IMG/VR virus record: IMGVR_UViG_3300009514_000017
Location: 1-64,000 of that record
Strand: one strand, 5' to 3'
DNA from: a virus
DNA: 64,000 bases
Part shown: in pieces, positions 1-64,000 of the stretch
Layout: each line of letters begins with the position of its first letter
How positions within the stretch are numbered: the first letter of the stretch is position 1
The notes under the pieces: model-generated
Seen by the model: only the letters and a program-made list of their open reading frames with translations
Databases searched by the model: none
Told to the model about the DNA's origin: nothing
Program-made: the position numbers and the translations under genes

Positions 1-2
1 TA

Positions 3-1067
3 AAGGATGACGAGAAGCTTCTACAACTTCTCATAGACCTGACCCCACAATCTTTCGAGACAAGGACAGTTACTGTTTCCAGAAAGATCAAGAGGACAAA
101 GAAGTCCCGAGATGTAATAGACAGAACAGCCATAAAGTCTGGAAAGAAGGTCCTCGCAGATTCTCCGTTTTCTTCAGACTCCATAGATGAGGAAACGACG
201 TTTAAGTACCAGACCGATGCACCTGCTGTTATCGGTAGGATCGAAGGGGTACTAGACAACGTACTGGTTCCAAACGGATCTGGAAAGAAGGGTATAGGAT
301 CTAAAGGTGCCCACGGAACGATAGTTGGAATCCAGATCCCGCCAGGAACCGATGTTGTTGGTCTGGTTACCAATGTCTACGAACGTGTCATCCTGTATGA
401 GAGGGTATCTAGAAAGATAGACGATATCAGTAAGCCGTTGGAGGAATTGATTAGGCCAAGTTGGGTTTCAGCGAATTACACGAACGGGTTGATCGGGAAA
501 AATATCTACAAACCGTTTTTTGGATGTGGTGCTGTGACAGATGATGTTACGGTTTCACCAGATACGTTTACAGTGACGGACCAGATCCCAGACGTATCTC
601 CTTGGTCAACAAGAGAGGTCGTCGATGCTGTCATCGGTTCGTCTTGGTCGTCTGGAAACAAGACAGTTGAGATGTCCATAAACGACATCTTTGATCGCTA
701 TGTGAAGGTGAAGAGTGAGGGATTGGACGCCAACGAGTTCATCCGGGTCCTAACAGATAGGCCGGTAGCCACGTTCGAAGACGTGCTAGGTGGAGAGTTC
801 CAGGTGAATTCCGTTGGCGGTTCCAAGACAGTGAGTCCAGTTCCGGGAAGGAGGATAGGGTTTCACTCTCTCTCGGTAGACAGTGAGTTGTCAAAAGCTG
901 GCAACCTAGCTGGACTTACTGACGATCCGCTCACAGGCAGTCAGGGTTTTGGCCTGAGTGGAAAACCACAAGTCACCAAGGCATCTTATGATGTAAGAAG
1001 GCAGAAGCTGGAAAAAGTTGAAGCCTACAGAGCAGCTCTGTCATCGGGCCCGGGGTTTGTTGGGTAG
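3..1067 (+). CDS. 5'-truncated hypothetical protein (probably virion-associated)
   Basis: The frame of the listed 438..1067 ORF is open from base 3 (KDDEKLLQLLIDLTPQ...) with no stop, so the gene begins upstream of the window. Confidence 0.75.
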   Translation, partial: KDDEKLLQLLIDLTPQSFETRTVTVSRKIKRTKKSRDVIDRTAIKSGKKVLADSPFSSDSIDEETTFKYQTDAPAVIGRIEGVLDNVLVPNGSGKKGIGSKGAHGTIVGIQIPPGTDVVGLVTNVYERVILYERVSRKIDDISKPLEELIRPSWVSANYTNGLIGKNIYKPFFGCGAVTDDVTVSPDTFTVTDQIPDVSPWSTREVVDAVIGSSWSSGNKTVEMSINDIFDRYVKVKSEGLDANEFIRVLTDRPVATFEDVLGGEFQVNSVGGSKTVSPVPGRRIGFHSLSVDSELSKAGNLAGLTDDPLTGSQGFGLSGKPQVTKASYDVRRQKLEKVEAYRAALSSGPGFVG

Positions 1068-1132
1068 TCAATGAGGTTGGCCAGGCCGTATAGTTGGGGC
1101 TGTGTACGCACTTTGCTCCTGAGAGAGACGCG

Positions 1133-1372
1133 ATGATAAATCTAGATTCCTTCGTAGACGAGCTCACCAAGATCTCTGGAGTCCCTGGTAAGGGGATGTT
1201 GGGCAGAGCCATCAAGAGCAGGCTCTTGATTGGTGGAGGTCTGGTTGGCACCGGAGCAGTTGGAGTCAAGGCTGGTGAGAGTGCGCTTGACGATTACAAG
1301 CGTGGCCGAGTCATGCGTAAGCAGCAAGAGATGCAGGAGCGAATGCAGCGGCAGATGGAGAGTTTCCGGTGA
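1133..1372 (+). CDS. small protein with FxDELxKIS N-terminal motif and Gly-rich hydrophobic segment (putative internal head/ejection protein)
   Basis: ATG at 1133 gives MINLDSFVDELTKISG; contains LLIGGGLVGTGAVGV; overlaps the next gene (GTGA). Confidence 0.7.
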   Translation: MINLDSFVDELTKISGVPGKGMLGRAIKSRLLIGGGLVGTGAVGVKAGESALDDYKRGRVMRKQQEMQERMQRQMESFR

Positions 1373-1737
1373 CGCGCTTCGAAGCTTTCGCGGACGAGTT
1401 GAGTAAGATCTCAACCATCAGTCTGTCTGGCATCTCTCCAAACAGTGTGCCCATGCGTCCTCCAGCCATGTCTACGCCGATGTCCAGCCCAACGATGTCG
1501 ATGGCTGCTCCAAAGCCTACGATGTCAATGGCTACCCCTCGTCCTGCCTCTCCTTCCAGTAGAGGTGGCGGCATGGCATCGATGGGGAAGATGGCAACTG
1601 TAACCAGTGCTGGAGCACAACTTCTAGGTTCTCAGAAGGTAGGCCGTTTCCGGAACGTCGCGACTAGCAGGATCGTTGGAAAGCGTGGTTCTACGGTTGA
1701 CGATTTGGTTCCAAAAGTCATGGGAGCAGGTTCATGA
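1369..1737 (+). CDS. low-complexity Met/Ser/Pro-rich protein with FADELSKIS motif
   Basis: MTRFEAFADELSKIS; repeated PTMSM units; coupled to both neighbours by GTGA/ATGA overlaps. Confidence 0.65.
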   Translation: MTRFEAFADELSKISTISLSGISPNSVPMRPPAMSTPMSSPTMSMAAPKPTMSMATPRPASPSSRGGGMASMGKMATVTSAGAQLLGSQKVGRFRNVATSRIVGKRGSTVDDLVPKVMGAGS

Positions 1738-2213
1738 GCAGAGTACATGAGATGATCAAGAAGGCGGCTGAAAGAGGAAAGCAGAAGACTGCTGGTATGG
1801 CCAACAGCGGTGAAGAAGTAGAACAGATGATATGGAAGCGTCGCACACGAGCGCAGACTCGAGGCGAAGCCCAGGGGTTGTTCAGCACGTCTGGTGACAC
1901 GATTGAGCAGGACAGAGCAGATCTGAAGAAGCTGTTTGTCCAGACTGATGGTGCAGAGCTTGGCGCCGGTCTGATGGACCTTCCTGCCGACCTGAAGAAG
2001 GTGTCCCACGTAGCCTCTTTCCTGGACATGGTGGAGAAGAAGGCAGGGCTCACAGAAGCTCAGAGACGCTATCCGGAGTTGCAGAAAGTATCGGAGTATA
2101 CGAGTGGCGGAGCTGAGAGGACTACCAAGACTCAGCCGCCAAAGAAGCGGGATCCAAAGGCAGCATTTGGACCCGGACCCGCCACTGCTCCAATGACAGG
2201 TGGCAGGATCTAG
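1734..2213 (+). CDS. hypothetical protein with K-x-[AS] motifs (putative head protein)
   Basis: ATGA overlap; contains IKKAA, QKTAG, LKKVS, SFLDMVEKKAG, LQKVS. Confidence 0.65.
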   Translation: MSRVHEMIKKAAERGKQKTAGMANSGEEVEQMIWKRRTRAQTRGEAQGLFSTSGDTIEQDRADLKKLFVQTDGAELGAGLMDLPADLKKVSHVASFLDMVEKKAGLTEAQRRYPELQKVSEYTSGGAERTTKTQPPKKRDPKAAFGPGPATAPMTGGRI

Positions 2214-2221
2214 AGGTTGGC

Positions 2222-3094
2222 TTGGATAGCAAGGAGCAAGCCTTCGATGAGATCATGGAGAAGCTGGCTGTTCTGAAGCCCGCTAATAGGCTGCCGTATA
2301 CTCCAGCTCTGCCTGTAATACCTAATGCACACAAACCTCTCGCCTCGATTCAAAAGCGAGAGGTAGCGATGTGGCAGGAAGCCAAGAAGTCGAACTGGGA
2401 TCCCCAATTCACCAAACCGCTGTTGCGCTCTATGGAACCTCTCATTCAGAAGAGGTCCAGCCTGTACAAGAACCGTGGCGTCGAAATCCCACATAAAGCC
2501 GTGGACTTCGAGCATAGACGCCTGGCTCTGGAAGCTATCAAGACCTACGACCCCAACAGAGGAACCAAGCTTGGAACCTGGGTGACTGGAAGATTGAAGA
2601 ACGCTTCCAAGTTCATCGGTCAGAACCAGAACACAGCAAGAATCGTCGACGCCATCTCCGCTAAGATTGGAGACTACCAGCGTTTCAAGTCTGAATTGTC
2701 AGATCAACTAGGTCGTGAACCAACAGCTCAAGAAATCCATGACAACTTGATGAAGATCGACCACGACTTCGAGAGGTTGAGGGGAACCTCTCTTCGTGAA
2801 ATTCATCGTCTGGATAAGGAGCAGCGCAAAGATCTGTTCAGCACTGGGTCTGAAATAAACATGTCGGGTGCAGCGAGAACTCTAGATTACAACAAGGAGT
2901 TGATGCACACGATCATGGATGAATTGACTCCAGAGGAAAAAAAGGTTCATGTCCTGACGATGGGACTGGAAGGAAATCCAAGATTGCCTCCAGGACAGAT
3001 AGCCCGCAGACTCCATATGGACAACTCTAAGGTGTCCAAGATTCGCACCTCCATCCTCAAGAAGATGGAGCCATACAGGGTGGATCTACTCTGA
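2222..3094 (+). CDS. sigma70-family RNA polymerase sigma factor (FliA/SigB-like architecture, divergent)
   Basis: Region 2 LEAIKTYDPNRGTKLGTW (cf. AVxxFDPxRGxKFSTY); region 3 LSDQLGREPTAQEI; region 4 ELTPEEKKVHVLTMGL...PGQIARRLHMDNSKVSKIR. Confidence 0.88.
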   Translation: MDSKEQAFDEIMEKLAVLKPANRLPYTPALPVIPNAHKPLASIQKREVAMWQEAKKSNWDPQFTKPLLRSMEPLIQKRSSLYKNRGVEIPHKAVDFEHRRLALEAIKTYDPNRGTKLGTWVTGRLKNASKFIGQNQNTARIVDAISAKIGDYQRFKSELSDQLGREPTAQEIHDNLMKIDHDFERLRGTSLREIHRLDKEQRKDLFSTGSEINMSGAARTLDYNKELMHTIMDELTPEEKKVHVLTMGLEGNPRLPPGQIARRLHMDNSKVSKIRTSILKKMEPYRVDLL

Positions 3095-3300
3095 TGTCCA
3101 GGACCTCTAGACTGGAAGCGCTGAAGCGAGATGTTAAAGCATACGTTGCTAAAGAGAAAGAGCGGATAGACAAGGACGTTGCGTTCCTTGAAGCGATATT
3201 GAGCAGCAGGACCGGCGGGCGAGGAGTTCAAGCCGTGTCTGAAACCCAAACATCCAATGGAGCGCAGCAAGATCTGGCCTCGTTTTTGAAAGATACGTGA
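3094..3300 (+). CDS. hypothetical protein
   Basis: TGATG coupling to the sigma gene; helical, charged 68 aa. Confidence 0.6.
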   Translation: MSRTSRLEALKRDVKAYVAKEKERIDKDVAFLEAILSSRTGGRGVQAVSETQTSNGAQQDLASFLKDT

Positions 3301-3330
3301 AGTGGGGATGTAGCTTAGAGGTTTAGACCT

Positions 3331-3834
3331 ATGGCAATAACATTAGAGGTTGAAAACTCATCCCCAAACAGAAACTTGGCTCTGGCGAGGTATCTCAAAA
3401 TGACTGATAAGCAAGCCACGGCTGAGGTGCTGTTGAAACTGGACGAGGTCAAGAGTGACGTCAAAGAAGTGAGAACTGAGGTTCGTCAGGTGAAAACGGA
3501 CGTCAGCTCGGTTCGAGAAGACATAGTTCAGCTGAAGACCAGATTCGAGCACCATGTTGGTGTAGAGGAGAGAGCAGACGACCACTTCTGGTCCAGGGAC
3601 TGGAAGACCTTGATTGGCGCTATCGAGAAGATCAACGATAGGCTGACAGAGGTCGAGAAGTTGAACACTATCCTGGTGGAGAGGAAGACTATCCTTGCAG
3701 ATCACGAGTCTCGGATACGGATAGTTGAGACATCTGGAATCAAAATGTCTGTCAAGCTTGCCATGATAGTTGGGGGATCTGTCTTGTTGGCTAGTGCAAT
3801 AGTTGGTCTCCTATTCAAATACCTAGAGCCATAG
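3331..3834 (+). CDS. coiled-coil protein with C-terminal transmembrane helix (holin/XhlA-like membrane protein)
   Basis: Heptad pattern VKSDVKEVRTEVRQVKTDVSSVREDI; C-terminal LAMIVGGSVLLASAIVGLLF. The start may be the downstream ATG (MTDKQ, about 3400). Confidence 0.6.
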   Translation: MAITLEVENSSPNRNLALARYLKMTDKQATAEVLLKLDEVKSDVKEVRTEVRQVKTDVSSVREDIVQLKTRFEHHVGVEERADDHFWSRDWKTLIGAIEKINDRLTEVEKLNTILVERKTILADHESRIRIVETSGIKMSVKLAMIVGGSVLLASAIVGLLFKYLEP

Positions 3835-4767
3835 ATGCCTATCGTCGACCTGCCAATACTCGTCGCAAACGTGGATACTCTGCTGGGTGCCGGTCACACA
3901 GACATCGAGATTCACGCTTCGACGGATGAGGGAAATAGCTACGAAGAGATCACCGCTTCTACTGCAACTGCTGCCATCCTGACCTCGGACGACGCAAGTA
4001 CGACTTTCCAGATTGCAGGATACACCTTGGTCTTGAAGGTCGATGGTGGCACAGAAGAGTCTGTGGTCTTCAGCTCTACTCCGCCCAATTGGACTCCAGC
4101 TCAGGTCAGGGATGAGATCAACGCTGTAGTCGCAGGGCTTGCCGCCGTCAGTGGAAGCGCAGTCGTGCTGACCTCTGGAACGACTGGTAGAGCTAGCTCC
4201 ATTGAGATCGTGTCCGGTGGAACTCCTCTAGGCTGGGATGCCGAAACCTTGGTCTACGGCAAGGACGCCAGGGTTACTTTGGTTAGTGCAACCTACAGCT
4301 ATACCTATCAGGACGCCTCTGGTTCAACTGAGTATCGCTACAAGTGGCGAACGTCTGCGGACGGGGCGAACCCTATCTCGAGCTTCTCCCTGCCAATCTA
4401 TGGTTCGGAGCCGCCTCTGATAGCCGGCGCGAATCTATCCGTGGCACAGGCTACCTTCGTTGACGTTCAGGGGAAGCCTATCAGGACGAAGATCATAGTT
4501 GGGGTCGTCAATACCCCGCAGAGTTTGAGTGGGTATATCGTTGGAATTCAAACTCCTCTGGTCTTCGAAACCGATGATAGTGGATTTGTTCAGTTCACCC
4601 TTGTTCGAGGGGCCAAGGTCAGGGTAGCTTTTGAGGGCACTCCATTCGTCAAGGAGATCACCATTCCGAATGCTGCTACCTTCAATCTCTTGACTGAGCT
4701 TGGCAACGCTCCAGACGCTTTCACGGTCCAGCAGGCCCCGACAGCTCTTGGACGCCGAGTTCTCTAG
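3835..4767 (+). CDS. virion structural protein
   Basis: Beta-rich T/S/G/A composition; the C-terminal TDDSGFVQFTLVRG..ITIPN domain is paralogous to one in 14193..15140. Confidence 0.65.
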   Translation: MPIVDLPILVANVDTLLGAGHTDIEIHASTDEGNSYEEITASTATAAILTSDDASTTFQIAGYTLVLKVDGGTEESVVFSSTPPNWTPAQVRDEINAVVAGLAAVSGSAVVLTSGTTGRASSIEIVSGGTPLGWDAETLVYGKDARVTLVSATYSYTYQDASGSTEYRYKWRTSADGANPISSFSLPIYGSEPPLIAGANLSVAQATFVDVQGKPIRTKIIVGVVNTPQSLSGYIVGIQTPLVFETDDSGFVQFTLVRGAKVRVAFEGTPFVKEITIPNAATFNLLTELGNAPDAFTVQQAPTALGRRVL

Positions 4768-4776
4768 TGAGTAATC

Positions 4777-5283
4777 TTGGGAACTACAAGATCTTGTGGT
4801 GATTGTGTAGCGTGCTGCGTCTACCCAAGCGTGGACGAAGGTGACGTCAAGCACGAGGCACTGTCACCGTGCCAGAATCTCGTCAATTACAAAAAGCTTG
4901 TTCCTAAGGTAGTAGAGGAGCAGGGACGTTTCCATGGTATGCCCATACTCTCTACGAGAAACTACCGCATTGCCGGAGGGACAAGCTGCCTCATCTACGA
5001 GAACCGACCGTCCTGTTGCAGCGCATACCGATGTGCGTGGATAAACGGCGAGGGAGATGAGGAAGACCGACCGGACAAGTGCGGTGTCGTGGTGGACGAG
5101 ATCAGCCGCACCGGCCCCATCAGGAACGCCTTGATTGCCAAGCCTCTGTGGTTCGGAGCGGAGGATGAGGAAGCGGGGGGTCGTGCGATGGAGCGAATCT
5201 CACGCTCATCCGGCGTACCCTTGCTGGTGTTGCAGTTCACTGAGTTTCGTCTGTTGCGCATCGTCGGCAGAGGAGTCGCGTAG
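4777..5283 (+). CDS. YkgJ/FliB-like CxxCxxCC Fe-S or Zn cysteine-cluster protein
   Basis: CGDCVACC ... CLIYENRPSCCSAYRCAW signature. Confidence 0.75.
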   Translation: MGTTRSCGDCVACCVYPSVDEGDVKHEALSPCQNLVNYKKLVPKVVEEQGRFHGMPILSTRNYRIAGGTSCLIYENRPSCCSAYRCAWINGEGDEEDRPDKCGVVVDEISRTGPIRNALIAKPLWFGAEDEEAGGRAMERISRSSGVPLLVLQFTEFRLLRIVGRGVA

Positions 5284-7493
5284 TGGCTACCGTCGTCGTT
5301 GCCTTCCCGTCTACGGGTGGTCGGATCGATCCCAACAACGCCGGTGAAGCCGGCGTTACGACCGGCTGGGCACTCCTCGGTGGTGGGAAGTCGCTGACGG
5401 CTGAGACCGACTTCAAGTACCAAGGCTCCTACTCGATCTCCGTCAAGGTTTCCAAGTCGCAGGGTGGGCTCAGTTTTTCGCCCACCGCAGGGATCAACTT
5501 TTCCGCTACACCGCGCACCGCGCTGCTGAAGATGTACGTCGCCACCCCTGGTCTCTTGGGATCTCTCAACTCCGGCTCCGGTCTCAATGCAGAGATGGGT
5601 AGTGGTGGTGTTCGCTCTGCTTGGTACGTCTACTACTTGGAAGGAGTCGCGACCTATCCGCGCACGCGAGCGTTCATCATCCGCGCTGTAGACCCGAACT
5701 TGGCTGCCTTCCGAGACGAGATAACCGGCAGTCCGACCCTCACGTCGGTCAACTACTTCGGCTTCGAGATGGACGACTTCGCATCAGCAAGCGCCAAGGG
5801 TCAGAACATGGCGGTTGACTCGATTGACTATGTAGAGAATGGGGCTGCATCGTTGCTGTTGACTCGTGGAGACAGCACCGATGCCGACGGCACATTCCAG
5901 CACTTTGTAGACTGGGACTTCAACACGGCGGCGAACAGTTATGGAGTGGTGATCGGTGAAAGAGGAGTTATTTTTGTCACTGGCAAGCTTGGTATTGGTG
6001 AATCTGCGACGGCAACTGAGTTCACCGACAGCCTATTCAATATAGTTTTTGCTGATGGTAAGTTCGACTCAGACTTCTCCGGAATCATTTGGGATGTATC
6101 AAACGCCAGCACTGTAATTGTAATCTCAGACGGCAGCTTTCTAGGTCGTGGCTCAGCTACGATAGTTCGGTATTTTGATACGGCATTGGATGTTGCTACC
6201 GCTACTGAGATCATAACTATCACTGGTCACGGGTTTTCAACCGCAGACTATGTGACCTACTCGAAGCAGGGCGGTTCACACGCTGTTGGACTGACAGACA
6301 CATCCAGTTACTTCGTCAACAGAATTAGCGCAGACACAATCTATCTATACGACACTAGGGCTAATGCTCTTGTTGGTGGAGCCACCGGGCGACTCGACCT
6401 AACAGTAGCTTCAGCCCCAGGAGAGTCTCACAGTCTTACCCGCAGTCCAGATACTAGACCAAATTTCGACTGGGTTGGAACAACAGCAGATGCGGTCACT
6501 GAAGATGGTATCATCTATAACAATGTCAAAGAGTTGACGCTGTCCTCCGCTGTAACTATGACGAGGAACAAATTTATCCAAGCGTCCAAGATATTTGCGA
6601 ATGTTGGAACTCCATCACTTGCAAACTGCACATTCTCCGATTCAATTTTGGACGAGGGCAGTAACCTTATTCTTGTAGCAGACTTGGCTGTCCTATCTGG
6701 GTGTACTTTCGTAGCGTCTGACGATGGCCACGCTGTAAAACTCGCCTCAGCGGCAGGAACCCCATTCACTTGGAATCACGAACATTCTGGCTATTGGGCT
6801 CCAGCAGACAATGGTTGGAACTTTTCAACGGCACAGGCGTTTACGTCTGAGCAGATCAACTTCGATGCTAACCATGGTTTCACGACCGGGGACGCGGTGT
6901 TCTACAACCGTGAAGGCGGAAGCGCGAGCATTGGTCTTGGTACTACCGATGACGTCAAGTATTATGTGAACGTCGTTGACTCTGACACTGTAACGGTTCA
7001 TGCCACTAAGACCGCTGCAATTGCTGGAAGCAGTGCTATAAATCTAACAACCAGTGGTTCAGAGACTCACAGTCTCTACAGTGGTAAGGCCACGTTGTGG
7101 AACAACTCTGGTGGTTCAATTACAGTGAACGTGTCAGGTGGGGTGACTTTCCCATCTATTAGAAATGGGGCCAACTCAAGTACCCTCGTCCAGTCAACCG
7201 TCACATTGAAGGTGACAGTCAAAGACGTTGGTGGAAATCCAATTGAGAACGCGCAAACTGCTATCTATCTAGCTGCCAGCCCATACACCCAGTTGATGAA
7301 TGAGGACACTCTATCTTCTGGAATTGCACAGGAGGAAGTGGACATAGCTGCATCAACAGCAGTTTCAGTACGAGTTCGAAAGGGTGATACTGGATTCACC
7401 AAGTACATTCCAGTAAATTCTCCACAGACTACCACCGCTACAGGCTTGGACATCACCATCACTCTCGAAGTCGATACCAACAACAACTCTTAG
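5283..7493 (+). CDS. tail fibre/virion decoration protein with two HGFxTGD repeat domains
   Basis: Repeats ITITGHGFSTADYVTY...GLTDTSSYFVN and INFDANHGFTTGDAVFY...VKYYVN; C-terminal Ig/carboxypeptidase-regulatory-like TVKDVGGNPIENA. Confidence 0.7.
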   Translation: MATVVVAFPSTGGRIDPNNAGEAGVTTGWALLGGGKSLTAETDFKYQGSYSISVKVSKSQGGLSFSPTAGINFSATPRTALLKMYVATPGLLGSLNSGSGLNAEMGSGGVRSAWYVYYLEGVATYPRTRAFIIRAVDPNLAAFRDEITGSPTLTSVNYFGFEMDDFASASAKGQNMAVDSIDYVENGAASLLLTRGDSTDADGTFQHFVDWDFNTAANSYGVVIGERGVIFVTGKLGIGESATATEFTDSLFNIVFADGKFDSDFSGIIWDVSNASTVIVISDGSFLGRGSATIVRYFDTALDVATATEIITITGHGFSTADYVTYSKQGGSHAVGLTDTSSYFVNRISADTIYLYDTRANALVGGATGRLDLTVASAPGESHSLTRSPDTRPNFDWVGTTADAVTEDGIIYNNVKELTLSSAVTMTRNKFIQASKIFANVGTPSLANCTFSDSILDEGSNLILVADLAVLSGCTFVASDDGHAVKLASAAGTPFTWNHEHSGYWAPADNGWNFSTAQAFTSEQINFDANHGFTTGDAVFYNREGGSASIGLGTTDDVKYYVNVVDSDTVTVHATKTAAIAGSSAINLTTSGSETHSLYSGKATLWNNSGGSITVNVSGGVTFPSIRNGANSSTLVQSTVTLKVTVKDVGGNPIENAQTAIYLAASPYTQLMNEDTLSSGIAQEEVDIAASTAVSVRVRKGDTGFTKYIPVNSPQTTTATGLDITITLEVDTNNNS

Positions 7494-7503
7494 ATAGGAC
7501 TCT

Positions 7504-7710
7504 TTGCAAATGAGTGAGGAATCGAAGAAGCTGGTCAATCAGCCCGTGACCATCGACGTCAAGTTCATCATCGATGGCATGAACATAGTAGTTGAAACTC
7601 CGTGGGCAACTTCGGTGATGCCGACCGAGAAGGCAGTGAACATGGTCCTGGCTTACGGTTCACTGCACTGGAAGGAACCGCAAATCCCGGAATCTACTTC
7701 GGAAAACTGA
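7504..7710 (+). CDS. hypothetical protein
   Basis: Fills the gap between two structural genes on the operon strand. Confidence 0.5.
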   Translation: MQMSEESKKLVNQPVTIDVKFIIDGMNIVVETPWATSVMPTEKAVNMVLAYGSLHWKEPQIPESTSEN

Positions 7711-7808
7711 GTCCTCGTCACTGACACTTGAGTGGCACTATTCTCACTAAGACTGAACCGTGCCAGATCACTGGCTTATAGACGTACAAGAACAGGTGGG
7801 CCCACACG

Positions 7809-10800
7809 ATGTCTGATACCCTTCTCGGTGGAAACTGGACGATTTACCCCTCCACGGATAACAACAGGAAGCAAGTCACCTGGACGGGTTCGTCCGACGG
7901 GACTAACACCTGTAATGCTCTCTACTCTGCGTTGAGAGCTTGGGAAGATGATCCAGCCAACATGTCAGAACTCGCGGTCATGCGGGCTGACACGCCGAAC
8001 ATCTACCGTTTCCAGAACCAGTGGTTCATCGATGATACGTCTGTCGAGCATCTGACTGGTGGTTCTGTCTTCAGCGATGGTTGGGTGGATGGAACCGACG
8101 AGCATGTTCTGATCATCGGTTACGCCCCGACCACTGAGTTCAGCACGGCAGACATTGGCAGAACGATCCGTAGTGGTGGTGCTGGAAACGACACAGGAAC
8201 CATTCTCGACTTCAACACTATCCGGAATCTTCTGTGGATTCGTCCAGACGACCCTACAGTTAGCACTGGTGACGAGTTCGATGATGGTGCTGCTACCTAC
8301 ACCATCGGTGCTGCTCTCAATGGTGATCCAGTTACCTCGGTCATGGCTGAGGAAGATGGAACCGGATTTACCGAGTACACCACGGAAGCGAATGAGGGGA
8401 CAACTGAGAATGACGTTGTCTGTTTCCCCAGCACCTCGTCCATAAACGATGCCTTTGCCATAGGTTTCGAACAACCTTTCAGCAGGCTAGTGATTGACCG
8501 AGTTGGTGGTCAGGTTGGTACTGATGGCGGCTCTCTTGCAACACAGTGGCAGTACAGTACTGGTTCAGATGCCTGGTCTCCACTGGCCGGCGTTGTTGAT
8601 GACACGGCTTCTGGAGGTCTTTTCGGCGCCGCAGCTCTAGCAGACGGCGACGAGGTCACCTGGGATATTCCAACGGATTGGCAGACTGCTTCGATTAACG
8701 GCAGCCCTCAGCTATATTGGGTCCGAGTCGAGATCACCGCTGGTCTCTACACCGCAGCTACTCAACCACTGCTTGCTCAGATCTGGATCTCAGGTGTTGG
8801 CGCTGGAGCCTTCGATTCTCACAACCGTCATGGGGTAGGAGCGAAGGCTGGAGAGAGCGCTTGGGCGGGCATCACCACGAAGGGCACCGTCGAGCCCAAC
8901 ACGCACATTTACATCTCCCAGGAAGACCCAGACCTCATAGCTGGAGACTCCAAAGAGGTATCGGTTGTAGCCACCAAGGGTACTTCTGACTGGTGGTCAG
9001 ACGGTCAGCTCGATCTTCTGCTAAAGGTTAAGGAGGCCGACAACGTTTTCGGTCCACTTCCCAACTCGAGCCCAACGACCGCTGTGGCAACCGTGTTCGC
9101 GCGGCAGTATACCAAGACCTACTCCCACACGATTGAAACTGGTCTAGCCACCGCTGGTGGTAACACCGTGGCCCCGCTTTCAACTGGTGACGACGGCGAC
9201 AACCCCGCAGGAGCCAGGAATCTCATCTGGGATAATGGCGACGCCACTCTGACGTTGGTAGATGAGGAACTGCTCTACAACGTTGGGTCAGCAGGTGCTG
9301 GAAATCTGGTGGCAGGTGTTCAGGATAACGGTGGTGTCTTCACTGACGACACCACGGACCTGAACAGCGTTGCAACTGGTGACGTGCCGATCTACGACGC
9401 TGGCGGAGCGGGCGCGAACGACGCCTTCTACTTCGGCATGGACAACGAGTTTACCTTCCTGTTGGTAGATGTCGGCACAGGTCACAACGGAACGACTTCT
9501 ACACAGGTTTGGCAGTATTGGGATGGCAGCACTTGGTCGGCTCTGACGGTTACGGACAATACGGATGCGGGTAATGGAGCTCTCGAGACGGCCGGGCGTG
9601 GTTTGGTTTCGTGGCTGCTTCCATCAGATTGGGAACGCACTAACGTTGAAAATCAGCCTGCGACGGCGCCGACCAACCTGTACTACGTTCGTCTAATCAT
9701 CACGGTTGTTGGAGACATGACAACCGAACCAATCGTTGACACCGCTTGGGCCGCTGGAAATTCACAGCTCAAGGCTCGAGTTGCCGACACAGGTATTGGC
9801 ACTCCAGGTGGTGCAACCGGAGATGCCAACTACTACCTGCTCGGTGATCCCATCACCGACTTCGCCAACAACGATGTGGTAATCGCAGGAACGAGTCGCA
9901 AGAACTTCGACATCAACGGTGCCCCGTCTAACGTTGGACCAGCAGCAGATGCCTCGAACCTGACTGTGACCTTTGGTCAGTTCACTAGAGACATCAACGA
10001 GAACGGAACCGCAGATCCGTACTCAATTGATATAGGGAACGCTACCACTCTCGCAGTGCAGAACATGTACGAGTGGGGCAAGTATCTGACCCGTCGTGGC
10101 AATACGACTGCTCTCGTGACTGGTGGGCAGGAAGGTCAGTTCTACGTCGGGTCAGAGCTACAGATTGAGTATGACACTCAAACAGGTGGGGCGTTCTCAG
10201 AAGGTGACCTCATTTATGATCAGACGACTGAAGCAACAGGAATTGTTGTTGCTGACCACGATGATGGTGGCGATGGTGATCTGATCATCCGTACACTGCG
10301 AGGAACGTTTACCGCAGGCAACGTGTTGTCAGATTCACCAGATCCTACGCAGACGGTTGGTTCCTCTGGTCCGGGCTACGTCTACACGGTAGAGGACACC
10401 ACCTTCACGATTACCGATGAATCGGTTGATGCAGGAAGCGCTGGTGGTGGTGACGTTCCAGTCTTCCCGGCAACAGAGCAGGCCAACGATTATATTGCTG
10501 TTGGTGCGGTAAAGCCTTTCGCTAGGGTGATTTTCGATATTTCCACTCAGGGTGTCGATGGAGGTACTCTCGATGCACTATGGGAATATTGGAACGGATC
10601 GTCTTGGACGACTCTGGAAGGTGCCACTGGATTCTCGGATGGTACGTCCGACTTCACTGCAACGACCGGCAACAAGAATCTCGATTTCTATCCACCTGTT
10701 GACTGGAGACCTCGTGGTCTTTCAGACAGCACGGTAAATACACCAACCCTGTACTTCATCAGGTGCAGGTTGGTTACGGCGGATTACTCCACTAACCCAG

Positions 10801-11738
10801 TGGTGCAGCAGGTTCAGATCGAAGATCTCGTCACCGCAAACATTGTATCGGTCCGAGCCATCCCAGCAACTGTGGCTGCCCCGTTCGGAACCTACCCAGG
10901 TGCGTCCAAGTGGTTCATGGCTCCTGGAATGGCACCAACTCCTACAGAGTTGGTTACTACTGAGCAGCAGTCATTCTCGACGACTGACGACAACGGTAAC
11001 CTTAGAAACCCACCGAACAAGCAGAATATGACGGTGACCAATCTCATCGCTGGAGATACGGTCGCGGTCTATCGTAGAACTGGAACGGATATTAATAAGA
11101 CCCAGCTCACTCTGGCCGCTGGCAATAACCAGAGTAACACCACTCTAGTGATGTCTGGGACAATTCCTGCTGACAATCCAGCTGATGCTAATAGCAAGGT
11201 ATGGGTTATCAGCGCCAGTGGAGTCGAACACCGCTATCGCTATGCCAGCTTTGCTTCTGCAACCTTTACGCTAGCAACCGGAGTGACGGGTGGAACGTCG
11301 GATGGTGGAAGCTCAACTGCCGACGTGCTGCATGACACAACCGGTTCTCCGTTTACCAACGCAGAGGTTGGAGACTACGTTCGCAATATTACTGAGGGCA
11401 AGATCGGTAGGATCTCAGTGGTTACAGATGCTAACACCGTCACGGTCGTTCCAGTCTCTGGTGGAGCGGTTACTAACTGGTCGGGAGACTCTTACGATTA
11501 CAACGTGTTGATGGAGGATTATGATTCAGGTGCCAACGCATTTGTTCCATTGATTGAGCGTGTTGCTGATGCCATACAGGAACAGAGCACTTTGACTTAC
11601 GGTTCCGACTTCAACATCCGAATCGACGTGAGGCGTAACTCGGCAACGGCAATCCTCCCATTCACCCAGGACTCATCGTTCATTTCCACCGGGAGGTCCA
11701 TCGCGGCCATTCGTAACCCAGACACCATCACGACTTAG
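7809..11738 (+). CDS. large virion protein with three W[EQ]YWxGxxW beta-sandwich repeats (putative carbohydrate-binding)
   Basis: 1309 aa, acidic and Thr/Gly-rich; three about 120-aa repeats ending LY[WYF][VI]R. Confidence 0.75.
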   Translation: MSDTLLGGNWTIYPSTDNNRKQVTWTGSSDGTNTCNALYSALRAWEDDPANMSELAVMRADTPNIYRFQNQWFIDDTSVEHLTGGSVFSDGWVDGTDEHVLIIGYAPTTEFSTADIGRTIRSGGAGNDTGTILDFNTIRNLLWIRPDDPTVSTGDEFDDGAATYTIGAALNGDPVTSVMAEEDGTGFTEYTTEANEGTTENDVVCFPSTSSINDAFAIGFEQPFSRLVIDRVGGQVGTDGGSLATQWQYSTGSDAWSPLAGVVDDTASGGLFGAAALADGDEVTWDIPTDWQTASINGSPQLYWVRVEITAGLYTAATQPLLAQIWISGVGAGAFDSHNRHGVGAKAGESAWAGITTKGTVEPNTHIYISQEDPDLIAGDSKEVSVVATKGTSDWWSDGQLDLLLKVKEADNVFGPLPNSSPTTAVATVFARQYTKTYSHTIETGLATAGGNTVAPLSTGDDGDNPAGARNLIWDNGDATLTLVDEELLYNVGSAGAGNLVAGVQDNGGVFTDDTTDLNSVATGDVPIYDAGGAGANDAFYFGMDNEFTFLLVDVGTGHNGTTSTQVWQYWDGSTWSALTVTDNTDAGNGALETAGRGLVSWLLPSDWERTNVENQPATAPTNLYYVRLIITVVGDMTTEPIVDTAWAAGNSQLKARVADTGIGTPGGATGDANYYLLGDPITDFANNDVVIAGTSRKNFDINGAPSNVGPAADASNLTVTFGQFTRDINENGTADPYSIDIGNATTLAVQNMYEWGKYLTRRGNTTALVTGGQEGQFYVGSELQIEYDTQTGGAFSEGDLIYDQTTEATGIVVADHDDGGDGDLIIRTLRGTFTAGNVLSDSPDPTQTVGSSGPGYVYTVEDTTFTITDESVDAGSAGGGDVPVFPATEQANDYIAVGAVKPFARVIFDISTQGVDGGTLDALWEYWNGSSWTTLEGATGFSDGTSDFTATTGNKNLDFYPPVDWRPRGLSDSTVNTPTLYFIRCRLVTADYSTNPVVQQVQIEDLVTANIVSVRAIPATVAAPFGTYPGASKWFMAPGMAPTPTELVTTEQQSFSTTDDNGNLRNPPNKQNMTVTNLIAGDTVAVYRRTGTDINKTQLTLAAGNNQSNTTLVMSGTIPADNPADANSKVWVISASGVEHRYRYASFASATFTLATGVTGGTSDGGSSTADVLHDTTGSPFTNAEVGDYVRNITEGKIGRISVVTDANTVTVVPVSGGAVTNWSGDSYDYNVLMEDYDSGANAFVPLIERVADAIQEQSTLTYGSDFNIRIDVRRNSATAILPFTQDSSFISTGRSIAAIRNPDTITT

Positions 11739-11762
11739 CTCTGGTGTGATTTCGCAGAACTC

Positions 11763-11800
11763 GCTACGATCCCGTCGGGCCTTCCCGACGGGATCGTGGC
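11763..11800 (+). terminator. strong intergenic stem-loop (terminator or mRNA-stabilising hairpin)
   Basis: gctacgatcccgtcggg-cctt-cccgacgggatcgtggc, a 17-bp stem with one G-U; only a weak U-tract follows. Confidence 0.55.
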
Positions 11801-11868
11801 ATGTTTGGTGCTAGACTCCTGGTTGTGTTTTCACGATGAGCTGATGAGAAAAGTGGAGGAGGTGTCGA

Positions 11869-14196
11869 GTGTCAATCAGAACCGACATTTCAATCGATTG
11901 GAACGCATCTCCACGCATCATCACGGTGGCCGCCCCATCCACCGAATTCAACGCTCAAGACATCGTCGACACACTTCGGTTCGAGGAATCCAGAGTTTGG
12001 AACGCCCAATATCGGAAGCTTCTAACAGCGGCAGGTAAAGAAGAGCTAGGTGGTGGCACGGAAGTTGGTGTTACTATAACTCTCCAGAATTCAGTAGTTG
12101 CTTTTGAGGCTCGTAAGACTTCCACATCTGAAGGCACAGCTACAGCTCAAGACACTACTGGTGTCACACTCACAGATTCCGCAGCTGACTTTGTCGCTGA
12201 CTCGGTAGTTGCTGGGGCCTGGTTAGTTAACCTAACTGATTCTTCAGTTTGTACAGTGTTGGAGGTGGTTGACCTAAACACTTTAAGAACAGATGGGCTC
12301 GGAGACGGTATAGATAATCAGTTTGATATTGGTGATTCTTATTCAATCATCAACGTCATTGGTTGTGATCTGTCGGGTGGAAACGTGTTGGCAGTTGATT
12401 CTGGTGGTGCGTTCATTTCTCCTGTGCTTCCTACAGCAGGAACTCAGGTGAGGTTGACAGCGTCGAGTGCCGCCACAACCCAGAACCAAGCACAGTTAGA
12501 GCACTCTTCGTTTAACGGGGTGGTGACGTTTGACCAAGCAAACGGCACCCCCGGGTCAATCGGTTTGGCGGGCAGCCCCACACAGCCGGTGAATAATGTC
12601 CCGGACATGCGGATTATCGCAACGGCTCGTGGGTTTTCCAAGATTCAGATCATCGGAGATGCGACGTTCGACACGGGTGATGACATCAGTGGGTTCATCA
12701 TCTACGGAGAGAACCCTAGCAAGACACTACTCACGTTCAACGCAGGGGCGTTGACATCAGGGATTGATGTCAACGATGCAACGGTCACAGGTACGTTCGA
12801 CACGTCTGCCAGCTTCACCGACTGCCACTTGGAGACCATTTCGTTCGTGAAAAGTATCATCAACCGTTGTGTTCTGAATGGGCCTATCACTCTCGCCGGA
12901 ACTGGAACGACCATCATAACGAACTCCAGCGATGGGTTGGTCAATACGGCGCCGCCACCGTCTGTGGACTTCGACGGCTCCGGACGGTCTCTCGCGATTC
13001 GCAATTATCATGGAGATATACAGCTCAAGAACAAATCTGGGTCTGAGCGCATCGAGGTCAACATTAACTCGGGTGGGTTGATTGTGTTGGATGACACGAT
13101 AACCGCTGGTGTCATCCGGCTATCCGGGCTGTTGCACGTTCAGGACTTGACCGGACCCGGAGTCACGGTAGACGTGTCGGATGTCATCTACCCGGAGCAG
13201 CAGCAGCTTTCAGCGTTCGTTGACGCAGTGCATCTCGACGTGGTTGGTGGCACTGCGGGCATCAAGTATCCGCAGGGGACATCGCAGTATCCTGTAGACA
13301 ACCTGGCAGATGCTTTGACGATCTTGAACGAGAGGAATCTGGATGAGCTTCACGTTATCGGGGATCTAACTATTGGTGCGACGGACAACATCGACGGTCT
13401 ACGGATAGTGGGGCAGCACCGCAACAGAACAACGCTAACGTTAGTAGCGGGATGTTCCACGATGGACTCATACATCTCACACTGCACGCTCACCGGAGTA
13501 GTGAATGGGAGCATCGTCGTTCAGTCCTCGGTGGTGTACGGGTTGTTGAACGTCGGTAGCGAAGCGAAGTCGTCCTTCTTCTTAGACACGTCGCCGATCT
13601 CTGACGGCGGGTCAGCTATTACGTTTCGTAACGATCTAGCCAATCCGATGCCGGTGTATGTACTTCAGTGCTTCTCTGGCGAGATCGGGCACATGCCAGC
13701 CGTGATCGACATGAACGACTCACTACAGACCTTCACGGTTCAGAGTTGGTCTGGCGGGATTGGGTTCAAAAATTGGTCTCAGGGACAGGTGTGTAGTGTT
13801 GATGCAGACTCTGGACACGCCATTCCAGATTCGTCCTGCACGAGCGGAACTCTCATCCTGCATGGCACGATTGTAGTCACCAACAACTCTACGGGAGCCT
13901 TCGTCGTGGACCAGTCAGAGGCAGTGGGCGCAGGGGGCGCAGAGGGTATTGCGGCAAGTGTGTGGGGGACCTCGTTCGCCGGCGGGTTGTCTGCGCAGCA
14001 GTCAGTAGAGCAGGCGGCATTGGAAGCCAAGATTGGACGTCAGATCTTGCGTAACAACATCACTTGGGATCCTGGAACTGCCGTCATGACCATATATGAC
14101 GACGATGACACGACCATCTTGTTCAAGAGTCTATTTACGGATGCTACGGCTACCCCGTCCGTGGCTAACCCACTCAATAGAGAAAAGGTTCCGTGA
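11869..14196 (+). CDS. virion/tail protein with internal tandem duplication
   Basis: Two copies of G[ST]xxxPV[ND]N..D...I.GD.T...D.I.G..I.G; GTG start preceded by GGAGGAGG. Confidence 0.7.
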   Translation: MSIRTDISIDWNASPRIITVAAPSTEFNAQDIVDTLRFEESRVWNAQYRKLLTAAGKEELGGGTEVGVTITLQNSVVAFEARKTSTSEGTATAQDTTGVTLTDSAADFVADSVVAGAWLVNLTDSSVCTVLEVVDLNTLRTDGLGDGIDNQFDIGDSYSIINVIGCDLSGGNVLAVDSGGAFISPVLPTAGTQVRLTASSAATTQNQAQLEHSSFNGVVTFDQANGTPGSIGLAGSPTQPVNNVPDMRIIATARGFSKIQIIGDATFDTGDDISGFIIYGENPSKTLLTFNAGALTSGIDVNDATVTGTFDTSASFTDCHLETISFVKSIINRCVLNGPITLAGTGTTIITNSSDGLVNTAPPPSVDFDGSGRSLAIRNYHGDIQLKNKSGSERIEVNINSGGLIVLDDTITAGVIRLSGLLHVQDLTGPGVTVDVSDVIYPEQQQLSAFVDAVHLDVVGGTAGIKYPQGTSQYPVDNLADALTILNERNLDELHVIGDLTIGATDNIDGLRIVGQHRNRTTLTLVAGCSTMDSYISHCTLTGVVNGSIVVQSSVVYGLLNVGSEAKSSFFLDTSPISDGGSAITFRNDLANPMPVYVLQCFSGEIGHMPAVIDMNDSLQTFTVQSWSGGIGFKNWSQGQVCSVDADSGHAIPDSSCTSGTLILHGTIVVTNNSTGAFVVDQSEAVGAGGAEGIAASVWGTSFAGGLSAQQSVEQAALEAKIGRQILRNNITWDPGTAVMTIYDDDDTTILFKSLFTDATATPSVANPLNREKVP

Positions 14197-15140
14197 GCTT
14201 TATCTCATACGGGCTGAGAGGACTTCCGAACCCCATGGACGTCACAATCCTGGTTCAAGACGACACCGTTACACCCGCAGCCATAGAAGGTGTCGTCGTC
14301 AACGTTTACGATGGAATCACGAAAGCCTATGTGGCTCAGGCGACAACTGATGCCACTGGACTGGCATCCTTCGTCCTGACTGGAGAGCCTGACCCCGGCA
14401 AGACCTACGAGGTCAGGCTATTCAAGGTTGGGGCGCTGTTCGCCAACCCGTTTACGATTGCCGTGTTCGACAGTGGCACCAACGATTTCGAGGTAGCTGG
14501 AACTCTACTGGACCTCGAGGTGGCGACAGATCCTAACCTTTGTCGTTGCACCGGAAGGTTCATGGGCTTCGATCTACAGCCACGGGCCAACAAGTTGGTC
14601 AGGTTCTCGGCAGAGGTAGAAAACAAGACGGTTCAGATCGTCAATGGGGACATCGTGGCGGCATCCGACCACGAGGTTCGAACTGACGACAACGGCTATG
14701 TGAAGGTCGATCTGGTCAGAGGTGCTGTCTACTGGCTCATCTTCGCAGGGGACGAGGACAACTCGTGGAAGGTGACCATTCCAAATAGAGCCTCTGTGAA
14801 TCTCATTGAGCTCATCCACCCAGCACCTGGAAGTCTGGACTGGGATGACACTGATGCTCCTGGTGATGCCGTCTCTTTGGCTGTTGGGGAATCCAAGGAC
14901 GTGAGTATGACCCTGACCCTGACCAGCTATGAGACAGACGAGTATGTGGGGAACTGGTTGGACTTCGACAACGACGATACTGATGTTGTCTCCGCAAGCG
15001 TGCAGAAGAACGTTCTAACTCTCTCGGGTCTGACTGCTGGAACAGCCAACATAACGGTCACAGCCAGGACAGATTTGAAACCTGGAAGAGCTGGAGGATT
15101 CTCGGTCAGCTCAACACCTCTAGTCGTAACGGTGACCTGA
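14193..15140 (+). CDS. virion structural protein with Ig-like domains
   Basis: TDDNGYVKVDLVRG domain; C-terminal Big2-like VSLAVGESKDV...LSGLTAGTANITVT. Confidence 0.65.
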   Translation: MSFISYGLRGLPNPMDVTILVQDDTVTPAAIEGVVVNVYDGITKAYVAQATTDATGLASFVLTGEPDPGKTYEVRLFKVGALFANPFTIAVFDSGTNDFEVAGTLLDLEVATDPNLCRCTGRFMGFDLQPRANKLVRFSAEVENKTVQIVNGDIVAASDHEVRTDDNGYVKVDLVRGAVYWLIFAGDEDNSWKVTIPNRASVNLIELIHPAPGSLDWDDTDAPGDAVSLAVGESKDVSMTLTLTSYETDEYVGNWLDFDNDDTDVVSASVQKNVLTLSGLTAGTANITVTARTDLKPGRAGGFSVSSTPLVVTVT

Positions 15141-15547
15141 TGTTAAGCCTTCAGCAGACGACAGCTCAGAGAGATGTAGGAGTTTCCAGGTCCTATCAGG
15201 GGGTAAGAGCTCTCTGGCTGAAGGTCATAATCAGGGCAGTATTCGACTGGGTTTCCTATCGTGACAGCACGAAGCACGAACGGAGGATGGATGCTGAAAG
15301 TGCTCACTGGTGGTTGTTCAGAACTAACGACTTCTTCAACAGTTTTGAGAATGTGTGTGTCCAATTAGACCTAGATCCTAACAGGGTCAGAACGTGGGCG
15401 AATGGAGTGACCAAAGACCAAGTGGCAAAGATCGAGCATCTGGATCGTTCATCATCTGCTAGAGGTCGAAGTGATCTAGAGGTCAAATCAGCTGAACTGT
15501 TTCTCGTTTCGACTGAGCCTGATGATGACCTCTTCTTGGAATTTTGA
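15140..15547 (+). CDS. conserved-type phage hypothetical protein (LWxxVIxxAxxD...FxxVC..LDLDP)
   Basis: Motif pattern recalled from a common small phage protein family; coupled to its neighbours. Confidence 0.55.
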   Translation: MLSLQQTTAQRDVGVSRSYQGVRALWLKVIIRAVFDWVSYRDSTKHERRMDAESAHWWLFRTNDFFNSFENVCVQLDLDPNRVRTWANGVTKDQVAKIEHLDRSSSARGRSDLEVKSAELFLVSTEPDDDLFLEF

Positions 15548-17742
15548 TGTCACTACTGACTATAGCGAACCAATCCAAGGCCCTGCTCCGGCGGAGCCTT
15601 GTTGATGAGAAACTTTCAGGAGGGACAGACCCGAAGGTAGAGATTCGTGCTCTTCTCGATTCCATAATCTTAGGTCTACTGTCTCGACCCAAGGCAGTTA
15701 AGTTCGTAGCCCAACTGGCAAAGCGCAGACTCATTCAGGCACTACAGGATGAGATAGACACAATAGATAGTCTGACTGTAGACCTGGACGATCTGAACAA
15801 CACCTCTTTCAAGGTTCGTGATTCTTCGAGATTGAATAGTGCCAAGTCGGCTCTTCGCAGCATCAACGCTGGGGACGAGCTTAATGTTTCAGGTACGGCC
15901 TTCACCAGATTCAGTAATTCCGTAGACAAGTTTCTCAACGAGCAGCTATCGAAGAGCGTCAGACGTGTTGGCAGCACGTCCATGCTCCGCCCATCGGACG
16001 AGGCCAAGGCTGCCATTCCAACGGACTATGCCGAGCTGTTGTCCAGGCATGAAGATACGATAGACAGGTTTTATTCACTGTCATTGATAGACGACGAGTT
16101 CACCAAGTCACCTACGGCAGCTGTGTTGGGAAAGACGGTTTTGTCTAGGGTGATGACTGAGATCGATCTCATTCTCGACCAATTAGAGGGGGACGATTCA
16201 GCAAGCGAGGCCCGTAATCAGGTGGTCAGGTTGTTGGCCTCAAGGTCTGCGCTTGAGGTGGTTGGCACTGCTCCTTCTTTGTCTGGTCCAATACTATCCA
16301 CCGTTCTCGAGCTACCGGTTGGGTATGAGCTTACTGGGACCAGTGCCGCTGCCGCTGCGTTTGTCGAAGGGACAGATGGGACTGAAGCCAACGATGGGAT
16401 CATTCGTTTCTCGCTTGGAGCTTCTTCACCGCAGGTAACAGTAGATGTAGATGGAACGACGGTTGGACCTTTAGATTTTCCTCAGTCGACTGATTTCGAC
16501 GTGGACGATAAAGCGATAGTTGTGGGTGCTGTTCCAACTGGAGGATTCCCGGTCACTCTAGGTGCGACGACACAAGATCTATACATAACTCTGGTGACTA
16601 GCGGGACCGCAGTCAGTTACAGGGCAGCAATAGGAACAGGTTCTCAAACCCTGTCAGCAGTTGTGTCAGCCATAAACACGGCGCTGACTGGGGTTGGAAC
16701 AGCCGCTGAATTCTGTGCCTCAGGAACGGATAGGATCATCATTCGAGCGACGTCTGCTGATGTCATCAGGATTGATTCTGCCGTTGAGATTGCAACAGTG
16801 GCTTACACAGATTCTGGTCACGCTCTTCTTGGGTTTCAGGATGGCAAGTACGGGTGGAGTATTGCCAACCCGGATGGAGGAGGAACAGAGATAGACATCG
16901 TAGTTGATGCCTTCAACGAGCTGTTTGGATCTGTCGCAACGGCTGTAAGAGTCGGGGATGCAGTCAGGGTTGATTCGGTATCAACATCTGTCGGCGTGAC
17001 GATGACCATAACTTCTCCATCTTCTCTCGGAATAGATGGGGCCGTAAATGGTATGTCCGACGAGTTCCGACTTCTAGGTCTAGTGCGAGGAGTAATAACA
17101 GACCCAGTCGATCCGCAGGACTTGCTGGATGTCGGGGATGTTGTTACCACCCCAACTGGATCTTCCACTGTAGCTTCGTTGACCAATACGGCAGTGTTTC
17201 TTGCGGCGGAAGTCGACACGTTTAGTGGTAGCTTAACAGTGAACAGCGCACTGGATTCTCCGTTTGCTGCTCTGTCGACTGCTCTAGATGAGAATTTGGT
17301 TGTCTGGTCCAACACCCTATTCGTGGATGACATGAAGAGGCTAGATGCAGCCGTGGCCAAGGTCTACGGGTCGATAGACAGAGCATCCACTAACGAGTTC
17401 AGGAGATTGCTGGTTCTGCTTAGAGCTTTCATGGCAGATCTGAAGACAGCTATATCCGATTCTTCGACTGACATTCCAGCAGGTTGCGCGACTAGAGAGC
17501 GAGCGTTGGTGAATGGGATCATAGAGTCCTTCGAAGAGCGTAATATGGACCGGGCTCTAGGTTTGTTCCTGACCGGGAAGTTGATGGACTTGTTCACAAT
17601 AGACTTGGATGAGGTCTCCTACGCTGGAAGACTGGCCAAGGGTGTAGAGGAACTAGCCAGGATGGATGTTGAGTTCGAGAAGCAGTTCGAGGAAGGCGAG
17701 AAGAGTAGGCTACGAGGGTATCTAGATAGGACGGGACTATAA
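15544..17742 (+). CDS. virion structural protein (helical ends, beta-rich core)
   Basis: 732 aa, located directly before the baseplate genes. Confidence 0.65.
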   Translation: MMSLLTIANQSKALLRRSLVDEKLSGGTDPKVEIRALLDSIILGLLSRPKAVKFVAQLAKRRLIQALQDEIDTIDSLTVDLDDLNNTSFKVRDSSRLNSAKSALRSINAGDELNVSGTAFTRFSNSVDKFLNEQLSKSVRRVGSTSMLRPSDEAKAAIPTDYAELLSRHEDTIDRFYSLSLIDDEFTKSPTAAVLGKTVLSRVMTEIDLILDQLEGDDSASEARNQVVRLLASRSALEVVGTAPSLSGPILSTVLELPVGYELTGTSAAAAAFVEGTDGTEANDGIIRFSLGASSPQVTVDVDGTTVGPLDFPQSTDFDVDDKAIVVGAVPTGGFPVTLGATTQDLYITLVTSGTAVSYRAAIGTGSQTLSAVVSAINTALTGVGTAAEFCASGTDRIIIRATSADVIRIDSAVEIATVAYTDSGHALLGFQDGKYGWSIANPDGGGTEIDIVVDAFNELFGSVATAVRVGDAVRVDSVSTSVGVTMTITSPSSLGIDGAVNGMSDEFRLLGLVRGVITDPVDPQDLLDVGDVVTTPTGSSTVASLTNTAVFLAAEVDTFSGSLTVNSALDSPFAALSTALDENLVVWSNTLFVDDMKRLDAAVAKVYGSIDRASTNEFRRLLVLLRAFMADLKTAISDSSTDIPAGCATRERALVNGIIESFEERNMDRALGLFLTGKLMDLFTIDLDEVSYAGRLAKGVEELARMDVEFEKQFEEGEKSRLRGYLDRTGL

Positions 17743-18093
17743 ATGCCGGTAACCACAGCAGTTGTTAGACGAGTCCTAGCAGACTCCATTAACCTGCTTC
17801 GAAGTGTTGAGGTAGATAGGAGTCTGTCGTCTACTACTCTGGATCATGCCATCCAAGAAGAGATCAAGCTCCTGAAGAGAACTGAAACATCAACCCAGGT
17901 AGATGATTCTGGGCAAACCAGAATTTCTAGATGGGACGAGTTGAATGCTCTCGAGGCCAACTTGGTTAAGGTCGTTGACGAAATAATGAGTGCTGGAACA
18001 GACAAAGAAGCGTTGGCCAAGCTCGGAATTATAGATGAAGAAGAAGCTGATGATCGTGAGCAGAGTGAAGTAGACAACACGGCAGGGGAGTGA
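17743..18093 (+). CDS. hypothetical protein, acidic C-terminus
   Basis: Abuts the previous stop (TAAATG). Confidence 0.6.
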   Translation: MPVTTAVVRRVLADSINLLRSVEVDRSLSSTTLDHAIQEEIKLLKRTETSTQVDDSGQTRISRWDELNALEANLVKVVDEIMSAGTDKEALAKLGIIDEEEADDREQSEVDNTAGE

Positions 18094-18094
18094 G

Positions 18095-18739
18095 ATGCAG
18101 GATTACAGAATCACGCTTGCCAAGACTCAACTCCCCTACCACTTTTATGAACCTCTTCGTGGTTTTCGCCCACCATCTATTCGTGTAGTGGGCGAGCGTA
18201 TGCATCAAGCGTTGGAGGTCGTCTACAACGGAATCGTGCAGACTCAGTTCTTTGCGCAATCCAGGAAGAACCTAATCGTCCCAATCCCTAGCAGCCAGAT
18301 TGGGAGGCCACTAAACGAGCTGGTCATCATCTCCACGACGAAGCTGACGTTTGAACCTGCAACCGTTGTCTTCCAACTTTCCAGACCACCACAGATGGTC
18401 AGCGGGATAGATAGGCTGGTTCAGATGTTCCTGATGGAGCTGTTCACGACCCCAGGTTCAGACATCTTCGATCCCAAGTCTGGTGGTGGGGCTCTAGCGC
18501 TAGTCGGCAGAAACAGTGGTGGTGATCGCGGCGCAGTAGTAGGACTCACCAGAGCGGTGGATGCAGCGAAGAGATCGATAGCCAAGAAACAGGCTCAGTT
18601 CAAGAGAGTTCCAAACGAGGAACGTTTACTGTCTGCTACCCTGTCCAACGTTTCGTTCAATAGCTTGGCGTCTGTCCTGTCGGGGCAGATTGAGATAAAG
18701 AACATGTCCGGTCAGTCAGCGACGGTTGGAGTGGGTTGA
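18095..18739 (+). CDS. baseplate wedge protein, gp25/gpW-like
   Basis: GIDRLVQMFLMELFTTPGSDIFDPKSGGG matches the gp25 L.T..GE..F.P.FG pattern; lies directly before baseplate J. Confidence 0.7.
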   Translation: MQDYRITLAKTQLPYHFYEPLRGFRPPSIRVVGERMHQALEVVYNGIVQTQFFAQSRKNLIVPIPSSQIGRPLNELVIISTTKLTFEPATVVFQLSRPPQMVSGIDRLVQMFLMELFTTPGSDIFDPKSGGGALALVGRNSGGDRGAVVGLTRAVDAAKRSIAKKQAQFKRVPNEERLLSATLSNVSFNSLASVLSGQIEIKNMSGQSATVGVG

Positions 18740-21700
18740 TGCCATCATCAGACGAAATCAGAACGTTCATCGAGGACCGACTTCAGGCTCTCGACCCGTC
18801 GATATCGTTGGAGTCGGGATCGAGAGCACAGACGGATTTCGTCGAGCCAGTCCTTACTTTTCTAGGCACTGATCCGTTCGAGACCGACATTGAGGCGTTC
18901 ATTGTAGACAGGTTCTCTCAAGAGTTTCCTGACATCTACTCAGGAGACCCCAGCGTCGTATCGGATGTGTTTGCCAAGCCACTACAGTTGATGCTCGAGC
19001 CGTTCAAGCGTGGCGTCAACATCTTGAAGCTACAGCAATCACTGGCAGACCCAGACCTGTTGACAACGGATTCAACGGAATCCTTGGCGGCGAACTTCTT
19101 CTTTGAGAGGACAGCAGGATCTAGGGCTACTGGAACAGCACGGGTCAAGTTCCCAGTGCCAAAGAACGATGAGTTTGAGGTAACGACTCGGTTCTATTCC
19201 AGTGGCGGGTTGAACTTCTATCCGACTGCACCACTCAGTATCTCTGCCGAAGAAATGATCTTCAATCGAGATGGCAGCCTCTTCTATGTTGATGTTCCTG
19301 TCCAAGCAGAGGAGGAGGGGGACGAGTACAACATAGGAGTTGATGAGCTGACGGGCGTGGACGGCGTGTCTGGAGTTGCTGCTGTCACCAACTTGAAGAA
19401 GTTCAGCAGCGGGGCAGTACGTCTAGACAACGCTGCGTTCGTAGACCAGACGAAGGAGATGTTGAACGAGAGGTCTCTGAACACCAGACGTGGTGCTCGA
19501 GCCCGTCTACTACAGGAGTTCCAGAACGACACGAGAGCAATCCAGGTCATAGGCGCAGGCGACGTTGAGATGCAGCGCGACATACTAGTTGCGACATCTC
19601 CAGGCCACTCTTGGATCACCGGGTCCGTGTCTTTGTATAACAACCTCGCTCTTGTACAGGCTCGCATCATAGACGGTGAAGAGGACGACGCACCTGCGGC
19701 TGAGGACACGCTGTTCCTCTATTTGAATTCCACTAGCTATCCATCATTAGATCAGGATGACAGGCTGGTAGAGCTAACCGTAGAGAGTCTGGTTTCTGGC
19801 CCACTTGCGGACGCAGGGACTGGGTTTCAGCAAGCCTATCTCGTCACTTGGTCAGGGGACTTCCCGACTGGTGTAACGCAGGGAACGCCTGCTCCTGGTG
19901 GGTGGGTAAACGGGCAATCGTTCGAGGGAGGATTCAGGAAGCCGGGCAACGTTCGAGTTTCATCGCTGCCAGACATTGGCGCTGTCTCCCCGGCGTTGTC
20001 CGTCCCGAATGGTGAGACTCACGTCTACGGCCACACGGATGTCTACGTGCGACCGATTTTGCAAGAGGATGCCTATATAACCCTTGATACACTGTCTGAC
20101 TCTTCACCTCTCGTGGAGCGTTCGACTCTTGATACGAATGGTGCGGGATCACCAGCGAACCGTGTAGTTGACAGCGCCAGCTTCGATTTTGCTGGAGCAG
20201 GGGTTGAAGCTGGACATCTCATCATCATCGACAGTGGTGAAACGGATGAGGGCGTCTACACGATTCAGGAGGTGACAGCAGCAGGTGCTGGTGCTCCTTA
20301 CTACCTCTACCTGACTGAAGACCTGACTGTGTCCCAGTCCGGGTTGCGCTACAAGATTCTGTCCAACATCAGGATCGATCCGTTCGACGTCACGGTGAGC
20401 AAGTTCCCGTTCGGCAGCGTCCTGGCAAACGATCTGTCTACTCAGGTCGGCTCCAACCTACTCACCCTGTCTACGAACGACATGCTCAGTTACTCGGTCG
20501 AGGTTGGTGACACGATCAAGCTGACCAGCGGCAACGATAAGGGTGAATACACGATCACGGCATTCGATTCGGTGCTTGGTGGACGGGGTCTGATTACAGA
20601 CCAGGTAATGGGTGCAACTGCTTCAGGCATCACCTATGAGGTCTTCAAGCCATTGGATTCATTGCAGAATCCTCTGGTTCGCATCAAGCAGATCTTGCTC
20701 CTAGATTCCAGCGGGCAGTCAACTGGAGTTTCTATTCCACCGGCACAACCGCTTGGAGCCAAACCTACTTCGGATTTCACTTCGGCGAAGATCAGAAAGG
20801 CCAGCACTAGAAGAACTGGATACGTTCTCCCAGACATCGAGGATTCCTATTTCACCAAGTGGGTGGAGTGGTCGGTATTAGAGACTGCCGCCGATGCTTC
20901 TGGAACCAGGTACTCAGCTGGTATTGATTCTGTGTCGCCTGTAACGACTGGGTCTGCAAGCACATATCAGGCTGTCCTCTTCCCAGACACTGGACCAACC
21001 GAGTCCGAATTCGACTTCCACGGAAACGCAGTAGGTGGTGGCGAGGCTCAAGGGAAATGCTCCTGGTTCATAGCACCAGCAGAGTCAACGGATGAGACCG
21101 TCAATTATCCACCGATAGATGAGCCGAAGCAGGGGGAGTGCCTGACGATCAAGAATGGTCCCAACGCCGGCAGCTATCTCATCAAGCAGGTGTACAAATT
21201 CAAGAGGTTGGTTGCCACAACTGACTATGAAGTTTGGGACTATTTCATTCAGATCTATGGCGAGTTCCCCGTTGATGTTTTCAAAAGCCTCATCGACTTC
21301 ATAAACGAGACTGGGGTCAAAGCATCACTGGATATTTCAGTCCCGGCGAGTGCATCCTTCGACACCGTCATCGAGGCGACATACGCAGGGGTTCCAGGCA
21401 ACGCTATCAGTTTAGCAACTGTTGCAGATGGGACTGGGGCTGGAAGTCTGACAAGATCTGGAACTGCGTTCACATTCCATTATGACTCTGGAGTGACACT
21501 GGTCTCAGAATTCGAGGATGCAGTTGATGCGTTGACTGGTGATGACGATCTAATTGCCGTCAGGACAGTTGGAACATCTCCAAGTTATGCGTTGGCGAGC
21601 GGTAGTGGTGATACGTTTGGTACAACCCTACTGACTGGAGGAACCAGTATAGTCTCGGAGCTACCACTGGATGCCTCTTCTAGTGACATAGATTGGCCAG

Positions 21701-23637
21701 GTACATTCATAGGGACAGGAAGCAGTATCTTTGATCAGTTTGGCGCAAGGTTGAATACAGTCCTGACTTCCACCTATTCGATCACGTCTCCAGCTGCCGC
21801 AGCCATACAGACTATCGTCGCTGGCTTGACTCAGTGCTCCTACGAATGGGGTGACCCTGCTCGTGGAGTCTTGAGGACGTACTTCGAAGAGCCGACGTTC
21901 TTCGAGATGGTGACGGGTGGGGCAGATGGTTCAACGGAGTTTCAATACACCAACTCGTCTAGTGAGGTCATCAAGTTCTGGCCCGACCCTAACAGATACA
22001 CCAAGTACGAGTTGATTCCTGGAAGACTGATAGGAGATGTAGATCCTACCGACTACCGTCGTGACCTAGATGCATCCAGTCCTACTGCTCCCGAGTTTAC
22101 AGACACTGATGAACCAACCATGTTCCAGACCGGAATCAAGGTTGGCGATGTCCTGTCTGTACACGAGGAGGTGGTGGCCACTGGATATGGAACTCCATCC
22201 TATGGGCTTACTGGAGTTCAGCTGTTGCAGGGCTCCAATCAACTGACGGCACCATCATCAGCAGGCTCTCCGTTCTCTGCCGCCCTGGTTGGCACCTACG
22301 TCTTCATCGAAGAGGGGGTGGACAAGGGTGGATACGTCGTCACCGAATATGTTGATGCCAACAACATCAAGATCAGTCATACAGCAACGGAAACGACTCC
22401 AACCATTGTTGAACAGGCTTCTGAGGCGGCCAGCGGCACAGCCAAGTTTGGAACCAGTGGTTCAAACATCAAGGTTACGAGGTCGTCAGGAACCTTCGCA
22501 GCGGGAGATGTTGGCAGATACATTACTGTGTACGGAGTCGATTACAACGACAATGGCTCATGGAAAATTGAGTCCTTAGAAGATGCTGATGCCACCGCTG
22601 TTTGTACCTTGGTTGGTACGACCAAGGCGTGGGATAACTCTGTTGCTTTCAGGTGGGTCACTACTGCGGCTCCAAGCTCTGCTCCAACCAATCCCAGTGC
22701 AGGAGGTGGGGACACTGAGCTAGTAGCTCTCAGACCCGTTAGATTCTACGAGGGGACTCCGCAGGATTTCACCATTACCGCAGTTCCAGACTTCGACGAC
22801 CTCTCTACCTCCAGTGTCACAATAGGTGCAGGGCTGAGTGATGGATTCATGCAGCCCTACAGGATCTACAGGACGAATATTCGTAGGGTGACCCCATCCG
22901 AGATGGATGTTAACCAGGACGACTCCCTGTACTTCGTTGACTCTGAAGTTTTGTCTCTGTCTCCGGGAGTGGACGCCAACATCATCGAAGACACATACCT
23001 AACTCTCAAGGATGACACCTTCACCACTATTGGGTTCTCTCACAACGTCACAGACCCCGCCTTGACATACTCCACCAAGGAAACTGGAACGCTAGATCTA
23101 CCGATCAAGCTGTTGCCAGTGGGGAGTGAAGACAAGCCAGGGAACTACGTAGACCTTCCGAATAGCCCAATCCAGATCCAGTATGAGAGGTCTAGCCTAG
23201 TCTCTGACTTCCAGGACTTGTTGGATTCGGCGCAAGACAGAATCACATCAGCCAACTTCCTAGCTAGACACTTCCTCCCGGCCTACATCTCTTATGATGC
23301 TACCTATAACGGAGGATCCGTATCCTCAACTGTCGCCAAGAAGATTATCGAGTACATCGACACCCTGCCCATAGAGACGGCGATTGACGTCTCTGAAATT
23401 CAGGACATCATCTCCAAGAACAGTGGAGATGTTGATACTCCAACCAAAGTCATCTCGATCATCCATGATTGGAGCAGGGTCAGATGGGTCGAGCTGAACG
23501 AGAACGAACTTGGTGGGACCACGACCAAAGTTCCATATGATGGAACGGCAAGGGTGTCGTTCTACAGGCCGGGACCAGACGTCTCGGATGAAGACACCAT
23601 CCCAGCTGGTGAGAGGATCAATCTGACACGAGAGTAG
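18736..23637 (+). CDS. baseplate J/gp6-like protein, greatly enlarged
   Basis: N-terminal LAANFFFERTAGSRATGTARV...VPVQAEEEGDEYNI...VTNLKKFSSG; C-terminal IIEYIDTLPIETAIDVSEI. Confidence 0.75.
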   Translation: MMPSSDEIRTFIEDRLQALDPSISLESGSRAQTDFVEPVLTFLGTDPFETDIEAFIVDRFSQEFPDIYSGDPSVVSDVFAKPLQLMLEPFKRGVNILKLQQSLADPDLLTTDSTESLAANFFFERTAGSRATGTARVKFPVPKNDEFEVTTRFYSSGGLNFYPTAPLSISAEEMIFNRDGSLFYVDVPVQAEEEGDEYNIGVDELTGVDGVSGVAAVTNLKKFSSGAVRLDNAAFVDQTKEMLNERSLNTRRGARARLLQEFQNDTRAIQVIGAGDVEMQRDILVATSPGHSWITGSVSLYNNLALVQARIIDGEEDDAPAAEDTLFLYLNSTSYPSLDQDDRLVELTVESLVSGPLADAGTGFQQAYLVTWSGDFPTGVTQGTPAPGGWVNGQSFEGGFRKPGNVRVSSLPDIGAVSPALSVPNGETHVYGHTDVYVRPILQEDAYITLDTLSDSSPLVERSTLDTNGAGSPANRVVDSASFDFAGAGVEAGHLIIIDSGETDEGVYTIQEVTAAGAGAPYYLYLTEDLTVSQSGLRYKILSNIRIDPFDVTVSKFPFGSVLANDLSTQVGSNLLTLSTNDMLSYSVEVGDTIKLTSGNDKGEYTITAFDSVLGGRGLITDQVMGATASGITYEVFKPLDSLQNPLVRIKQILLLDSSGQSTGVSIPPAQPLGAKPTSDFTSAKIRKASTRRTGYVLPDIEDSYFTKWVEWSVLETAADASGTRYSAGIDSVSPVTTGSASTYQAVLFPDTGPTESEFDFHGNAVGGGEAQGKCSWFIAPAESTDETVNYPPIDEPKQGECLTIKNGPNAGSYLIKQVYKFKRLVATTDYEVWDYFIQIYGEFPVDVFKSLIDFINETGVKASLDISVPASASFDTVIEATYAGVPGNAISLATVADGTGAGSLTRSGTAFTFHYDSGVTLVSEFEDAVDALTGDDDLIAVRTVGTSPSYALASGSGDTFGTTLLTGGTSIVSELPLDASSSDIDWPGTFIGTGSSIFDQFGARLNTVLTSTYSITSPAAAAIQTIVAGLTQCSYEWGDPARGVLRTYFEEPTFFEMVTGGADGSTEFQYTNSSSEVIKFWPDPNRYTKYELIPGRLIGDVDPTDYRRDLDASSPTAPEFTDTDEPTMFQTGIKVGDVLSVHEEVVATGYGTPSYGLTGVQLLQGSNQLTAPSSAGSPFSAALVGTYVFIEEGVDKGGYVVTEYVDANNIKISHTATETTPTIVEQASEAASGTAKFGTSGSNIKVTRSSGTFAAGDVGRYITVYGVDYNDNGSWKIESLEDADATAVCTLVGTTKAWDNSVAFRWVTTAAPSSAPTNPSAGGGDTELVALRPVRFYEGTPQDFTITAVPDFDDLSTSSVTIGAGLSDGFMQPYRIYRTNIRRVTPSEMDVNQDDSLYFVDSEVLSLSPGVDANIIEDTYLTLKDDTFTTIGFSHNVTDPALTYSTKETGTLDLPIKLLPVGSEDKPGNYVDLPNSPIQIQYERSSLVSDFQDLLDSAQDRITSANFLARHFLPAYISYDATYNGGSVSSTVAKKIIEYIDTLPIETAIDVSEIQDIISKNSGDVDTPTKVISIIHDWSRVRWVELNENELGGTTTKVPYDGTARVSFYRPGPDVSDEDTIPAGERINLTRE

Positions 23638-23899
23638 GCGAACGCAGGACCGTAAACGAGTATGGGTCAAACTCTACATGGCACGACTGACAAACAGCTA
23701 CCTTGTTGGACAAAATCTTGCCATCGGAGAAAGGGTTCTCCGGGTTGGTCCTGCTCTCGATGGACGAAGCACTACACGCAGGGCAGGTGAGCTTGGAGAG
23801 AGAAGCCTGCTCCTCTGCTTTTGCGGGAGTGAGGATGTCCTCTTGACCCTCCAGGAGCTCCCAAATCCTGGAGGCAGGCATGGTCTTGATACCTGGCAT
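23618..23899 (-). CDS. small zinc-ribbon protein (CPAC...CQSC)
   Basis: ATG at 23899 with GGAGG upstream; fills the only gap in the + strand tail operon. Confidence 0.65.
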   Translation of the reverse strand: MPGIKTMPASRIWELLEGQEDILTPAKAEEQASLSKLTCPACSASSIESRTNPENPFSDGKILSNKVAVCQSCHVEFDPYSFTVLRSPTLVSD

Positions 23900-23932
23900 T
23901 CGTTGACCCTCCAGTCTGCTGACCAATATACT
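23900..23932 (+). promoter_or_regulatory. sigma70-like promoter TCG-TTGACC-N18-TATACT
   Basis: -35 at 23903-23908, -10 at 23927-23932; same architecture at 53617 and 59649. Confidence 0.65.
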
Positions 23933-23958
23933 GCCACCCGCTTAGAAAGGGTGAAAGC

Positions 23959-26916
23959 GTGACCATCAGACTGTCAAATACGAGGCCCGGAGACAACGAG
24001 TATTCCGTTCCTCCAGAGGGTCAGTTCCGTATGACCCTAGCTTCCAAGCGAGAGTTGGTCAACGTCAGGACATCCAAGATTTTGGTTGGTAGTACGGCCA
24101 TAGACTTCGATGGATCTACACTACCAGAGGTTGACGCTAACGTAACGACTGGAGGTGTGACTGTCGAGGTCAAGACTCCAGAGAGAAAGACCCCAGTCAA
24201 CGCAAACACTACTCGAGCAATAGTCTCATCCAATCTCAGGATTACGAAGAACACGAACGATGATGCAGATACCGGAATTTATGAGGTCACTGCTCCGATT
24301 TCCGAGTTCGAGGATGGAGAGTCTGGGGTAGGAGCAGCTCTGTACGTCAAGTTCCAGGTCAACCCATCCACCTGGAATACGTTCAGTCCAGGCTGGTGCA
24401 GCCTGACAGACATGGCATGTCCATTCTTCCAACTCGAGTATGGTCCCTTGAACACAGCTCTGTCTGTATTGTTCCGGGACAATAGCGGAGATGGATCTCT
24501 TGTAGTAGGGGGCCCAGAGCAGACGGCAGGTTCTGCTAGACCAGATCAAGCCGAGGTCACAGACTCGTCGTTTCCTTGGTTCACACTCGCCGACGGAACG
24601 ACGGTTCACTTGTGGATTGTCTTCGACTTAGGTGAGTCTAGTGCTCGGGTCTATGCGGCAGAGGATGGGCAGGATTTCATCCTCATGTCGACTCACGACA
24701 TCGGTGACCTGTCTGTATTTCCTGTTGCTGGTCAGCATCAGAACTTTCGTGCTGCTGCTTCCAACGTAGTTCGCGCCTACTTCGGAAATGCTGGTAGGGT
24801 CGGAGACGTTCTCGACATCGAGGATTGGTTCCTCCTACCGTACACGTTTTTCCCAGTCAGCATTACGAACCAGTCCCTATCTGGGACTGGAACGGACATA
24901 ACCGGGAACAGTCCTGTTCAATACAAGCCTCTTGATAGAAAGGAGCCAGACGCAGATCTCGGTGGCTGGTATCCGTTCAAGTCTGGAACTTCGGTAAGGC
25001 CAGTTCCAAAGTTCGTGAACAAGGGTGGCTTTGCCAAGAAGCCTCACTACCTGAAAGTCACCAGGGAAGATACGGGCGAGGTAGCTTACGCGAGGAAGAT
25101 AGATCAGTTCGATGAGTCCTTCGGAAGCACCAAGCTCACCACAGGCGCGATGATAGAGATGACTGCCAGGGCAACCATCAGGTCTGCTTATGGCATCTCA
25201 TCAATGATGGGGATCGAGCTGGACGATGGAGCAGATCTGTTCAGGGCCTTGATCTTGGACGATGGACAGTTCTGTTTTCTGATCGACCCTCTCAGACACA
25301 GCCTGGACTCTGGCTACAGCTTGTCTGGAGTAGCTCACCCACTGGAGATTGAGCATACCTACAGGCTGTTGGTGGACAAGCTTCATGATGAGATCTGCCT
25401 GTTCGTTGACGACATCGATACCCCGGAAACGATCTTGCCACTGTCTGCGGCCCCAGCTTTTGGAACCAGTGCAAGAGCTTTGTTTGGTCACATCCTAAAC
25501 GTAAACACGGATTGTGATCTGGAAATCTCGAGAGTGTTTCTGGCTGAGTCGTTCAGGTCGTGGGATGGGAGATTTGGGATTCTCCCTCAGTCACCAGCTC
25601 AAGACTCAAGAACTAGGATGTCTCTGTACTCCCCAGTTGACTGGATGGATGGGGACCAGGACAGCGTTCGCCTAAACGCCACCGGTTCTTATGGTTCAAG
25701 AGTGACCATGAGTAGAATTGACAATGAGTTCTGTTCTGACTCAAACGCCTTTGTAGATTTCCGGATGATGATAGTTAGCCATTCCGGTGCAGACAACGAG
25801 CGAGGGGCTATCGGAACGACTGGAGTCGAAGTAGATATGGGTTTCATCAGCCCAGACCCCACAGTTGCTAATGTACAGAGTGTTAGATTGCTGTTCGTGA
25901 ATGCAGGTGCTTACGGAAGAAAAGCCTGTTTCGCTTTTGAAGACTATACGGATTCAGACTTTACAGAGCAGACCGCAAACGGGAGGAAGTACTCCATAGA
26001 CGTGGACTGGACTGACTTCCACTCCTACAGAATCCTATATAGAACCGGTGTGGCTCTCGAGCTGTACATAGATGACTTCGAGACCCCAGCAATGCAGATA
26101 CTGTGGGGTGTGGGTGGTTTCGGACTGAGCACAGGCTTCGTCTACAACGGTTTGGAGCTTGGCCATATCGATGGTAGCAGGCTGTCAGATAGTGAGTGGA
26201 TGCACATAAGGTGGGGATCTGGCTACGGCGTAGACGTTGGAATGAGACCAGAATTCCCAGCCAGCACTCTGGAAGATTATCTGCTGAATGGTAAGTCTAT
26301 CATCGCCGGTGGAGCCACTGAAACAGCATTGCTATCTTATCAGCTCTCGAGCTCAATTCCAGAAGGCTACTCCATATCTGACAGCGATACTCTTCTTGTG
26401 TCTGTTGATGGTGGCGGAGCCCAGACGGTAACTTTCACTGGAACTGCTGCTAGGCTGTCGAAGACTGGTCTATCTCTAGGGTTCCCGTTGAGTGGAACCT
26501 TGGTCTACTCGATTGATGGAGATAGAAACCAGACGGTGACAATAACGGCGGCTGCTGATTACGCAGACCTGGCCGCACAAGTGGATGCAGGTCTAAGCAA
26601 CGCAACTGCTACTGATAACTCTTCCACTGAGCTACATGTAGACTCAGAAATTCTAGGGAGCACGTCTAGTGTCTCGGTTGTTGATGGTACTCTTCTCTCC
26701 ACCATTTACGCCGCCCCGGATTCGGATTCTGGAACTGGTAACATGCCAAACCTGGATGACGCTTCTGCGGATGAAGTTGCATCTGTAATATCATCCGCTC
26801 TGACTGGGGCTAGTGCTTTGAGACAAAACAGCACCATCATCATCTCAAGTGATACAGGTCTGGGTGGTACAATTGTGGTAACTGGTGGAACTGCTCAGGC
26901 AGCACTGGGGTTCTAG
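23959..26916 (+). CDS. large tail/baseplate-associated structural protein
   Basis: 985 aa, beta-rich; the C-terminus carries the VDGG..TVTF / GGTAQAALGF module also found in other virion proteins here. Confidence 0.65.
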   Translation: MTIRLSNTRPGDNEYSVPPEGQFRMTLASKRELVNVRTSKILVGSTAIDFDGSTLPEVDANVTTGGVTVEVKTPERKTPVNANTTRAIVSSNLRITKNTNDDADTGIYEVTAPISEFEDGESGVGAALYVKFQVNPSTWNTFSPGWCSLTDMACPFFQLEYGPLNTALSVLFRDNSGDGSLVVGGPEQTAGSARPDQAEVTDSSFPWFTLADGTTVHLWIVFDLGESSARVYAAEDGQDFILMSTHDIGDLSVFPVAGQHQNFRAAASNVVRAYFGNAGRVGDVLDIEDWFLLPYTFFPVSITNQSLSGTGTDITGNSPVQYKPLDRKEPDADLGGWYPFKSGTSVRPVPKFVNKGGFAKKPHYLKVTREDTGEVAYARKIDQFDESFGSTKLTTGAMIEMTARATIRSAYGISSMMGIELDDGADLFRALILDDGQFCFLIDPLRHSLDSGYSLSGVAHPLEIEHTYRLLVDKLHDEICLFVDDIDTPETILPLSAAPAFGTSARALFGHILNVNTDCDLEISRVFLAESFRSWDGRFGILPQSPAQDSRTRMSLYSPVDWMDGDQDSVRLNATGSYGSRVTMSRIDNEFCSDSNAFVDFRMMIVSHSGADNERGAIGTTGVEVDMGFISPDPTVANVQSVRLLFVNAGAYGRKACFAFEDYTDSDFTEQTANGRKYSIDVDWTDFHSYRILYRTGVALELYIDDFETPAMQILWGVGGFGLSTGFVYNGLELGHIDGSRLSDSEWMHIRWGSGYGVDVGMRPEFPASTLEDYLLNGKSIIAGGATETALLSYQLSSSIPEGYSISDSDTLLVSVDGGGAQTVTFTGTAARLSKTGLSLGFPLSGTLVYSIDGDRNQTVTITAAADYADLAAQVDAGLSNATATDNSSTELHVDSEILGSTSSVSVVDGTLLSTIYAAPDSDSGTGNMPNLDDASADEVASVISSALTGASALRQNSTIIISSDTGLGGTIVVTGGTAQAALGF

Positions 26917-29900
26917 ATGCCGTCCGTTCCTATTTCAGGTCCAACCCCAGCAACTTCAACCAGGCCAGTTGCCATCGTTGTTGCTACTCCCTTGGCTGCG
27001 ACCATTGGATCTCGGGTTCTACTCAACGGCAAGGCCAGCACGAACGCCGCTGGAACTACTCTCACGTACAAGTGGGAGTTCGTACAACCACTACCCATTG
27101 GGTCCCGGGTTGCCATCCAAGGGTTCATCGAGGTCGAAGACGATTTGTCTGTTGTAGCGTTCACTCCAGACATAGTCGGGGAGTACATTTTCAATCTGGT
27201 GGTAAACGACGGCAATTACGACAGTGATCCGTTCTATCAGCAGATCAGCGTCCGTTCAGTTGTAGTCCCACACGCCAGGGGAATAGTGCCAGATGGGAAA
27301 TTCATCTGGAGCTACTTGAGAGATGTGTGGAAGGAGGTTGAGGGTAGAGACCTGTTCGAGACGTTGTGGTCTACCCTCATCCAGATAGTAGGCTCGGAAG
27401 TTCTAAAGCTCTATCAGGCAGACTTCAACAAGAGCATCCGTGATGTTCAGAGTGAAGTGCAGAAGAGGTGGCTTTCATACGCTCCTCTCCTAGAATTGGA
27501 CACTGATAGCCTTTCGTTCTTTCTGGGGAACGTGTCGCAGGGACGCGATGGAATAACCGAGCCTTACCCGTTTCAATTGAAGGGCATCATAGTTAATGCA
27601 CAGGAGTTCATCCCTGTTGAAGGAACAGCACTACCCTCTGATGTTGGAACCGACCTGACCATCACATTCAGCCTGGATTCTGGTAACGAGGCTGACTACA
27701 GAATATTGAGCTTGAATGGAAGCAAAGATGGTTTTCTGCTTGCCATAAGCTCGTTCTCCGCCCCAACCGCAGACGAGTCCTACGCATCAAAGACGTTCTA
27801 CTTCAGTGACAGATCGACGAGTTGGGCTGCAACGACTGCGGGTCCGTACTCCGTCGGCAACTACATTAGGTTCGTTTCCGGAGACAACAAGGGCATCTAC
27901 AGAATCATGACGGTGTCTGGAACAGACATCACTGTCGATAAGCCACCACCGTTTTTGTCGGACGCAGGCAATCCATCTTCCGGTCCAGTTTATAACCCGG
28001 TGGAGTTCACACTACCTAGGGTTCAGACATCGACTGTGACCAGCTTGGCTATTCCATACATTGGTAGGGAGACAGAGTTTGACTCATTCAGGGTTGGACG
28101 ACTGTTGACGTTTGGTGGCAAGGATGTGACTGCTCCAGGTGGTACACTACGAGAGGCAGGTCAGCAGACATACGAGCCATCTAGTGCTCGAGTCGATTAT
28201 CGTCAGGGGGTAGCAGTAGCCAAGTTTACCATTCCAGACACCAACCAGGCACCCTCTGGATTGTTCGGGCAAGACTGGAGGTTGTCCAACACCCTAATAT
28301 CTACCTCTCAGAACTTTGACGAGCTGGGTGTCAACCCGGGCGACTTGTTGACGTTCAAGGTTCATCTGGTTGGATCTGATGTCGCAGTAGACCTAAAAGC
28401 TCTTGTTGTTGGGGTTCGAAAGAAGAAGCTGGCTTTCGAGTTTACTAGCTCAAATCTCACTCCAGGTTCAGCCGTCACGGAGAATGTGGTCAGAACTCTG
28501 GTAGTCGGTTTTGGAATCGATGGTTATTCACTAGCTGATGACGGGACGGATGTTTACGAGGACGATGCGCTGGACTTCAAGAACAGCTACGAGTCCATGT
28601 TATTCCAAACCTCATACCACAACGTGCTGCTAGATCAGGACAGTACGTTGACTATCAATGGAAAAGGCTACTCGTTCATTCCGTTCTCCATTCTCCGTCA
28701 TCAGACTGTAGGGGTGGACGTAGACCTGAAGTCTGTTCCGATGTTGCAGGAGTTCATCAAGCCTCCTCAGACAGTGACCAGGAGTGGTGTCACCTATCAA
28801 GTCCACAAGGGAGTCGAGTATGCTCTGGAAAGAGCCCCTAGACCATACGTCGAGAACTCCGACTTCACGATAGGTGATGAGAACGCCTACAGCGGTAAAT
28901 TCATATTCGAGTCCGGCTCCAACTACGTCGAAGGTGAGGGGATCGATTTTATAGAGTTGGGAATCAAGGCTGGTGATTCGTTCGAGATAGTTACCCCTCT
29001 GTCCTTGGCGGCGGATTACACAATCTCGGCTGTGGTGTCACAGGACAAGATCAAGCTCAGTCTCCCAGTTCCTCTGTTCCCAGTGGACCCAGTAGTAGAG
29101 GCGAACGTCGTAATCACTAGGCGAAGGTCTGGTAGATTCATGCGGTTCGTTCCCGGCTTGTTCTCAGTAGCTGGCCCAATCGCACCTAAGAGACTGTGGG
29201 CAGAGGTCTCCTTCGTAGACAATAACACCGTCATAGAAGGCAACTTCGGTCTGGCGGTTGGTCTGAAGATAGATGACTTGGAGAATGTAACCAAAGACAT
29301 TACCTATCGGCAGGCAGTGGCAGGATTGATGCGTGCCTATTCCAACTCACCGTCTATAGATAACGTAAGGACTGGTCTAGAGATCTTGCTCGGTATCCCG
29401 TTCGCTGAACATCGCGGAATCATTCGCTCCATAAACCCTGACTATAGAAGAGATTCCTATGGGAGAGTTACCAAGGGGCAGATGATAGTGGAGGATGTGG
29501 ATAGCAGTAGTGACCCTCTTGGTACTTTCCGTGTCTACGTCTACCCATTGGATGAAGAGTCAGAACTGTCTGGGCTCGAGGTCAATCCAGTCACCGATCT
29601 ACCCTATGTCGTTGGAGACATCGTTGAGGCGTTTGCAACCTTGGCAGTTGGTATTGGAATTCAGGATTACCTCACCCATCCACTGGATGACACGTTCTCT
29701 GCCGCCAAGAGATTGCAGCAGTTTCACTCGGTCAGAGTGTTAATCAACGACAACATCTACTCGTCAGGAGAGTACGACCTGGTATCGAAGTTCTTGCGCA
29801 ACATCACACCGTCGTACATCAAGTATGCACTAACCGTGATGTCAGACTTCGACGAGGATGTTCAGGCTCTTGATGCTCTCCACATGAACATCAGTGGGGA

Positions 29901-31107
29901 GATCATAGTAGACAACGCTTCGTTCGGCATCGCTCCTGCTCTGATGCTCAACAACAGGATATTCCTGTCGAGCGCTGGTCTGATCTTCATAGGTGATGGT
30001 GTGTTCAGGGCCATGAGATATGGTCTTGCGACCGTTGCAGCTACAGGAGATAGCAAGTTCACAGTGTCCGAGGGAGGGATTCTAAACCCCAGAGCGACTG
30101 AGGACTTTGAGGCTCCACTGGTTCGTGCTGGAGATACAGTCTGGATCAGGAATGGGATGGCAGGTGGTAAGTACACTGTTGATTCTGGAATCACCGACAC
30201 AGAGATCCCTGTCAGTGATGGTCCGTCTGTTGGGTTTGCTCAAGAGTCCGGTCTTGGATACGTCGTTCTTAGAGCAGTAAATCCAGAACTAGTTACTGGA
30301 GTAACCGCTGATATCTCTACTGGTGTAGATGAGATCTCCATCTCCGGAGGGCAACTCAGGGTTCATGGAGTTGGTCCAGGAGATTGGCTGATCGTTGACT
30401 CTGCCTCTGTTGGTGCCAGGAGATTTACCATCCTGGATGTCATCAACTCCGGTAGCTCTTGGGACACAGTCAAAGTCACGCCAACACCAACCGGTACCGC
30501 TACCCCAGCTGCTAGGATCTGGCGACCATCTCTTATGACCAAGGTAGAGGAGACGTTCCAGATTACTGGGAGTGGTGGTACTATCTACACTCCGGATGAT
30601 ACATGGTGGATCGGTCTCGCAGATCCTGGAGACGAAATAGAATTGGATGATGACACCCAGAGTAGATTCCTGCTTGGTGATCCATTGGATGATTACTCTG
30701 TCAGCTCGATCCCAGCTGGTGCAGCAGATTATAAACTGGTCAAGAAGAACAGACCTGGAGCATTCGTCTCTCTGGATCACTTGCGATATGATCCGATGGA
30801 GCAGATTGATATAGACTTGGTTGAAGATCAGACTCTTGCTTCTTGCTCTGTTGGCAGTACAGATGTGACTCTCCAGGAGGAGAGAACCACAGCACCACCA
30901 TCAGGACCAAGTGCAGTGAACCCAGCAACCATGAACGTCAAGGTAGGCGATTATCTGATATTGACTGGTGGTGCAGCTGGAGCCATGAACATAGGCTACG
31001 GTAATGGGGTATTTCCTATCGTGGCTTTTGATGCGACCAAGGTTGTGATCAGTCAGGGCCTACCTGACACTGAGTCAGTGGCTTGGGCCATAAGACGGAG
31101 ACTGTAA
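26917..31107 (+). CDS. baseplate wedge-like protein with N-terminal PKD/Ig domain
   Basis: LNGKAS...LTYKWEF...FTPDIVGEYIFNLVVNDG (PKD-like); YRQAVAGLMRAYSNSPSIDNVRTGLEILLG resembles gpI/gp7-like wedge proteins. Confidence 0.65.
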   Translation: MPSVPISGPTPATSTRPVAIVVATPLAATIGSRVLLNGKASTNAAGTTLTYKWEFVQPLPIGSRVAIQGFIEVEDDLSVVAFTPDIVGEYIFNLVVNDGNYDSDPFYQQISVRSVVVPHARGIVPDGKFIWSYLRDVWKEVEGRDLFETLWSTLIQIVGSEVLKLYQADFNKSIRDVQSEVQKRWLSYAPLLELDTDSLSFFLGNVSQGRDGITEPYPFQLKGIIVNAQEFIPVEGTALPSDVGTDLTITFSLDSGNEADYRILSLNGSKDGFLLAISSFSAPTADESYASKTFYFSDRSTSWAATTAGPYSVGNYIRFVSGDNKGIYRIMTVSGTDITVDKPPPFLSDAGNPSSGPVYNPVEFTLPRVQTSTVTSLAIPYIGRETEFDSFRVGRLLTFGGKDVTAPGGTLREAGQQTYEPSSARVDYRQGVAVAKFTIPDTNQAPSGLFGQDWRLSNTLISTSQNFDELGVNPGDLLTFKVHLVGSDVAVDLKALVVGVRKKKLAFEFTSSNLTPGSAVTENVVRTLVVGFGIDGYSLADDGTDVYEDDALDFKNSYESMLFQTSYHNVLLDQDSTLTINGKGYSFIPFSILRHQTVGVDVDLKSVPMLQEFIKPPQTVTRSGVTYQVHKGVEYALERAPRPYVENSDFTIGDENAYSGKFIFESGSNYVEGEGIDFIELGIKAGDSFEIVTPLSLAADYTISAVVSQDKIKLSLPVPLFPVDPVVEANVVITRRRSGRFMRFVPGLFSVAGPIAPKRLWAEVSFVDNNTVIEGNFGLAVGLKIDDLENVTKDITYRQAVAGLMRAYSNSPSIDNVRTGLEILLGIPFAEHRGIIRSINPDYRRDSYGRVTKGQMIVEDVDSSSDPLGTFRVYVYPLDEESELSGLEVNPVTDLPYVVGDIVEAFATLAVGIGIQDYLTHPLDDTFSAAKRLQQFHSVRVLINDNIYSSGEYDLVSKFLRNITPSYIKYALTVMSDFDEDVQALDALHMNISGEIIVDNASFGIAPALMLNNRIFLSSAGLIFIGDGVFRAMRYGLATVAATGDSKFTVSEGGILNPRATEDFEAPLVRAGDTVWIRNGMAGGKYTVDSGITDTEIPVSDGPSVGFAQESGLGYVVLRAVNPELVTGVTADISTGVDEISISGGQLRVHGVGPGDWLIVDSASVGARRFTILDVINSGSSWDTVKVTPTPTGTATPAARIWRPSLMTKVEETFQITGSGGTIYTPDDTWWIGLADPGDEIELDDDTQSRFLLGDPLDDYSVSSIPAGAADYKLVKKNRPGAFVSLDHLRYDPMEQIDIDLVEDQTLASCSVGSTDVTLQEERTTAPPSGPSAVNPATMNVKVGDYLILTGGAAGAMNIGYGNGVFPIVAFDATKVVISQGLPDTESVAWAIRRRL

Positions 31108-31772
31108 TGGGATTTTCCGAGTCGGTGATAGTGTCAGACAGTGGATTTGCAAGACTAAGAAGAAAGATCGGTGGAGCGATAGCCGGCGTAGACTTCGACG
31201 ACCGTAGCGTCATTGAGGTCACTGGTTGGGTTCGAGCAGTCCTGCGAGAGAGGGGAAAGATAGTTCCCGGTTCTCGAAGAGAGGGAAAGAACATCTGGAC
31301 CAACTACGGTAGAGAGCTCATCACCCAACTCATCGCCTACAAGGATACAGGTCTAGTCAAGCATCGAGACGACAGGTTGTTCTACATAGGAGTGGGGACG
31401 GGATCACAGGTAGAGGATGTAGGAGTCACCTCGTTGATAACGCCGGTAGACTACAATGCCTCCTCCGAGTTTCTGGCGCCGCTCGATCTCTCTCTTGGAG
31501 TTTCACCTTCGTTTCCTCTGACACCATCGAAGACAACTGTCAGGTTTCACAAGATCTTTGCGGAGAACGAGATTACTGTGTCGTCATCTCCAATCAACAT
31601 TACGGAGATGGGGCTGTTCACGAACGGTGAGCAGACTGCTTTCACCGTCGGTGGAAGAGACATCACGACAGCCAACGGTGGTCTACAAACACCCTGTGCC
31701 TACAGAGCATTCGAGCCTATAGGGAAGAGTGACTCCCTCGAGCTGGAAGTAAGCTGGGACATTCGTCTCTAG
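31107..31772 (+). CDS. baseplate/tail-fibre attachment protein
   Basis: NIWTNYGRELITQLI..YIGVGTG..ITEMGLF..F.PIGK...LEVSWDIRL pattern; TAATG coupling. Confidence 0.65.
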   Translation: MGFSESVIVSDSGFARLRRKIGGAIAGVDFDDRSVIEVTGWVRAVLRERGKIVPGSRREGKNIWTNYGRELITQLIAYKDTGLVKHRDDRLFYIGVGTGSQVEDVGVTSLITPVDYNASSEFLAPLDLSLGVSPSFPLTPSKTTVRFHKIFAENEITVSSSPINITEMGLFTNGEQTAFTVGGRDITTANGGLQTPCAYRAFEPIGKSDSLELEVSWDIRL

Positions 31773-31781
31773 GAGTCGGCA

Positions 31782-34700
31782 ATGCCAAATATGAAGTACT
31801 ACAGACGTCCTCAGCTTGTACAAGCCAACCGTCCGCTGCTGACCTACGCGACGGTTAGAGGCTCTGTCTTCCGGTCTGACCCTGATGGCTCTCACACAGA
31901 ACCATGGTTCAACGTCTCTGCTTCACAGACGTTTATCGTTACAACTCAGGATGGTGCATCAACAACTACTCTGACTGGTGCCCCTGAGTTCAACACCATC
32001 ATCACTGAGATCAACGCTCAGATGGCCACGGATGTTGTTAACGCCGTGGCCTTCAATGCAGATGGCTATCTCGCCATCAAGTCCACAGCAAAGGGTGCCA
32101 ACGGATATATAACGATAGGTGCAGGCACTGCCAATACTGCCCTCGGTCTTACCAATGGAGACAAGTCATACGGGGCTGAAGTTCCTTACTCTCCTCCGGG
32201 AACAAACGCAGAGGATTGGGGAACCTTCTTCCCTGGACATGGAGAGAACCTAGACTCATCCGTGTTCAACAGAGGGATGTCGGCCATTGCAGGAAACGTA
32301 GACGTCCTGCATTCGGTCATCTCTCGTCAGGCCCCAACTTTAGAAACGGTTATGACTGGGGTAGATAGTGGTGACACTACTGCTATCGGTGGTGGAACTG
32401 GAGATTACGTTCGCTTGGCAGTTGCTCCGGCCGGCACCAGAGTATGGGTTGGTTTTGGAGATCTGACTGCAACTTCTGGGGAGGCCACGCTGGAGAAGTT
32501 CTTCCGGCTCATCGATCTAGATACCAACACGATGTCGCAGTACAGAGTCGTCGCTGTGGTCAGGAACCCAGCGACGACTCTGGGTGATCCTCCATCCGGT
32601 CACGGCGGGAACTACGCCGACGCAACGACCTGGGCCAACGATGGGAACGTTCTCGGTGTTCGTCTAACCAAGTCGTCTGCCGAAACGATCACTGGTATCT
32701 CTGGTGGTGACACCATCACCTGTTCTGGGGCCACATTCTCTACCAATGGAGTTGTTGCTGGCGATGTAGCAATAATTGCCAACGCAGACAATTTGGATGA
32801 AGGAGACAACAACGGCGAGCGCTGGATCATCACTAGCGTGGTTTCTGAAACAGTCATCAAGGTCCGCGCCATGTCAAAGGCGGAGTTGGACTACTTCTCC
32901 GTCACGAGCAACGAAGTACAGCCAGTTCTGGAGCTTACAGCGCAGAAGACGGGCGGGGAAGTTTACGGTGACGTTACTGTAAAGACCGGCGTCTTCATGG
33001 ATGGGTTGGAGCTGATTGTCACTCCAGCTATTCCAGTGGGAACCAATCTTGGCCTCCAGATTCCAACTGATTCCCAGACGCTTGAGTCACTAGATCTAAA
33101 CGCTCCACTGCTAGGCACCACGTCACTGACTGAAGCCTACGGTCCAAATGTTACCCCACTACCTGATGGGTTGATCAAGGCGCCAGAAGGGTCGTTGGCT
33201 GGAGACTTGACGTTCACTGCCGGAACCATGAGGTGGAGAGGGAAGGTAGTTACCATCCCGACTGCCACATTTGCACCCGCAGATCTAACAGCATCTCAGA
33301 CCAACTATCTGTATGTGGACGGTGATGAGGGGATCATCAAATTCACTACCACAGTCTCTGATCTTTCAGCTTGGACTGACAACGACCCCAGTAGCTGGAC
33401 CGCCGCTAGCAAACCGCTGCTCCTTGGTGTTGCAATCGTCGATGGAGCCCCGGCCATCACGTCATACACGAACGGACAGAGAGTCCTCGCGGAAGACTCG
33501 GTCAACGTCACTGTTGGTTACGGTGGACAGTTCGCAACTCTCGAGGATGCTGCTGTCTACATCAACGCCTTGTCCAGTGCTTCGTCTGAGACTTCACCGG
33601 CGGCAGATGGAAGCTATCCGCATTTCAACGTTGAGATCGTCAGTGACATCTCCATCGGCGCAGACATCACGTTCTCGGCACCTGGACTAAAGCTGTATGG
33701 AAGGAACCCAAATACTGTCGTCGAGTGGGGAAACGACTACGCCATTACCTATACTGGTGGTGGAACTCTGGTCATCGAAGATTTGAATCTGACGACTGCG
33801 TCCGGAGGAGCAGTCGTCGCTAAGATGTTCTACATCGACAGTAATGATTCTCGAGTTGTCGTTGACAATGTCATACAGACTCACGCTGGAACCAATTACG
33901 TCTCCAACTTCATCAACACTTCTGCAACCGACGGAATTTCAGAGTTCCGAGCGTTGAACAGTACGTTCAACGTTGTTGGTTCAGTGTGTCGTGGTGATGG
34001 AGCAGGTGGGGTTGGAACAGGTCCTGGTAAGGTCTTGTTCTACGGATGTAATGTTACAACCACAGATGCAGGGAACAACCAATTTCGACTCGTCTGGCCA
34101 ACTGGTGGAACTTGGGGAACCGCGACGAGTACGTTTACCGTTCGAGATTGCGTGTTGGACATAAGTACGAATGACACTACCGGCTACATGATTGTCTCAT
34201 TGGTTGCCGGTGGTGCAGTCGTAGTTGATGGTTGTGTAATTACTATAGCAGCGACTCTTCCAGAATCTGGAGCAGCCGCAAGAACTACACACCTCATCGA
34301 CATGAACAACGTTGCAGGCGCATCTCTTGTCTTCACCAACACATCTGTTGGGACCATGCCAAAGGCCATTGAGGCTGGGGCCACAGATCTAGTAAAGGTT
34401 GATAATTGTATATTCTCAGTCAGGGCTCATGGAAACACAGCAGTTGCATTCCTTGAGGATGTAACCCAGGTCTCGAATTGCTTCTTTGAGATTGTAAACT
34501 CAGGAGACGTAGGCAGAGTTGCACCAACCACTGCAATCAAGCTGGATACAGGCGGCAACGCGAGCGGTAACTTCATCTCAGGCACAGGCAATGGGATAGA
34601 GATGGGTGCTCGCAGTTCTGCGGATTCCAACTTCATTGAAATCAGTGCTGGTGCCAACTCTCTTCCGACGTCTGCCATCTTGATGAACAGTTCGTCCATG

Positions 34701-36308
34701 GTGACTGGGAACTGGATTCAGAACACTCTTGGCAGCCCAAACAACGGGGTCATCGAGTGTTTGACTCAGACCGGTGGAACTATCGCGAACAACATCATCG
34801 ATAACACTGGTGGCTCAGCTACGTCGTCTGCCATCTACTTGTCAGCTTCCAGCCGTATTAATGTGACTGGCAACTACATTGTATGTCCCGGAACTACATG
34901 GACTGGTATAGAGCTCATCAACGGAGATGAGATCACAATCACAGGTAACACGATCTACTCCACGAGTGAGTGTATCCTCGTAGATGTCTCGTCTGCCAAT
35001 GTGACTATCTCTGATAATAGACTAGATTCATCGGTTCTTTACGGTGTCAACCTGGACCAGTGTACTAAGGTAGCCGTTTCCAACAATGTTGTCACCGCAG
35101 CTGGACATGGCCTCTATCTCAATGTTGCCCTTGATGTATCACTGACTGGAAACAATGTTGTTGTTGGCGCTGGTGACAGTGCTGTGTACCTCAATGGTGC
35201 CTGTATCGATGTTATCGTAAACGATAACTACCTAGAGGGAACTGACACCGCAGGTGTTGAAGTTAGTGCTACGTCTCAGAACATCATCGTCTCAAACAAC
35301 AGGATAGACACAGCAGGTGGTGATGGCATCAACTGCGCTGGTGACGATTACGTTCTGAATGGAAATCGAATCGTTACGACTACTGGACACGGTGTTGATA
35401 TCTCTGGTGATAGAGGTACCGTTGTTGGAAACAAAATCACAACGACGACAGGCACTGGGGTGCAGGTTGGCGGAACCAATGTAGGTGCAACCATCGGTAA
35501 TAATCACATCGTCACGTCTTCTGGTCAGGCTATTCAGTACGATGGTGATGATGGTTCCATTGCGAACAACAACATCACCAACTCGTCAAACGTCACTGGC
35601 GGGGTGATTGAGCTTAGTGGTGCCAACCATGTAGCTATCACTGGTAACGTTCTAAGCTTGTCAACTAACAGCTACGGAATATTTCTGACGGGGACTACTT
35701 CCTATGTCAACATCTCTGGAAACAAAATTGAGAACGTGACGGTAGGAGGTGATGGAATCGTGCTTGGTACAGGAGCTGGATGCACTGACATTACTGTATC
35801 TAACAACACAGTAATTGTCGCAGAGGCAAAGGCTTTTATTCTGACATCGGCTCATAGAATAAACGTCTCAGGCAATTTCTTTGAGAACACTGGAGATGGT
35901 GGAACGAACAAGCACGTTGTTCATATTGAAGGTACTAGTGGAACCAAGCCGCAGGATTTCTTGTTTACAGGGAATACTGTAAAGCTTGGTGATTCAACTA
36001 ATGATGATGACAATCTTCCGATGGAGATTCTCTACGCTTTGAATGCGATAGTTGCCAACAATATGCTCATTCGAGACTCTGGGAATGGGGCTGGACGTAT
36101 ATTTATCCGAGTTGGAGCCACCGGTGGTGATGCGGCGGACTCAGCGCATGGAGTTCTTGTTTCACACAATCTCTTCTCGGGTGGTACAGGTGGTGTGGTA
36201 GATAACGTTAACTCTGTTGGGACTGGTAGGACTAGAACACATCGTCCAGTCACTCCTGTTGAAGAAGGAGGGGCAGGGACCTTCAGTACCGGCCAAGCGT
36301 TCGAGTAG
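31782..36308 (+). CDS. tailspike with right-handed parallel beta-helix (pectin lyase-like, putative depolymerase)
   Basis: C-terminal half has more than 20 repeats of about 22 aa (I/V-T/S-G/N-N-x-I); helix cap VGYGGQFATLEDAA. Confidence 0.8.
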   Translation: MPNMKYYRRPQLVQANRPLLTYATVRGSVFRSDPDGSHTEPWFNVSASQTFIVTTQDGASTTTLTGAPEFNTIITEINAQMATDVVNAVAFNADGYLAIKSTAKGANGYITIGAGTANTALGLTNGDKSYGAEVPYSPPGTNAEDWGTFFPGHGENLDSSVFNRGMSAIAGNVDVLHSVISRQAPTLETVMTGVDSGDTTAIGGGTGDYVRLAVAPAGTRVWVGFGDLTATSGEATLEKFFRLIDLDTNTMSQYRVVAVVRNPATTLGDPPSGHGGNYADATTWANDGNVLGVRLTKSSAETITGISGGDTITCSGATFSTNGVVAGDVAIIANADNLDEGDNNGERWIITSVVSETVIKVRAMSKAELDYFSVTSNEVQPVLELTAQKTGGEVYGDVTVKTGVFMDGLELIVTPAIPVGTNLGLQIPTDSQTLESLDLNAPLLGTTSLTEAYGPNVTPLPDGLIKAPEGSLAGDLTFTAGTMRWRGKVVTIPTATFAPADLTASQTNYLYVDGDEGIIKFTTTVSDLSAWTDNDPSSWTAASKPLLLGVAIVDGAPAITSYTNGQRVLAEDSVNVTVGYGGQFATLEDAAVYINALSSASSETSPAADGSYPHFNVEIVSDISIGADITFSAPGLKLYGRNPNTVVEWGNDYAITYTGGGTLVIEDLNLTTASGGAVVAKMFYIDSNDSRVVVDNVIQTHAGTNYVSNFINTSATDGISEFRALNSTFNVVGSVCRGDGAGGVGTGPGKVLFYGCNVTTTDAGNNQFRLVWPTGGTWGTATSTFTVRDCVLDISTNDTTGYMIVSLVAGGAVVVDGCVITIAATLPESGAAARTTHLIDMNNVAGASLVFTNTSVGTMPKAIEAGATDLVKVDNCIFSVRAHGNTAVAFLEDVTQVSNCFFEIVNSGDVGRVAPTTAIKLDTGGNASGNFISGTGNGIEMGARSSADSNFIEISAGANSLPTSAILMNSSSMVTGNWIQNTLGSPNNGVIECLTQTGGTIANNIIDNTGGSATSSAIYLSASSRINVTGNYIVCPGTTWTGIELINGDEITITGNTIYSTSECILVDVSSANVTISDNRLDSSVLYGVNLDQCTKVAVSNNVVTAAGHGLYLNVALDVSLTGNNVVVGAGDSAVYLNGACIDVIVNDNYLEGTDTAGVEVSATSQNIIVSNNRIDTAGGDGINCAGDDYVLNGNRIVTTTGHGVDISGDRGTVVGNKITTTTGTGVQVGGTNVGATIGNNHIVTSSGQAIQYDGDDGSIANNNITNSSNVTGGVIELSGANHVAITGNVLSLSTNSYGIFLTGTTSYVNISGNKIENVTVGGDGIVLGTGAGCTDITVSNNTVIVAEAKAFILTSAHRINVSGNFFENTGDGGTNKHVVHIEGTSGTKPQDFLFTGNTVKLGDSTNDDDNLPMEILYALNAIVANNMLIRDSGNGAGRIFIRVGATGGDAADSAHGVLVSHNLFSGGTGGVVDNVNSVGTGRTRTHRPVTPVEEGGAGTFSTGQAFE

Positions 36309-36321
36309 TATAGAACAGAGC

Positions 36322-36362
36322 TAAAAGAGAAAGGGCCCGGTGAAGTTCACCGGGCCCTTCTC
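36322..36362 (-). terminator. intrinsic terminator at the convergence of the structural and replication modules
   Basis: Perfect inverted repeat aagggcccggtgaa-g-ttcaccgggccctt (36331-36359), followed on the - strand by tctctttt; may act in both directions. Confidence 0.8.
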
Positions 36363-36569
36363 CTATCCCAACAGCACCCCATCTGGGATGACGACTGCCG
36401 AAGCTATGATCTTCTGCAAGATCTTGGTTCGTTTCTCACCTGGAGGAAATCTCAGTCCAAGATGTTGATCTGCGAACCACCTGAGTTGTTCATCGCTCCA
36501 CGAAACAAGATCTTCGCTGCTTACAGCTATAGTTTCACTCGGCAGCACAGTGTTTGGGCGACGAACCAC
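36363..36569 (-). CDS. small protein, helix-extension-helix (Rho-N/HeH-like) pattern
   Basis: SDEQLRWFADQHLGLRFPPGEKRTKILQKII; start uncertain. Confidence 0.5.
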   Translation of the reverse strand: MVRRPNTVLPSETIAVSSEDLVSWSDEQLRWFADQHLGLRFPPGEKRTKILQKIIASAVVIPDGVLLG

Positions 36570-36592
36570 AGCAGCTTCTTCGGCTCTCGCCC

Positions 36593-37594
36593 CTACGAAG
36601 GGTTGGGCGCAAACACCTTCAGGTAGCCCATGAACTCAGGCAGGGTGTTCTGCTTTCCAGCCTTGTTTAGGGACTCGACCATAGCCTGGCCAACTCCCGG
36701 CGCAGCGCCGTAGATGTGATGCATGGCGACGCAGAGGAGGAGTACATTCTGGCCGACCTCGTCGATGTTGTCCTTGACTTCGTCGACCTTCTTGTTCAGG
36801 TCCGAGTAGCCCTTCTTGAGGGCTGCAATCTGCTTCTTTAGATCTTCGAGCTCACCTCCAGACTGAGCAGGGGCTGGCTGTACCTGCTGTGGGGCAGGAG
36901 GGCTGAACTGAGGCGCTGGAGGGAAACCAGGAGCTGTGGGCGGTGGCTGGAAGCCTGGGGCGACCGGTGGCCCACCATTGGGTGGAGGAGGAGCATACTG
37001 CTGTGGCGCAGGAGGCGGCGGTGGAGCGGATGCAGTACCACTGGCAGCTCCCTTTGATCCTTTCGATCCCTTCCTCGGCCCACGCTTCGTTGGGGTTGTC
37101 TGGGGCGGTGCCTGCGGAGGCGGTGCATACCCACCTGTGGGAGGACCTGGAGGTGGCGCGAACCCGGGAGGGGGAGCGAATCCAGGAGGCCCAGGAGGCG
37201 GCGGTGGAGGCTGAAATGCCTGTGCCTGCTGTGGTGGCGCTGGTGGAGTCGGGTAGGCTCCAGGAGGCGGAGGAGGTGCGGGAGGATGTGCCATTGACTG
37301 CGCTCCTTGCGGTGTTGGAATCACCTGTGAAATGCTGCCTGAAAACTGTGGTATTTCTGGATTGTTAGGGTCATCTGGTGCCAACTGATTGCCTTCTACA
37401 TCTTGACCCACTTTGATTTCATGGTTCAGCACCATTTGTCGTATCTGGTGCTTGGGGGTTTCAAACCCCTTCTGAAAATCGACCAGCTCATACACGAGCT
37501 GGGCCAGATTCCTGACACGCAAAAACGTGTCGGCCTGTAGCTCGTTGAATCTTTGGCTCCAGAGTTTTACTGGGGCCGCCGGTCCTGCCGTCAT
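36593..37594 (-). CDS. polyproline-rich protein with coiled coil
   Basis: About 140-aa P/A/Q/G region, followed by LEDLKKQIAALKKGYSDLNKKVDEVKDNI. Confidence 0.75.
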   Translation of the reverse strand: MTAGPAAPVKLWSQRFNELQADTFLRVRNLAQLVYELVDFQKGFETPKHQIRQMVLNHEIKVGQDVEGNQLAPDDPNNPEIPQFSGSISQVIPTPQGAQSMAHPPAPPPPPGAYPTPPAPPQQAQAFQPPPPPPGPPGFAPPPGFAPPPGPPTGGYAPPPQAPPQTTPTKRGPRKGSKGSKGAASGTASAPPPPPAPQQYAPPPPNGGPPVAPGFQPPPTAPGFPPAPQFSPPAPQQVQPAPAQSGGELEDLKKQIAALKKGYSDLNKKVDEVKDNIDEVGQNVLLLCVAMHHIYGAAPGVGQAMVESLNKAGKQNTLPEFMGYLKVFAPNPS

Positions 37595-37866
37595 TCCTTG
37601 CTTTCTCCTTTCTTACCACTATCCAGGATGGCTTGGACTCCCATGCTTCCAATGAGATCGATGACTGCCATCCTGGCTATAAAAGACGACTCCGTGGTGG
37701 GGCTAAATAGGGGACAAGTTCCTCCCTCGTTTACCATCTCGATGGTGACGTGTGTGCAAGTTTCTAGTCTGTCACACGAGATACAGTCCCCTGCCCTCAA
37801 AGTTCCATCATGTTCGGTGCGAAACATGACCCGTGCTTCCCTTCGGTGCAGTCGAAGGTTGTGCAC
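37591..37866 (-). CDS. small Cys-rich protein
   Basis: CISCDRLETC...CPLF; ATGA overlap with the downstream gene. Confidence 0.55.
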   Translation of the reverse strand: MHNLRLHRREARVMFRTEHDGTLRAGDCISCDRLETCTHVTIEMVNEGGTCPLFSPTTESSFIARMAVIDLIGSMGVQAILDSGKKGESKE

Positions 37867-38141
37867 TTACCGTTGCATCCCGGAAGTTGTGGTCGGATGC
37901 GCTGGATGTGTACGTCGATAAACCCTTCTAGTCTAGTTCGCGTGAACGTAGTTCCAGAGAGCTCAACTGGGTGGGGTTCCCTTTCTCCCATCACCAAAGA
38001 CACCAAGACTCCCTTTGGCAAGTGTCTCTTCAACCTACAGCCGTTCTGTAAGAAGGCGAGTCTAAGTAGCTCTGTTGGATTGCATCGTTCCAGAACTTCT
38101 CTCATCTCTACTTCTGAGCTTGGCTCCATCTCCTGAACCAC
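37797..38141 (-). CDS. small Cys-rich protein
   Basis: C-terminal CNGKCTTFDC...C. Confidence 0.55.
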   Translation of the reverse strand: MVQEMEPSSEVEMREVLERCNPTELLRLAFLQNGCRLKRHLPKGVLVSLVMGEREPHPVELSGTTFTRTRLEGFIDVHIQRIRPQLPGCNGKCTTFDCTEGKHGSCFAPNMMEL

Positions 38142-38563
38142 CCATCCTTTGCCTTGTCGATTCCTAGTTCTAGCAGGTCCTCCTGTTTCGGGCAGGATGG
38201 ACAGAAATCATACGGTTTCTCTTCACAGATCTCGAGAGTAACCTCAGTGTAGTGCTCCGGCTGTTTTTCGTTGATCCTGTCTGCTAATCCAGTCCATACC
38301 GGACACATGACCTTCTGTAGTCTACGGGTAGGGTCGGACACCAAGATCAGGGTGAAGACCCGGTGCGGGCAGTATGTACATGCTTCGTAAGGTCTGACGG
38401 CACATACTGCCCTGTCCTGATGCTGAATGACTTCCGGGTCTTCAACTACTGGTCGGCAGATTACTGTCCTGCCGTTGCCCAATACTCCTGTTTCATTCTC
38501 TCTTAGTCTCCTATCCTCATCCCTCTCCGGTGTTAGAGTCTCCGGGTTGAGGTGCATCCTCAC
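38108..38563 (-). CDS. Cys-rich hypothetical protein (two CxxCP units)
   Basis: CAVRPYEACTYCP and CEEKPYDFCPSCP form an internal repeat. Confidence 0.6.
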   Translation of the reverse strand: MRMHLNPETLTPERDEDRRLRENETGVLGNGRTVICRPVVEDPEVIQHQDRAVCAVRPYEACTYCPHRVFTLILVSDPTRRLQKVMCPVWTGLADRINEKQPEHYTEVTLEICEEKPYDFCPSCPKQEDLLELGIDKAKDGWFRRWSQAQK

Positions 38564-38987
38564 CTCCGAGGTAACGTTCAGGATCTATTGCCTCAAGGAA
38601 TACCTCTACCCTTTGGTTGCTAGGATCCTCGAACTTGTCCTGCCCGGCCGCGAAGATCTGACTATCATCTATGCCGATGGCGGTCTTGATGCTGTCGACG
38701 ATGATCTTGACGCGGTTGTCCAGGTCGATCTTCTTATACCGGGATTTGGGACGTTTTCGTGGATCTGGATGGTTCCAGTTCTTGTTCTGTAGCGCTTTGA
38801 AGTAGAACCTGAGGTAAACCCAGTAAGCACTGTTTGGGTCTAGCTTGTTGATCTCAGGTCCATGTTCTCGAATGACCGTTGAGACAAACTGGTTCAGATA
38901 TATTCTTGCAGCCTGAGTCTTGATGGTTCCGCGAATGTACAGCTTGTTTGAGGTGGGTGGGATCTCGGGGTATACGATGTGTATCAA
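38517..38987 (-). CDS. rusA: RusA-family Holliday junction resolvase
   Basis: PPTSNKLY ... KIDLDNRVKIIVDSIK..IGIDDSQI. Confidence 0.85.
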   Translation of the reverse strand: MIHIVYPEIPPTSNKLYIRGTIKTQAARIYLNQFVSTVIREHGPEINKLDPNSAYWVYLRFYFKALQNKNWNHPDPRKRPKSRYKKIDLDNRVKIIVDSIKTAIGIDDSQIFAAGQDKFEDPSNQRVEVFLEAIDPERYLGGEDAPQPGDSNTGEG

Positions 38988-38991
38988 ACCT

Positions 38992-39231
38992 TCACCTTTC
39001 GTCCTCCTCCTGCATTCTGTCTACCATCTTTCTTAGGTCGTCAGCGGATGGCTGCCCGTTGTGCAACGCCTGGTGTGGAGTCTTGGAGTGCTTCCCTGCT
39101 TTGTGTACCAGCACGAAAGCAAGCTCTCCACCCTTGGCAAGCCTGACCACAGCTTTGGTCTTTCCCTCACGCACTACCTGTGGGCTGAACTCCTCGAACT
39201 TGCTTCCGTAGTACCGCTCCAGCCATCCCAT
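38992..39231 (-). CDS. hypothetical protein
   Basis: GGAG upstream; fits the operon spacing. Confidence 0.55.
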   Translation of the reverse strand: MGWLERYYGSKFEEFSPQVVREGKTKAVVRLAKGGELAFVLVHKAGKHSKTPHQALHNGQPSADDLRKMVDRMQEEDER

Positions 39232-39269
39232 GACTCCATCCTTTTCTTAGGACACCCCTCGAGAGTCCA

Positions 39270-39872
39270 TCATCTGGAGGTTGGTGCCCACCTCTGACCG
39301 GGGAACGACGGTGCTCTAGCAGACCCTGTCCTTTTCTGCCTGTCCACGTCCTGCCCTCTCTGCGTGATTCTACGAGAAACCGTTTCCCAGTTTCTCTTGG
39401 CGCGGTTCCTGGCGGCAGCAACGTAGTTGTGGATGCCCTTTTTGACTAGGACATCTTGCTGAGCAGCCAATAGCCTTACATCCGTTACCACGTAATCTTG
39501 CGCAGCAGGGATGGTCAACTTTTTCTTGGCTGTAGCTGCGGAGTTTCGAAGAGACACTCTAAGTCTGGCCTGGACGAACTCGTAGTTTGCTTCTGCGGTT
39601 CGCAGGTTATTTTCGGCGATGACCAACTCATACTCGAGCCACCCAAGCCAACGGTTGATGCATTCAAGCAGGTCCCCAAGCTGGTCGTCGGTGAGGAGGT
39701 TGGTGTCTCTTGGGTCTTCACCACTGTAATCAGTTGGTCTTGTTGCCGATGGAAGACCTCGCTCAGTGATGAGCTGGAATACGTTGTCGTGGACGCCTTG
39801 GAAAGCAGAAGTTCCGGACGCCAAGTCGTTGACATGCTCATCTAGATCTTTCGTCAGATCGAACTTGTTCAC
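39270..39872 (-). CDS. helical protein, possibly a UvsY-like recombination mediator
   Basis: Long amphipathic helices, QDYVVTD..L segment, SRRIT end; close to recA. Function is inferred. Confidence 0.5.
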   Translation of the reverse strand: MNKFDLTKDLDEHVNDLASGTSAFQGVHDNVFQLITERGLPSATRPTDYSGEDPRDTNLLTDDQLGDLLECINRWLGWLEYELVIAENNLRTAEANYEFVQARLRVSLRNSAATAKKKLTIPAAQDYVVTDVRLLAAQQDVLVKKGIHNYVAAARNRAKRNWETVSRRITQRGQDVDRQKRTGSARAPSFPGQRWAPTSR

Positions 39873-39874
39873 TT

Positions 39875-40765
39875 CTACCTCCGCGCTTTCTGCTTACGCG
39901 AGATATAGTCGTTGTAGCCGTGGCAGTTGAAGCTGTATCCGCAGCTCTGGCAGTTGAAGCCTGGAGTAGGTGGTGGTGGGTCATCATTGTCGTATCTCCT
40001 GACCAGGTCTTGAAGCTTTATTTTCACAGCCTCCCAGAGAGGTAGCTCGAATGGGATTGTGAAATCCTTCAGCATCGACGTGTCTTTGTTCATGTATAGG
40101 AACCAAGTTATAGGTCTCTGCGTCACGGCTCCATAGACACATGCTTGCTGTTTGTGCTCCGGCTTCGGCTTGTTTAGCTGCCCAAACCCGTGGGAGTTGA
40201 TCGTCTTGTACTCATGCACGACGCCAACCTCAAAGATTGGCGAGTTCGGTATGTTCTCTACCACGGCGATGTTGTCTGCATCTGCATGACCTTCGATGTA
40301 GAAATCACTGGCAAGGTCATGTGTGTCGCCGTTAATCGAGATTTCTGGAACGTAGTAGTCTCCCCATGCACCCATCATTCCGTATGTCTGAAACAGCCCA
40401 TGTAGCTCGTGGCCAAGATCGAAGATGAGCCTCAACCTGTAGTCTATACTCTCGTGGGCATCCGCTCCAATCATGGTCCAGTAGATCTTGAGCATGCATG
40501 GGTCTGCGATTCCGGATGGGTGAATCCCCGGATAGCGAGGCTCGTGTAGTACCCAGCCTCGCTTGTCACAGCTATGACATGGAACCCATTCAGGCTCTTC
40601 CTTGGCCTGCTTCTTTCGTTTCGTTAGATCAGTTAGGAATGTCTCAAGCTTCTCCTTCAAGCCGAGATTCTTTGCGATGATGAACCTTGCGTTCTGATTC
40701 ATCTCCTCCCACTGCTCTATGGTGTGCAGTTTTATGATCTCCCGTTTCGGGACGATGATGTTCAT
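39875..40765 (-). CDS. Cas4-like PD-(D/E)XK exonuclease with Fe-S cysteines
   Basis: HPSGIADPC..GHELH..GHAD..EYKT..QACVY..CQSCGYSFNC; ATG at 40765 in an ATGA overlap. Confidence 0.8.
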   Translation of the reverse strand: MNIIVPKREIIKLHTIEQWEEMNQNARFIIAKNLGLKEKLETFLTDLTKRKKQAKEEPEWVPCHSCDKRGWVLHEPRYPGIHPSGIADPCMLKIYWTMIGADAHESIDYRLRLIFDLGHELHGLFQTYGMMGAWGDYYVPEISINGDTHDLASDFYIEGHADADNIAVVENIPNSPIFEVGVVHEYKTINSHGFGQLNKPKPEHKQQACVYGAVTQRPITWFLYMNKDTSMLKDFTIPFELPLWEAVKIKLQDLVRRYDNDDPPPPTPGFNCQSCGYSFNCHGYNDYISRKQKARR

Positions 40766-41214
40766 CCCGTGTACTCCTTGAGAGCTACATCGAAAACCCA
40801 CCACGGAACTACCACTAGATTGAAGTCCTCCCATTTCAGGAAGTGGCTCCCTCCATGAATCTTGAACGACTTGGACGTGATGATTTCTGGAGTCATCTCT
40901 AATAGATTTGCGTAATCTTTCAGCCAGTTGTAGTCGCAAACCACCAACCGATCATCTCCATCCAACAGGTCTATCTGGAAGAACCAAACATCGACTCCAC
41001 TCTCCATGGCCTCCTTCCTGATCTTGCGTATGTCGGCCAGCTTGAGAGAGTAGAAGTTCTTGGACGTGGTCTTTGCTTCGCCTTTGACGACTCCACGAAC
41101 CTGCACATCACTCTTGGCGCTGAACTTGGAGCCAGAGCCGGGCATGACCCGGCCCCCAATACTCCTAGCCAACCTTCGCTCCTGTTCTTGGCTCTTCTTG
41201 TGGACCCTACTCAT
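40762..41214 (-). CDS. PD-(D/E)XK endonuclease, Holliday junction resolvase-like
   Basis: QEQERRLA..GG..PGSGS..KSDV...EAKTT. Confidence 0.7.
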   Translation of the reverse strand: MSRVHKKSQEQERRLARSIGGRVMPGSGSKFSAKSDVQVRGVVKGEAKTTSKNFYSLKLADIRKIRKEAMESGVDVWFFQIDLLDGDDRLVVCDYNWLKDYANLLEMTPEIITSKSFKIHGGSHFLKWEDFNLVVVPWWVFDVALKEYTG

Positions 41215-42520
41215 CGACCCACCGAGATAGGTCTATGTCGATGCTCTTCTTTGCTAGAGCTCTAGCTCTGATCTCGTTCATCAATGTGTCACTCCTGCCT
41301 TCATTCGAGGCTTGTACTGCATCCTGCACCAAGCCATCGACGAATTTGTCTCTGCCCTGAGCCTTCAACAGGATGTTCCCATCCTCGTCGGCCAGTGTGT
41401 ACCAGGCTCCGGCTACCTCTATGATTCCGTAGTTCACACCAGCCACTAGGGCATCGGTGTAGAAGTCAGCGTGGCCATTCTCGAATGAGAAGATGAACGA
41501 GCCATTACTCCCTTCGTGGATTCCGGCTTTGCCCTTGTCGATGTTCCAGTAGACCAGCTTCCGGTCGAAGATTCTTCTGTCTTCCATTCCGGTTGGGGTC
41601 ATCTGAGATCTTCTGAAGTCCTTGTCGGGGGAGGCCCCACCTTGTAGTTCAACGCTCGTGAACTTCGTGTGCTCCAGAGCTTTCCCGCCGACGCTTCTGA
41701 ATAGCCCGGGATTGTTCATCTGTTCCCGGATCTGATTGATGGCGATGATGCAGGACGTTCTGGACTGACCGTAGGCATCCTTCTCGATGAAGAGTGACGA
41801 CAGGTGCTGGCAGAACTTCGTCATAGCAACCGACACTCCACCGTACTTCTTCTCACCAATAGAATCCACTTGGGACTCTGAATCTGATAGCAGTGAGCCA
41901 ATGGAGTCTATGATTATAAGGTGATAGACATTGGCTTCCACTGCTTCCAGTACCCCATCGAGTAGATACTCTGCGCTGCGTCCGTACATCTCGTCTATTT
42001 GACCAACAGTAGTCGTTAGGTCTGCCCACTGCTCCTTGGTGAAGGACTCCCCACCTCTGGCTACCTCAGCTCGTTCCATGGCGGCAACGTCTTCGCTGCT
42101 GTAGCCAACCACTACTCCGGCTTTTCGGCCTTGTGTGATGTCTAGACGCATCTCCGAGATGGCGAACAAGACCTTCATCTTCTCCCGTAGCAAGTACTGA
42201 AGTTGGCGAACCACCTGCCACGTTAGATAGGATTTGCCAACGCTGAATCTTCCTTTGATCTCAGAGATGCCAGCACAGGGGAAACCTCCCATCATCTCGG
42301 TGTCGAATGAAATGAGCCCTGTCTGTAATCTCATGTGTCTCCAGACCAGTTCTACATCGGAAGAAGACATGAGCTGGATGCCTTTGTTCTTCGCAACCTT
42401 GGCGAAGACAGCATCTCTCCGCTCATTGCGTGAAGGCATCTTGGCTTCCTGGGTTTTTGCAGCTCCAGGAGTTCTCTTTGCTGAAGCTTTTTTGACCGCT
42501 GCCTTCTTTCTAGCTGCCAT
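41207..42520 (-). CDS. recA: RecA/UvsX recombinase
   Basis: TGLISFD..GGFP; Walker A GRFSVGKS; Walker B IIIDSIGSL; INQIRE; GGKALEH; GAWY. Confidence 0.92.
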   Translation of the reverse strand: MAARKKAAVKKASAKRTPGAAKTQEAKMPSRNERRDAVFAKVAKNKGIQLMSSSDVELVWRHMRLQTGLISFDTEMMGGFPCAGISEIKGRFSVGKSYLTWQVVRQLQYLLREKMKVLFAISEMRLDITQGRKAGVVVGYSSEDVAAMERAEVARGGESFTKEQWADLTTTVGQIDEMYGRSAEYLLDGVLEAVEANVYHLIIIDSIGSLLSDSESQVDSIGEKKYGGVSVAMTKFCQHLSSLFIEKDAYGQSRTSCIIAINQIREQMNNPGLFRSVGGKALEHTKFTSVELQGGASPDKDFRRSQMTPTGMEDRRIFDRKLVYWNIDKGKAGIHEGSNGSFIFSFENGHADFYTDALVAGVNYGIIEVAGAWYTLADEDGNILLKAQGRDKFVDGLVQDAVQASNEGRSDTLMNEIRARALAKKSIDIDLSRWVDE

Positions 42521-42695
42521 CACTCTCCCTTACTTCTGGTCTCTTCTCAAAGGGTTCGGTTCCACAGTTGGGGCAGTATGTTGGAGGCTGTGAGTTGCCA
42601 AGCTTGACCCCACACTTTGGGCACCTGTACTCGCCAAGCTTTTCAGCCTGCTTTACCAGTTCGTCATCAAACTCCACTCCGTACTTTTCCATCAT
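42510..42695 (-). CDS. small zinc-ribbon protein
   Basis: CPKCG...CPNCGTEPFE. Confidence 0.65.
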   Translation of the reverse strand: MMEKYGVEFDDELVKQAEKLGEYRCPKCGVKLGNSQPPTYCPNCGTEPFEKRPEVRESDGS

Positions 42696-42939
42696 GTCTT
42701 CTAAACTCCCTGAACCGTATGACGTTCGTCTTTTTCGATTCCACTTTCAACCCAAACAGCATCTTAGGGGCTATGACAACAGAGTAAAAGCATCCAAACC
42801 CTGTCAGCCTAACGTTCCTGTCTCCGTTGTTTAGTGCGGCTCTCACTGTCTTGATGGTAGACAGGAGAACCTTTTTCACATCAGCCCTGGTCAGATTGGA
42901 ATCCCTAGCTACCTCTGCAATCAGATCGGAGAAAGTCAT
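42667..42939 (-). CDS. hup: HU/IHF-like DNA-binding protein
   Basis: MTFSDLIAEVA..LTRADVKKVL...VRLTGFGCF...IRFR; TGATG coupling to polA. Confidence 0.85.
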   Translation of the reverse strand: MTFSDLIAEVARDSNLTRADVKKVLLSTIKTVRAALNNGDRNVRLTGFGCFYSVVIAPKMLFGLKVESKKTNVIRFREFRRHDGKVRSGV

Positions 42940-44978
42940 CAGTGACACTCCGCCCAATTGTATCCACTGACTGGGCTTACCGGCAGTGGAACTAGAAGTG
43001 GTTGATCAAACGGGTTCTCCATGTGTAGCTTGATTCTTTCACTTGCAGTCTCACAGACCGAGTCATCGTCTGGGATTTCAAAGATCAGTTCATCGTGGAT
43101 CTGCAATAGCAGCCTGCAACCAACCTCGTTCAAGGTTGAATCCCAGAAGCACTTGAGCATGGCCATCATCGCTATGTCGGCAGCAGACCCCTGGATTCGT
43201 GCGTTTACTCCTTGTCGTTCTGCGAGAGCACGTTCCCTCTTTCTCATGGTTCGTACATCACCGAATCTTCGGAACCTACCCATTACAGTCTGAACGTACC
43301 CGACCTTGTTGATCATCTTCTTGTCGTACTCAATGAACTCAAACACTCCTGGGAAGACGTTGAACCACTGGTCGATTAGATCGAACCCGTCTCTCTCCGA
43401 GTAGACCACTGCACCCTTGCTTTCCTTCGTGAGGTTTGCTGCCAGCAGCCTGCCACCGATGCCGTAGATGATGCCAAAGCCAACAGCCTTCGCACCTTGT
43501 CGTCTCTGAAGTAGGTCACGTTCAGTGCTTGTCAGTTCTCTATTCAGTTTGCCAGACTTGATAGCATCGTCTGCTGTCTTGGCTGCAACCACCTCTTCAT
43601 AGCTGACTCTCCCGTTGCTCATCTCAGCGACGGTCAGACAGTGGATATCAACTCCATCGATGATCGCTTGAATCATCTTTCGGTCTTTGGAGAAGTGCGC
43701 CATCAGCCGCATCTCGAGCTGCGCGTAGTCAGCCACCAGCAATCTCATAGCTATACTGGCTATGAACGCTTTCCTGATCTTGAACTCGTCTCCACCTGGA
43801 CGAGGGATGTTCTGAAGGTTTGGTTTCGAGCTGGACAATCGACCCGTGACAGTGCCGTGCTGATTTAGGGTGGTGTGCATCCTCCCATCGTCGGCTACGA
43901 TATCTCTCATCCCCTTTACATAGGTGCTGTGGATCTTGCTCAACTTCCTATGACGCATGAGGATGTTGGACAGCGGGTCTCCCATGCCTGCCCACGTCTC
44001 CAACGTGTCCTTGTCCAGAGATGGCTTCTTGATGCCAGAAGCCCCTCCGCTCGTGTACTCGATTGGTGTGTACCCGAGCTTGTCGAAGAACAGAGTTCGT
44101 AGCTGGTCTGTGGAGTTCAGATTTATGATTTGACCGGCAGCCTTGCCAAACTCCTTCTCTATCGACTCAATCTCTTTGAGCATTCCTGGAGCGATGGCAT
44201 CCAGGTGTGCAAGATCGATATTGAATCCAGTCCGCTCCATACTGAATAGGACCTTAGTGAATGGAACGCATACGGTGTAGAAGAACCGTTTGGCAGTCAT
44301 GCCAGAGTACAGCTCTATCTCTTCCAGTACTTCGTCGTACTTAATGCGAAGGGTGGTGTGGTTGTACGCATCTATAGATGCGTAGTCTGTTGCGGGAACT
44401 ACCTTCTCCGGGTCTGCCAGTGCCGTGTAGATGAGCTCCCCTTCTGTCTTTTTCTCCTCACCCTTCTTCTTGATGTTCTTCCCAAAGATCTCGGCAAAGG
44501 TAGGTGGCATCCACCCGAACCACGCGAAGATGTTCTCCTTCAACCCGTGTCTGCCCTGCTTGTTCTCGTCGTGTAACCACGACATGACACTGGTGTCTCG
44601 CAACTCTCCTGCCTTGGTTATATCGATTCCACGATTGGCGAGCATGTGGGCGTCGAACTTGGCATTGGATATATCGAAGTTGGTTTGTGGGCTTTCGAGA
44701 AGAGGCCGAAAGATTGGTAGGAGCTCTGCTGTTAGACAGATCCTGGTGTTCACATCCGATAGCGACCAGATGATTGGATAGGACCTCATATTGTTTATGC
44801 CGGTCGTTTCCGTGTCTAGTCCCAGCCCGTTGTTAACGAACCTCGATTGCATGTAGTAGTCGAGCCACTGCTCTGCGTCCTGTTGGAGGCAGACGAAATG
44901 GGATGGCGGAAGCTGAATATTGAATGCTTGCATGGGGTAGAAAGGTGGTCCCCGCTTTTGGCGGGGACCACCTCTCAT
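42939..44978 (-). CDS. polA: family A DNA polymerase with 3'-5' exonuclease
   Basis: Exo I LDTETTG, Exo II NAKFD, Exo III YASID; motif A ADYAQLEMR, motif B KAVGFGIIYG, motif C QIHDE. Start is either 44978 or 44933. Confidence 0.95.
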   Translation of the reverse strand: MRGGPRQKRGPPFYPMQAFNIQLPPSHFVCLQQDAEQWLDYYMQSRFVNNGLGLDTETTGINNMRSYPIIWSLSDVNTRICLTAELLPIFRPLLESPQTNFDISNAKFDAHMLANRGIDITKAGELRDTSVMSWLHDENKQGRHGLKENIFAWFGWMPPTFAEIFGKNIKKKGEEKKTEGELIYTALADPEKVVPATDYASIDAYNHTTLRIKYDEVLEEIELYSGMTAKRFFYTVCVPFTKVLFSMERTGFNIDLAHLDAIAPGMLKEIESIEKEFGKAAGQIINLNSTDQLRTLFFDKLGYTPIEYTSGGASGIKKPSLDKDTLETWAGMGDPLSNILMRHRKLSKIHSTYVKGMRDIVADDGRMHTTLNQHGTVTGRLSSSKPNLQNIPRPGGDEFKIRKAFIASIAMRLLVADYAQLEMRLMAHFSKDRKMIQAIIDGVDIHCLTVAEMSNGRVSYEEVVAAKTADDAIKSGKLNRELTSTERDLLQRRQGAKAVGFGIIYGIGGRLLAANLTKESKGAVVYSERDGFDLIDQWFNVFPGVFEFIEYDKKMINKVGYVQTVMGRFRRFGDVRTMRKRERALAERQGVNARIQGSAADIAMMAMLKCFWDSTLNEVGCRLLLQIHDELIFEIPDDDSVCETASERIKLHMENPFDQPLLVPLPVSPVSGYNWAECH
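44943..44973 (-). terminator. GC-rich hairpin between the SSB candidate and polA (terminator or attenuator)
   Basis: 13-bp stem aggtggtccccgc/gcggggaccacct, followed on the - strand by ttcta. Confidence 0.6.
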
Positions 44979-44984
44979 TACCTC

Positions 44985-46340
44985 CTAGTATGGAACGTCC
45001 TCTTCTTCTCCCTCATCGTTGTTACTGAACTGAGGAGGGGGAGAGAACTGAGGGGGAGAGGGGAAGGGAGCCGGCTGTGGTGCGTACCCATTGGTAGGGG
45101 ATGGTCTCTGTGGCTGCTGCGCGTACATCTGCTGCGGAGCCATCTGCTGCCCTTGTGGGAATCCCATAGGCGGTTGACCATAGCCTGGAACCGGGGCTCC
45201 ATACTGTGGTGCCATGTGGGAGAGATTGAGTTCCATCCGATCTGCGTGTGCCTTTGGGTCTAGCGGCTTGTGGATTTCGCGGAAGTCGAACGGCTCTGCC
45301 GTCAACTCCTCCAATCTCTGCTGAAGAGTCTGTTCGTGTAGCAGGGCCGGGTTGACCCTCTTCGAGAACTCCTCTACGGACTCGAACTTGCTGAGGACCA
45401 TGTGACTGTTGGTTCCCTCACCCTGACGCAGACCGTGCAGGACTACGTCAAACATCGACTGAGAGGTTCCGGTCTGATTGCAGGATGAACAGACCGAGTA
45501 CTCCTTCAGTGCAACCATTGTCCGACAGGTTGGGCATGGATGCCTCTGAACGACGATCTTTGCCAGTTCATCATCCGATCCCGGATACGTCGCTGCATCG
45601 ATGATCGCGGTGTTGCAGGTGGGGCAATAGAAGCAGACTGCCTTAACTTCACCACCACACTGACAACGAGTTGATACGAGCTGGTCCCACGCTTCTAGGT
45701 CTGCAAGGTGACCACTCCCGATCTCGAAGTAGCGCTTCTTCCCCAGCACGTCCACCACGCTGTCTCCGTAGTTCGGCCAGTATTCTCCCTGCTGTAGGTT
45801 GGCCGGTGGGTGACCAGCCCTGACTCGGCAGAAGTTGCAGGCTCTGCCAACACACTCGTCATCCACCATGACGAATTCATTGGTCTCCTTCTTCTGCACC
45901 CACTGATTGTCCTTGGTTCCCCACAGAGGGTGCCGGTGATAGATCCCGAGGTGAGCCACAGTGAAGTAGAACTTGTCCTTCAGGTTGATGGTCTTGTCAC
46001 CCTGGTCCATGTGCATGCAGGACAGGCAGGGCTGTGGATTGTATGGGTCGGTTCCTGCGGAGCACGGAACATCTCTGAACTTGACCTGACTGATCTTGCG
46101 AGTGTGGGTCGGTATCCGACAGAACGGTAGCCTCACGTCCTTTGGCTGCCCGGTGGCTGGGTCTAGCTCCACCAGGTCCGGAGACGGGTTCGTCTCCACG
46201 TAATCACCATTCACGATGATGATCGGAGTAGGGCTCGAGGGTAGACGCAGGCGGTCCCTCCAACTCCCATACTTCTTCTTCCTGCCACCAGCGGCATTGA
46301 TGGCACGAGCGCCTCTCCGGAAGTTACTTGTTAGGGACAT
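44985..46340 (-). CDS. putative single-stranded DNA-binding protein with multiple Zn-finger motifs
   Basis: Lies between primase and polymerase; acidic C-terminal tail EGEEEDVPY resembles SSB DDIPF tails; many CxxC pairs; P/Q linker. Confidence 0.55.
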   Translation of the reverse strand: MSLTSNFRRGARAINAAGGRKKKYGSWRDRLRLPSSPTPIIIVNGDYVETNPSPDLVELDPATGQPKDVRLPFCRIPTHTRKISQVKFRDVPCSAGTDPYNPQPCLSCMHMDQGDKTINLKDKFYFTVAHLGIYHRHPLWGTKDNQWVQKKETNEFVMVDDECVGRACNFCRVRAGHPPANLQQGEYWPNYGDSVVDVLGKKRYFEIGSGHLADLEAWDQLVSTRCQCGGEVKAVCFYCPTCNTAIIDAATYPGSDDELAKIVVQRHPCPTCRTMVALKEYSVCSSCNQTGTSQSMFDVVLHGLRQGEGTNSHMVLSKFESVEEFSKRVNPALLHEQTLQQRLEELTAEPFDFREIHKPLDPKAHADRMELNLSHMAPQYGAPVPGYGQPPMGFPQGQQMAPQQMYAQQPQRPSPTNGYAPQPAPFPSPPQFSPPPQFSNNDEGEEEDVPY

Positions 46341-47424
46341 ACAGTTTTCCTCTCTTCCTCATTACTGCGTTCAAGTGCTCTATGTACAACATGGAACTTA
46401 TAACGAACTCGCGAATGCCTTCTGGCTCGTAGTCGTCTGGTTGAGTGTTGGAGTCATCCTCAGGATACTGCATGACCATGACCTTGCCTCTCGACACCTC
46501 CCATAGTTGATCTCCTATGGTGAGTGCAGCCTCTATTCCGGCGCTGTCGTTGTCTAGACAGAGGACGAAGGTAACTCCCAATCTCTCCAGTATTCGTTTC
46601 TGGTAGCGCGTCAAGGAGCTCCCCATGAGTGCCACAGTGTTTGAGAACCCAGACTGAATCATCCACAGGCATGCCTTGAACCCTTCGGTGATGAAGAGCG
46701 TACCCTGCCCGTCGGACATCCCAACTAGGCTTGGATAGATGCGGTTCAAGTTCCAGATATACTTACGGTTTTCCAGGTGGTAGGTCGGGAACATCTCATC
46801 GAACCAGCTCCCATAGTCACTTGGGATGACAGTTCCATCTCGTCGTTTTCTGCACCCTTCGTAGACGTGGTACTTGGGTTGCTGGCTGCTGATGGTTGCG
46901 CCACCTGAATATCCGACCAAGCCGCCGTACACATCCCTGATTGGATACATGATTCTTTGGCGTTTCTTGTCGTACCCAATCTCCATGTCGGCCAAGAGTT
47001 GAGTATCAAACCCTTTCTCTGTCAGGGCGGTGGGTGTGTGGTCGTATACACCCACCAGTGCTTCCGGTAGAACTACGTCCGCCTTGTAGGGATCTTTGTC
47101 AGAGAAGAAATGCTTTTCTGTGAAGTCGTGTATCTGACGATTGCGATCCAGTACAGGCTGGATGGTGCTCGTCTCTGCATCAATGATGTGCCTAGCAACT
47201 CCAAGGAGCCGCAGCAGTCGTTTGATGTCTCCGCCCTTGGAGGCTGGACATCCTTCCGTGAAGCAGTGGAATAGTCCCTTCTCGAGGTTGACTGAGAATG
47301 ACGGTCTATTCTCGGACCCACCCTTGTGAAACGGGCACTTCGTCAGGACGTTCCCCATCATCCCGCCACGGAAGTGCGACGTAGGCATGTACTTCTGAAT
47401 GAGTGACAGAACCTCCTGCTGCAT
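46324..47424 (-). CDS. dnaG: DNA primase (CHC2 Zn finger plus Toprim)
   Basis: CPFH..PSFSVN..FHCFTEGC; YPIRD..G.LVGYSG; ITEG; LCLDNDSAG. Confidence 0.9.
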   Translation of the reverse strand: MQQEVLSLIQKYMPTSHFRGGMMGNVLTKCPFHKGGSENRPSFSVNLEKGLFHCFTEGCPASKGGDIKRLLRLLGVARHIIDAETSTIQPVLDRNRQIHDFTEKHFFSDKDPYKADVVLPEALVGVYDHTPTALTEKGFDTQLLADMEIGYDKKRQRIMYPIRDVYGGLVGYSGGATISSQQPKYHVYEGCRKRRDGTVIPSDYGSWFDEMFPTYHLENRKYIWNLNRIYPSLVGMSDGQGTLFITEGFKACLWMIQSGFSNTVALMGSSLTRYQKRILERLGVTFVLCLDNDSAGIEAALTIGDQLWEVSRGKVMVMQYPEDDSNTQPDDYEPEGIREFVISSMLYIEHLNAVMRKRGKLYVPNK

Positions 47425-47443
47425 TAGTCTTCCTCATGGATGA

Positions 47444-48838
47444 CTACCTTCGACCAAACTGTGGTGGTGGAATATGTGCTGGCAGGTTGTTGGACCCGCC
47501 GGGCAAGTTTCCACTGGTCTTCTGTTGCTTCTTCTTCTCACCATACTCACGCATCTCTTCAACGCTGGAGTAGGACTTGATGAAGCTGAAGTCAGTCGAT
47601 GGAATTGCGTTTATGATGAACCCGTCTATGTCGGTCTCACGAGTTCCAGGCATACCAACGATGATCTCATTGGCATGAGTTTCAGGATTCTTGACCTTGT
47701 TGATTTTGTAGACAACGTCTGCATCTTGGCCAAGAGCATCTGCATATCCAATCTCGGTCAGGTCTTCACCACGAGATCCTTGACTACCTCTGTTCGCCTG
47801 AGTGATCCCAACCACTGGGATGCTGAAGTCTCTGGCTAGACCTTTCGCATCCTGTGAGATGTTGGTGATGTTCTTCCAATCCACGGACTTGGTCTTAGAT
47901 CTGTCGTCCTTCATCAGGTAGAGGCCATCGATGAACACGATGTCTGGGTCCAGCTCTTCTATCTTTGATCGAATCCACGACATCCCACCACCATCTGCTA
48001 CTCCCCTATCCGACAACAGAATGAGGAATGGGCGTTTGATCCCATAATAGGATGCTGCTTCCTCGTCCTCTTTCAAACTGGAAGCCATTGTCCACACATA
48101 GTTGAGGATGTGCGGTTGCAGTTGACCCTTCTTGAACGCCGAGTAATCAACACGAGCGAGAAGAGTGATGATCCTGCGTCTGAGTGCAGCAACACTCATC
48201 TCTCTGGAGAAGAAGATCACTCTCTTCCTGGCCATCGTGTAACAGAAGGTCGCCATCATAAGGGCAACCCAAGTCTTCATGCTCTTAGGTCGTCCGAAGA
48301 TGACGATGAACTCTTCCGGGTTCATCCCTAGTAGTTCCTGGTTCAACACGTCCCACGGATAAGGGATGCCGGTTATTCCACCACCAACTACTATATCTTC
48401 ATACTCTTCGCGGATGCTTTGGTATGCATCAGCCATGGACAGGTCTTCACCGCTTGTGTAGGACCTGTTGATAGAGAGGACTCTCTCCCTCGCTATCTCA
48501 AGAAGTTCTTGTGGATCTCCACTAGCCCCGGTTATCAACTCCTGTCCGAGGTTGTACAGATCAATCTTCTGTTTTTCTCTGCGAATGTGGTCACAGAGAA
48601 CCGGAACCGAGTCTGGTGCGTACATCAACTGGAAGGATGGAAACGTTTGTCTCAGCATGTCGATGCTGGGAACTTGTCCAGATGTTGCTGGAGATCTATA
48701 AATCCTTCTCAGGTGCCTGTAGATCTCTTTGGCTTCCGCTGATGAGAAGAAGTCCTCGTCGATCTTCGCCCTGTCCAGTGACCGGAAATCCGAATCTTGT
48801 ATAACCCTCGAGATGAGGGCGAATTCGATATTGCTCAC
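47444..48838 (-). CDS. dnaB: DnaB-like replicative helicase (SF4)
   Basis: GIPYPW..LN..L.G; Walker A GRPKSMKT; FSREMS; Walker B VFIDGLYLM; QANR; QDAD. Confidence 0.9.
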   Translation of the reverse strand: MSNIEFALISRVIQDSDFRSLDRAKIDEDFFSSAEAKEIYRHLRRIYRSPATSGQVPSIDMLRQTFPSFQLMYAPDSVPVLCDHIRREKQKIDLYNLGQELITGASGDPQELLEIARERVLSINRSYTSGEDLSMADAYQSIREEYEDIVVGGGITGIPYPWDVLNQELLGMNPEEFIVIFGRPKSMKTWVALMMATFCYTMARKRVIFFSREMSVAALRRRIITLLARVDYSAFKKGQLQPHILNYVWTMASSLKEDEEAASYYGIKRPFLILLSDRGVADGGGMSWIRSKIEELDPDIVFIDGLYLMKDDRSKTKSVDWKNITNISQDAKGLARDFSIPVVGITQANRGSQGSRGEDLTEIGYADALGQDADVVYKINKVKNPETHANEIIVGMPGTRETDIDGFIINAIPSTDFSFIKSYSSVEEMREYGEKKKQQKTSGNLPGGSNNLPAHIPPPQFGRR

Positions 48839-48921
48839 ATTCCTCCCGTCTCAGGGTGTGTTGAGCATCTCATAACACTCTGGGTCGTACCTTGTCTCAG
48901 ATTTTGGTTGGTTCTTGAAGG

Positions 48922-49248
48922 TCAAAGACTGGGGATACCATCACTAGAGCCGTCGTTCAGTTCGGACTCTAGTCCTTGTGGTCTAACAACCAGCTCACCA
49001 ACGGACACGAACAGGTCAGCAGCTATGTCCAATTCCATAGATCTGACTAGCTCGCTCATGATCTCCAGAGTTCTATCACTCCACCCGACCAGCCTTGTGT
49101 TTGGGCCAACTCGGATGTGTGATTCCTCGTTCTGATCTGATGCTAGATAGTAGGTAGACCCGAGGCTGAACGCCTCGCTGTTGAGTTGTGAAAACGTGAT
49201 GTTGGCTATCGACACGTTCGTGAGCTTGCATCCAGAGCCTGGAGTCAT
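48922..49248 (-). CDS. hypothetical protein
   Basis: AGGAG upstream; on the operon strand. Confidence 0.6.
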   Translation of the reverse strand: MTPGSGCKLTNVSIANITFSQLNSEAFSLGSTYYLASDQNEESHIRVGPNTRLVGWSDRTLEIMSELVRSMELDIAADLFVSVGELVVRPQGLESELNDGSSDGIPSL

Positions 49249-49256
49249 GTTCTCTC

Positions 49257-49637
49257 CTAGAACTTGTAGGCGTCGGGACGACCGCGCTGAGCCAGCATCT
49301 GTCTCAGCTGACTCTCTGCTTCTTCAAATGCCTGCTGCGCTAAGGCCCCAGCATAGTACTTGACCAGGGTCGCAGCCTGCTGGAATGAGGAATCGTCTTC
49401 GTCTCCTTCGTTGCATGCAGCAGACACAGTGAAGGAACCAGATACTCCTGTACCAAAGTCCTTCATGCTGAAGTCCTTTGTAGAAGAAACTCGTAGCTGT
49501 GCGTTTCCGATCAACGGCTGAAATCGTGACATCATTTCCTCGTCAGGTTGCTGGTCGATAGCAAATGGATACATCTCATCACCGAGGATGATCTGCACCC
49601 TGCCAGAAATTCTTGGCTCAACCAGGATAGCGTCCAC
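49257..49637 (-). CDS. hypothetical protein
   Basis: TAGTG coupling to the upstream gene. Confidence 0.6.
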   Translation of the reverse strand: MDAILVEPRISGRVQIILGDEMYPFAIDQQPDEEMMSRFQPLIGNAQLRVSSTKDFSMKDFGTGVSGSFTVSAACNEGDEDDSSFQQAATLVKYYAGALAQQAFEEAESQLRQMLAQRGRPDAYKF

Positions 49638-50239
49638 TACTTGATCTCACCAAGAAATAGAACTGGCCTAGCTCCAGATACGACAGCCGTGGATTCCATC
49701 TCGTCGTAGGCTTCATCAATCACTTTCTCGAGGTTGTGCTCCTCCAGCCAGACCAGAACGTTCGGGAAGTCGATGTTCCACTCGTATGAAACCAGGGACT
49801 TTTCATTCCCGCTCTTGTCATAGGTCTTCAGTGCCATGAGCTCATCGAGCTTGCCCAATTTGCGCAGCTCATCGAACAACTCGTCTGAAGAGAACCGCCT
49901 CTTGGTTCTTGACTCCACTTTCAGAGTTCCTACCGTGAGCCTGGTAGCGTTTCCTCTAGGTCCCCGAAGGTTATCCGGGTCCAGCTTGATGGCATCTCTC
50001 AGCTTGATTTTAGCTTTAGCCAACTCACCGTTTCGCCGCTCTACCAATCTGGCAATGTGGTCAAGCGCAAGGACGTGCTGAGACATCAAGTGATTGATGT
50101 CTGGCATGGTGTTCCAAGCAGGTATCAAGTATCTACCGGTCTTGAACTCTTCGATGAAATCCTTCATCTCCTGGTCTGCATCCTCGAATGCAGCAACAGC
50201 TATTTCATGTTCCTTCTGTTCAATTATAGGCTGTTCCAT
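49637..50239 (-). CDS. hypothetical protein
   Basis: 200 aa, charged, on the operon strand. Confidence 0.65.
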   Translation of the reverse strand: MEQPIIEQKEHEIAVAAFEDADQEMKDFIEEFKTGRYLIPAWNTMPDINHLMSQHVLALDHIARLVERRNGELAKAKIKLRDAIKLDPDNLRGPRGNATRLTVGTLKVESRTKRRFSSDELFDELRKLGKLDELMALKTYDKSGNEKSLVSYEWNIDFPNVLVWLEEHNLEKVIDEAYDEMESTAVVSGARPVLFLGEIK

Positions 50240-51059
50240 CTACCATCCTGATTGGCATTGGGGTGCCAAAGTGTTGGTAACGAATTACATCTACTATAGT
50301 CATTGCACTCCTCCACTCGTCTATGGTGGAGGTCCAAGCACCTTCTTTCCTGTTCCAGTCTGCAACTCTGAGCAGGTAGGCTGGGTGGAATGTGGCCATC
50401 ACTGGGTATATGATGGGTGCAATGTTTCCACGAATCTCGACCTCGAAGATCTGACCGTGCTTCTTGGTGATCTCCATCTTCTTTCCCGTCAGCGTTTCCA
50501 ATGCGACCTTGCCTGACGAGATGATCAGTATCGGATCAACGATGTAGATCAAATTCCTGACCCGCTCCCAACAAGCCTTGGCCCAGGCAGCTACCGGTGT
50601 GACGTTGTCTTCTGGACGACATGCCACGATGTTGGTCACGAAGAATTGTTCTCTTCGATACTCGAACATCTTCTCGTGGAAATGAGTCTCGGCTTGACGA
50701 GACGCTCGCTTCATTGGCTTGAACCACTTCCACAACTCCTGGATGCCAGAGTCGTCTGAGGTCATGGCTATGAGCTTGTTCATCAGCCGACCAGAATCTC
50801 CAACGAAAGGGATTCCCGTCTGGTCTTCCACTTCTCCAGGAGCTTCACCGATGATCATTACGTCGGCGTCTGGGTTACCGTCAGCAAACACAATTCCGTG
50901 TTCGCGCTGCTGGTGCAGTGGACATGCCATGCAGTTTTCCCACTGCGAGTACAACTCCTGTAGCTGTTGTGCCTTGTCACCGCTGAAGATTCCCAATGGG
51001 AGTCCGTCGTACTTCTTCGCCTTCAGCTTTCTTGGGCTTCTGGTTTTAGCTGTTGTCAT
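50220..51059 (-). CDS. udg: uracil-DNA glycosylase family 4 (Fe-S)
   Basis: CMACPLH..VFADGNPDADVMIIGEAPG..ED..G.PFVG.SG..TNIVACRP..HPAYLLR. Confidence 0.93.
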   Translation of the reverse strand: MTTAKTRSPRKLKAKKYDGLPLGIFSGDKAQQLQELYSQWENCMACPLHQQREHGIVFADGNPDADVMIIGEAPGEVEDQTGIPFVGDSGRLMNKLIAMTSDDSGIQELWKWFKPMKRASRQAETHFHEKMFEYRREQFFVTNIVACRPEDNVTPVAAWAKACWERVRNLIYIVDPILIISSGKVALETLTGKKMEITKKHGQIFEVEIRGNIAPIIYPVMATFHPAYLLRVADWNRKEGAWTSTIDEWRSAMTIVDVIRYQHFGTPMPIRMVDGTAYN

Positions 51060-51521
51060 TCAACCTCTCGTTCCCACCCTCGGTGGTAGGGTGAGACCAG
51101 CGTTAACCGCAGATCTCATCTTCTTATCCTCGAAATACTGGATGAGATTGACGGCCAACTTCATCTGGTTCTCAGAGCTGAGACTAGTCGCCCACTGCGC
51201 AGCGACCGGAGCTATCTGTACAACCTCGTCATCTATGAATGCCAGGCTCATAGTGACAGCAGTCTCTATCATGCCCTCCGGACGCATCTGCCTAAGTATT
51301 GAGAACCTGATGGGGTTCTTCAGATCGATGGCCTGACCAGCGAGTGAAGCCGAACGCTCCACTTGCATAACCTCTCCTATCAAGAAATCACTCCCATTGA
51401 AGTACGCGATTATAACTCGGCTGAAGTTGCAACCGTAGTCGCAGCTGAGAGTTTCAATTAGCTCTTTAACCCTCCTCATCTCTGAGATCTTGTTCTGATA
51501 GTCTTCTGAGCTCATCGTCAT
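51060..51521 (-). CDS. hypothetical protein
   Basis: On the operon strand between the helicase and UDG; start uncertain. Confidence 0.6.
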   Translation of the reverse strand: MTMSSEDYQNKISEMRRVKELIETLSCDYGCNFSRVIIAYFNGSDFLIGEVMQVERSASLAGQAIDLKNPIRFSILRQMRPEGMIETAVTMSLAFIDDEVVQIAPVAAQWATSLSSENQMKLAVNLIQYFEDKKMRSAVNAGLTLPPRVGTRG

Positions 51522-52935
51522 ACAATCCTTGTAGTTCTGGGGGTAGTGTTTGAGGTTGTATAGAAGGATTCACTTGGTTGAATGTGTACCCCCAATGCTT
51601 CAGATCTCTTCTGACTGACTGACACATACGTTTCAAGGTAGGCATGGTCCAGTCTTCGAAGATTACGAAGATGGGGTTGGGTTTGCCAGGCAGGAATCTC
51701 TGTATCCTGCCCATTGACTGCTGAAGAGACGTCTTGGCTTTGAATGGTGTCAACCAGAACAACAGATCTAGCTCGTCATCATCTACGCCTTGAGATCCTA
51801 GTCTCGAGATGGCAAAGCACACTCGACTGTTCCGAAGCACGTCTGTTCTCTCATGCTTCGGAGTTTCCTGAATGATGATCCCAGACTCCGGGAATATGGC
51901 GTGCATCAATTTCAACTGCGCTTTGGAGTGAGATAGGCAGAGAACCTTCCTGCCCTGATCCAACGCTGTCTTGATGTGCCAATAGCGGTAGATGTTGCTG
52001 GTTAAGTCCACCCCTAGTGCGCTTCGGACGAGTGAGATGTTTCTCGTTGCTCCGATCAGACCGACGTTCGGATCCAACATGACTGGGGTGCGCTGGAAGA
52101 AGATGTCTGGAATTAGATCTTGAGTCAGGTCCGTGTAGAACGGGAGACCGATGTTGCTGGTATAGATTGGATCTAGTCCATCTTCTCTCTTGACTGTTGC
52201 TGTTAGCCCAATTCGGTTTCCAAAGAACGGTGGTGCGGTCAGGCTGAACTTCGGAGCACCAATCTGGTGAACTTCATCGTAGACGATCAGTCCGTAGTAG
52301 CGGAACATCTCTTCTGGAACTTCCCCCTTTTCTATCTTCTGCCAGAGCGTGGTGACCAAAGCTATGACTAAGGGTTTTTGCCACTCGAACTTCTTCCCAC
52401 TGATGATCCCGACACGACCCTTGAAGTTCAACCCTGGATCTTGCTCTCTCCCCTCGGTGTCGTCACCATAGATCGCACGCTCCCATTGGTCCATGATCCC
52501 CCCATCAGGAACAACGACTAGGGTTGGGGCTCCAACCTGTGCTATTTTCTTCAGTGCTAACTTAGTTTTGCCTTTCCCACAAGCCAGATTGAAGATGCCG
52601 TTGTCGTGAGTAGCTAGTGCCTGCCACGCCTTCTCCTGATCTTCGTTTCGAGGGATAACAAGATCTTGGAACTCGACTTTTTGGAATGTAGGACGTAGAT
52701 CTACAAACTCGAAATCGTATTTGGGGTAGTCAGCAACTGATACGAATTCTCTAGGAGTGATAATGTGGTGCTCGGATTCCTCCCAGAGATGTATTACTAT
52801 CTGTCCATCAGGAGTTGGGACCGAGAACTCGAGCGCAGACTTCACCCAGTGAGGTCTGATGTGCCTCTTTGGTAGCCACAATCTATTGGAGATGTAGGCT
52901 TTATCAGGGTCCTTGCGGTAGAACTCCAGATTCAT
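51466..52935 (-). CDS. superfamily 2 DNA helicase (UvsW/XPB-like)
   Basis: LACGKGKT, DEVH, GLTAT, QSMGRIQR. Confidence 0.9.
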   Translation of the reverse strand: MNLEFYRKDPDKAYISNRLWLPKRHIRPHWVKSALEFSVPTPDGQIVIHLWEESEHHIITPREFVSVADYPKYDFEFVDLRPTFQKVEFQDLVIPRNEDQEKAWQALATHDNGIFNLACGKGKTKLALKKIAQVGAPTLVVVPDGGIMDQWERAIYGDDTEGREQDPGLNFKGRVGIISGKKFEWQKPLVIALVTTLWQKIEKGEVPEEMFRYYGLIVYDEVHQIGAPKFSLTAPPFFGNRIGLTATVKREDGLDPIYTSNIGLPFYTDLTQDLIPDIFFQRTPVMLDPNVGLIGATRNISLVRSALGVDLTSNIYRYWHIKTALDQGRKVLCLSHSKAQLKLMHAIFPESGIIIQETPKHERTDVLRNSRVCFAISRLGSQGVDDDELDLLFWLTPFKAKTSLQQSMGRIQRFLPGKPNPIFVIFEDWTMPTLKRMCQSVRRDLKHWGYTFNQVNPSIQPQTLPPELQGLYDDELRRLSEQDLRDEEG

Positions 52936-52970
52936 TGAACCTCCAACACTCCCCCCCGGAGTGTCGGACT

Positions 52971-53534
52971 CTACTTCTTGGGGATGACAACTGCTGGAAA
53001 CAGGGTCGCCTGCCTGAATGCTAGCAGGGCTTGTTCACAGATGGCTTCTCCAACTCTCAGGGCGATGTTCTTAGAAACCCTAGCCATGAACGTCTCACCC
53101 TGAAACTGCGGCCGGAAGGGTGGAGGAACAGAATAGATGGCATGAAACATCGGATCTTGTACCGACCCGTAAATCCCGATGCCTCCACCGTATGGAGGCT
53201 GGACTCCGGGCATCGCACCGAAGTTCTGAGTTGGAACCGGCTGTAGGCGGTTCGGAATCTGGACCGGGACCATCTGGCCATACTGCTGCTGTGGCGCTAC
53301 AGGAGGCGCTCTGTATGGTGCAGGTGGAGCGTACAGAGGTAGCCTCCGTTGCTGAGGAGGCTGTGGAGCTATGGGAGATGGTGCGGGTCGAAATGCCTGT
53401 GATTGGTACATGGATTCCTGTACCTTCGCGCGGCATTCCGAGTTTACGTCACAACTCTCACACACTCGGGAATCATTCTCGTATGATCCCCAACACTGTG
53501 GTCTTTCAGCGGTTTGGTACTTCCAGTTCGGCAT
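52971..53534 (-). CDS. Cys4 plus Pro/Gln-rich protein, first gene of the replication block
   Basis: ATG at 53534 after AAAGGAG; CWG..CESC...C followed by P/Q/Y-rich low complexity. Confidence 0.7.
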   Translation of the reverse strand: MPNWKYQTAERPQCWGSYENDSRVCESCDVNSECRAKVQESMYQSQAFRPAPSPIAPQPPQQRRLPLYAPPAPYRAPPVAPQQQYGQMVPVQIPNRLQPVPTQNFGAMPGVQPPYGGGIGIYGSVQDPMFHAIYSVPPPFRPQFQGETFMARVSKNIALRVGEAICEQALLAFRQATLFPAVVIPKK

Positions 53535-53564
53535 GACTCTCCTTTCGGTTGCTAATCTGCCCAC

Positions 53565-53575
53565 TCCTTATACCC
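53565..53575 (-). promoter_or_regulatory. candidate phage-specific promoter element GGGTATAAGGA
   Basis: About 30 nt upstream of the first - strand gene; a similar GGGCATAAGAG sits at the other divergence point (59622-59632). Confidence 0.4.
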
Positions 53576-53616
53576 TCGAACTGAGCAGTCTTGTTCGTCG
53601 GTTTTCCCATGTAGCG

Positions 53617-53649
53617 TCGTTGACTGTAGACTATCCAGCTGCCTACACT
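53617..53649 (+). promoter_or_regulatory. sigma70-like promoter TCG-TTGACT-N18-TACACT
   Basis: -35 at 53620-53625, -10 at 53644-53649, 12 nt before the ATG at 53662. Confidence 0.65.
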
Positions 53650-53661
53650 CGGACCTGATGG

Positions 53662-54795
53662 ATGGCTCATGTCCTGGAGATCAAGATGAAAACTGCCGGT
53701 GTTGTGTTCGACTTCTACGATGACCCTTCCGGAGAGATTCTGAAGACGGCTTTCCCTACTCAGGAAGCACTACCAGGTTTGATCAAGACGGCGCATATCC
53801 TCAACGATATGGAGAGGAAGGTTCTTAGAGACGAAGCTTACGCGCTCGTGTTTGAAAACGATGGAGTTACTCTTCGCAAGTTTGCCTGTATAGACCCAGG
53901 AAACACCCTGATGTCAGCTGTCTATTTTGAGAAGACGGCTTACAAGCTTCCAGAGGAGCTTAGAGAAGAGGCTCGGACCAAGATAGCTTCGAGGCTGAAG
54001 GAGTTCTTTCCGCCAGATCCACTGGACAAGCTGGCAGTTCATCTTGGGATGTCAAAGAAGCGCGACCCAAGGAAGATGAAGGACGACAACTCTGGCCAGA
54101 AAGATTGGGAGGATAGGACAAATATGGTTCAGGGGTTCGTTGAGGGAGATGATTCTCCTGGTGCAGCTCAGACCAAGACTTCTATGCCGGTAGCATACGA
54201 TGAGGTTAAGGCAGCGGTTCAGTATTTCAATGATCTGTGGCCAGAGATGTCACCGCTACAGAGGCATGAGTTCGCAGAGAAGACTGCATCTCGAGCTGAT
54301 GAGCTAGGCATCGAGGTTTCTGACAGGATGCGTAGGTATGGGTCTACATCTTACGCAGAAGATGTAGACGATCACCTGACGTCCCGCGCAGCCCATGCTC
54401 CTGTATACAAGGAGGTGTATGCCTCCTTGAAGGAGAAGAGGGCCAGTCTGGAGCCAGAGGAGTTTGCAGTTCTGCTTCAGACGGCTGACGACTCCGCAGA
54501 CCTAGTTCGGTTCTACGGCGGTGTTATTCAAGACCCGTACTTCTCGACCTTTGGATACGTTGACAAGCTGGCATCTTGGTCATGGACTGGCCCGACCGGG
54601 GACCATGTGAACTCCGAACAGTTGGATCGTCTGGCGCGCAATGCCAGGCCGCTGCTGAAGAAGCACTTCAGTGACGAAATGGTAGATGAGTTTTGTAAGA
54701 GCCCGGTCGAGATCTTCGAGTCTCTTCCAGATGACATGAAGATCATCTTGTCCAGGTTGGGGAGTGACGAGTTCACCAACTTCGGTGAGAACTGA
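53662..54795 (+). CDS. putative head/scaffold-type protein with repeated K-x-A motifs
   Basis: MKTAG, IKTAH, EKTAY, TKIAS, DKLAV, EKTAS, EKRAS, DKLAS; upstream of portal. Confidence 0.65.
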   Translation: MAHVLEIKMKTAGVVFDFYDDPSGEILKTAFPTQEALPGLIKTAHILNDMERKVLRDEAYALVFENDGVTLRKFACIDPGNTLMSAVYFEKTAYKLPEELREEARTKIASRLKEFFPPDPLDKLAVHLGMSKKRDPRKMKDDNSGQKDWEDRTNMVQGFVEGDDSPGAAQTKTSMPVAYDEVKAAVQYFNDLWPEMSPLQRHEFAEKTASRADELGIEVSDRMRRYGSTSYAEDVDDHLTSRAAHAPVYKEVYASLKEKRASLEPEEFAVLLQTADDSADLVRFYGGVIQDPYFSTFGYVDKLASWSWTGPTGDHVNSEQLDRLARNARPLLKKHFSDEMVDEFCKSPVEIFESLPDDMKIILSRLGSDEFTNFGEN

Positions 54796-54796
54796 T

Positions 54797-55030
54797 ATGG
54801 AGACTGTATCTCTCCACTCTTTTGCAGATGAGCTTCAGCAGATCTTGGAGAAGGATGCGGGACTCAAGGATTTTTTCATCCGAAAGGTTGCACCTGAGTC
54901 CAGCAAGAGGTTAGCTAGAACAAAAGTCGTATCAAACATCACTGGAGCTTTTCCTAGATCAGTCAAGCCGGTTAAACCGATAGACATGGGTGATACGTGG
55001 TTGGCAAAAGCTGGACTTCGACCTGCGTAG
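54797..55030 (+). CDS. small protein with SFADEL..EKDAG motif
   Basis: ATG at 54797, 1 nt after the previous stop; METVSLHSFADELQQILEKDAG. Confidence 0.65.
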   Translation: METVSLHSFADELQQILEKDAGLKDFFIRKVAPESSKRLARTKVVSNITGAFPRSVKPVKPIDMGDTWLAKAGLRPA

Positions 55031-55037
55031 GTAGTCT

Positions 55038-55970
55038 ATGAACCAGCCAGAGATCGAATTCTACAAGCGCTTGACTGAATTCGTTCCGACTGCTCCTACT
55101 GAAGGCAGTCCTGTAGAGGAACGTTTCAAGGCTGTTCCAGATTACAAGATCCCAGTTAGCCCTAAGAACCTCTTCACTCATCAGGAAATCCACCCCATCG
55201 TTCTAGACCTATCTCTACTAAAGGCTTTCGGTGAGGAGTGGTACTACTGGGAAGTTCCGACTCTGTGGAAGTCCATCCACGACGAGTTCAAGTCCAAGGT
55301 GTCGGAGTCGAACAGAGCCAAGATCAACGCTGTAAGAACTGCAAGAATCACCACCCTACCGTGGGATAGCTGGCACGTTTTCGAGAATGTGGTACTAGCA
55401 CTAGATGGATTTGTTCCACGGTGGGACATCCTACAGAAAGTAGATCTTGAGTCACTGTTCGTAGGAGTGGACATCCTGGAGCAGATCAGACCTGAGGACT
55501 ATTCGGAAGATGTCCGCAACTACATAGCTGCTGTCTTCTTGGATGATGATGTCTTCTTCACCCCTCCACCACTAGAGTTTTCACAGGCAGAAGTCTCGCA
55601 GCCCTATTACCTTTGCAAGGATTGTGGAAATGAGGAGTGGGCGCTACATCACGATGGCATCTGCTCCGTGTGCTCTGGTAGATACGATCCAGAGAACGGT
55701 TTGTCGATGCGGCCTTCCCAAGAAGCCATAGACAAGAAGCTCGGGCAGAACACCGTGTTACGATACAAGTTCGACCCTGGGCCTGAGCAGAGAGTCTGGG
55801 ATCTAGTGGCCAGGTCCAAGAATGAGCAGTCGATTTTGAAGGTGGCTGGTCCAGCAGAGATAGGTGTGTCAAAGCTGCTGGATGCTAGAGACCTCATGAA
55901 CATCAGGCGCAGACAGCTCAAGAACCAGCTGACCGCTCTCAAGTCTTGGCTGAACTCGAGGTCTTCATGA
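55038..55970 (+). CDS. hypothetical protein with Zn ribbon
   Basis: CKDCG...CSVCSG. Confidence 0.7.
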   Translation: MNQPEIEFYKRLTEFVPTAPTEGSPVEERFKAVPDYKIPVSPKNLFTHQEIHPIVLDLSLLKAFGEEWYYWEVPTLWKSIHDEFKSKVSESNRAKINAVRTARITTLPWDSWHVFENVVLALDGFVPRWDILQKVDLESLFVGVDILEQIRPEDYSEDVRNYIAAVFLDDDVFFTPPPLEFSQAEVSQPYYLCKDCGNEEWALHHDGICSVCSGRYDPENGLSMRPSQEAIDKKLGQNTVLRYKFDPGPEQRVWDLVARSKNEQSILKVAGPAEIGVSKLLDARDLMNIRRRQLKNQLTALKSWLNSRSS

Positions 55971-56503
55971 TTGATTATTCAGCCTTCACTGATGAGCTGG
56001 AGAAGATTGGTGGAGTAGGAACCTTTCTTCAGAAACAGATCAAAAACGTTGGCAACACGATTAATGACTTTGCTAATCCCATAAAATCCATGAAGGCTGG
56101 ATGGGAGTCTGGTGCTGCCGGTAGATCGTTTGGTGGATGGGGCGGTAAGCTACTGACAGACAAAAATAAGCCGTCGTTCTGGCGTCATCTACCTGTAGGA
56201 CCCAAGGCTCAGATAACAGGCTTTACTGCACTTGAAGCTCCAGGCGCCCTCGCCAAAGAAGACCCTAGTGGCGAGGGGCGATCTCGTCTGCGTCGTGTAT
56301 CTGGAACCCTTGGTGGGACCGGAGGTTTTTTGGTCGGTGGTAGACATGGACTCCTTGGCTCTCTGGTTGGTGGAGCCATTGGCCAGAAGATGTTGAGTGG
56401 GTCTGTAGGATTAGGGGAGAGCACTGTAGAAGCTGTCAAGCAACTCAAACGTCAGAGAAAGTTTAATGCATTGAATACAACGCAGACCCCCGTGGGGCCG
56501 TAA
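55967..56503 (+). CDS. glycine-zipper protein with AFTDELEKIG motif (putative ejection/membrane-channel protein)
   Basis: ATGA overlap; GTLGGTGGFLVGG..GLLGSLVGGAIG. Confidence 0.65.
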   Translation: MIDYSAFTDELEKIGGVGTFLQKQIKNVGNTINDFANPIKSMKAGWESGAAGRSFGGWGGKLLTDKNKPSFWRHLPVGPKAQITGFTALEAPGALAKEDPSGEGRSRLRRVSGTLGGTGGFLVGGRHGLLGSLVGGAIGQKMLSGSVGLGESTVEAVKQLKRQRKFNALNTTQTPVGP

Positions 56504-58509
56504 TGTCGTCAGATCTAGACTTCTACAACTCCCTGTCTGGCGTATCCAGATTCTCTGGTGTTCGTGGTCGGCTCTCGCAAGGTGGGTCGTTTCCAGCTCG
56601 CTATCCATCCCCATTCTTCGATCTCGGTCATACTTGGCTACCACACTCGATTGGCAAGCTGCATCAGTGGTGCCGCTACTATTACCTAGTCAATCCACTG
56701 ATCAATGCCGTCATTCACAAGATGGCGGAATATCCAATCACTGAGATTGTCGTCAACGAGGTAAACAAGACCACCAAGGAAAAGTGGGAGCACATTCTAG
56801 GACAGCATCTTCGTATTCGTGCGTTCCAGGTAGAAGCTGGCCTCGACTACTTCACTTACGGGATCTGCATTATCACGATGCACTTCCCATTCGAGAAGTA
56901 TCTCGCTTGCACGAACTGCAAGTTCGAGGACAAGGCCAGCAACCTCAAGTACAAGTGGCGCAACCTGAACTACATCCTTCGTTGTCCCAAGTGTGACCAC
57001 GAGGGGCCAACCAAGGTTCGAGACCAGTACCTGAAGGACTTCCGTCGAATCAGGTTGATGAGATGGAATCCAGAGTACGTCTACATAGAGCAGGGGTTTG
57101 CTGGCGCGGAGCCCATCTACACTTTTATGGTTCCGAAGGGTCTCAAAAACGAGATCATGATGGGCAAGACCCGCGTTCTCAACACGGTTCCAGATATCTA
57201 CATTGAAGCGTTGAAGCGCAACAGGAATATAGCGTTCGCTCCAGAGAACATGTTCGTGATGAAGCGGCCAATCATCTCTCAGAGAGAGACGGGTTGGGGT
57301 ATGCCTCTCATCCTTCCTGTTCTGAAGGACGCTTTCTACCTTCAGATCTTGCGCAAGTCTCAGGAAGCTATAGCTTCTGAGCATATCGTTCCACTTCGTG
57401 TTCTGTTCCCTCAGGCAGGAAGCGGAACGAGCGATCCATATACCTCAATCCCAATTGAGTCTTGGAGGTCCCGTATAGAGCGTGAGATCACCAAGTGGAA
57501 GTACGACCCAAACTACATTCCTGTTCTTCCTCTACCTATTGGGTCTCAGTCCATTGGTGGAGATCAGAAAGCTTTGAATCTGCACCAGGAGATCAGCCTC
57601 TGGTCTGAGCAGATCGTTGCAGGAATGGGAGTGCCGAGAGAGTTCGTGTTCGGCGGCCTTACATTCTCTGGCTCCAACGTGTCGATGAGGATGTTGGAGA
57701 ACGCTTTCATCAACTACCGTATCGACCAAGACAACCTCTTGAATGAGTTCATCATCAGGAGAGTTGCAGACTACATGGGTTGGCCATCGGTGCGCGTATC
57801 TATGCGCAAGTTCAAGATGGCAGACGATCTACAGAGGATGAGCTTCCAGTTCCAGCTCAACCAGGCAATGAAGATCTCAGACGAGTCTCTGTTGAAGGAA
57901 TGCGACCACGATCCAGTAGTTGAGAAGGAGCGCAAGGAGCGTGAGGTTGGAGCTCAACTCGAGTACCAGCGCAAGATGCAGCTATCACAGGCTGAGACTC
58001 AGGGTCAGATGTTGCTTGTTCAGTCTCGCTATCAGGCTGCTGCCCAAAGCATGTTGGCTCCGGCTATGCCTGTGCAGCCTGGAGCTCAACAGGGTGCAGC
58101 ACAGCTCGGTGGCCAGCAGGGTGAGATGGTTTCAGGAGACCAACTTGGAATTCCTGGAGTTCCTGGTGACGTTTCTGTCTCTCCAGAGAATGCTCAACAG
58201 CAGCCAGTTGAAGGAGTTCCGACTGAAGCTCAGAGTCCTCTCAGCATGAACACACAGGGTGCTGGGATAGACATTAGGTACGTTGCTAAGAGGGTACTGG
58301 CTCAAATCCAGAAGCTGTATGCCCAAGATCCACAGCAGGCGAACATGAAGCTTGAGGAGATCAGGGCATCCAATCCACAGCTATATAGTCTTCTCATCCA
58401 GATGGCTAACAGTAGGGTTGGCTCTCAAACCGATCCACTAAATCCGGTTCAGTCTCCGCAGCCACAGGTGAAGCCACCTCGTAGCCCCAAGTCTCCAGCG
58501 GCTGCGTGA
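56503..58509 (+). CDS. portal protein with Zn-ribbon insertion and Q/P-rich C-terminus
   Basis: YYLVNPLINAVIHKMAEYP; GWGMPLI; IVAGMGVPREFVFGG...SNV; size and architecture fit large-phage portals. Confidence 0.75.
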   Translation: MSSDLDFYNSLSGVSRFSGVRGRLSQGGSFPARYPSPFFDLGHTWLPHSIGKLHQWCRYYYLVNPLINAVIHKMAEYPITEIVVNEVNKTTKEKWEHILGQHLRIRAFQVEAGLDYFTYGICIITMHFPFEKYLACTNCKFEDKASNLKYKWRNLNYILRCPKCDHEGPTKVRDQYLKDFRRIRLMRWNPEYVYIEQGFAGAEPIYTFMVPKGLKNEIMMGKTRVLNTVPDIYIEALKRNRNIAFAPENMFVMKRPIISQRETGWGMPLILPVLKDAFYLQILRKSQEAIASEHIVPLRVLFPQAGSGTSDPYTSIPIESWRSRIEREITKWKYDPNYIPVLPLPIGSQSIGGDQKALNLHQEISLWSEQIVAGMGVPREFVFGGLTFSGSNVSMRMLENAFINYRIDQDNLLNEFIIRRVADYMGWPSVRVSMRKFKMADDLQRMSFQFQLNQAMKISDESLLKECDHDPVVEKERKEREVGAQLEYQRKMQLSQAETQGQMLLVQSRYQAAAQSMLAPAMPVQPGAQQGAAQLGGQQGEMVSGDQLGIPGVPGDVSVSPENAQQQPVEGVPTEAQSPLSMNTQGAGIDIRYVAKRVLAQIQKLYAQDPQQANMKLEEIRASNPQLYSLLIQMANSRVGSQTDPLNPVQSPQPQVKPPRSPKSPAAA

Positions 58510-58511
58510 GG

Positions 58512-58742
58512 TCATCTGCCATCTTCAGGAAACCAATCCTGAAATTGGTTTACTATTTCCCAAGTCTCTCTCAAAGTCTCACTAGCTCGGGAGAATGCTT
58601 GTTGTACTTCTTCCGGCGCCTTCTGAAACGACATCTTCATCCACAGATCGTATTGAGTCATCCATAGCGCTCGGATGTCTTCGCAATGGCTTTCTATGTC
58701 GTCGCGATAAACTGGTTCTAGATACGGGTTTATACGCGCCAT
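58512..58742 (-). CDS. hypothetical protein
   Basis: TGATG coupling; convergent with portal. Confidence 0.55.
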   Translation of the reverse strand: MARINPYLEPVYRDDIESHCEDIRALWMTQYDLWMKMSFQKAPEEVQQAFSRASETLRETWEIVNQFQDWFPEDGR

Positions 58743-59191
58743 CAGCCATCATCTCCCAACAGTTTCTCTGAGCAGTCGTAGCACACGGAGTCAATCTCAC
58801 ATCCACATGCCTGACACACTCCGTTGGTCATCTCTTCTAGCTCAGTCATGAATCCATCGTCGACGTTACTGATGATAAACTCACACACGCATTCCGGATG
58901 TAGGTTGACTCTACCCTCGGTTTCATTTGCGTAGTCGACGATAAGATCCCCAGTCTTCTTGTTTCTGAATACTGCACCATGAAACAACTCGACTGCTTCC
59001 TCACCTAATTCAATCTCATTGCTACACCACTGACACTTCATCATCGCCGCTTGTGGAGGTGGTGTAGGTTGGATCTGCTGCTGGTATGATTGTTGGTAAC
59101 TCGGCTGATACGACTGCTGTGGCGGCTGCGGCTGTTGGCTTCCGTACTGTAGGAAGTTAGGGTCGAAGGTAGGCCATTGAGATTTGCTCAT
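58742..59191 (-). CDS. Q/P/Y-rich N-terminus plus Cys-rich Zn-binding protein
   Basis: ATG at 59191 (ATGA overlap); QQSYQPSYQQSYQQQ; CQWC...HPEC; CQAC..CYDC. Confidence 0.65.
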   Translation of the reverse strand: MSKSQWPTFDPNFLQYGSQQPQPPQQSYQPSYQQSYQQQIQPTPPPQAAMMKCQWCSNEIELGEEAVELFHGAVFRNKKTGDLIVDYANETEGRVNLHPECVCEFIISNVDDGFMTELEEMTNGVCQACGCEIDSVCYDCSEKLLGDDG

Positions 59192-59478
59192 CGGATCACC
59201 AATTGTAGAAAGGCACTTTGGCTGCCACACCTAGTGCAGCCATCAAGTCCTGGCGAGTCTGGGTCTGAGTCATCACCGCTGTTAAACATCCCTGGTAGTT
59301 CTCGCAACTCACCTGCTGTTTCTTTCAAGCACCTCAAGCATTCCCATCCAACATGACTCACGTTTTTCAATTCCTCCTGTAGATACATGCATTTGGCACA
59401 GTCAAACGCTGTACACAATCCCCTATCCTCGTTGTCAAGCATTAGCTGGCAGAACGCTATTCGATTGGCATATGGCAT
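59188..59478 (-). CDS. small Cys-rich protein
   Basis: C..CTAFDCAKC; CLRC; CTRC. Confidence 0.6.
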   Translation of the reverse strand: MPYANRIAFCQLMLDNEDRGLCTAFDCAKCMYLQEELKNVSHVGWECLRCLKETAGELRELPGMFNSGDDSDPDSPGLDGCTRCGSQSAFLQLVIR

Positions 59479-59491
59479 TTGGTTTGCCTGT

Positions 59492-59527
59492 CAATTAAAG
59501 GAAGGACGGGATCTACCCGTCCTTCCT
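59492..59527 (-). terminator. intrinsic terminator closing the mini-ORF transcript
   Basis: 12-bp stem aggaaggacggg/cccgtccttcct, followed on the - strand by ttaatt. Confidence 0.6.
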
Positions 59528-59537
59528 GCGGGACTCC

Positions 59538-59585
59538 CTAGAGACCGAGGGAGTCCCACAGCTCGTCGATGGCGTCATCGAACAT
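59538..59585 (-). CDS. 15-aa acidic mini-protein MFDDAIDELWDSLGL
   Basis: Perfect SD (AAAGGAGG) 5 nt upstream of the ATG; flanked by a candidate promoter and terminator; below the ORF-track cutoff. Confidence 0.55.
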   Translation of the reverse strand: MFDDAIDELWDSLGL

Positions 59586-59621
59586 TGACGCCTCCTTTCG
59601 GGGACGTTATGTCCCTCTACT

Positions 59622-59632
59622 CTCTTATGCCC
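59622..59632 (-). promoter_or_regulatory. candidate phage-specific promoter element GGGCATAAGAG
   Basis: Matches the 53565-53575 element; lies upstream of the mini-ORF unit. Confidence 0.4.
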
Positions 59633-59648
59633 TAAAATCGCTGTCTTT

Positions 59649-59681
59649 TCGTTGACCTAATCAGCACCTGACCTGTACTCT
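59649..59681 (+). promoter_or_regulatory. sigma70-like promoter TCG-TTGACC-N18-TACTCT upstream of the RNAP gene
   Basis: -35 at 59652-59657, -10 at 59676-59681. Confidence 0.6.
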
Positions 59682-59756
59682 CAGCATCGTCCAGGCTCGA
59701 AAACCCAAGGCGCTGGGTAGAGCCTCTCTTCACCGAGCGCGTCTTAGGTGAGGTAC

Positions 59757-62700
59757 ATGGCACGCATATCCCCGACTGAGGTCTTTGATGGCCTCAAGAA
59801 AAACACAGTCGAGTCCATCAAGTCCTACTTCCCGTTTGAAGAGGGAGGTAAGAGGCTTGAGGTCGAAGACGTTTGGGTCGATGACAAACTGGACGTCAAC
59901 GATATTCAATCACAACAGAAGGCCAAGCTCGATGACAAGACCTGGGGTGTAAAGGTCAAAGCCAAGATGAAGCTCACCGATATCAAGACCGGCAAGGTCT
60001 TGGATCGAGCTACGTCCAGTGTGGCCACTCTGCCGAAGATGACGAATCGCTTCGGCTACATCGTTGGTGGAAACGAGTATCAGGTAGACAATCTCTTCAG
60101 ATTGAAGAGCGGTGTCTACACCCGAATCCAGAACAACGGCGAGTTGGAGTCTGAATTCAACTTGGCCAAGAGCCCTGTGGGTGGTCGCGGGTTCTCGGTC
60201 CACTTCGATCCAGAACGCAAGAAATTCTCGCTTCTCTACAAGACAGCCAAGATTCCACTCCTCCCAATCCTCAAGAGCATGGGGATGGCAGACGATGACA
60301 TCAAGAAGAACTGGGGCAAGGAGATCTACGAGGCGAACTCCCCCAAGTCTCAGAAGGCTTATGACCAAGCACTGTTGGATTTCCAGACCAAGACCAGTGG
60401 AGATGCCACGTTCAAAGGGTCGAAAGATCCTAAGGAGTACATCAAGGAGTTCTTTCATCAGTCTGAGTTGCGACCAGACACGACCTCCATCACTCTAGGA
60501 AAGCCATTCGATAGAGTGAGCCACGAGGTTCTATCGATTGCAGCCAACAAGGTTCTCGGTGTGTCTCGAGGAACCAACGAGCCTGACGACCGTGACAGTC
60601 TGGCGTTCAAGGAAATCACCTCCACCGAGGACTTCATTCCAGAGAAGATCGAGAGGTCTGCTAGGGCTATCCGGGGCAAGCTTCGTCAGACTATGGGGAG
60701 GAAAGACAAGATCAAGGAGATTATCCCTTCCGGTGAAAGAGGTCTGTTTGGTCAGCCAGTACATGACTTCTTTACCAAGGGCGGGTCTGTTGCTGAGTTG
60801 TCTGACCAGACCAACCCATTGCAGATCTTGTCTGCACATCGCAAGACTACCTTGATGTCAGAGCAGTTCGGCGGCATGAAGTCCGAACACTCTCTCACCC
60901 CAGAGATGAAGGTGGTCAACCCTAGCCACATAGGGTTCCTTGACGTGATGAAGACTCCCGAAAGCAGTCGCTCGGGTATCACCGTCAATCTATCGCTACA
61001 GGCACAGAAGAGAGGTAAGGAGCTCGAGGCTCCTGTCTTTGATCTGAAGTCAAAGAAGTTGAAGTACGTCTCAGCCCACGAGTTTCATGGACGCAATTCT
61101 GTATTGCCAGACCAAGTCAAATGGGTTGATGGCAAGCCGGTGCCTATAGCCAGCCGTGTCAAGATGAAGGTCGTTGGCGGGGCGATAGAAGAGCGTCCGT
61201 GGACCGACGCAGATTCTGTAATGCCAACTGCCAAGGGCATGTTTGACTTCACCTCGAACATGATTCCTTTCTTGCCGTCAGACCAGGGCAACCGTGTGTC
61301 GATGGCAGATAAGCAGATGGAGCAGGCTATTAGCCTGAAGCATCGAGAAGCTCCACTCGTTCAGACCAAGACCGAGAAGGAAAAGACGTTCGACAAGGTG
61401 TTGGGAAACTTTGCCTCTCAGAGATCACCCGTTGCCGGGAAAGTAACCGCAGTTAGAGGTAATCAGGTTACGGTCAAGGACGCGAAGAACAAGAGTCATA
61501 ATGTCCACTTGTACGATCACTTCCCTACCAATGACCCAAAGGGAATGTTCCATTCCGAATCGTCTGTGAAGGTCGGAGACCATGTCTCAAAAGGCGATAC
61601 TCTGGCGGATACCAACTTCACAAAGGGTGGAAACCTAGCACTTGGAACCAACCTCCGAGTTGGTTACGTGCCATTCAAGGGCTACAACTTCGAAGACGGT
61701 GTCGTCGTATCTGAGACGGCATCTAAGAAGTTGACCTCCGAACATCTGTACAAAGAGTCACTATCTGTGTCCCCAAACGATGGGGATCGTATTGACAAGA
61801 ATAGATTTGTTGCGGTGGCCAAGCGCAAGATCGCTCAGATGCAGCCAGGAGAGCTGGACGCCATTGGTAGTGATGGTGTGGTCCGCGTTGGTTCACATGT
61901 TCAACCAGGTCAGGTGTTGGTTACTGCGGTTGGTAAAAGCAACCTGGACAAGAGAGATCATGCTCTAGGTTCATTCGGTCGTAGAGCCATGTCATTGGAG
62001 AAGGACAAGTCTCTGGTTTGGAACCACTCCAGTCCTGGAAAGGTGGTTCGTGTAGTCAAGAGCCCTAATGGTAAAGAGATAAAGGTTCACGTCAAGACTG
62101 AGGAACCTTTGGTCGTCGGCGATAAGGTGGCCGGACGCCACGGTAACAAGGGCATCGTCACTAAGATTCTTCCCGATGACGAGATGCCATTTACTGTTGA
62201 TTCTAAGACCAAGGAGAAGAGGCCCATACACGTCCTTCTCAACCCGACCGGCGTGCCTTGCTACGACGATAAGACTGAATTCTTGACCGACACTGGATGG
62301 GTTCAAGCTCCCAAGATCCATGAAGAGCATCGGTTCGCTACGATCAACCCGAAAACTCTAACTCTTGAATTCCAAGATCCAGAGGAGGTTTACCACATAC
62401 CTTACACGGGTAAGATGTACAGGATTCAGAACCAGCAGCTTGACCTACTAGTTACTCCTCACCACAAGCAGTTCACTGCCAAGAGAGGGAACCAGAAGCT
62501 GTATGGAGCGTTGGATTTAGATGACCAGGAGCTTCCGTCTCTGTTTTCATTGGATGAAGCACAGGAAATCATAGGCCAACCAAGGCGGTATCTAAAGGCT
62601 GCTAAGTGGAAAGGTGATAGCGCGGCTTTCTACTATATAGAGCCTGGAACTTACGCTGGAGTAGGGCCTAAGCCTACTCATGGAATGAACATCCCAGCAT

Positions 62701-64000
62701 CTATCTGGGCTGAGTTCATGGGATGGTTCTTGTCTGAAGGAAGCACGTACTTCAACAAGGCTAACTACAGCTACGTTACAGAGATTTCCCAAGACAAGAA
62801 TGTAAATCCAGAAAACTATGATCGCATTCGTACGGTCATGGAATTCTTTGGGCTTACGTTGGAGGAGACGGACTCTGGTATTCGCGTTAAGCACAAGGGC
62901 TTATTTGAACGACTGGCTTTGTTGGGTAAGGCTCGAGAGAAGTATATTCCTAGAGAGATCTTGGACATGGAGCCACGGCATTTAAGGCTATTCCTAGATG
63001 CTGCTGTACGAGGTGATGGATCTGAGACTTGGGATGCAGAGACGGGTCACTACGGTAACAAGAAGTATTGGACTGCTTCTAAAAGGTTGGCTGATGGGAT
63101 TCAGGAAGTAGCTGCCAAGCTTGGAATTGCAGCCAATATAAAGCGTGAGAGTCGTAGAGGTGATGACGCTTGCTACTACATTTCTTTGAGTGGGAGTCGT
63201 TTAGCGCCATGGGTAAATTGGTCATCAACGACTAAGTCTAACCAGGTTGAAGAGTGGGAGGACTACGACGGAGTAGTTCACTGCGCTACAGTTCCGAACG
63301 GAACTCTCTTGGTTCGTAGGAATGGAAAGGCAGTCTTCAGCGGGAATACAAGAATCAACGTTGGTCAGGTTCTAGAGACAGCAGCAGGGAAGATTGCTGA
63401 GAAGACTGGTAAGCCTTTCATAGTCGACAACTTTGGTGACCCCAAGTCCAACAATCGCAAGATGGTAGCGGATGCTCTTAAGGCACACGGGCTCACTGAT
63501 GAAGAAGATGTCTACGACCCGAGCAATGTGAAGAAGCCAATCGGTTCCGTCCTGGTTGGTCCACAGCACATACTCAAGTTGCAGCACCAGGTTGAAAAGA
63601 AGCTTACCTCCCGTGGTGGTTCAACTACTGCTGGTGGAGCTGGACTCAAGTTCGACAGTGACAGGCAGCCACAGAAGGGTGGGGAGCACGGGTCTCAGGG
63701 ATTTGGTCAGCTGGAACTCTACTCGTTGCTTGCACATGGGGCCAAGCACAACATCCGTGAGTTTGCCACGTACAAGTCCGACGAACAGAATGAGCAGTTC
63801 TGGGCGCAACTACAGTCCGGTAGAGAGCCGCCACCTCCAAAGGTGCCATTCGCTTACAACAAGTTTGAAGCTCTCCTAAAGGGGTTGGGTGTCAATGTAG
63901 AGAAGCATGGAACTGAGATTCAACTTCTACCATCAACAGACAGGCAGACTATTGCTGCTGCTGGTGGAGCGTCTGGGGAATTGAAGAAAGCCAACTTGAC
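59757..64000 (+). CDS. rpoB: multisubunit-type RNA polymerase beta subunit, intein-containing, apparently fused to beta-prime (3'-truncated)
   Basis: ATG at 59757 after GAGGT; open to the window end. Motifs: LPKMT..GYIVGGNE, DQTNPL, TPES..SG, IPFL..DQGNR..M..KQM.QA, GYNFEDG, GDKVAGRHGNKG, LNPTGVP|TRINVGQ, LKL.H.V..K, LLKGLGVNVE, then IQLLPST..TI....GELKK. Confidence 0.93.
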   Translation, partial: MARISPTEVFDGLKKNTVESIKSYFPFEEGGKRLEVEDVWVDDKLDVNDIQSQQKAKLDDKTWGVKVKAKMKLTDIKTGKVLDRATSSVATLPKMTNRFGYIVGGNEYQVDNLFRLKSGVYTRIQNNGELESEFNLAKSPVGGRGFSVHFDPERKKFSLLYKTAKIPLLPILKSMGMADDDIKKNWGKEIYEANSPKSQKAYDQALLDFQTKTSGDATFKGSKDPKEYIKEFFHQSELRPDTTSITLGKPFDRVSHEVLSIAANKVLGVSRGTNEPDDRDSLAFKEITSTEDFIPEKIERSARAIRGKLRQTMGRKDKIKEIIPSGERGLFGQPVHDFFTKGGSVAELSDQTNPLQILSAHRKTTLMSEQFGGMKSEHSLTPEMKVVNPSHIGFLDVMKTPESSRSGITVNLSLQAQKRGKELEAPVFDLKSKKLKYVSAHEFHGRNSVLPDQVKWVDGKPVPIASRVKMKVVGGAIEERPWTDADSVMPTAKGMFDFTSNMIPFLPSDQGNRVSMADKQMEQAISLKHREAPLVQTKTEKEKTFDKVLGNFASQRSPVAGKVTAVRGNQVTVKDAKNKSHNVHLYDHFPTNDPKGMFHSESSVKVGDHVSKGDTLADTNFTKGGNLALGTNLRVGYVPFKGYNFEDGVVVSETASKKLTSEHLYKESLSVSPNDGDRIDKNRFVAVAKRKIAQMQPGELDAIGSDGVVRVGSHVQPGQVLVTAVGKSNLDKRDHALGSFGRRAMSLEKDKSLVWNHSSPGKVVRVVKSPNGKEIKVHVKTEEPLVVGDKVAGRHGNKGIVTKILPDDEMPFTVDSKTKEKRPIHVLLNPTGVPCYDDKTEFLTDTGWVQAPKIHEEHRFATINPKTLTLEFQDPEEVYHIPYTGKMYRIQNQQLDLLVTPHHKQFTAKRGNQKLYGALDLDDQELPSLFSLDEAQEIIGQPRRYLKAAKWKGDSAAFYYIEPGTYAGVGPKPTHGMNIPASIWAEFMGWFLSEGSTYFNKANYSYVTEISQDKNVNPENYDRIRTVMEFFGLTLEETDSGIRVKHKGLFERLALLGKAREKYIPREILDMEPRHLRLFLDAAVRGDGSETWDAETGHYGNKKYWTASKRLADGIQEVAAKLGIAANIKRESRRGDDACYYISLSGSRLAPWVNWSSTTKSNQVEEWEDYDGVVHCATVPNGTLLVRRNGKAVFSGNTRINVGQVLETAAGKIAEKTGKPFIVDNFGDPKSNNRKMVADALKAHGLTDEEDVYDPSNVKKPIGSVLVGPQHILKLQHQVEKKLTSRGGSTTAGGAGLKFDSDRQPQKGGEHGSQGFGQLELYSLLAHGAKHNIREFATYKSDEQNEQFWAQLQSGREPPPPKVPFAYNKFEALLKGLGVNVEKHGTEIQLLPSTDRQTIAAAGGASGELKKANL
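62259..63347 (+). mobile_element. intein with LAGLIDADG homing endonuclease (363 aa) in RNAP beta
   Basis: Starts CYDDKTEFLT; block B LLVTPHH; endonuclease motifs FMGWFLSEGS and FLDAAVRGDGS; ends VHCATVPNGTLLVRRNGKAVFSGN, then +1 Thr. Removing it restores NPTGVP-TRINVGQ (cf. NPLGVPSRMNIGQ). Confidence 0.93.

Follow-up and report, generated by a model that had tools for sequence, protein, structure and literature searches.

An N-terminal decapeptide common to unrelated proteins of an uncultured jumbo phage: a candidate capsid-targeting propeptide

In phage T4, the internal proteins IPI to IPIII, Alt, and gp24 carry a capsid-targeting sequence (CTS) that is removed by the prohead protease gp21 (Mullaney and Black 1996, as cited in PMC5694885). 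The related proteases of phiKZ (gp175) and SPN3US (gp245) cleave numerous head proteins at a short motif and process themselves C-terminally, and the propeptides of phiKZ-like phages, with the motif S/A/G-x-E or A-x-E, are thought to act in the manner of the CTS (PMC5694885, PMC10052503). Virion preparations of Salmonella phage Arash (OQ632216) contained RNA polymerase (RNAP) beta and beta', sigma, helicase, pyrophosphatase, phosphoesterase, and RNA ligases; mass spectrometry reported 116 proteins, and the authors allow for carry-over of abundant enzymes (PMC10585845).

Here, we describe a decapeptide, [AGS]-F-x-D-E-L-x-K-I-[AGS], at the N-termini of unrelated phage proteins. The window is a 64,000-nucleotide stretch of a 75,790-bp contig, itself a 40% fragment of an uncultured jumbo phage genome of about 200 kb (~197 kb). 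Using the strict pattern [SAT]F.DE[LI].[KQ][IL] on the six-frame translation of the entire contig, we found five matches where 0.003 would be expected by chance (maximum 1 in 300 residue shuffles). All five lie on the + strand with a start codon 4 to 7 residues before them. The copies are as follows, with scores against an 18-column tag profile.

1133 to 1372, + strand: 79-aa Gly-rich basic protein; SFVDELTKIS at nt 1148 to 1177, residues 6 to 15 (21.5 bits); no family from Pfam and PHROG searches
1369 to 1737, + strand: 122-aa Pro/Ser/Met-rich protein with a GTG start; AFADELSKIS at nt 1384 to 1413 (18.8 bits); no family from Pfam and PHROG searches
54797 to 55030, + strand: 77-aa protein; SFADELQQIL at nt 54818 to 54847 (17.9 bits), a variant in which Q replaces K and L replaces A
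55967 to 56503, + strand: 178-aa Gly-zipper protein; AFTDELEKIG at nt 55982 to 56011 (26.9 bits); its stop overlaps the start of the portal gene
73088, past the window: a further tag
75027, + strand, past the window: SFVDELEKIA (19.4 bits)
75761 to 75790, past the window: a sixth copy, MIPISFVDEL, cut off by the contig end
Past the window, same contig: LigD-like ligase (PE+ligase) with a partial C-terminal copy, GFVDELQKEI followed by the stop (13.7 bits)

All six peptides named in the original prediction were recovered in place, and four of them (1148, 1384, 54818, and 55982) are clear copies of a nearly identical N-terminal peptide at 17.9 to 26.9 bits. Nucleotide identity among the copies is only 53 to 77% with synonymous differences present, which argues for selection on the peptide and not for a DNA repeat. 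Further genes of the contig are listed below.

3 to 1067, + strand: C-terminal third of a protein of ~1060 aa whose earlier part is lost at the contig start
1734 to 2213, + strand: 159-aa protein with a conserved site-type motif, P-E-L-Q-K-V-S, at nt 2076 to 2093
2222 to 3094, + strand: sigma-70-family factor (phrog_351)
42510 to 42695, - strand: 61-aa zinc-ribbon protein belonging to the replication block; its N-terminus is weakly tag-like (MMEKYGVEFDDELVKQAEKLG / EFDDELVKQAEKLG)
53662 to 54795, + strand: 377-aa protein encoded upstream of the portal block and carrying the site-type motifs LDKLA (nt 54025 to 54036) and VDKLA (nt 54562 to 54573), two where 0.14 are expected
56503 to 58509, + strand: portal protein (phrog_16240)
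59748 to 64000 in the window, ending at nt 68636, + strand: fused RNAP beta-beta' open reading frame (ORF) of 2,962 aa

The sigma N-terminus had been counted as a tag copy, but AFDEIMEKLAV scores only 0.8 bits and shares just E-K-L-A with the tag. What it has is only the short site-type motif M-E-K-L-A (nt 2258 to 2269), and the sigma N-termini of close relatives retain W-[VA]-L-x-K-[LI]-[SA]-A. Similarly, the internal SFLDMVEKKAG of ORF 1734 (nt 2016 to 2048), proposed as a variant, scores 2.7 bits and is not conserved in the homologue from the complete relative G002, which keeps PELRKVA instead. The statement that the replication block is free of tags holds for full tags; the one tag-like item in that block, the peptide on the zinc-ribbon protein, scores a nonsignificant 3.4 to 4.2 bits. 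The two tagged loci do lie far apart, and the contig is not circular; ORF 3 to 1067, whose homologues in complete relatives are open frames of 1,025 to 1,103 aa, is not a continuation of the copy at the contig end. The portal is 33% identical to that of phage Arash and to those of Vibrio phages and also matches Bacillus phage G, with 1,583 relatives. The fused RNAP, homologous to the subunits present in Arash virion preparations, is without the tag, so the tag cannot account for all presumed cargo.

Unrelated proteins of hundreds of relatives also begin with the tag. At a threshold of 9 bits, the profile gave 162 matches in 162 related loci (2.57 Mb), nearly all of them N-terminal: about 130 of 141 unique tag contexts lie 12 or fewer residues from a start, at distances ranging from 1 to 12 codons. 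The residues right after the tag are small (A/G/S). The tags had been said to lie all on the structural strand. This is true within the contig and for 161 of the 162 matches, which share a strand with whichever gene, portal or capsid, was used to orient the locus; the one remaining match is a real G002 gene on the opposite strand. A few tags instead lie inside a protein where two modules meet, for instance at the ORF 72695/LigD junction.

As had been claimed, the tagged proteins are otherwise unrelated, their bodies falling into at least 20 unrelated sequence clusters. Pfam searches on 58 of them identified four SNF2 helicases, an inorganic pyrophosphatase (InPase, 1e-45), NUDIX (5e-12), GNAT, glyoxalase, Peptidase_C92/NlpC-P60, Zn_peptidase_2, Gly-zipper, and zinc ribbons, and one tagged protein had a weak PARP/Tpt1-like match. 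Most are small, Gly-rich, and basic and are encoded beside portal and scaffold genes; several contain Gly-zipper or hydrophobic stretches. Their description as virion-region proteins was nonetheless too narrow, since tagged genes are scattered over the relatives' ~197-kb genomes and include nucleic acid enzymes. The most conserved tagged family is that of the portal-adjacent ORF 55967 (34 members in 80 portal loci). In its alignment the tag is nearly invariant at a mean column identity of 20%, so that the tag is more strongly constrained than the protein body, and it is still present where portal identity is as low as 43%. The exact 9-mer F.DELEKIA is also common in cellular proteins as an internal helix motif, with 83 in-frame copies across 120 genome loci, and thus the sequence alone is not diagnostic. 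The amphipathic helix of the original prediction is likewise predicted here, from a hydrophobic moment of 0.49 to 0.63 (0.28 for shuffles) and from an AF2 model of the ORF 55967 protein in which residues 5 to 28 are helical at low to moderate confidence.

A targeting peptide of the T4 kind would be expected to come with a head protease. Complete relatives encode a protein whose predicted fold is that of T4 gp21: residues 49 to 232 of a 526-aa protein of G002 match 5jbl_A (Z 8.8, rmsd 3.2, 134 residues), with the next match at 5.3 and herpesvirus proteases at 4.1 to 4.5. H109, H110, and S166 are invariant in its family. The modeled fold and the conserved Ser and His place it among the gp21/herpesvirus assemblin-like prohead proteases. 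The Pfam family PF03420 found no match in five genomes, and control genomes were equally silent.

The second half of the tag, [LI]-E-K-[ILV]-A, recurs in the relatives' scaffold-like proteins, capsid protein, and 526-aa protein. In the capsid protein and in five head-module families, the motif [EQD]-K-[ILV]-[ASG] is enriched 5 to 20 times relative to shuffles, with the caveat that homologues in this count are not independent observations, and permuted control motifs are at or below expectation. In G002, seven consecutive head genes hold 18 sites versus 1.6 expected, with only background levels elsewhere in the genome. The only invariant residues in the disordered N-terminus and linker of the protease are those of the motif, E28/K29 and K282/A284. 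In contrast, the invariant F-x-D-E half of the tag is missing from scaffold sites. Because this 40% fragment does not include the genes for capsid, scaffold, and protease, their connection to the tag comes from relatives with 43 to 66% portal identity.

The analysis shows that the tag exists, sits at N-termini, is conserved and portable, and has a K-centered motif in common with head-assembly proteins, and that relatives have the protease fold; docking, cleavage, the cut position, and packaging are inferred. On balance, we lean toward the decapeptide being a T4-CTS-like capsid-targeting propeptide that holds the protease site. The tag would fold as a short amphipathic helix at the cargo's extreme N-terminus, occasionally between two modules, and dock the cargo to the scaffolding core or to the inside of the prohead as it assembles. 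The second half of the tag, [LI]-[EQ]-K-[ILV]-[AS], would be what the gp21-like prohead protease of the clade recognizes, and this protease may also process the scaffold-like proteins, itself, and perhaps the N-terminus of the capsid protein. The freed cargo would remain in the head and be delivered along with the DNA; candidates are the small Gly-rich basic proteins, SNF2 helicase, pyrophosphatase, NUDIX, acetyltransferase, NlpC/P60-type amidase, and LigD-like ligase. The portable capsid-targeting and maturation tag of the original prediction is thus favored in part, by the indirect evidence of conservation, portability, the gp21-fold protease, the shared K-[ILV]-[ASG], the predicted amphipathic helix, and the enzymes in Arash virion preparations, and loses its sigma and ORF 1734 copies.

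The K-centered half common to scaffold-like proteins, protease linkers, and the capsid protein could also belong to a decapeptide that does no more than offer the prohead protease its optimal recognition sequence, with targeting left to other parts of the protein and removal serving as activation or trimming. The tags between two modules, including the ORF 72695/LigD junction, look polyprotein-like, and the A/G/S residues after the tag are as found at linkers. We consider this unlikely, as the cargo bodies, many of them tiny or disordered, are not related to one another and offer no other common targeting element, and the additional F-x-D-E half is not found in scaffold sites. The ligase's C-terminal copy retains F-V-D-E-L-Q-K without the I-[AS] part. 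Trimming 10 to 20 residues off dozens of unrelated proteins would also serve no obvious end unless the peptide acted first; by the logic of the T4 CTS, removing a short N-terminal peptide is sensible only if it acted beforehand (PMC5694885). The motif enrichment in scaffolds could, conversely, reflect a docking element instead of a cleavage site. Tag and scaffold motif would then bind the capsid shell, portal, or scaffold and be retained on the mature protein, much as the cargo-loading peptides of encapsulins do, or the helix with which a scaffold binds the coat. The predicted amphipathic helix, the repeated motif in scaffold-like proteins as possible coat-binding elements, the partial C-terminal copy, and the position of the best-conserved tagged gene next to the portal gene all fit. 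Still, such an uncleaved helix seems improbable: the motif sits in the disordered flanks of the protease domain, where the gp21-type proteases of T4, phiKZ, and SPN3US self-process (PMC5694885), and its distribution over scaffold, protease, capsid N-terminus, and cargo N-termini corresponds to the T4 substrate list.

Many tagged enzymes (SNF2 helicase, NUDIX, pyrophosphatase, and ligase) act on nucleic acids or nucleotides, and recruitment to another hub would fit too, be it the phage RNAP/sigma or a replication-repair factory, as would a mark for a modifying enzyme. A related motif on the sigma N-terminus and the spread of tagged genes over the genome agree with this. However, the shorter motif is concentrated solely in the head-assembly module, the tagged proteins are mostly small, Gly-rich, and basic and encoded beside portal and scaffold genes, and Arash virion preparations report the same enzyme classes, which makes a role away from the head very unlikely. 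Finally, the constant nearness of the tag to start codons might suggest a nucleic acid-level signal, such as a translation enhancer or repeat, and the Gly-zipper or hydrophobic stretches of several tagged proteins a secretion or membrane-targeting signal. We give these almost no weight. The copies are only 53 to 77% identical in nucleotides, with synonymous changes and start distances of 1 to 12 codons; the peptide is acidic and amphipathic without a hydrophobic core; and the cargo includes cytoplasmic nucleic acid enzymes. A Sec/Tat-type signal peptide was rejected, there being no positive n-region followed by a hydrophobic h-region.

Returning to the capsid-targeting propeptide, the tag may mark the phage's injected proteins. 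A bolder version, which we regard as possible but doubtful, is that it is a sufficient, transferable address label, the reader being a scaffold or gp21-fold protease of new, Lys-centered specificity. If so, every tagged protein would be packed in the head and injected alongside RNAP and sigma: SNF2 helicases, pyrophosphatase, NUDIX, acetyltransferase, NlpC/P60-type amidase, LigD-like ligase, and kinase-like and ART-like proteins. Sequence would then directly reveal the full set of enzymes injected by a large uncultured jumbo phage clade, and foreign proteins could be loaded into capsids by means of the tag.

Several known systems resemble this arrangement in part. Encapsulin cargo-loading peptides are usually C-terminal and uncleaved and fit into a pocket that the HK97-fold shell protein has on its inner face. 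They are also short terminal peptides on unrelated enzymes, directing them inside such a shell, but they differ in sequence, and the tag here is N-terminal and occurs with portal, scaffold, and protease. The Dar anti-restriction proteins of phage P1 are packaged in the head, injected, and protect the DNA. They are a precedent for large enzymes, including a helicase-domain protein, being built into a capsid; the P1 head lineage is unrelated, and we know of no common short tag of this kind on Dar proteins. Arash, although only distantly related, is the nearest cultured relative: its portal is the 33% identical one, its capsid protein, its protease gp222, and its RNAP beta and beta' are homologous, and portal and RNAP are syntenic. 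Sites of the LEKVA/VEKLA type occur in gp225 and in the protease, and no full tag was present in the ~70 kb examined. The phiKZ-like phages are likewise jumbo phages whose heads hold many ejection proteins and a virion RNAP, but most of their propeptides exceed 100 residues and do not amount to one common tag, and their RNAP is of the split type, whereas the one here is fused beta-beta' with a sigma factor.

The closest parallel is T4. The tag has no sequence similarity to the T4 CTS (MKTYQEFIAE) and is far more uniform, extending throughout an uncultured clade in which portal identity falls to 43%. Its site is the Lys-centered [LI]-E-K-[ILV]-A, as opposed to Leu/Ile-x-Glu with the cut after Glu in T4 (PMC5694885). 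Packaging and cleavage, established in T4, are proposed for the tag here. The two systems nevertheless share a 10- to 20-residue N-terminal peptide common to unrelated proteins of one phage, a gp21-fold protease in the head module (predicted in complete relatives such as G002), and a short motif within the peptide that is repeated in scaffold/core proteins, protease, and capsid protein. Both also have enzymes as likely cargo, T4 Alt being an ADP-ribosyltransferase and one tagged protein here having the weak PARP/Tpt1-like match.

Each peptide that the original prediction quoted as a copy of a shared N-terminal tag was found in place in the window. Over its entire length of 75,790 bp, the contig has five matches to the strict pattern [SAT]F.DE[LI].[KQ][IL] in six-frame translation, against an average of 0.003 expected from residue shuffling of the six frames. 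All five matches are on the plus strand, 4 to 7 residues past a start codon, and a sixth copy, MIPISFVDEL, is interrupted by the contig end. Nucleotide identity among the copies was only 53 to 77%, with synonymous differences among them, which implies that the peptide is conserved and is not a DNA repeat. This synonymous variation, together with the variable distance from the start, ruled out a DNA repeat or a translation signal as the origin of the tag. We scored the copies against an 18-column profile derived from 53 tags of relatives. Scores of the four window copies ranged from 17.9 to 26.9 bits, confirming them as tags. Two other peptides put forward as variants are not tags: the score was 0.8 bits for the N terminus of the sigma factor and 2.7 bits for the internal peptide of the open reading frame (ORF) at 1734 to 2213. 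The tagged proteins of the window are small and glycine-rich, proline-rich, or basic; no Pfam or PHROG family was found for any of them or for most structural genes. The features of the contig used here are as follows (contig numbering; the window ends at 64,000).

1148, plus strand, tag copy
1384, plus strand, tag copy
1734-2213, plus strand, ORF with the internal peptide
2222-3094, plus strand, sigma factor
4777-5283, cysteine-rich 168-aa protein with a weak CxxCxxCC (zinc/iron-chelating) match
31782-36308, 1508-aa protein with tail-spike PHROG matches
36593-53564, minus strand, replication and recombination block
39875-40939, minus strand, Cas4-domain exonuclease of that block
41207-42523, minus strand, UvsX-like recombinase of that block
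54818, plus strand, tag copy
55982, plus strand, tag copy
56503-58509, portal protein, 668 aa
59748-64000 and on to 68636 (the latter part as L001:1-5636), 3' of the portal, fused RNA polymerase beta-beta' in a single 2962-aa ORF
72695-73135, 146-aa glycine-zipper ORF ending in the tag VDYTAFTNELYEIVG
73171-74553, LigD-like phosphoesterase-ligase (Pfam)
75027, plus strand, tag copy

The record is a linear fragment with a completeness estimate of 40%, collinear with 12.9 to 80.6 kb of the relative G002. G002 and three other relatives (G001, G006, and G008) are complete genomes of 197 to 210 kb with terminal repeats. We considered a circular junction, in which the tag at the contig end would run into the ORF at 3 to 1067. 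The junction was ruled out, because this ORF is just the C-terminal third of a protein of ~1060 aa and lies on a linear record that is 40% complete. With the contig not being circular, the tagged loci are truly distant from each other, as first proposed. The portal shares 33% identity with its counterparts in Salmonella phage Arash, a distant cultured relative, and in some Vibrio phages; the portal of Bacillus phage G is more distantly related. The polymerase ORF has an NADFDGD motif and an intein insertion bearing LAGLIDADG-type motifs, and it is homologous to Arash gp206 and gp216; no tag was found on it. Most of the giant plus-strand ORFs (1309, 1633, and 1396 aa) matched no family.

Single-protein searches for related loci with the portal and with the sigma factor gave no matches, and loci of relatives were gathered with an alignment of portal homologues. 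Metagenomes contain over 1,500 relatives of the portal, many of them encoded on contigs of 170 to 210 kb. In 80 loci around portal homologues, all tag matches of at least 8 bits were on the portal strand. At 10 bits or more there were 66 matches, which formed at least 20 unrelated clusters; the gene directly upstream of the portal made up the largest. Across 162 loci (2.57 Mb), 162 profile matches of at least 9 bits represented 141 unique contexts, ~130 of which were within 12 residues of a start. The resulting logo was [AGS]-F-x-D-E-L-x-K-I-[AGS], with E at 100% and F, D, L, K, and I each at 90% or more, values that are partly circular because the seeds were picked by a pattern. The flanks are variable, with small residues after the tag. 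The complete genome of G002 had eight matches of at least 9 bits, dispersed over positions 13.7, 61.7, 63.1, 90.0, 110.4, 141.9 (other strand), 156.4, and 157.8 kb; the next score down was 4.5 bits. Genomes with portal identities of 49% and 43% retained four to eight N-terminal tags. The end of the tag varies in distant sub-clades, with K-[EQT]-[AS] in place of K-I-A.

We also scanned IMG/VR with the back-translated 9-mer F.DELEKIA, obtaining 117 stretches, and examined 80 loci of these. Exact in-frame copies in viral contigs were strictly N-terminal in 57 of 76 cases, whereas only 11 of 83 in-frame copies in cellular genomes were N-terminal; the rest were mostly an internal helix motif in unrelated proteins. 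The 9-mer alone is not diagnostic. Thus, what is distinctive is its recurrent N-terminal use within one phage clade and not the sequence itself. Many Nostoc assemblies (L336, L340, L341, L345, L353, L356, L366, L400, L403, L409, and L410) had a short repeated ORF fragment, ...FFDELEKIAVDKDILSV..., which is likely to be a repeat or small gene specific to Nostoc, with no connection to the phage tag.

A Pfam run on 58 tagged proteins from relatives identified four SNF2 helicases, an inorganic pyrophosphatase (1e-45), a NUDIX hydrolase (5e-12), a GNAT acetyltransferase, a glyoxalase fold, a Peptidase_C92/NlpC-P60 amidase, a zinc metallopeptidase, a glycine zipper, and zinc ribbons. Two neighboring tagged proteins of G002 (L097:4377-5153 and L097:5739-6626; 156.4 to 158.6 kb) gave sub-threshold hints of a PARP/Tpt1-like fold with a SWIM finger and of a protein kinase. 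This pair may be injected modifying enzymes, reminiscent of T4 Alt.

The glycine-zipper ORF appears to end in a C-terminal tag at 73088, with the ligase following in another frame. However, PLSDFAPGLPSK, located 5' of the annotated ligase ATG and in the ligase frame, matches the N termini of ligase homologues in G005 and G006, and a one-base shift at the G5 run at nt 73122 separates the tag-end frame from the ligase frame. Both observations speak against a true C-terminal copy, and the apparent one is probably the ligase's own N-terminal tag. The frame change between them could be a sequencing error, a real frameshift, or decay. Joined, the two ORFs (L001:9695-11553; contig 72695-74553) would encode a glycine zipper-tag-ligase polyprotein. 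Some tags in relatives are also internal, between two modules (L006 at ~2566, L018 at ~9494, L177, L145, and L132). They follow a zinc-ribbon domain, a "YPIHDESHARNALAR" domain, or an "MPxWIHxRAxHI" domain and precede a second module, an arrangement suggestive of natural fusions resembling polyproteins, with the tag as the boundary.

Since the head module lies outside this fragment, we read it in G002, at 82 to 94 kb. Its genes, in order, are as follows.

Large terminase
Three genes of unknown function
526-aa protein, homologue of Arash gp222
Acidic 300-aa protein
Tagged small protein
K/E-rich 355- and 120-aa proteins
162-aa protein
Capsid protein (L093:16237-17361), homologue of Arash gp226 (E 3e-38), with a weak match to phage G gp27

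AlphaFold predicted a confident domain at residues 41 to 231 of the 526-aa protein. By structure, this domain matched the T4 prohead protease gp21 (Z 8.8, rmsd 3.2 Å over 134 residues); the next unrelated match had a Z of 5.3, and herpesvirus proteases had Z values of 4.1 to 4.5. H109, H110, and S166 were invariant in 22 homologues. phmmer returned no PDB match for this protease. Searches of five genomes with PF05065 and PF03420 found nothing, the control for PF03420 being silent as well.

The Lys-centered half of the tag, [EQD]-K-[ILV]-[ASG], occurred at 5 to 20 times the shuffled expectation in five head-module families and the capsid protein; three permuted control patterns were at or under expectation. 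In G002, seven consecutive head genes held 18 sites versus 1.6 expected, with the remaining genome at background. The site logo in the scaffold-like proteins was [LI]-E-K-[LVI]-A-[SAE]-A. In the protease, the sole invariant residues of the disordered N terminus (E28 and K29) and of the disordered linker past the catalytic domain (K282 and A284) are all part of this short motif. That linker is the self-processing site of the gp21-type proteases of T4, phiKZ, and SPN3US (PMC5694885). In Arash gp222, LEKVA (residues ~217 to 221) and VEKLA (residues ~255 to 259) occupy the corresponding position, gp222 and gp225 each have two L/V-E-K-[VL]-A sites (L082/L083), and gp218 begins with MNFSQMALEKLNAAS. 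This implies that the Lys-centered motif may predate the full tag, which was not found in the ~70 kb of Arash examined. In close relatives, the N terminus of the sigma orthologues reads W-[VA]-L-x-K-[LI]-[SA]-A and so has the short motif without the rest of the tag. The capsid N terminus is strongly conserved in G002 and 80 homologues (L100-L179) as MSVPARVLNDLFxxK[LV]xTxEGKEKIAE[YF]GG. Its LNDLFxxK[LV] was rejected as a tag due to different spacing. The E-K-I-A motif at residues ~23 to 27 could be a maturation site or a structural N-arm; we left the conserved GKEKIAE out of the evidence for cleavage, as it may be purely structural.

We lean toward the decapeptide being a capsid-targeting propeptide of the T4 kind that contains a protease site. 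The carriers of the short motif (scaffold-like proteins, protease, capsid N terminus, and cargo N termini) correspond in kind to the T4 gp21 substrates, so we read the decapeptide as a two-part signal. F-x-D-E-L would form a cargo-specific amphipathic helix, and the second part would be the recognition motif of the head protease. The hydrophobic moment of the tag was 0.49 to 0.63 versus 0.28 for shuffles, and the tag was predicted to be helical with low to moderate confidence. The ligase C terminus, GFVDELQKEI (13.7 bits against the tag profile), fits the two-part reading, since it keeps the first part and lacks I-[AS]. The cut could fall inside K-[ILV]-[AS] or past it, or else it could follow the invariant Glu, the residue after which known gp21-type enzymes cut.

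That the tag is a pure cleavage site seems unlikely to us. The site-type motif does recur through the head genes, but dozens of unrelated proteins would have little reason to carry a short propeptide unless the tag acts before it is removed, as we propose. A docking helix that stays uncleaved would share the predicted amphipathic character; we consider this improbable. A complex prediction with the capsid protein, the protease domain, and the first 45 residues of a tagged protein, run without controls, scored 0.00 and is taken as evidence neither for nor against binding. Recruitment to a hub outside the head would also place one peptide on unrelated enzymes; with the short motif at background outside the head genes of G002, we regard it as very improbable.

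If the targeting-and-removal reading holds, a ten-residue peptide would mark packaged and injected proteins from sequence alone in a widespread, uncultured group of ~200-kb phages, and it is short and uniform enough for trial as a portable label for packaging. Nucleic acid enzymes (helicases, ligase, NUDIX, and pyrophosphatase) are unusually abundant in the predicted cargo, beside a virion-type RNA polymerase and sigma factor, and such a phage would carry much of its own early machinery. The head protease would be a gp21-type enzyme with a Lys-centered recognition motif, in contrast to the Glu-specific sites of T4 and phiKZ-like phages. A literature search for the tag motif strings found no paper in the library covered.

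Arash virion preparations contained RNA polymerase beta and beta', sigma, helicase, pyrophosphatase, phosphoesterase, and RNA ligases, according to a protein list that is permissive (PMC10585845). Packaged enzymes are thus plausible for this lineage. The tag differs from the T4 capsid targeting sequence (CTS) in having no sequence likeness to it, and its motif is Lys-centered, whereas T4 cuts after Glu. In T4, internal proteins and Alt enter the scaffolding core by means of an N-terminal CTS of 10 to 20 residues, which gp21 then removes (PMC5694885). Like that system, the one described here has an N-terminal peptide common to unrelated proteins, a protease with the gp21 fold (read in the genomes of relatives and not in this fragment), and a motif common to scaffold, protease, and capsid proteins.

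Follow-up and report, generated by a model that had tools for sequence, protein, structure and literature searches.

The window analyzed here covers the initial 64 kb of an IMG/VR virus record with a length of 75,790 bp. CheckV gives a completeness of 40% for this record, so the complete phage genome should be ~190 kb long. The plus strand blocks carry the virion genes and the RNA polymerase (RNAP), and a minus strand block at 36.5–53.5 kb carries the remaining genes. No tRNA gene is present in the 64-kb window. Near the left end lies the gene of a sigma-70-family protein, and its subdivision and the other features discussed below are collected in Table 1. The N-terminus of the sigma protein reads MDSKEQAFDEIMEKLA. 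Its TTG is the earliest start codon in frame and has GAGG 5 bases upstream, and the next in-frame ATG has no ribosome-binding site within usable distance. All strings quoted from this protein in the first-pass annotation (AFDEIMEKLA, WVTGR and DNSKVSKIR) are found at the residues given in Table 1. The product of the 68-aa ORF that overlaps the sigma stop codon is a possible partner of sigma.

Only seven relatives of this sigma are found in a large protein database within the searched length range. IMG/VR holds 40 related sigma loci, most of them on contigs of 120–205 kb. In the GenBank phage collection the best match is gp10 of Salmonella phage Arash, which carries a sigma factor annotation and shows 26% identity (E 1e-10); the proteins of the Vibrio phages D69, D148 and D181 are also among the best matches. 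One full sigma is present in each of four complete genomes and in Arash. In the clade, which comprises phages of ~180–205 kb, the gene thus belongs to the single-copy core.

The position of sigma is constant in all relatives, in one late virion-gene block. Upstream of sigma, an ORF homologous to window positions 3–1067 is kept in 10 loci; downstream, homologs of 3835–4767, 14193–15140, 18095–18739 and 18736–23637 are kept in 7–17 loci. The ORFs 18095–18739 and 18736–23637 match D69 gp13 and gp14. These correspond to gp12 and gp13 of Arash, both of them virion proteins by mass spectrometry (PMC10585845). Arash gp10 and D69 gp11 occupy the position equivalent to that of the present sigma, among proteins detected in Arash virions. 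Giant fibre-like proteins matching tail-spike PHROGs lie further downstream, and the portal gene is 53 kb away from the sigma gene. The homologs of the neighbors, the tail-spike matches and the distant portal together place sigma in a late tail/baseplate-side virion block, so the earlier description of the gene as sitting among putative head genes has to be corrected. When every window protein is compared by tblastn with the searched parts of the Arash and D69 genomes, only sigma, the portal, the RNAP and three weak tail-side matches are found. Matches to Arash are limited to sigma, the portal and the RNAP. PHROGs and Pfam searches with the large neighbors and the 53–75 kb block recognize almost nothing, and among these proteins no capsid protein, protease or scaffold.

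Table 1. Positions of the sigma gene, its parts and other features, numbered from the first base of the window
Feature	Position	Strand	Remarks
79-aa protein	1133..1372	+	strict tag; N-terminal SFVDELTKIS, then Gly-rich hydrophobic segment
122-aa protein	1369..1737	+	strict tag; N-terminal AFADELSKIS
159-aa protein	1734..2213	+	internal weak copy SFLDMVEKKAG, 10 bits
Sigma-70-family gene	2222..3094	+	290 aa, TTG start; PHROGs, family profile, AF2, Foldseek
Acidic amphipathic N-terminal leader helix	2231..2272	+	residues 4–17; AF2 helix, pLDDT ~70
Tag-like AFDEIMEKLA	2240–2269	+	residues 7–16, within leader helix
Pro-rich disordered linker	2273..2338	+	residues 18–39; nearest relatives only
Sigma regions 1.2–2.4	2339..2626	+	residues 40–135; include region 2.2 helix predicted to dock beta'
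WVTGR	2579–2593	+	residues 120–124, within regions 1.2–2.4
Sigma region 3 and 3.2 linker	2651..2854	+	residues 144–211; Pfam, profile alignment, AF2
Sigma region 4 helix-turn-helix	2870..3082	+	residues 217–287; profile alignment, AF2
DNSKVSKIR	3020–3046	+	residues 267–275, within region 4
68-aa ORF overlapping sigma stop codon	3094..3300	+	downstream of sigma in 5 relatives too
Promoter-like TCG-TTGACC-N18-TATACT	23900..23932	+	59 nt before first gene of plus strand block
Promoter-like TCG-TTGACT-N18-TACACT	53617..53649	+	ahead of portal-side block
77-aa protein	54797..55030	+	strict N-terminal tag
178-aa protein	55967..56503	+	strict N-terminal tag; directly upstream of portal
Portal protein	56503..58509	+	32.5% identity to Arash portal Gp204, E 1e-77
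Promoter-like TCG-TTGACC-N18-TACTCT	59649..59681	+	ahead of RNAP gene
Single-chain beta-beta' RNA polymerase gene	59748..64000, on to record base 68636	+	two inteins

Sigma regions and promoter-reading residues

The sigma ORF matches phrog_351 of PHROGs, 'RNA polymerase sigma factor', with an E-value of 1.8e-12. The family profile, an alignment of 35 sequences, matches solved RpoS, SigA and RpoD chains with E-values from 9e-20 to 1e-15; profile positions 27–246 align with RpoS 88–326 (E 9e-20) and span regions 1.2 through 4.2. The AF2 model of sigma is all-helical with a mean pLDDT of 85.7, and helices 257–263 and 268–287 of region 4 are modeled with pLDDT above 90. The top PDB matches of this model in Foldseek are sigma chains only, the best being 5ipl_F (E 1.6e-7), and in BFVD the model matches phage sigmas. 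The single sequence is below both Pfam cut-offs, with 17.8 bits for region 2 (cut-off 24) and 17.5 bits for region 3 (cut-off 25.3). It approaches no cut-off of a curated cellular subfamily in NCBIfam, where the best score is 43.9 bits vs 384.5. The protein is almost certainly a genuine, although very divergent, member of the sigma-70 family with regions 1.2–4, and regions 2, 3 and 4, as recognized in the first-pass annotation, are confirmed by the span of the profile and by the exclusive match to sigma chains.

The HMM alignment puts GTWVTGRLKNA of sigma opposite STYATWWIRQT of RpoS. As WVTGRLKNA faces YATWWIRQT, the W433/W434 dyad is gone, in agreement with what had been noticed at first sight. 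The aromatic residues of region 2.3 that serve in melting are exchanged (Y430 to W, W433 to G, W434 to R). As a consensus of the family, this region reads T-H/W-V-x-x-x-L, and the dyad is missing family-wide. In sigma-70 numbering, Q437 is replaced by N and T440 by S in this sigma. The exchanges in region 4.2 are R584 to N, E585 to S, R588 to S and Q589 to K, again in sigma-70 numbering. According to the alignment, the substitutions in regions 2.3/2.4 and 4.2 hold across the whole sigma family. From these residues it can fairly be inferred that the phage sigma has an altered promoter specificity.

The phage RNA polymerase and its probable pairing with sigma

The RNAP gene follows immediately after the portal block, an arrangement also seen in Arash. 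The ORF at 59748–68636 encodes 2,962 aa with Rpb2 domains 2, 3, 6 and 7 followed by Rpb1 domains 1–5, and it is interrupted by two intein/homing-endonuclease inserts. Arash (OQ632216.1; PMC10585845) resembles the present phage in its orthologous sigma, the position of sigma in a virion block, the portal-then-RNAP layout and the bacterial type of its RNAP. The Arash enzyme is split, with beta and the N-terminal part of beta' in Gp206 and the C-terminal part of beta' in Gp216, whereas here both subunits are in one chain with inteins.

The N-terminus of RNAP beta is present in 26 of the 41 records that hold sigma, and in all 12 of those with a completeness of at least 90%. For beta', the N-terminus is present in all 18 records searched, 11 of 11 near-complete records included. 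The identities of sigma and RNAP co-vary (Spearman 0.78, n = 26); this shows only the shared vertical descent of core genes and nothing more.

A complex was modeled from sigma residues 40–290 and the N-terminus of the phage beta' (399 aa, up to NADFDGD), with a separate alignment per chain. The complex model has a score of 0.72, compared with 0.01 for the best of 3 controls, and receives the verdict 'supports binding'. The mark for this verdict is reached by 58 of 80 solved complexes and by 2 of 110 mismatched pairs, counts that are only a rough reference because own alignments were used. Between the runs at least 56% of the contacts agree, and the pLDDT of the partner is at least 70. In the modeled interface, the region 2.2 helix of sigma (residues 88–103) lies on the coiled coil of beta' (residues 185–232), which is the canonical contact between sigma2 and the clamp helices. 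Since the sigma/beta' interface is a textbook one and like complexes are already solved, this pass may reflect memory. A structure prediction of sigma with the phage RNAP, against the host core, had been suggested in the first-pass annotation. In the model sigma is placed on the phage beta' with docking surfaces that appear to be retained, but the model does not discriminate the phage core from the host core.

We consider sigma to be most likely the partner of the phage's own RNAP. The earlier reading of the gene as a non-housekeeping sigma gains support, as does its location in one of the late virion-gene blocks of an RNAP-encoding phage. In reviews, large phages are described either as having multisubunit RNAPs without sigma homologs or as having sigmas without an RNAP. 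Against this two-group split, the present clade holds both RNAP and sigma in every near-complete genome examined. SPO1 gp28 and gp33/34, T4 gp55 and the sigmas of RNAP-less jumbo phages are similar in belonging to the sigma-70 superfamily and in their altered promoter specificity. They differ in that those phages have no RNAP of their own and make the sigma during infection, whereas here a sigma encoded among virion genes accompanies an RNAP in 12 of 12 genomes. The virion RNAPs of phiKZ-like/SPN3US phages (multisubunit), N4 and crAss-like phages are packed in the head, ejected, and give early transcription that is independent of the host. They are also encoded among late/virion genes, but they have no sigma-70-family subunit. 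The phiKZ-type enzymes in addition consist of 4–5 very divergent polypeptides, while the present enzyme matches cellular beta and beta' collinearly. With one catalytic chain and one sigma, the system is compact, apparently self-sufficient and of bacterial type, and it would offer a minimal sigma-dependent RNAP for biochemistry.

Terminal tag and sigma leader

In its strict form, [SAG]-F-x-D-E-L-x-K-I-[SAG], the tag is both real and portable. A search of the 75.8-kb record with the strict motif F-x-[DN]-E-[LIM]-x-[KQE] gives 8 copies, of which 7 are on the plus strand. Five strict tags are located at residues 3–6 of small proteins, with gene starts at 1133, 1369, 54797, 55967 and 75015, and two copies are located at C-termini, one in a 146-aa Gly-rich protein and one in a LigD-phosphoesterase/ligase. 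We call the tag portable because the tag-stripped proteins are mutually dissimilar (best E 0.13). Three tagged proteins had been reported to precede sigma; this is correct for the two strict copies (starts 1133 and 1369), but the copy in the third protein (1734–2213) is weak and internal. The complete relative G001 has 8 tag copies, all near the N-termini of small plus strand proteins. Within the 20-kb loci, the tag is confined to the nearer subclade, where most copies are in small ORFs that immediately precede sigma; loci L018–L043, Arash and D69 have none. As a feature at the termini of otherwise unrelated proteins, the strict tag may lead to a cargo-sorting signal, independently of sigma. 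An interpretation of the tag as a motif that binds the sliding clamp, like that of T4 gp55/gp33, was considered and rejected as unlikely: the tag would form an i/i+4/i+7 amphipathic helix and is carried by small Gly-rich proteins of the virion blocks.

One similar case is the capsid-targeting sequence of T4, which is carried by IPI-III and Alt and is removed by the gp21 prohead protease. PMC9026906 and PMC10052503 (reference 30) also describe it. The T4 sequence and the present tag are both short extreme N-terminal peptides common to unrelated small proteins among virion genes. The two peptides differ in sequence, the tag here is also found at C-termini, and its version on sigma is degenerate.

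A tag matrix (PSSM) was built from 33 true tags, which score 32–39 bits. The N-terminus of sigma scores 4.5 bits on this matrix and ranks 14th of 966 ORF N-termini. At the 4.5-bit level the shuffled proteome gives 2.9 hits, and the chance at the single N-terminus of sigma is ~0.004. The 'variant of the tag' claimed for sigma is a weak resemblance, and with 4.5 bits compared with 32–39 bits it is at noise level proteome-wide. On the same matrix, the sigma leader of the nearest complete relative is undetected, and no segment of the RNAP scores above 6 bits. The sigma orthologs of the nearer subclade have a leader of their own, an acidic amphipathic helix that ends with L-[EQ]-K-x-[AGS] and is followed by a variable linker; only this ending is in common with the true tag (L-x-K-I-[AGS]). 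In the AF2 model the leader helix 4–17 is separate from the sigma body, on the disordered linker 18–39. The sigmas of Arash and D69 are different. They start at the conserved D-L-x-L-W region and have neither leader nor linker, and F-x-DEL-x-KI tags are absent from these phages altogether. By whatever route Gp10 comes to be in particles, it therefore does so without a tag. Another subclade has the leader GMPSILGD, which was considered as a shared tag and rejected, since it occurs only in sigma in the 20-kb loci.

That the sigma leader acts as a capsid-loading tag seems doubtful to us. The leader could instead be a regulatory element, a minimal autoinhibitory peptide of the region 1.1 type or a helix docking a partner such as the 68-aa product of 3094–3300, and carry no capsid-loading signal. 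This reading, which we hold just as tentatively, agrees with the separate consensus that sigma leaders follow, [DE]-x-[FWL]-L ... L-[EQ]-K-x-A, in which the invariant F-x-D-E-L-x-K-I is missing. It also agrees with the different leader of the other subclade (GMPSILGD..P.PFS), seen in no neighboring protein, and with the translational coupling of the 68-aa ORF to sigma, conserved in relatives. However, the leader is far shorter than the region 1.1 domain. Its position, helical character and L-x-K-x-[AGS] ending are those of the true tags, a resemblance with the low chance value given above, and sigma comes after two strictly tagged genes in one operon. A cleavage after K-x-[AGS], the ending common to tags and sigma leaders, is our conjecture.

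Probable packaging of sigma in the virus particle

Particles of Arash purified on a sucrose gradient were analyzed by LC-MS (PMC10585845). For Gp10, the 'RNA polymerase sigma factor', 467 spectra and 24 unique peptides are listed, and its coverage is 100% (PMC10585845). The RNAP chain Gp206 was the most detected protein with 3,516 spectra, and Gp216 and the helicase Gp217 are also listed (PMC10585845). The first-pass annotation knew of no described case of a packaged sigma; the Arash paper does list sigma and RNAP in particles, although it offers no interpretation of this. Besides Arash, our literature searches gave no other virion sigma. The spectra per residue were recomputed with the gene lengths of the Arash record; sigma reaches 2.0, Gp206 2.3, Gp216 2.0 and Gp217 2.4. 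In comparison, the values of the portal, the tail tube and the capsid protein are 1.5, 1.4 and 4.3, and those of RNR alpha and dNMP kinase are 0.87 and 0.59. In the number of unique peptides sigma is 15th of 116, and primase, ligase, UDG and the helicases have 2–3. The counts fit a stoichiometric set of sigma, RNAP and helicase in the preparation, a stoichiometry that is only suggestive because the Arash spectral counts are compressed (MCP 4.3 per residue vs 1.5 for the portal).

In the same preparation 116 of 252 proteins were detected, with RNR, primase, ligase and UDG among them, and carry-over is raised as another explanation by the authors of the study (PMC10585845). With so many proteins of this kind detected, carry-over from the lysate is a real alternative. 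Sigma, co-transcribed with late genes, would then initiate for the phage RNAP and drive middle/late transcription in the cell, and it would be a non-virion protein that was detected in Arash as the carry-over of an abundant late product. Each genome has one sigma and one RNAP, so the same pair must also work during infection, and the weak statistics of the sigma leader as a tag suit this reading as well. We regard it as unlikely nevertheless. Gp10 has 24 unique peptides compared with 2–11 for replication enzymes, and per residue it has as many spectra as the RNAP chains and more than the portal or the tail tube. Moreover, the genes of sigma and RNAP are inside virion-gene blocks in every relative, which is the pattern of known virion RNAPs. 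By analogy with the Arash ortholog, packaging of sigma together with the phage RNAP is probably the best reading, and we lean slightly towards a sigma that is both packaged and delivered.

The explanation that we prefer has several steps. The sigma would be the cognate subunit of the phage's single-chain beta-beta' RNAP. Its region 2.2 would dock on the clamp helices of the phage beta', and the altered regions 2.3/2.4 and 4.2 would read phage-specific promoters. It would be made late and enclosed in the particle with the RNAP, as in Arash, and in the next cell it would start early transcription without host RNAP. The N-terminal helix and linker, which only the nearer relatives have, may aid capsid loading; this is the weakest step. 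We give the whole sequence of a cognate sigma that is made late, packaged and delivered about an even chance. The fuller version, in which the particle carries a complete sigma-dependent holoenzyme and, in the tag-bearing subclade, the degenerate-tag leader brings the untagged polymerase into the capsid, is speculative and seems to us rather unlikely. Arash, the only clade member with proteomics, shows sigma and RNAP in the particle. Delivery of both together with the DNA, if it takes place, would explain host-independent early transcription in a group of widespread environmental phages, and a particle holoenzyme, if true, would be the first virus-delivered transcription machine with a true sigma factor.

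A further observation speaks against the preferred explanation of a packaged cognate sigma: all clear promoter-like sites are of the host sigma-70 type in appearance. Three intergenic sites of the form TCG-TTGAC[CT]-N18-TA[TC][AT]CT are located 45–99 nt before the first genes of plus strand blocks (Table 1). The 8-mer TCGTTGAC is enriched, with 17 matches vs 2.8 expected. This enrichment is a coding effect because 10 of the 11 genic plus strand copies are in one frame (xTC-GTT-GAC), and only the three intergenic copies are promoter-like. Counts of 10–12-mers in the record and the complete relative G001 give no long conserved promoter. The candidate sites resemble host sigma-70 promoters, judged by their sequence, while the residues with which sigma-70 reads the -35 element are missing from the phage sigma. 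One possibility is that the late genes are transcribed by host RNAP, in an N4-like scheme.

A classical phage sigma that redirects the host core in the manner of SPO1 gp28/gp34 or T4 gp55, next to a phage RNAP that works without sigma, would agree with these sigma-70-like sites, with the RpoS/RpoD-like character of regions 1.2–4 and with the reviews, in which phage sigmas act on the host core and phage multisubunit RNAPs have no sigma, but it is improbable given that sigma and phage RNAP co-occur in all near-complete genomes, that the phage beta' retains the clamp coiled coil on which the model docks sigma region 2, that the residues reading the -10 and -35 elements differ from those of sigma-70, and that the conservation of sigma across the clade matches that of RNAP and portal. 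In G001, a similar promoter-like site precedes the RNAP gene. The same genome additionally has a 108-aa region-2-like fragment.

Downstream neighbour of sigma and closure of the operon

The gene of the divergent sigma-70-family protein is followed directly by a 68-aa ORF, whose start falls on the final nucleotide of sigma's stop codon (features and coordinates are listed in the table). This one-base overlap suggests that the two are translationally coupled. The ORF is kept immediately 3′ of sigma in five relatives and has no family match in Pfam, PHROGs or NCBIfam; its product may act as a partner of sigma or as an anti-sigma factor. Further along the virion operon, a Cys-rich protein shows a sub-threshold match to a CxxCxxCC Zn/Fe-chelating domain and also matches phrog_9155. 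The perfect GC-rich hairpin lies within a 131-nt gap 3′ of the 1,309-aa gene, and is probably the terminator closing the sigma-containing operon.

Features of the virion operon, RNA polymerase and C-terminally tagged proteins
Feature	Window	L055 (record)	Strand	Remark
68-aa ORF	3094-3300		+	start on last base of sigma stop codon
Cys-rich protein, 168 aa	4777-5283		+	inside virion operon
Hairpin GATCCCGTCGGG...CCCGACGGGATC	about 11770-11800		+	perfect, GC-rich
Single-chain beta-beta′ RNAP, 2,962 aa	59748-64000, continuing	748-9636 (59748-68636)	+	
146-aa Gly-zipper protein		13695-14135 (72695-73135)		C-terminal tag
LigD 3′-phosphoesterase + ATP-dependent ligase		14171-15553 (73171-74553)		C-terminal tag

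A repeated 8-mer

The 8-mer TCGTTGAC occurs 17 times between window positions 4457 and 59902, against 2.8 copies expected, and 14 of these copies are on the + strand. The copies were rejected as a promoter set, since 10 of the 11 genic + strand copies share one reading frame, xTC-GTT-GAC (x-Val-Asp). These in-frame copies are mostly within large virion-block proteins. The enrichment is coding bias.

Single-chain RNA polymerase and its inserts

The RNAP is interrupted by two intein/homing-endonuclease inserts. The first carries a Hom_end match near residues 1109–1168, while the second (residues 2065–2279) combines LAGLIDADG and Intein_splicing matches and begins with Gln directly after NADFDGD. 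In Salmonella phage Arash, by contrast, the enzyme is split: gp206 spans beta together with the N-terminal portion of beta′, whose C-terminal portion is covered by gp216.

Sigma leaders and tags at other positions

The sigmas of the related loci L030, L032, L035, L037 and L038 (about 9890-10040, + strand) have a conserved N-terminal leader, K-G-M-P-S-I-L-G-D-x-P-x-P-[FY]-S. These sigmas belong to a more distant subclade, and their leader differs from that of the window sigma; it was not seen on the neighbouring proteins in these 20-kb loci. A second sigma-like ORF (G001:C1:10953-11201, − strand, 108 aa) in a complete relative genome aligns with the sigma profile solely across region 2 (E 8e-9).

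In the ligase and the 146-aa protein, the F-x-DEL-x-KI tag is C-terminal instead of N-terminal. A tag-like segment, YPGSDDELAKIVVQ, is also found internally, at residue 252 of a 451-aa protein (window 44985-46340, − strand); it scores 15 bits, and no other tag-like match lying beyond the + strand blocks exceeds 11 bits.

Follow-up and report, generated by a model that had tools for sequence, protein, structure and literature searches.

Gene blocks and rightward promoter sites

The DNA analysed here (the window) comprises positions 1 to 64,000 of the IMG/VR virus record IMGVR_UViG_3300009514_000017, a contig of 75,790 bp. A rightward operon (23959-36308; 985, 1396, 229, and 1508 aa), the last product of which is tailspike-like, is followed by a leftward replication operon running from 53534 to 36363 (helicase, DNA polymerase, and others), a second rightward operon (53686-58509), and a group of small leftward genes (59478..58512). 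The second rightward operon ends with the portal gene (56503..58509, + strand), whose product shows 32% identity (E 5e-85) to portal gp204 of phage Arash and a weak PHROG portal match. From 59757 to the end of the window, and on to position 68636 of the contig, the + strand carries the gene for a fused beta-beta' RNA polymerase of 2962 aa, of which the window holds the 5' part. A divergent sigma70-family factor of 290 aa is encoded in single copy inside a virion block (2222..3094, + strand). A small conserved gene (23618..23899, - strand; 93 aa, with weak zinc-ribbon matches) is wedged between two + strand operons.

At three points where + strand genes restart after - strand genes, the initial annotation had described TCG plus TTGAC[CT], exactly 18 nt, and then TATACT, TACACT, or TACTCT, and a direct reading of the sequence confirmed this to the letter. 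The first of these putative “class A” promoters, P_A1 (23900..23932, + strand), consists of TCG, the -35 box TTGACC (23903-23908), an 18-nt spacer, and the -10 box TATACT (23927-23932), and heads the operon 23959-36308. P_A2 (53617..53649, + strand; TCG, TTGACT, N18, TACACT) heads the portal operon, and P_A3 (59649..59681, + strand; TCG, TTGACC, N18, TACTCT) stands at the head of the RNA polymerase operon. Each of the three occupies a gap between the start of a - strand gene and the start of a + strand gene, with 26, 36, and 75 nt, respectively, from the -10 box to a start codon that carries a Shine-Dalgarno-like sequence; homologues indicate that the first gene downstream of P_A2 actually begins with the ATG at 53686 and not at 53662. 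The -35 box and spacer of P_A1 overlap the ribosome-binding site of the small - strand gene, which is divergent from this promoter.

The pattern TCGTTGACY-N18-TAYWCT gave three exact matches and, with up to two mismatches, four matches against 0.68 expected, a number reached in none of 100 shuffles. When both strands of the full contig were searched, no additional exact copy appeared, so that the pattern occurs there exactly three times, always on the + strand. The looser string TTGAC-N16-19-TANNNT is found only six times on the two strands of the contig, and three of these are the class A sites. The genome-wide matrix scan proposed in the initial annotation, carried out with a matrix trained only on the orthologous sites of relatives, gave 21.1 bits at 23900, 20.9 at 59649, and 17.8 at 53617, and 12.9 bits for the next match; shuffled sequences yielded a mean of 0.15 matches at 17 bits or more. 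Two weaker variants that had also been listed are present as written, but their scores lie within chance. One of them, TCGTCA-N18-TATTCT (7715..7744, + strand; 9.4 bits), is unsupported and falls within a 9.4-kb insert (4777-14196) that the relatives lack. The other, TAGTCA-N18-TATAGT (1065..1094, + strand; 5.1 bits), is the positional orthologue of TTGGCA-N17-TACAGT in relative G001 and TTGGCA-N17-TAGTCT in G002, and may be a degenerate class A site heading the operon that contains the sigma gene.

Across 23 sites, the -35 hexamers are near TTGACA, with T-T-G invariant and then A and C predominant, and the -10 boxes follow TAnnnT, with T1, A2, and T6 (T-12, A-11, and T-7) invariant in 23/23. 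Measured against the E. coli consensus TATAAT, the -10 boxes are weak, with matches at just three or four of six positions. The spacer is 18 nt long in 20 sites (the three of the window and 17 of relatives) and 17 nt in the other three, all in relatives, which argues that the 18-nt spacer is a selected feature, not an accident. Judged from its sequence, the class A form, T-N2-TTGAC-N, 17-18 nt, TA-Y-N-C-T, has the full geometry of a sigma70-family promoter, and the best explanation of the three sites is that they are genuine promoters of this family. A generic sigma70 scan of positions 50000-64000, using an E. coli-type consensus, gave 8 matches against 9.6 expected and picked up, among the class A sites, only 53617. 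Because the scan showed no excess, “host-like” cannot mean a general surplus of sigma70 consensus matches.

Conservation in relatives and the leftward promoter class

By similarity, the polymerase is assigned to the mReC/Arash-like phages, which are widespread. Its relatives in this lineage include 20 IMG/VR loci at 37-59% identity, and the Arash beta subunit shares 33% identity across 98% of the query. The gene order is common to this phage and the relatives G001, G002, G003, and G005. No near-identical DNA was found among cultured phage records, and no public sequencing run was found to contain positions 52500-62499. The lineage has been described in PMC7481178 and PMC10585845; promoters or transcription of mReC/Arash-like phages are not treated in these papers or in a 2026 review of jumbo phages.

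The positions of P_A2 and P_A3 are conserved in relatives at 45-59% protein identity, and the spacer sequence varies. The sites orthologous to P_A2 read TTGACC, TTGCCA, or TTGTCA, N18, and TACACT or TAAACT (L027, L028, L030, L031, G001, G002, G003, and G005). The position of P_A3, approximately 75-120 nt before the polymerase start, is kept in most of the 20 related loci, and in five (L005, L009, L014, L017, and L024) the orthologue is the single best match of the entire locus. P_A1 has no counterpart at the orthologous position in G001, G002, G003, or G005, in which this gap measures only some 24 nt. In this comparison of sequences, therefore, site 23900 is specific to this phage, and the best explanation is that the phage gained an extra class A copy before its tail-fibre-like giant genes. 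Searches with peptide patterns gave no relatives of the first gene after this site, and its homologues were found only by direct search of the relatives' genomes.

Class A is scarce throughout the lineage. Each complete relative has two or three sites above 15 bits, all on the + strand. There are two strong copies per genome of about 200 kb, one heading the portal operon and the other the operon of the fused beta-beta' polymerase, and a third, weaker copy precedes the operon containing the sigma gene. Class A-like matches in the relatives are fewer than in simple shuffles, an observation that was set aside because such shuffles ignore coding structure. De novo enrichment of 6-mers in the regions upstream of + strand genes recovered only the reverse complement of the leftward class described below, and thus no abundant third promoter class emerged. 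With only two to four class A sites available for about half of a 200-kb genome, further late promoters may have gone undetected. In Arash and Vibrio phage D69, class A was not found, although the leftward class is kept there, and the regions upstream of their + strand genes have TAAAAT in place of TAYNCT.

The leftward, replication-type operons are all headed by a “class B” promoter, CAAaa-N14-GGNATAAG. In the window, P_B1 (53567..53594, - strand), with a GGTATAAG box (53574..53567) and a CAAGA element upstream, heads the replication operon 53534..36363. P_B2 (59624..59651, - strand) combines a GGCATAAG box (59631..59624) with an upstream element, CGAAAAG, directly adjoining the -35 box of P_A3; it heads a 15-aa mini-ORF together with the group of small leftward genes (59478..58512). 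For the small gene 23618-23899 and for internal points of the replication operon, a search for class B promoters gave only one-mismatch matches inside coding sequence. The GGNATAAG word lies on the non-virion strand in the window (53574 and 59631, - strand), in four relatives, and in Arash. In four genomes, it is intergenic in 13/24, 12/25, 7/25, and 4/15 matches, gaps making up only 4-6% of these genomes, and the reversed word used as a control gave 0-3 intergenic matches. The intergenic matches are all on the - strand, and no + strand gene has a class B promoter. A logo of 38 sites shows a linear two-box motif with no conserved inverted repeat or hairpin of the N4 type. The TATAAG core is kept in Arash (Salmonella host, GC 53%) and, as GTTATAAG, in D69 (GC 44%). 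Because this core is constant while the + strand boxes change, class B appears to track the phage enzyme, whereas the + strand promoters do not.

At the polymerase locus, P_B2 and P_A3 stand back-to-back, and the upstream elements of both classes touch within 59624-59681, so that two polymerases could not sit there together. A conserved TTTCG before TTGAC was considered as an element of class A only, a view that was rejected because here the same letters also form the upstream box of P_B2, the divergent class B promoter.

The polymerase, its mRNA leader, and the sigma factor

The polymerase matches the Pfam families for Rpb2 domains 2, 3, 6, and 7 (Rpb2_6, E 1e-47) and Rpb1 domains 1-5, together with LAGLIDADG_3 and Intein_splicing. 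It contains two LAGLIDADG inteins, one in beta and one in beta'; the polymerases of the relatives are about 2100 aa long and have no inteins. Both subunits are recognisable with profiles of cellular RNA polymerases and, to our knowledge, the polymerase of mReC/Arash-like phages is the most bacterial-like known in any virus. The phage beta lacks the equivalents of H526 and S531, two key rifampicin-contact residues, and the phage enzyme should therefore be insensitive to rifampicin. Neither the contig nor four relatives gave a match to PF00940, the mark of a T7-like polymerase, in a search whose control was uninformative.

Between P_A3 and the start codon, the polymerase mRNA has a structured leader (59694..59753, + strand), comprising a two-part hairpin, H1 (59694-59724), and a Shine-Dalgarno-like GGTGAGG (59747-59753) before the ATG at 59757. 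The GCGC-containing loop of H1 is complementary to a downstream segment at about 59736-59740. In an alignment of the leader, RNAalifold predicted seven pairs, five of them with compensatory changes; pairing was 88% against 31-52% in slid controls, and covariation was 0.398 against at most 0.14. The pairing of the loop with the downstream segment also shows compensatory variants (L005, L006, L012, and L015). Searches of the window and of this leader gave no Rfam family. Such a conserved, pseudoknot-like leader would control the polymerase mRNA itself.

The sigma factor is assigned to the RpoD/SigA subfamily by NCBIfam (E 1.8e-11, regions 2-4) and matches RpoS/RpoD PDB chains (E 3e-10). An orthologue, 40-50% identical, is present in every relative examined, and the protein is 26% identical to the virion-borne gp10 of Arash. 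In the phage sigma, the TTGACA-reading TRERVRQ is replaced by DNSKVSK, and TYATWWIRQ of region 2.3/2.4 by TWVTGRLKN; both replacements are kept among the orthologues. These replacements favour a canonical host sigma as the reader of TTGAC. Every genome encodes a single polymerase and a single sigma, whose genes lie on the virion strand and have no class B promoter, and neither a second sigma nor a sigma-like protein was found in four complete or near-complete (93-100%) relatives. Arash, on the other hand, has a second sigma.

Proposed readers of the two classes and relation to known systems

The statistics, placement, and conservation of the motifs, their segregation by strand, and the identities of the genes are observations; from these we infer the reader and the timing of each class. 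The phage's own polymerase and sigma, probably carried in the particle and injected, would read class B and express the early and replication genes. The host's primary-sigma holoenzyme would read class A later and supply virion parts, among them fresh polymerase and sigma to be packaged. We give this assignment about an even chance of being correct. Among the proteins of Arash virions, beta ranks first by spectral count, and beta' and the sigma gp10 are present as well, in a list of 116 proteins that may include contaminants (PMC10585845). The abundance of polymerase and sigma in these particles fits a phage polymerase acting early and a host polymerase acting late. As a counterpoint, the Arash beta is distant at only 33% identity, and that phage has the additional sigma and no class A.

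A different order of events, resembling that of T7, would have nothing injected: the host holoenzyme would read class A first and make the phage polymerase and sigma, and the phage holoenzyme would then read class B. Conserved class A sites stand before the very operons that encode the polymerase and, as a weaker copy, the sigma, and their geometry is canonical and host-type, all of which would also fit such an order. We nevertheless consider it unlikely, because it would put expression of the portal, tail, and other virion genes in these operons ahead of that of the replication genes, because the polymerase and sigma genes lie inside virion blocks, and because both proteins are abundant in Arash particles (PMC10585845). 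Moreover, no + strand gene has a class B promoter, so that the phage enzyme would never serve the virion genes.

It has also to be asked whether class A is read by the phage core enzyme, either with the phage sigma, class B then being read through another factor, or with the host primary sigma recruited to beta-beta'. Relatives of very different GC content have in common the T-N2-TTGAC extension, a fixed spacer of 18 nt, and a C at -8, and the TAYNCT box and T-N2 extension, which recur in phages with a GC content of 51-63%, might just as well stem from co-evolution with a phage factor; beta-beta' is also near enough to bacterial enzymes to be detected by cellular profiles. These points are offset by the phage sigma itself, in which the TTGACA-reading residues of region 4.2 are missing and which, as a single factor, probably could not recognise TAYNCT and NATAAG alike. 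They are also offset by the failure to find a further sigma in the four complete or near-complete relatives and by the disappearance of class A from Arash and D69, in which class B is kept, and we regard this reading, too, as improbable. Finally, the sites might not be promoters but regulator binding sites, or similarities due to chance or derived from repeats. The lack of conservation of site 23900 would agree with this, but three exact 27-bit matches vastly exceed what chance would give, boxes at a fixed spacing with drifting sequence between them are the signature of a two-box promoter and not of a repeat or palindromic operator, and orientation and distance to the start codon fit in 3/3 cases, which makes such an explanation very improbable.

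The assignment of class B to the phage enzyme and class A to the host holoenzyme follows the logic of the “inverted programme” of N4 and crAss-like phages, carried out with an unrelated, bacterial-type enzyme. In N4, a giant single-subunit, T7-like virion polymerase reads DNA hairpin promoters, a second phage polymerase serves the middle genes, and the late promoters are read by the host sigma70 RNA polymerase with the help of N4 SSB. The proposed order is the same here, with a phage polymerase first and host-type sigma70 promoters for virion genes, including the virion polymerase gene. In contrast to N4, this phage has one fused multisubunit beta-beta' with a sigma, early-type promoters of linear two-box form, and no second polymerase that could be found. 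The N4-like programme of the initial annotation thus survives in part. Its view that virion and RNA polymerase blocks are headed by host-like promoters stands (sigma70 geometry, two of three sites conserved in position, and portal, tailspike-like, and polymerase genes downstream). An N4-like polymerase is refuted by the fused beta-beta' with Rpb2/Rpb1 domains and two inteins, by the accompanying sigma70-family factor, and by the absence of N4-type hairpins from the other promoter class.

T7 likewise has host-type promoters, the early promoters A1-A3, directly upstream of its RNA polymerase gene (gene 1), as is seen here. A1-A3 are located at the first-entering genome end and before early genes only; the class A sites, unlike these, lie mid-genome inside virion gene blocks, and one heads the portal operon. 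Class A also differs from the GGYATAAG promoter class of the mReC/Arash-like phages, the leftward word of which is the same here as in the rest of the lineage: class A faces virion genes, is much rarer, has a canonical form, and is absent from Arash and D69. In the crAss-like phage phi14:2, the virion polymerase gp66 acts early, and the host polymerase, which is rifampicin-sensitive, transcribes middle and late genes (bioRxiv 10.1101/2020.03.07.982082). In both phages, a single-chain two-barrel polymerase is encoded among virion genes. However, gp66 is too divergent for cellular profiles and has no sigma, and the phi14:2 early transcripts have no common upstream motif, whereas the phage described here has a clearly bacterial-type enzyme, a sigma, and a sharply defined promoter class.

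Taken further, and tentatively, since we put it at somewhat less than an even chance, a lineage of phages of about 200 kb may divide its genome by strand. A particle-borne, single-chain, bacterial-type polymerase with its sigma would act on GGNATAAG, and the host holoenzyme on a few canonical promoters serving the polymerase, sigma, and portal. The back-to-back pairs would form a switch by competition between early and late transcription, and the pseudoknotted leader would throttle the polymerase mRNA separately.

Two paired promoter classes, one private to the phage and one host-like, separated by strand, give the mReC/Arash-like phages a concrete, testable programme, which predicts the transcripts that should be rifampicin-sensitive. 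In vitro studies of a minimal, single-chain, bacterial-type polymerase and its sigma can draw their templates from the same promoter pair. The programme further suggests that this lineage relies on the host enzyme to synthesise its virion polymerase and sigma; if so, this would be a third independent case of the strategy seen in N4 and crAss-like phages.

Rightward promoter-like sites

The initial annotation described three rightward sites of the form TCGTTGACY-N18-TAYWCT, here called class A, at 23900-23932, 53617-53649 and 59649-59681 (sites 1, 2 and 3), and direct reading confirmed all of them. They are the only exact matches in the contig, all on the + strand, and the looser pattern TTGAC-N16-19-TANNNT occurs only six times when both strands are counted. 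A position matrix trained only on the orthologous sites of relatives gave the three sites 21.1, 20.9 and 17.8 bits, with the next match in the contig at 12.9 bits; shuffled sequence yields 0.15 matches of at least 17 bits per contig. Each site lies between the start of a leftward gene and the start of a rightward gene, and the distance from the -10 box to the start codon is 26, 36 and 75 nt, respectively, each start codon having a ribosome-binding site (homologue comparison places the beginning of the first gene after site 2 at 53686). Two weaker variants proposed at 1065-1094 and 7715-7744 lack statistical support, scoring only 5.1 and 9.4 bits. The former is the positional counterpart of a TTGGCA-N17-TAnnnT sequence in two related genomes, G001 and G002, and heads the operon containing the sigma factor gene; the latter falls within a 9.4-kb insert that has no counterpart in relatives.

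In most related loci, the polymerase gene is preceded at an equal distance by TTGAC, TTGCC or TTGGC, 17-18 nt and TAYNCT, and the spacer sequences between the boxes are unrelated. When the 180 nt before this gene were also scored with the annotation's own consensus, ten loci had a best match at 12-15 of the 15 positions, and in five loci this match outscored every other one on both strands of the entire 7.8 kb. Conservation of the portal-operon site follows the same pattern, with TACACT nearly invariant. Over 23 class A sites, T-T-G, T-12, A-11 and T-7 are invariant; 19 have a T three bases ahead of the -35 hexamer, 18 a C at -8, and 20 a spacer of 18 nt. Complete relatives have only two strong class A sites, both rightward; at the place of site 1, the corresponding gap of about 24 nt in four relatives (G001, G002, G003 and G005) contains no such motif, and the adjacent small leftward gene is kept. 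This gene (23618-23899, - strand), conserved in all relatives, has weak zinc-ribbon matches and lies antisense between two long rightward operons; site 1 overlaps its ribosome-binding site, and no recognisable promoter was found for it. Matrix matches of at least 13 bits are rarer than in simple shuffles that ignore coding structure (6 versus 7-16 in G001, 2 versus 3-7 in G003, and 2 versus 3-11 in G005), and this deficit may mean that stray host-type promoters are avoided.

The phage, its polymerase and the polymerase leader

The viral contig is 75,790 bp long and about 40% complete (CheckV), the window being its first 64 kb. We found 20 related viral loci with 37-59% identity at the polymerase N-terminus, several of them in records 177-209 kb long, of which some have direct terminal repeats. 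The polymerase is a fused beta-beta' enzyme of 2962 aa (59757-64000, + strand, continuing to contig position 68636), in which Rpb2 domains 2, 3, 6 and 7 precede Rpb1 domains 1-5 and two LAGLIDADG inteins are inserted; relatives keep the fusion at about 2100 aa, without inteins. On this evidence, the phage is assigned to the RNAP-encoding Caudovirales described by Weinheimer and Aylward (PMC7481178), in a study that contains no analysis of promoters, sigma factors or inteins. Salmonella phage Arash is a distant cultured relative (33% identity over 98% of the beta query), as are Vibrio phages D69, D148 and D181.

Gene order is common to this phage and the four relatives analysed whole. In the window, the relatives and Arash, the rightward strand encodes the portal, tail-like proteins, polymerase and sigma factor, and the leftward strand DNA polymerase, helicases, nucleotide metabolism and small ORFs. 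A strong GC-rich hairpin at 36331-36359, between the converging ends of the tail-like (rightward) and replication (leftward) operons, is probably a two-way terminator. Five + strand genes at 4777-14196 (168, 736, 68, 1309 and 775 aa) lack counterparts in the four relatives, where the flanking genes adjoin, and form a lineage-specific 9.4-kb insert in the virion block; their products have no match in PHROGs. It should also be mentioned that a peptide, F-x-D/N-E-L-x-K-I, recurs at the N- or C-termini of many unrelated + strand translations (for example, genes at 1094, 1369, 2222, 54764 and 55946, and at contig 72695-75746), the sigma factor carrying a variant.

Between the -10 box of site 3 and the polymerase start codon, the leader (59694-59753) contains a conserved two-part hairpin at 59694-59724 (+ strand). 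It is paired in 88% of cells versus 31-52% in slid controls, with both-side changes in 18 cells versus 1-5 and covariation of 0.398 versus at most 0.14. A segment a little upstream of the ribosome-binding site complements the GCGC-type word of the hairpin loop, and loop and segment show matching double changes in related loci: ATGCGTAG/CTACGCAT in L005, CTGCGG/CCGCAG in L006, CTGTGC/GCACAG in L012 and TGGCG/CGCCA in L015. An Rfam search of the leader gave no family match. We read it as a putative translational or stability control on the polymerase message.

The leftward promoter class

In alignments of relatives, the polymerase promoter is closely preceded by a conserved CTTATRCC, which is GGYATAAG on the - strand. 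Intergenic DNA makes up 4-6% of the sequence and contains about half of the GGNATAAG words of G001 and G002; in G005 and G003, its share is a quarter to a third. In all four genomes, each intergenic match precedes a leftward gene and is on the - strand; a control with the reversed word showed no such bias. The logo of 38 sites reads CAAaa, 14 nt, GGNATAAG and weaker positions downstream, so this class, class B, has a two-box layout with non-canonical boxes. On the - strand of the window, its word heads the entire 17-kb replication operon at 53574..53567 and is also found at 59631..59624.

Throughout the portions of Arash read, the class B word GGTATAAG occurs 27-35 nt upstream of leftward start codons, and the one-letter variant GTTATAAG is placed likewise in D69. 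On the rightward, virion side of both phages, the upstream regions have CTAAAATA(T) in common instead of TAYNCT. Therefore, the leftward class is constant across hosts and 44-63% GC, whereas the rightward class changes. It is possible that CTAAAATA(T) in Arash and D69 is the class A counterpart with a different -10 box; the copy at the D69 portal operon has TTGTCG 18 nt upstream.

Near the polymerase gene, the class B upstream box CGAAAAG (- strand, 59651..59645) abuts the class A -35 box (59652-59657), so binding of one enzyme would keep the other out; the promoter pair at the portal locus is more widely spaced, by about 30 bp. At 59630-59638 (+ strand), CCCTAAAAT directly follows a CTTATGCC box, a junction that recurs in two Arash gaps (CTTATACCCTAAAAT) and is not conserved in closer relatives.

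Enzymes proposed to read the two classes

The sigma factor gene (2222-3094, + strand) matches NCBIfam RpoD/SigA, RpoS and SigB/F/G models over regions 2-4 (best E 1.8e-11, under the curated cut-offs) and RpoS chains in the PDB (E 3e-10); it shares 26% identity with Arash gp10. All relatives have a single orthologue, located in the corresponding virion-side block. In alignments, the region 4.2 recognition helix TRERVRQ of RpoS/RpoD is DNSKVSK in the phage protein, and TYATWWIRQ in region 2.3/2.4 is TWVTGRLKN, both replacements being kept among orthologues. Because R584, E585, R588 and Q589 of E. coli sigma70 read TTGACA, and W433, W434, Q437 and T440 act at the -10/-12 positions, the phage sigma factor would not be expected to read TTGAC-N18-TAnnnT; we infer that CAAaa-N14-GGNATAAG is its natural target.

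Arash virions contain beta (the top spectral count of all proteins), beta' and the sigma factor gp10 (PMC10585845). In the scheme that we prefer as the simplest, and to which we give roughly even chances, injected phage polymerase and sigma factor would read the leftward promoters, and the host primary-sigma holoenzyme would read the few rightward promoters and so produce virion parts, among them new polymerase and sigma factor for the next generation. The main rival is a T7-like order, with the phage polymerase made first by the host. Although class A sites heading the polymerase and sigma operons agree with it, portal and tail genes would then be expressed ahead of replication genes, and we consider it unlikely. 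That the phage core itself reads class A is likewise doubtful. The genomes examined have one polymerase each, and a search for a second sigma factor in relatives found none. It is very improbable that the class A sites are not promoters at all.

The preferred scheme, with injected phage enzyme acting leftward and host holoenzyme rightward, bears on the N4-like inverted programme of the initial annotation, which is supported in part: N4 and the crAss-like phi14:2 share the scheme's logic, and such a programme is therefore plausible, whereas the N4 enzyme itself is unrelated to that of this phage. In the rifampicin pocket of the phage beta (residues ~335-370; 60657-61256, + strand), Ala and Met occupy the equivalents of E. 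coli H526 and S531, and there is a two-residue insertion. These changes suggest a drug-insensitive enzyme, so rifampicin should separate host-dependent from phage-dependent transcripts. The transcription of this phage lineage, previously undescribed, would represent a known strategy in a new variant.

Follow-up and report, generated by a model that had tools for sequence, protein, structure and literature searches.

What is encoded in the 278-bp gap that separates a minus-strand set of three genes (58512-59478) from the plus-strand RNA polymerase (RNAP) gene in a 75.8-kb phage genome? The window analyzed here comprises the first 64,000 nucleotides (1-64000) of one phage contig of 75,790 bp, and the gap in question contains a 15-codon micro-ORF set among a promoter-like element, a Shine-Dalgarno (SD) sequence and a series of hairpins (Table 1). 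A preliminary description, made from the DNA letters alone, had listed these elements and read them as a self-contained mini transcription unit encoding an acidic peptide. All of the listed sequence elements were found on the minus strand at the positions given for them, and the promoter-like element, the SD sequence and the start codon are all real. The answer that we favor, with moderate confidence, is that a conserved operon, oriented away from the RNAP gene, has its 5' end in this locus, and that a minimal version of an acidic first gene is translated there ahead of attenuating hairpins specific to this genome.

Table 1. Features of the RNAP-divergent locus and of related elements; coordinates are window positions unless marked as genome positions.
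Feature	Position	Strand	Remarks
RNAP beta-beta' gene, single chain, 2,962 aa	59757..64000 in window, to 68636 of genome	+	
RNAP-gene promoter-like site TTGACC, 18 nt, TACTCT	59652..59681	+	Back-to-back with GGGCATAAG
Promoter-like element GGGCATAAG, -10-type; lineage consensus GGnATAAG[A/G]	59624..59632	-	Conservation in relatives
5'-proximal stem-loop (hairpin 1), GGGAC-ATAAC-GTCCC	59601..59615	-	
Shine-Dalgarno AAAGGAGG in context CCGAAAGGAGG	59591..59598	-	
Hairpin A, GGCGTCA/TGACGCC, 7 bp, ATG in loop	59571..59592	-	
Micro-ORF, 15 aa + TAG, encodes MFDDAIDELWDSLGL	59538..59585	-	ATG 59585, TAG 59540-59538
Hairpin B	59528..59559	-	10 perfect pairs at 59557-59530; 12 with G-U at 59559-59528
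Hairpin C	59492..59527	-	12 perfect pairs (59527-59499), loop TAGAT, then TTAATTG
Downstream gene 1, 96 aa, Cys-rich family	59188..59478	-	
Downstream gene 2, about 149 aa from ATG 59191, Cys-rich	58742..59191	-	
Downstream gene 3, 76 aa, one Cys	58512..58742	-	
F-x-[D/N]-E-L-x-K-I tags	1151, 1387, 54821, 55985; genome 73091, 74524, 75030	+	

The operon divergent from the RNA polymerase gene

The phage and its relatives correspond to tailed phages with an RNAP gene that are known from metagenomes, a little-studied group with a bacterial-type RNA polymerase (PMC7481178), and no description of the RNAP-adjacent cassette was found in the literature searched. Twenty viral contigs and a few metagenome contigs share 37-61% identity over the RNAP N-terminus, and an alignment-based scan returned 213 relatives, 80 of which were fetched for comparison of the locus. 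None of the collections searched contained a relative with more than about 60% RNAP identity (the metagenome scan reached a maximum of 61%). Direct searches with the locus itself gave little: blastn of 58500-60500 found no match among cultured phages, neither a degenerate DNA pattern for the peptide nor a pattern for hairpin C had a match in viral_contigs, and a word-indexed protein search with the 96-aa neighbor protein returned that protein alone. The nearest cultured phages, Salmonella phage Arash and Vibrio phages D69, D148 and D181, stand at about 30% identity (30% for the Arash RNAP beta); in all four the portal and RNAP genes lie on one strand and the divergent cassette is absent.

The minus-strand promoter-like element is strongly conserved. 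In an alignment running from the RNAP start to the first minus-strand ORF of 15 near relatives (alignment A1), ATAAG and its flanking G's are invariant or nearly so; [N]ATAAG occurs at the expected place in 21 of 21 unique near relatives (the set also used for the leader-hairpin checks), and G[G/T]nATAAG[A/G] is found in most of about 70 wider loci. The element is not over-represented in the window, with 7 matches at up to one mismatch against 8.6 expected. Its significance comes from conservation in relatives. The genome's only other minus-strand operon is likewise headed by AGGGYATAAG (53567-53574), and the SD context CCGAAAGGAG is common to the first genes of both minus-strand operons (at 53546 in the other) and to the acidic ORF of two relatives (L007 and L010). 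At that second site, window 53534-53575 on the minus strand, the element GGGTATAAG stands 24 nt before CCGAAAGGAGAGTC-ATG and heads a long minus-strand operon, within which a third copy, GGTATAAG, lies at 38733-38740.

Compared with a sigma-70 promoter, the minus-strand site has no -35 box, and its -10 ends in G whereas that of sigma-70 ends in T. A conserved GTCAACGAAA on the minus strand was considered as a -35 box and rejected, because its distance to YATAAG is 21 nt here but 42 nt at 53.5 kb and because it is also the reverse complement of the first hexamer (the TTGAC box) of the plus-strand site. On these two grounds, we read the gap as holding two putative promoter-like sites placed back to back, the minus-strand site and the RNAP gene's own. 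A sigma-70 consensus scan left the plus-strand TTGACC-N18-TACTCT site unflagged. Between this site and the RNAP start lies a conserved inverted repeat, GGCTC...GAGCC with nested CCCA..TGGG (59690-59725, plus strand), and the blocks GGCTCTACC and TTCGAGCC of the RNAP 5' leader are kept in the near relatives of alignment A1. The leader sequence suggests that the RNAP mRNA may be structured at its 5' end.

Gene order on the other side of the gap is conserved as well. In relatives, the first ORF behind the promoter encodes an acidic protein of 26-63 aa, and is followed by an ORF for a hydrophobic transmembrane (TM) peptide of about 30-40 aa and then by a Cys-rich gene that overlaps the end of the membrane-peptide ORF; this order recurs down to 38% RNAP identity. 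In the window, gene 1 is followed by gene 2 with an ATGA overlap of stop and start, and gene 3 ends head-on against a portal-like gene. The three proteins contain 8, about 9-10 and 1 Cys, so that the earlier label of three Cys-rich genes fits the first two and fails for the third. No promoter-like element of their own was found for these genes, which would therefore depend on read-through from the conserved site. The ATG of gene 1 (59478) lies 20 nt past hairpin C and has no SD sequence. A separate promoter between hairpin C and that ATG was rejected, as there is room for 20 nt only and the TTGACA found there has no usable -10. Thus, the locus is the 5' end of a conserved, divergent operon beside the RNAP gene and does not stand alone: where the preliminary description saw a self-contained unit, the downstream genes lack a promoter-like element and the relatives have one continuous operon from the same promoter.

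The 96-aa product of gene 1 belongs to a Cys-rich family with 33 homologues and 8 invariant Cys (alignment A4). The C-terminus of this family (CTRCG...FLQLVLRR) is conserved, and the window protein is shorter than its 33 homologues, the NGGxF..GxPI segment being missing. Searches of Pfam and PHROGs returned no match for any of the three downstream genes, and a structural model of the Cys-rich protein (pLDDT 75.7) had no Foldseek match in PDB.

Virion proteomics of phage Arash found RNAP beta, beta' and sigma to be abundant in purified particles (PMC10585845). It is fair to infer from this that phages of the lineage studied here deliver their own holoenzyme by injection and express GGnATAAG units early; the RNAP-divergent operon, which belongs to this class, is probably an early one. 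A putative sigma-70-family protein is encoded at window 2222-3094 on the plus strand; Pfam yields only matches below threshold for it, which cover regions 2 and 3 (E about 3e-3).

The micro-ORF as a member of the acidic first-gene family

We aligned 43 unique members of the acidic family found behind the promoter in relatives, and built core HMMs and a PSSM from which the window was left out. The family core spans about 10 residues, [M/D/E]-F-[E/D]-D-x-[I/V/L]-[D/E]-[D/E]-x-[L/I], with [M/D/E]-F-E-D-[D/E]-[I/V/L]-[D/E]-[D/E]-x-[L/I] shared across the 43-member alignment. Searched against all 3,529 six-frame segments of the genome, the 10-column core HMM ranked the micro-ORF segment first (E 0.96; runner-up 8.4), as did a 15-column HMM (E 1.5; runner-up 7.6). 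By ungapped PSSM, MFDDAIDELW ranked third of 105,331 with a score of 13.3, in the lower part of the family range (11.2-24.7). An HMM E-value of 0.96 is on its own not significant genome-wide, and the case is made by position and score together: the expected slot comprises about five segments, and the joint chance of the top HMM rank falling there is roughly 1e-3. A narrower profile from the 16 nearest relatives (motif MWEDEKxDALLG) placed the peptide at PSSM rank 187 of 92,191, and the HMM of this nearest clade placed it at rank 26 of 3,529 (E 62); MAFFT offers another alignment of the peptide as well. The closest look-alikes are MFEDDIDSLFDGS in locus L102 and DFEEAIDGEIDG in L050, the core of the L102 acidic ORF (MFEDDIDSLFDG) having its motif in common with the window micro-ORF (MFDDAIDELWDS). 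The family itself has no Pfam or PHROG entry: ten members gave nothing credible in PHROGs, and a protein atlas held no match.

The acidic ORFs of relatives (for example L102, L050, L101 and L010) occupy the same slot, first behind GGnATAAG and divergent from the RNAP gene. Their core is preceded by some 5-45 aa of N-terminal extension and usually followed by a tail that is acidic or rich in Pro/Glu, both of which the window copy lacks, and they directly precede a membrane-peptide ORF and have no tandem hairpins, in which the window also differs. The micro-ORF starts on the first residue of the core and ends five residues past it, whereas the 17 near relatives checked have an SD-supported start 5-16 codons ahead of the core, and extensions reach about 45 residues in the wider alignment. 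The start codon follows ATAAG at a distance of 38 nt, compared with about 40-60 nt in most relatives, a spacing that fits an in-frame loss of the extension. The gene for the membrane peptide is absent from the whole genome: the best match of a TM-peptide HMM (E 2.9) lies at an unrelated place.

Judged from these sequence comparisons, the micro-ORF is a minimal local homologue of the lineage's small acidic first-gene protein, and it has kept the core, the frame, the SD sequence and the promoter distance and has lost the N-terminal extension and the acidic tail. In relatives, the motif codons are under purifying selection; between L001 and L002, synonymous differences affect 6.5 of 6.7 sites and non-synonymous differences 2.5 of 29.3. 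The comparison with related phages proposed in the preliminary description, which here extended to about 80 loci, showed conservation of the acidic core in one slot, with no counterpart of hairpins B and C in near relatives. Its reading of the product as an early micro-protein is reasonable in view of the core match and the conserved slot.

Could the ORF have arisen by chance in an intergenic region? SD-like pentamers with a following ATG are common in this genome, and 17 of them precede ORFs shorter than 30 aa. Yet the segment is the top match of the family-core profile, its position behind the promoter is conserved, and its SD, with 5 nt between GGAGG and ATG, lies in an 8-nt context common to the first gene of the other operon. 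We consider a chance origin highly improbable.

Decay is harder to dismiss. A rearrangement could have removed most of the acidic gene along with the membrane-peptide gene and left the 15 codons and their SD as a recent, non-functional stump, in which case only the promoter and the hairpins (as terminator or insulator) would matter. The acidic ORF is missing in three lineages (L008, L009 and L041) and so is dispensable, the Cys-rich protein of the window is shortened too, which suggests a lineage that is losing sequence, and the PSSM score is in the low part of the family range noted above. Residues 9-15 are also encoded within hairpin B, and their identity may be imposed by the RNA. On the other hand, core, frame, optimal SD and promoter distance are all intact, more like trimming around a core than like decay, and the codon choice fits a hairpin (A) that spans the SD spacer and codons 3-5. 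Because the core, the frame and the start signals were kept despite the losses, a trimmed gene that is still translated is favored over a dead stump, which we regard as unlikely.

In the three lineages without the acidic ORF, the promoter and SD are immediately followed by the membrane-peptide ORF, and the L009 leader carries an 8-codon ORF, MFKLWRLP. Stop-codon read-through or frameshifting of the window micro-ORF was also considered and rejected: the read-through frame ends after 26 codons and never joins the Cys-rich frame, and inspection by eye found no slippery site.

Hairpins of the leader and the question of attenuation

The RNA of the locus is predicted to be exceptionally stable. The 131 nt from 59620 to 59490 have a folding energy of -70.1 kcal/mol; dinucleotide shuffles average -43.2 +/- 4.1 (z -6.6), and none of 200 was as stable. 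The 5' part alone gives a z of -2.7. The stem of hairpin A covers the last two G of the SD sequence and codons 3-5, and the native codons fold better there than 495 of 500 synonymous recodings. The fold as a whole is more stable with the native codons than with any of the 500 recodings. In near relatives, a hairpin of unrelated sequence starts 5-9 nt after ATAAG. Their first-hairpin regions tend to be structured, 67% of near-relative loci having a 34-nt MFE of -8 kcal/mol or below compared with 32% of random 34-mers (Mann-Whitney p 8e-4, indicative only since the loci are related). Enrichment of the 5' stem-loop is weak in the wide set, where stems of at least 7 bp occur in 11 of 63 loci vs 7.8% expected.

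Within a 40-nt window, hairpin B folds at -28.6 kcal/mol. Residues 9-15 of the peptide are encoded by its 5' arm and loop, and the stop codon is split between loop (T) and 3' arm (AG). Hairpin C, at -23.7 kcal/mol, has a GC-rich stem and ends in TTAATTG after a 12-bp stem or in TTTAATTG after an 11-bp stem. Thus, the 12-bp terminator of the preliminary description stands as far as its 12-pair, GC-rich stem is concerned, but the T-run is weak and a consensus terminator scan left the hairpin unflagged; we call it terminator-like or attenuator-like. The leaders of the 21 near relatives contain nothing that corresponds to B or C; some more distant loci do carry strong leader hairpins. The two hairpins, like the loss of the membrane-peptide gene, are specific to this genome. 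A mobile or repeated element was rejected as their source, because neither the genome nor any of the loci has another copy. A second strong hairpin just behind a start signal occurs at window 44930-44990 (minus strand), within the other minus-strand operon. It has 13 perfect pairs (GGTGGTCCCCGC..GCGGGGACCACC, then TTTCT), starts 6 nt past an SD-ATG and precedes a 679-aa ORF, so that polymerase must routinely read through hairpins of this kind in this phage.

One might suppose that the structured RNA of about 125 nt is itself the product that matters, a phage small RNA, possibly of dual function, to which the ORF is secondary. Its stability (the z of -6.6), its bracketing by a promoter-like element and a terminator-like hairpin, and a codon choice tuned to structure would all suit such a role. 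However, it belongs to no Rfam family (the best match in Rfam 15 was to an unrelated one, at 18 bits vs a gathering score of 40), near relatives lack hairpins B and C, and it is the peptide core, not the RNA, that the lineage as a whole conserves. We therefore hold this reading to be quite improbable.

RNA structure does overlap the coding sequence elsewhere in the family. In 8 of 43 relatives the hairpin within the core-coding sequence goes beyond what the codons require (z < -2; mean z -0.59), several being perfect palindromes. In L049, L050, L055, L069, L091, L099 and L101, core codons form perfect palindromes or hairpins of 8-9 bp that are more stable than synonymous recodings (z from -2.3 to -3.1 in most); one such core is GACCTGATCGATGATCAGGTC, which encodes DLIDDQV. 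This suggests that these codons are constrained both by the peptide and by RNA or DNA structure.

Another reading is a leader peptide acting in cis, such that translation through hairpin B sets termination at hairpin C or decay of the mRNA, and hence expression of the Cys-rich genes; the preliminary description had offered a leader or attenuator as one of its options. The arrangement suits such a device, in that a short ORF ends inside hairpin B and is immediately followed by a terminator-like hairpin and by genes that have no promoter of their own, and the 8 relatives with core-coding hairpins at z < -2 are consistent with it. Like trp-type leader attenuators, the locus combines a short ORF and a terminator-like hairpin ahead of promoterless genes. 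Attenuators of that type, though, have alternative pairings and regulatory codons, and neither was found at the micro-ORF. Inspection by eye revealed alternatives of 4-6 bp only and no mutually exclusive antiterminator pairing, and the 15 codons contain no run of repeated rare or regulatory codons. When the 27 nt around the stop were held unpaired to mimic a ribosome footprint, hairpin C still formed with 10 pairs. Furthermore, near relatives conserve the peptide without any terminator. A trp-type mechanism is thus not supported, and we judge a cis-acting leader peptide in general to be improbable.

A different precedent is the lambda PR'-tR' region (6S RNA), a promoter-proximal terminator unit that is released by antitermination. 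The order of promoter, short structured RNA, terminator and operon is the same here. The locus differs in that no antiterminator gene or site was identified, in that the short RNA has a putative translated ORF, and in that relatives lack the terminator.

Properties and possible role of the peptide

The peptide was described as an acidic amphipathic helix, and this is borne out by its helical muH of 0.43, compared with 0.21 +/- 0.10 for shuffled sequences, only 2.6% of which score as high. The likeness to an FxDEL tag that had also been pointed out is present and weak. Peptides of the form F-x-[D/N]-E-L-x-K-I occur near the N-termini of five plus-strand ORFs of the same genome and near the C-termini of two (Table 1). 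The tags of the F-x-D-E-L-x-K-I type share F-x-D-[D/E]-hydrophobic with the micro-ORF peptide, with more hydrophobic residues 3-4 positions on, and all tags fall within the top 3.2% of the family-core PSSM. They differ in that the third hydrophobic position is offset and in being parts of larger proteins on the other strand, in the virion region; the core HMM ranks the tag-bearing segments from 8th to about 1,100th of 3,529. It is conceivable, if very doubtful, that the peptide is a free-standing early copy of an N-terminal acidic amphipathic tag on virion-region proteins including the sigma factor, and that it binds in place of the tag to the tag's receptor, serving as decoy, timer or adaptor when the phage transcription machine is loaded or assembled, longer family members then being the tag plus an acidic tail.

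As to the targets suggested earlier for the peptide, no evidence was obtained in support of RNAP, sigma or DNA mimicry. T7 Ocr (gp0.3), a 117-aa dimeric DNA mimic, is acidic and is encoded by the gene that comes first after an early promoter. The micro-ORF product is likewise an acidic first-gene product, but it has no sequence relation to Ocr and we claim no membership for it. It cannot be an Ocr-type DNA mimic, because 15 residues are too few to imitate bent B-DNA.

Our preferred reading, a minimal acidic first gene at the head of the RNAP-divergent operon, would work as follows. Transcription would start a few bases after GGnATAAG, at about 59616-59618. This promoter class heads both minus-strand units, which are non-structural, and its reader is probably the phage's own RNAP-sigma, probably delivered with the virion. 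The 5' stem-loop probably stabilizes the transcript, and the strong SD sequence would then direct translation of the 15-aa acidic amphipathic peptide. The two perfect GC-rich hairpins, which take the place of the tail and the membrane-peptide gene, most likely act as a promoter-proximal attenuating terminator. Such attenuation would yield an abundant RNA of about 125 nt, with part of transcription continuing into the Cys-rich genes. Our best guess is that the product is an immediate-early amphipathic acidic peptide made before an attenuating terminator.

No major concept is changed by these results. They define a cassette beside the polymerase gene, with a GGnATAAG promoter class, a small acidic protein, a membrane peptide and zinc-type Cys-rich proteins, and they provide a case of a conserved peptide motif and RNA hairpins on the same bases. 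For this cassette, the window provides a natural minimal form of the acidic protein, which suggests that selection retains a part of about 10 residues; as a short synthetic peptide, this minimal core would be suited to tests for binding partners.
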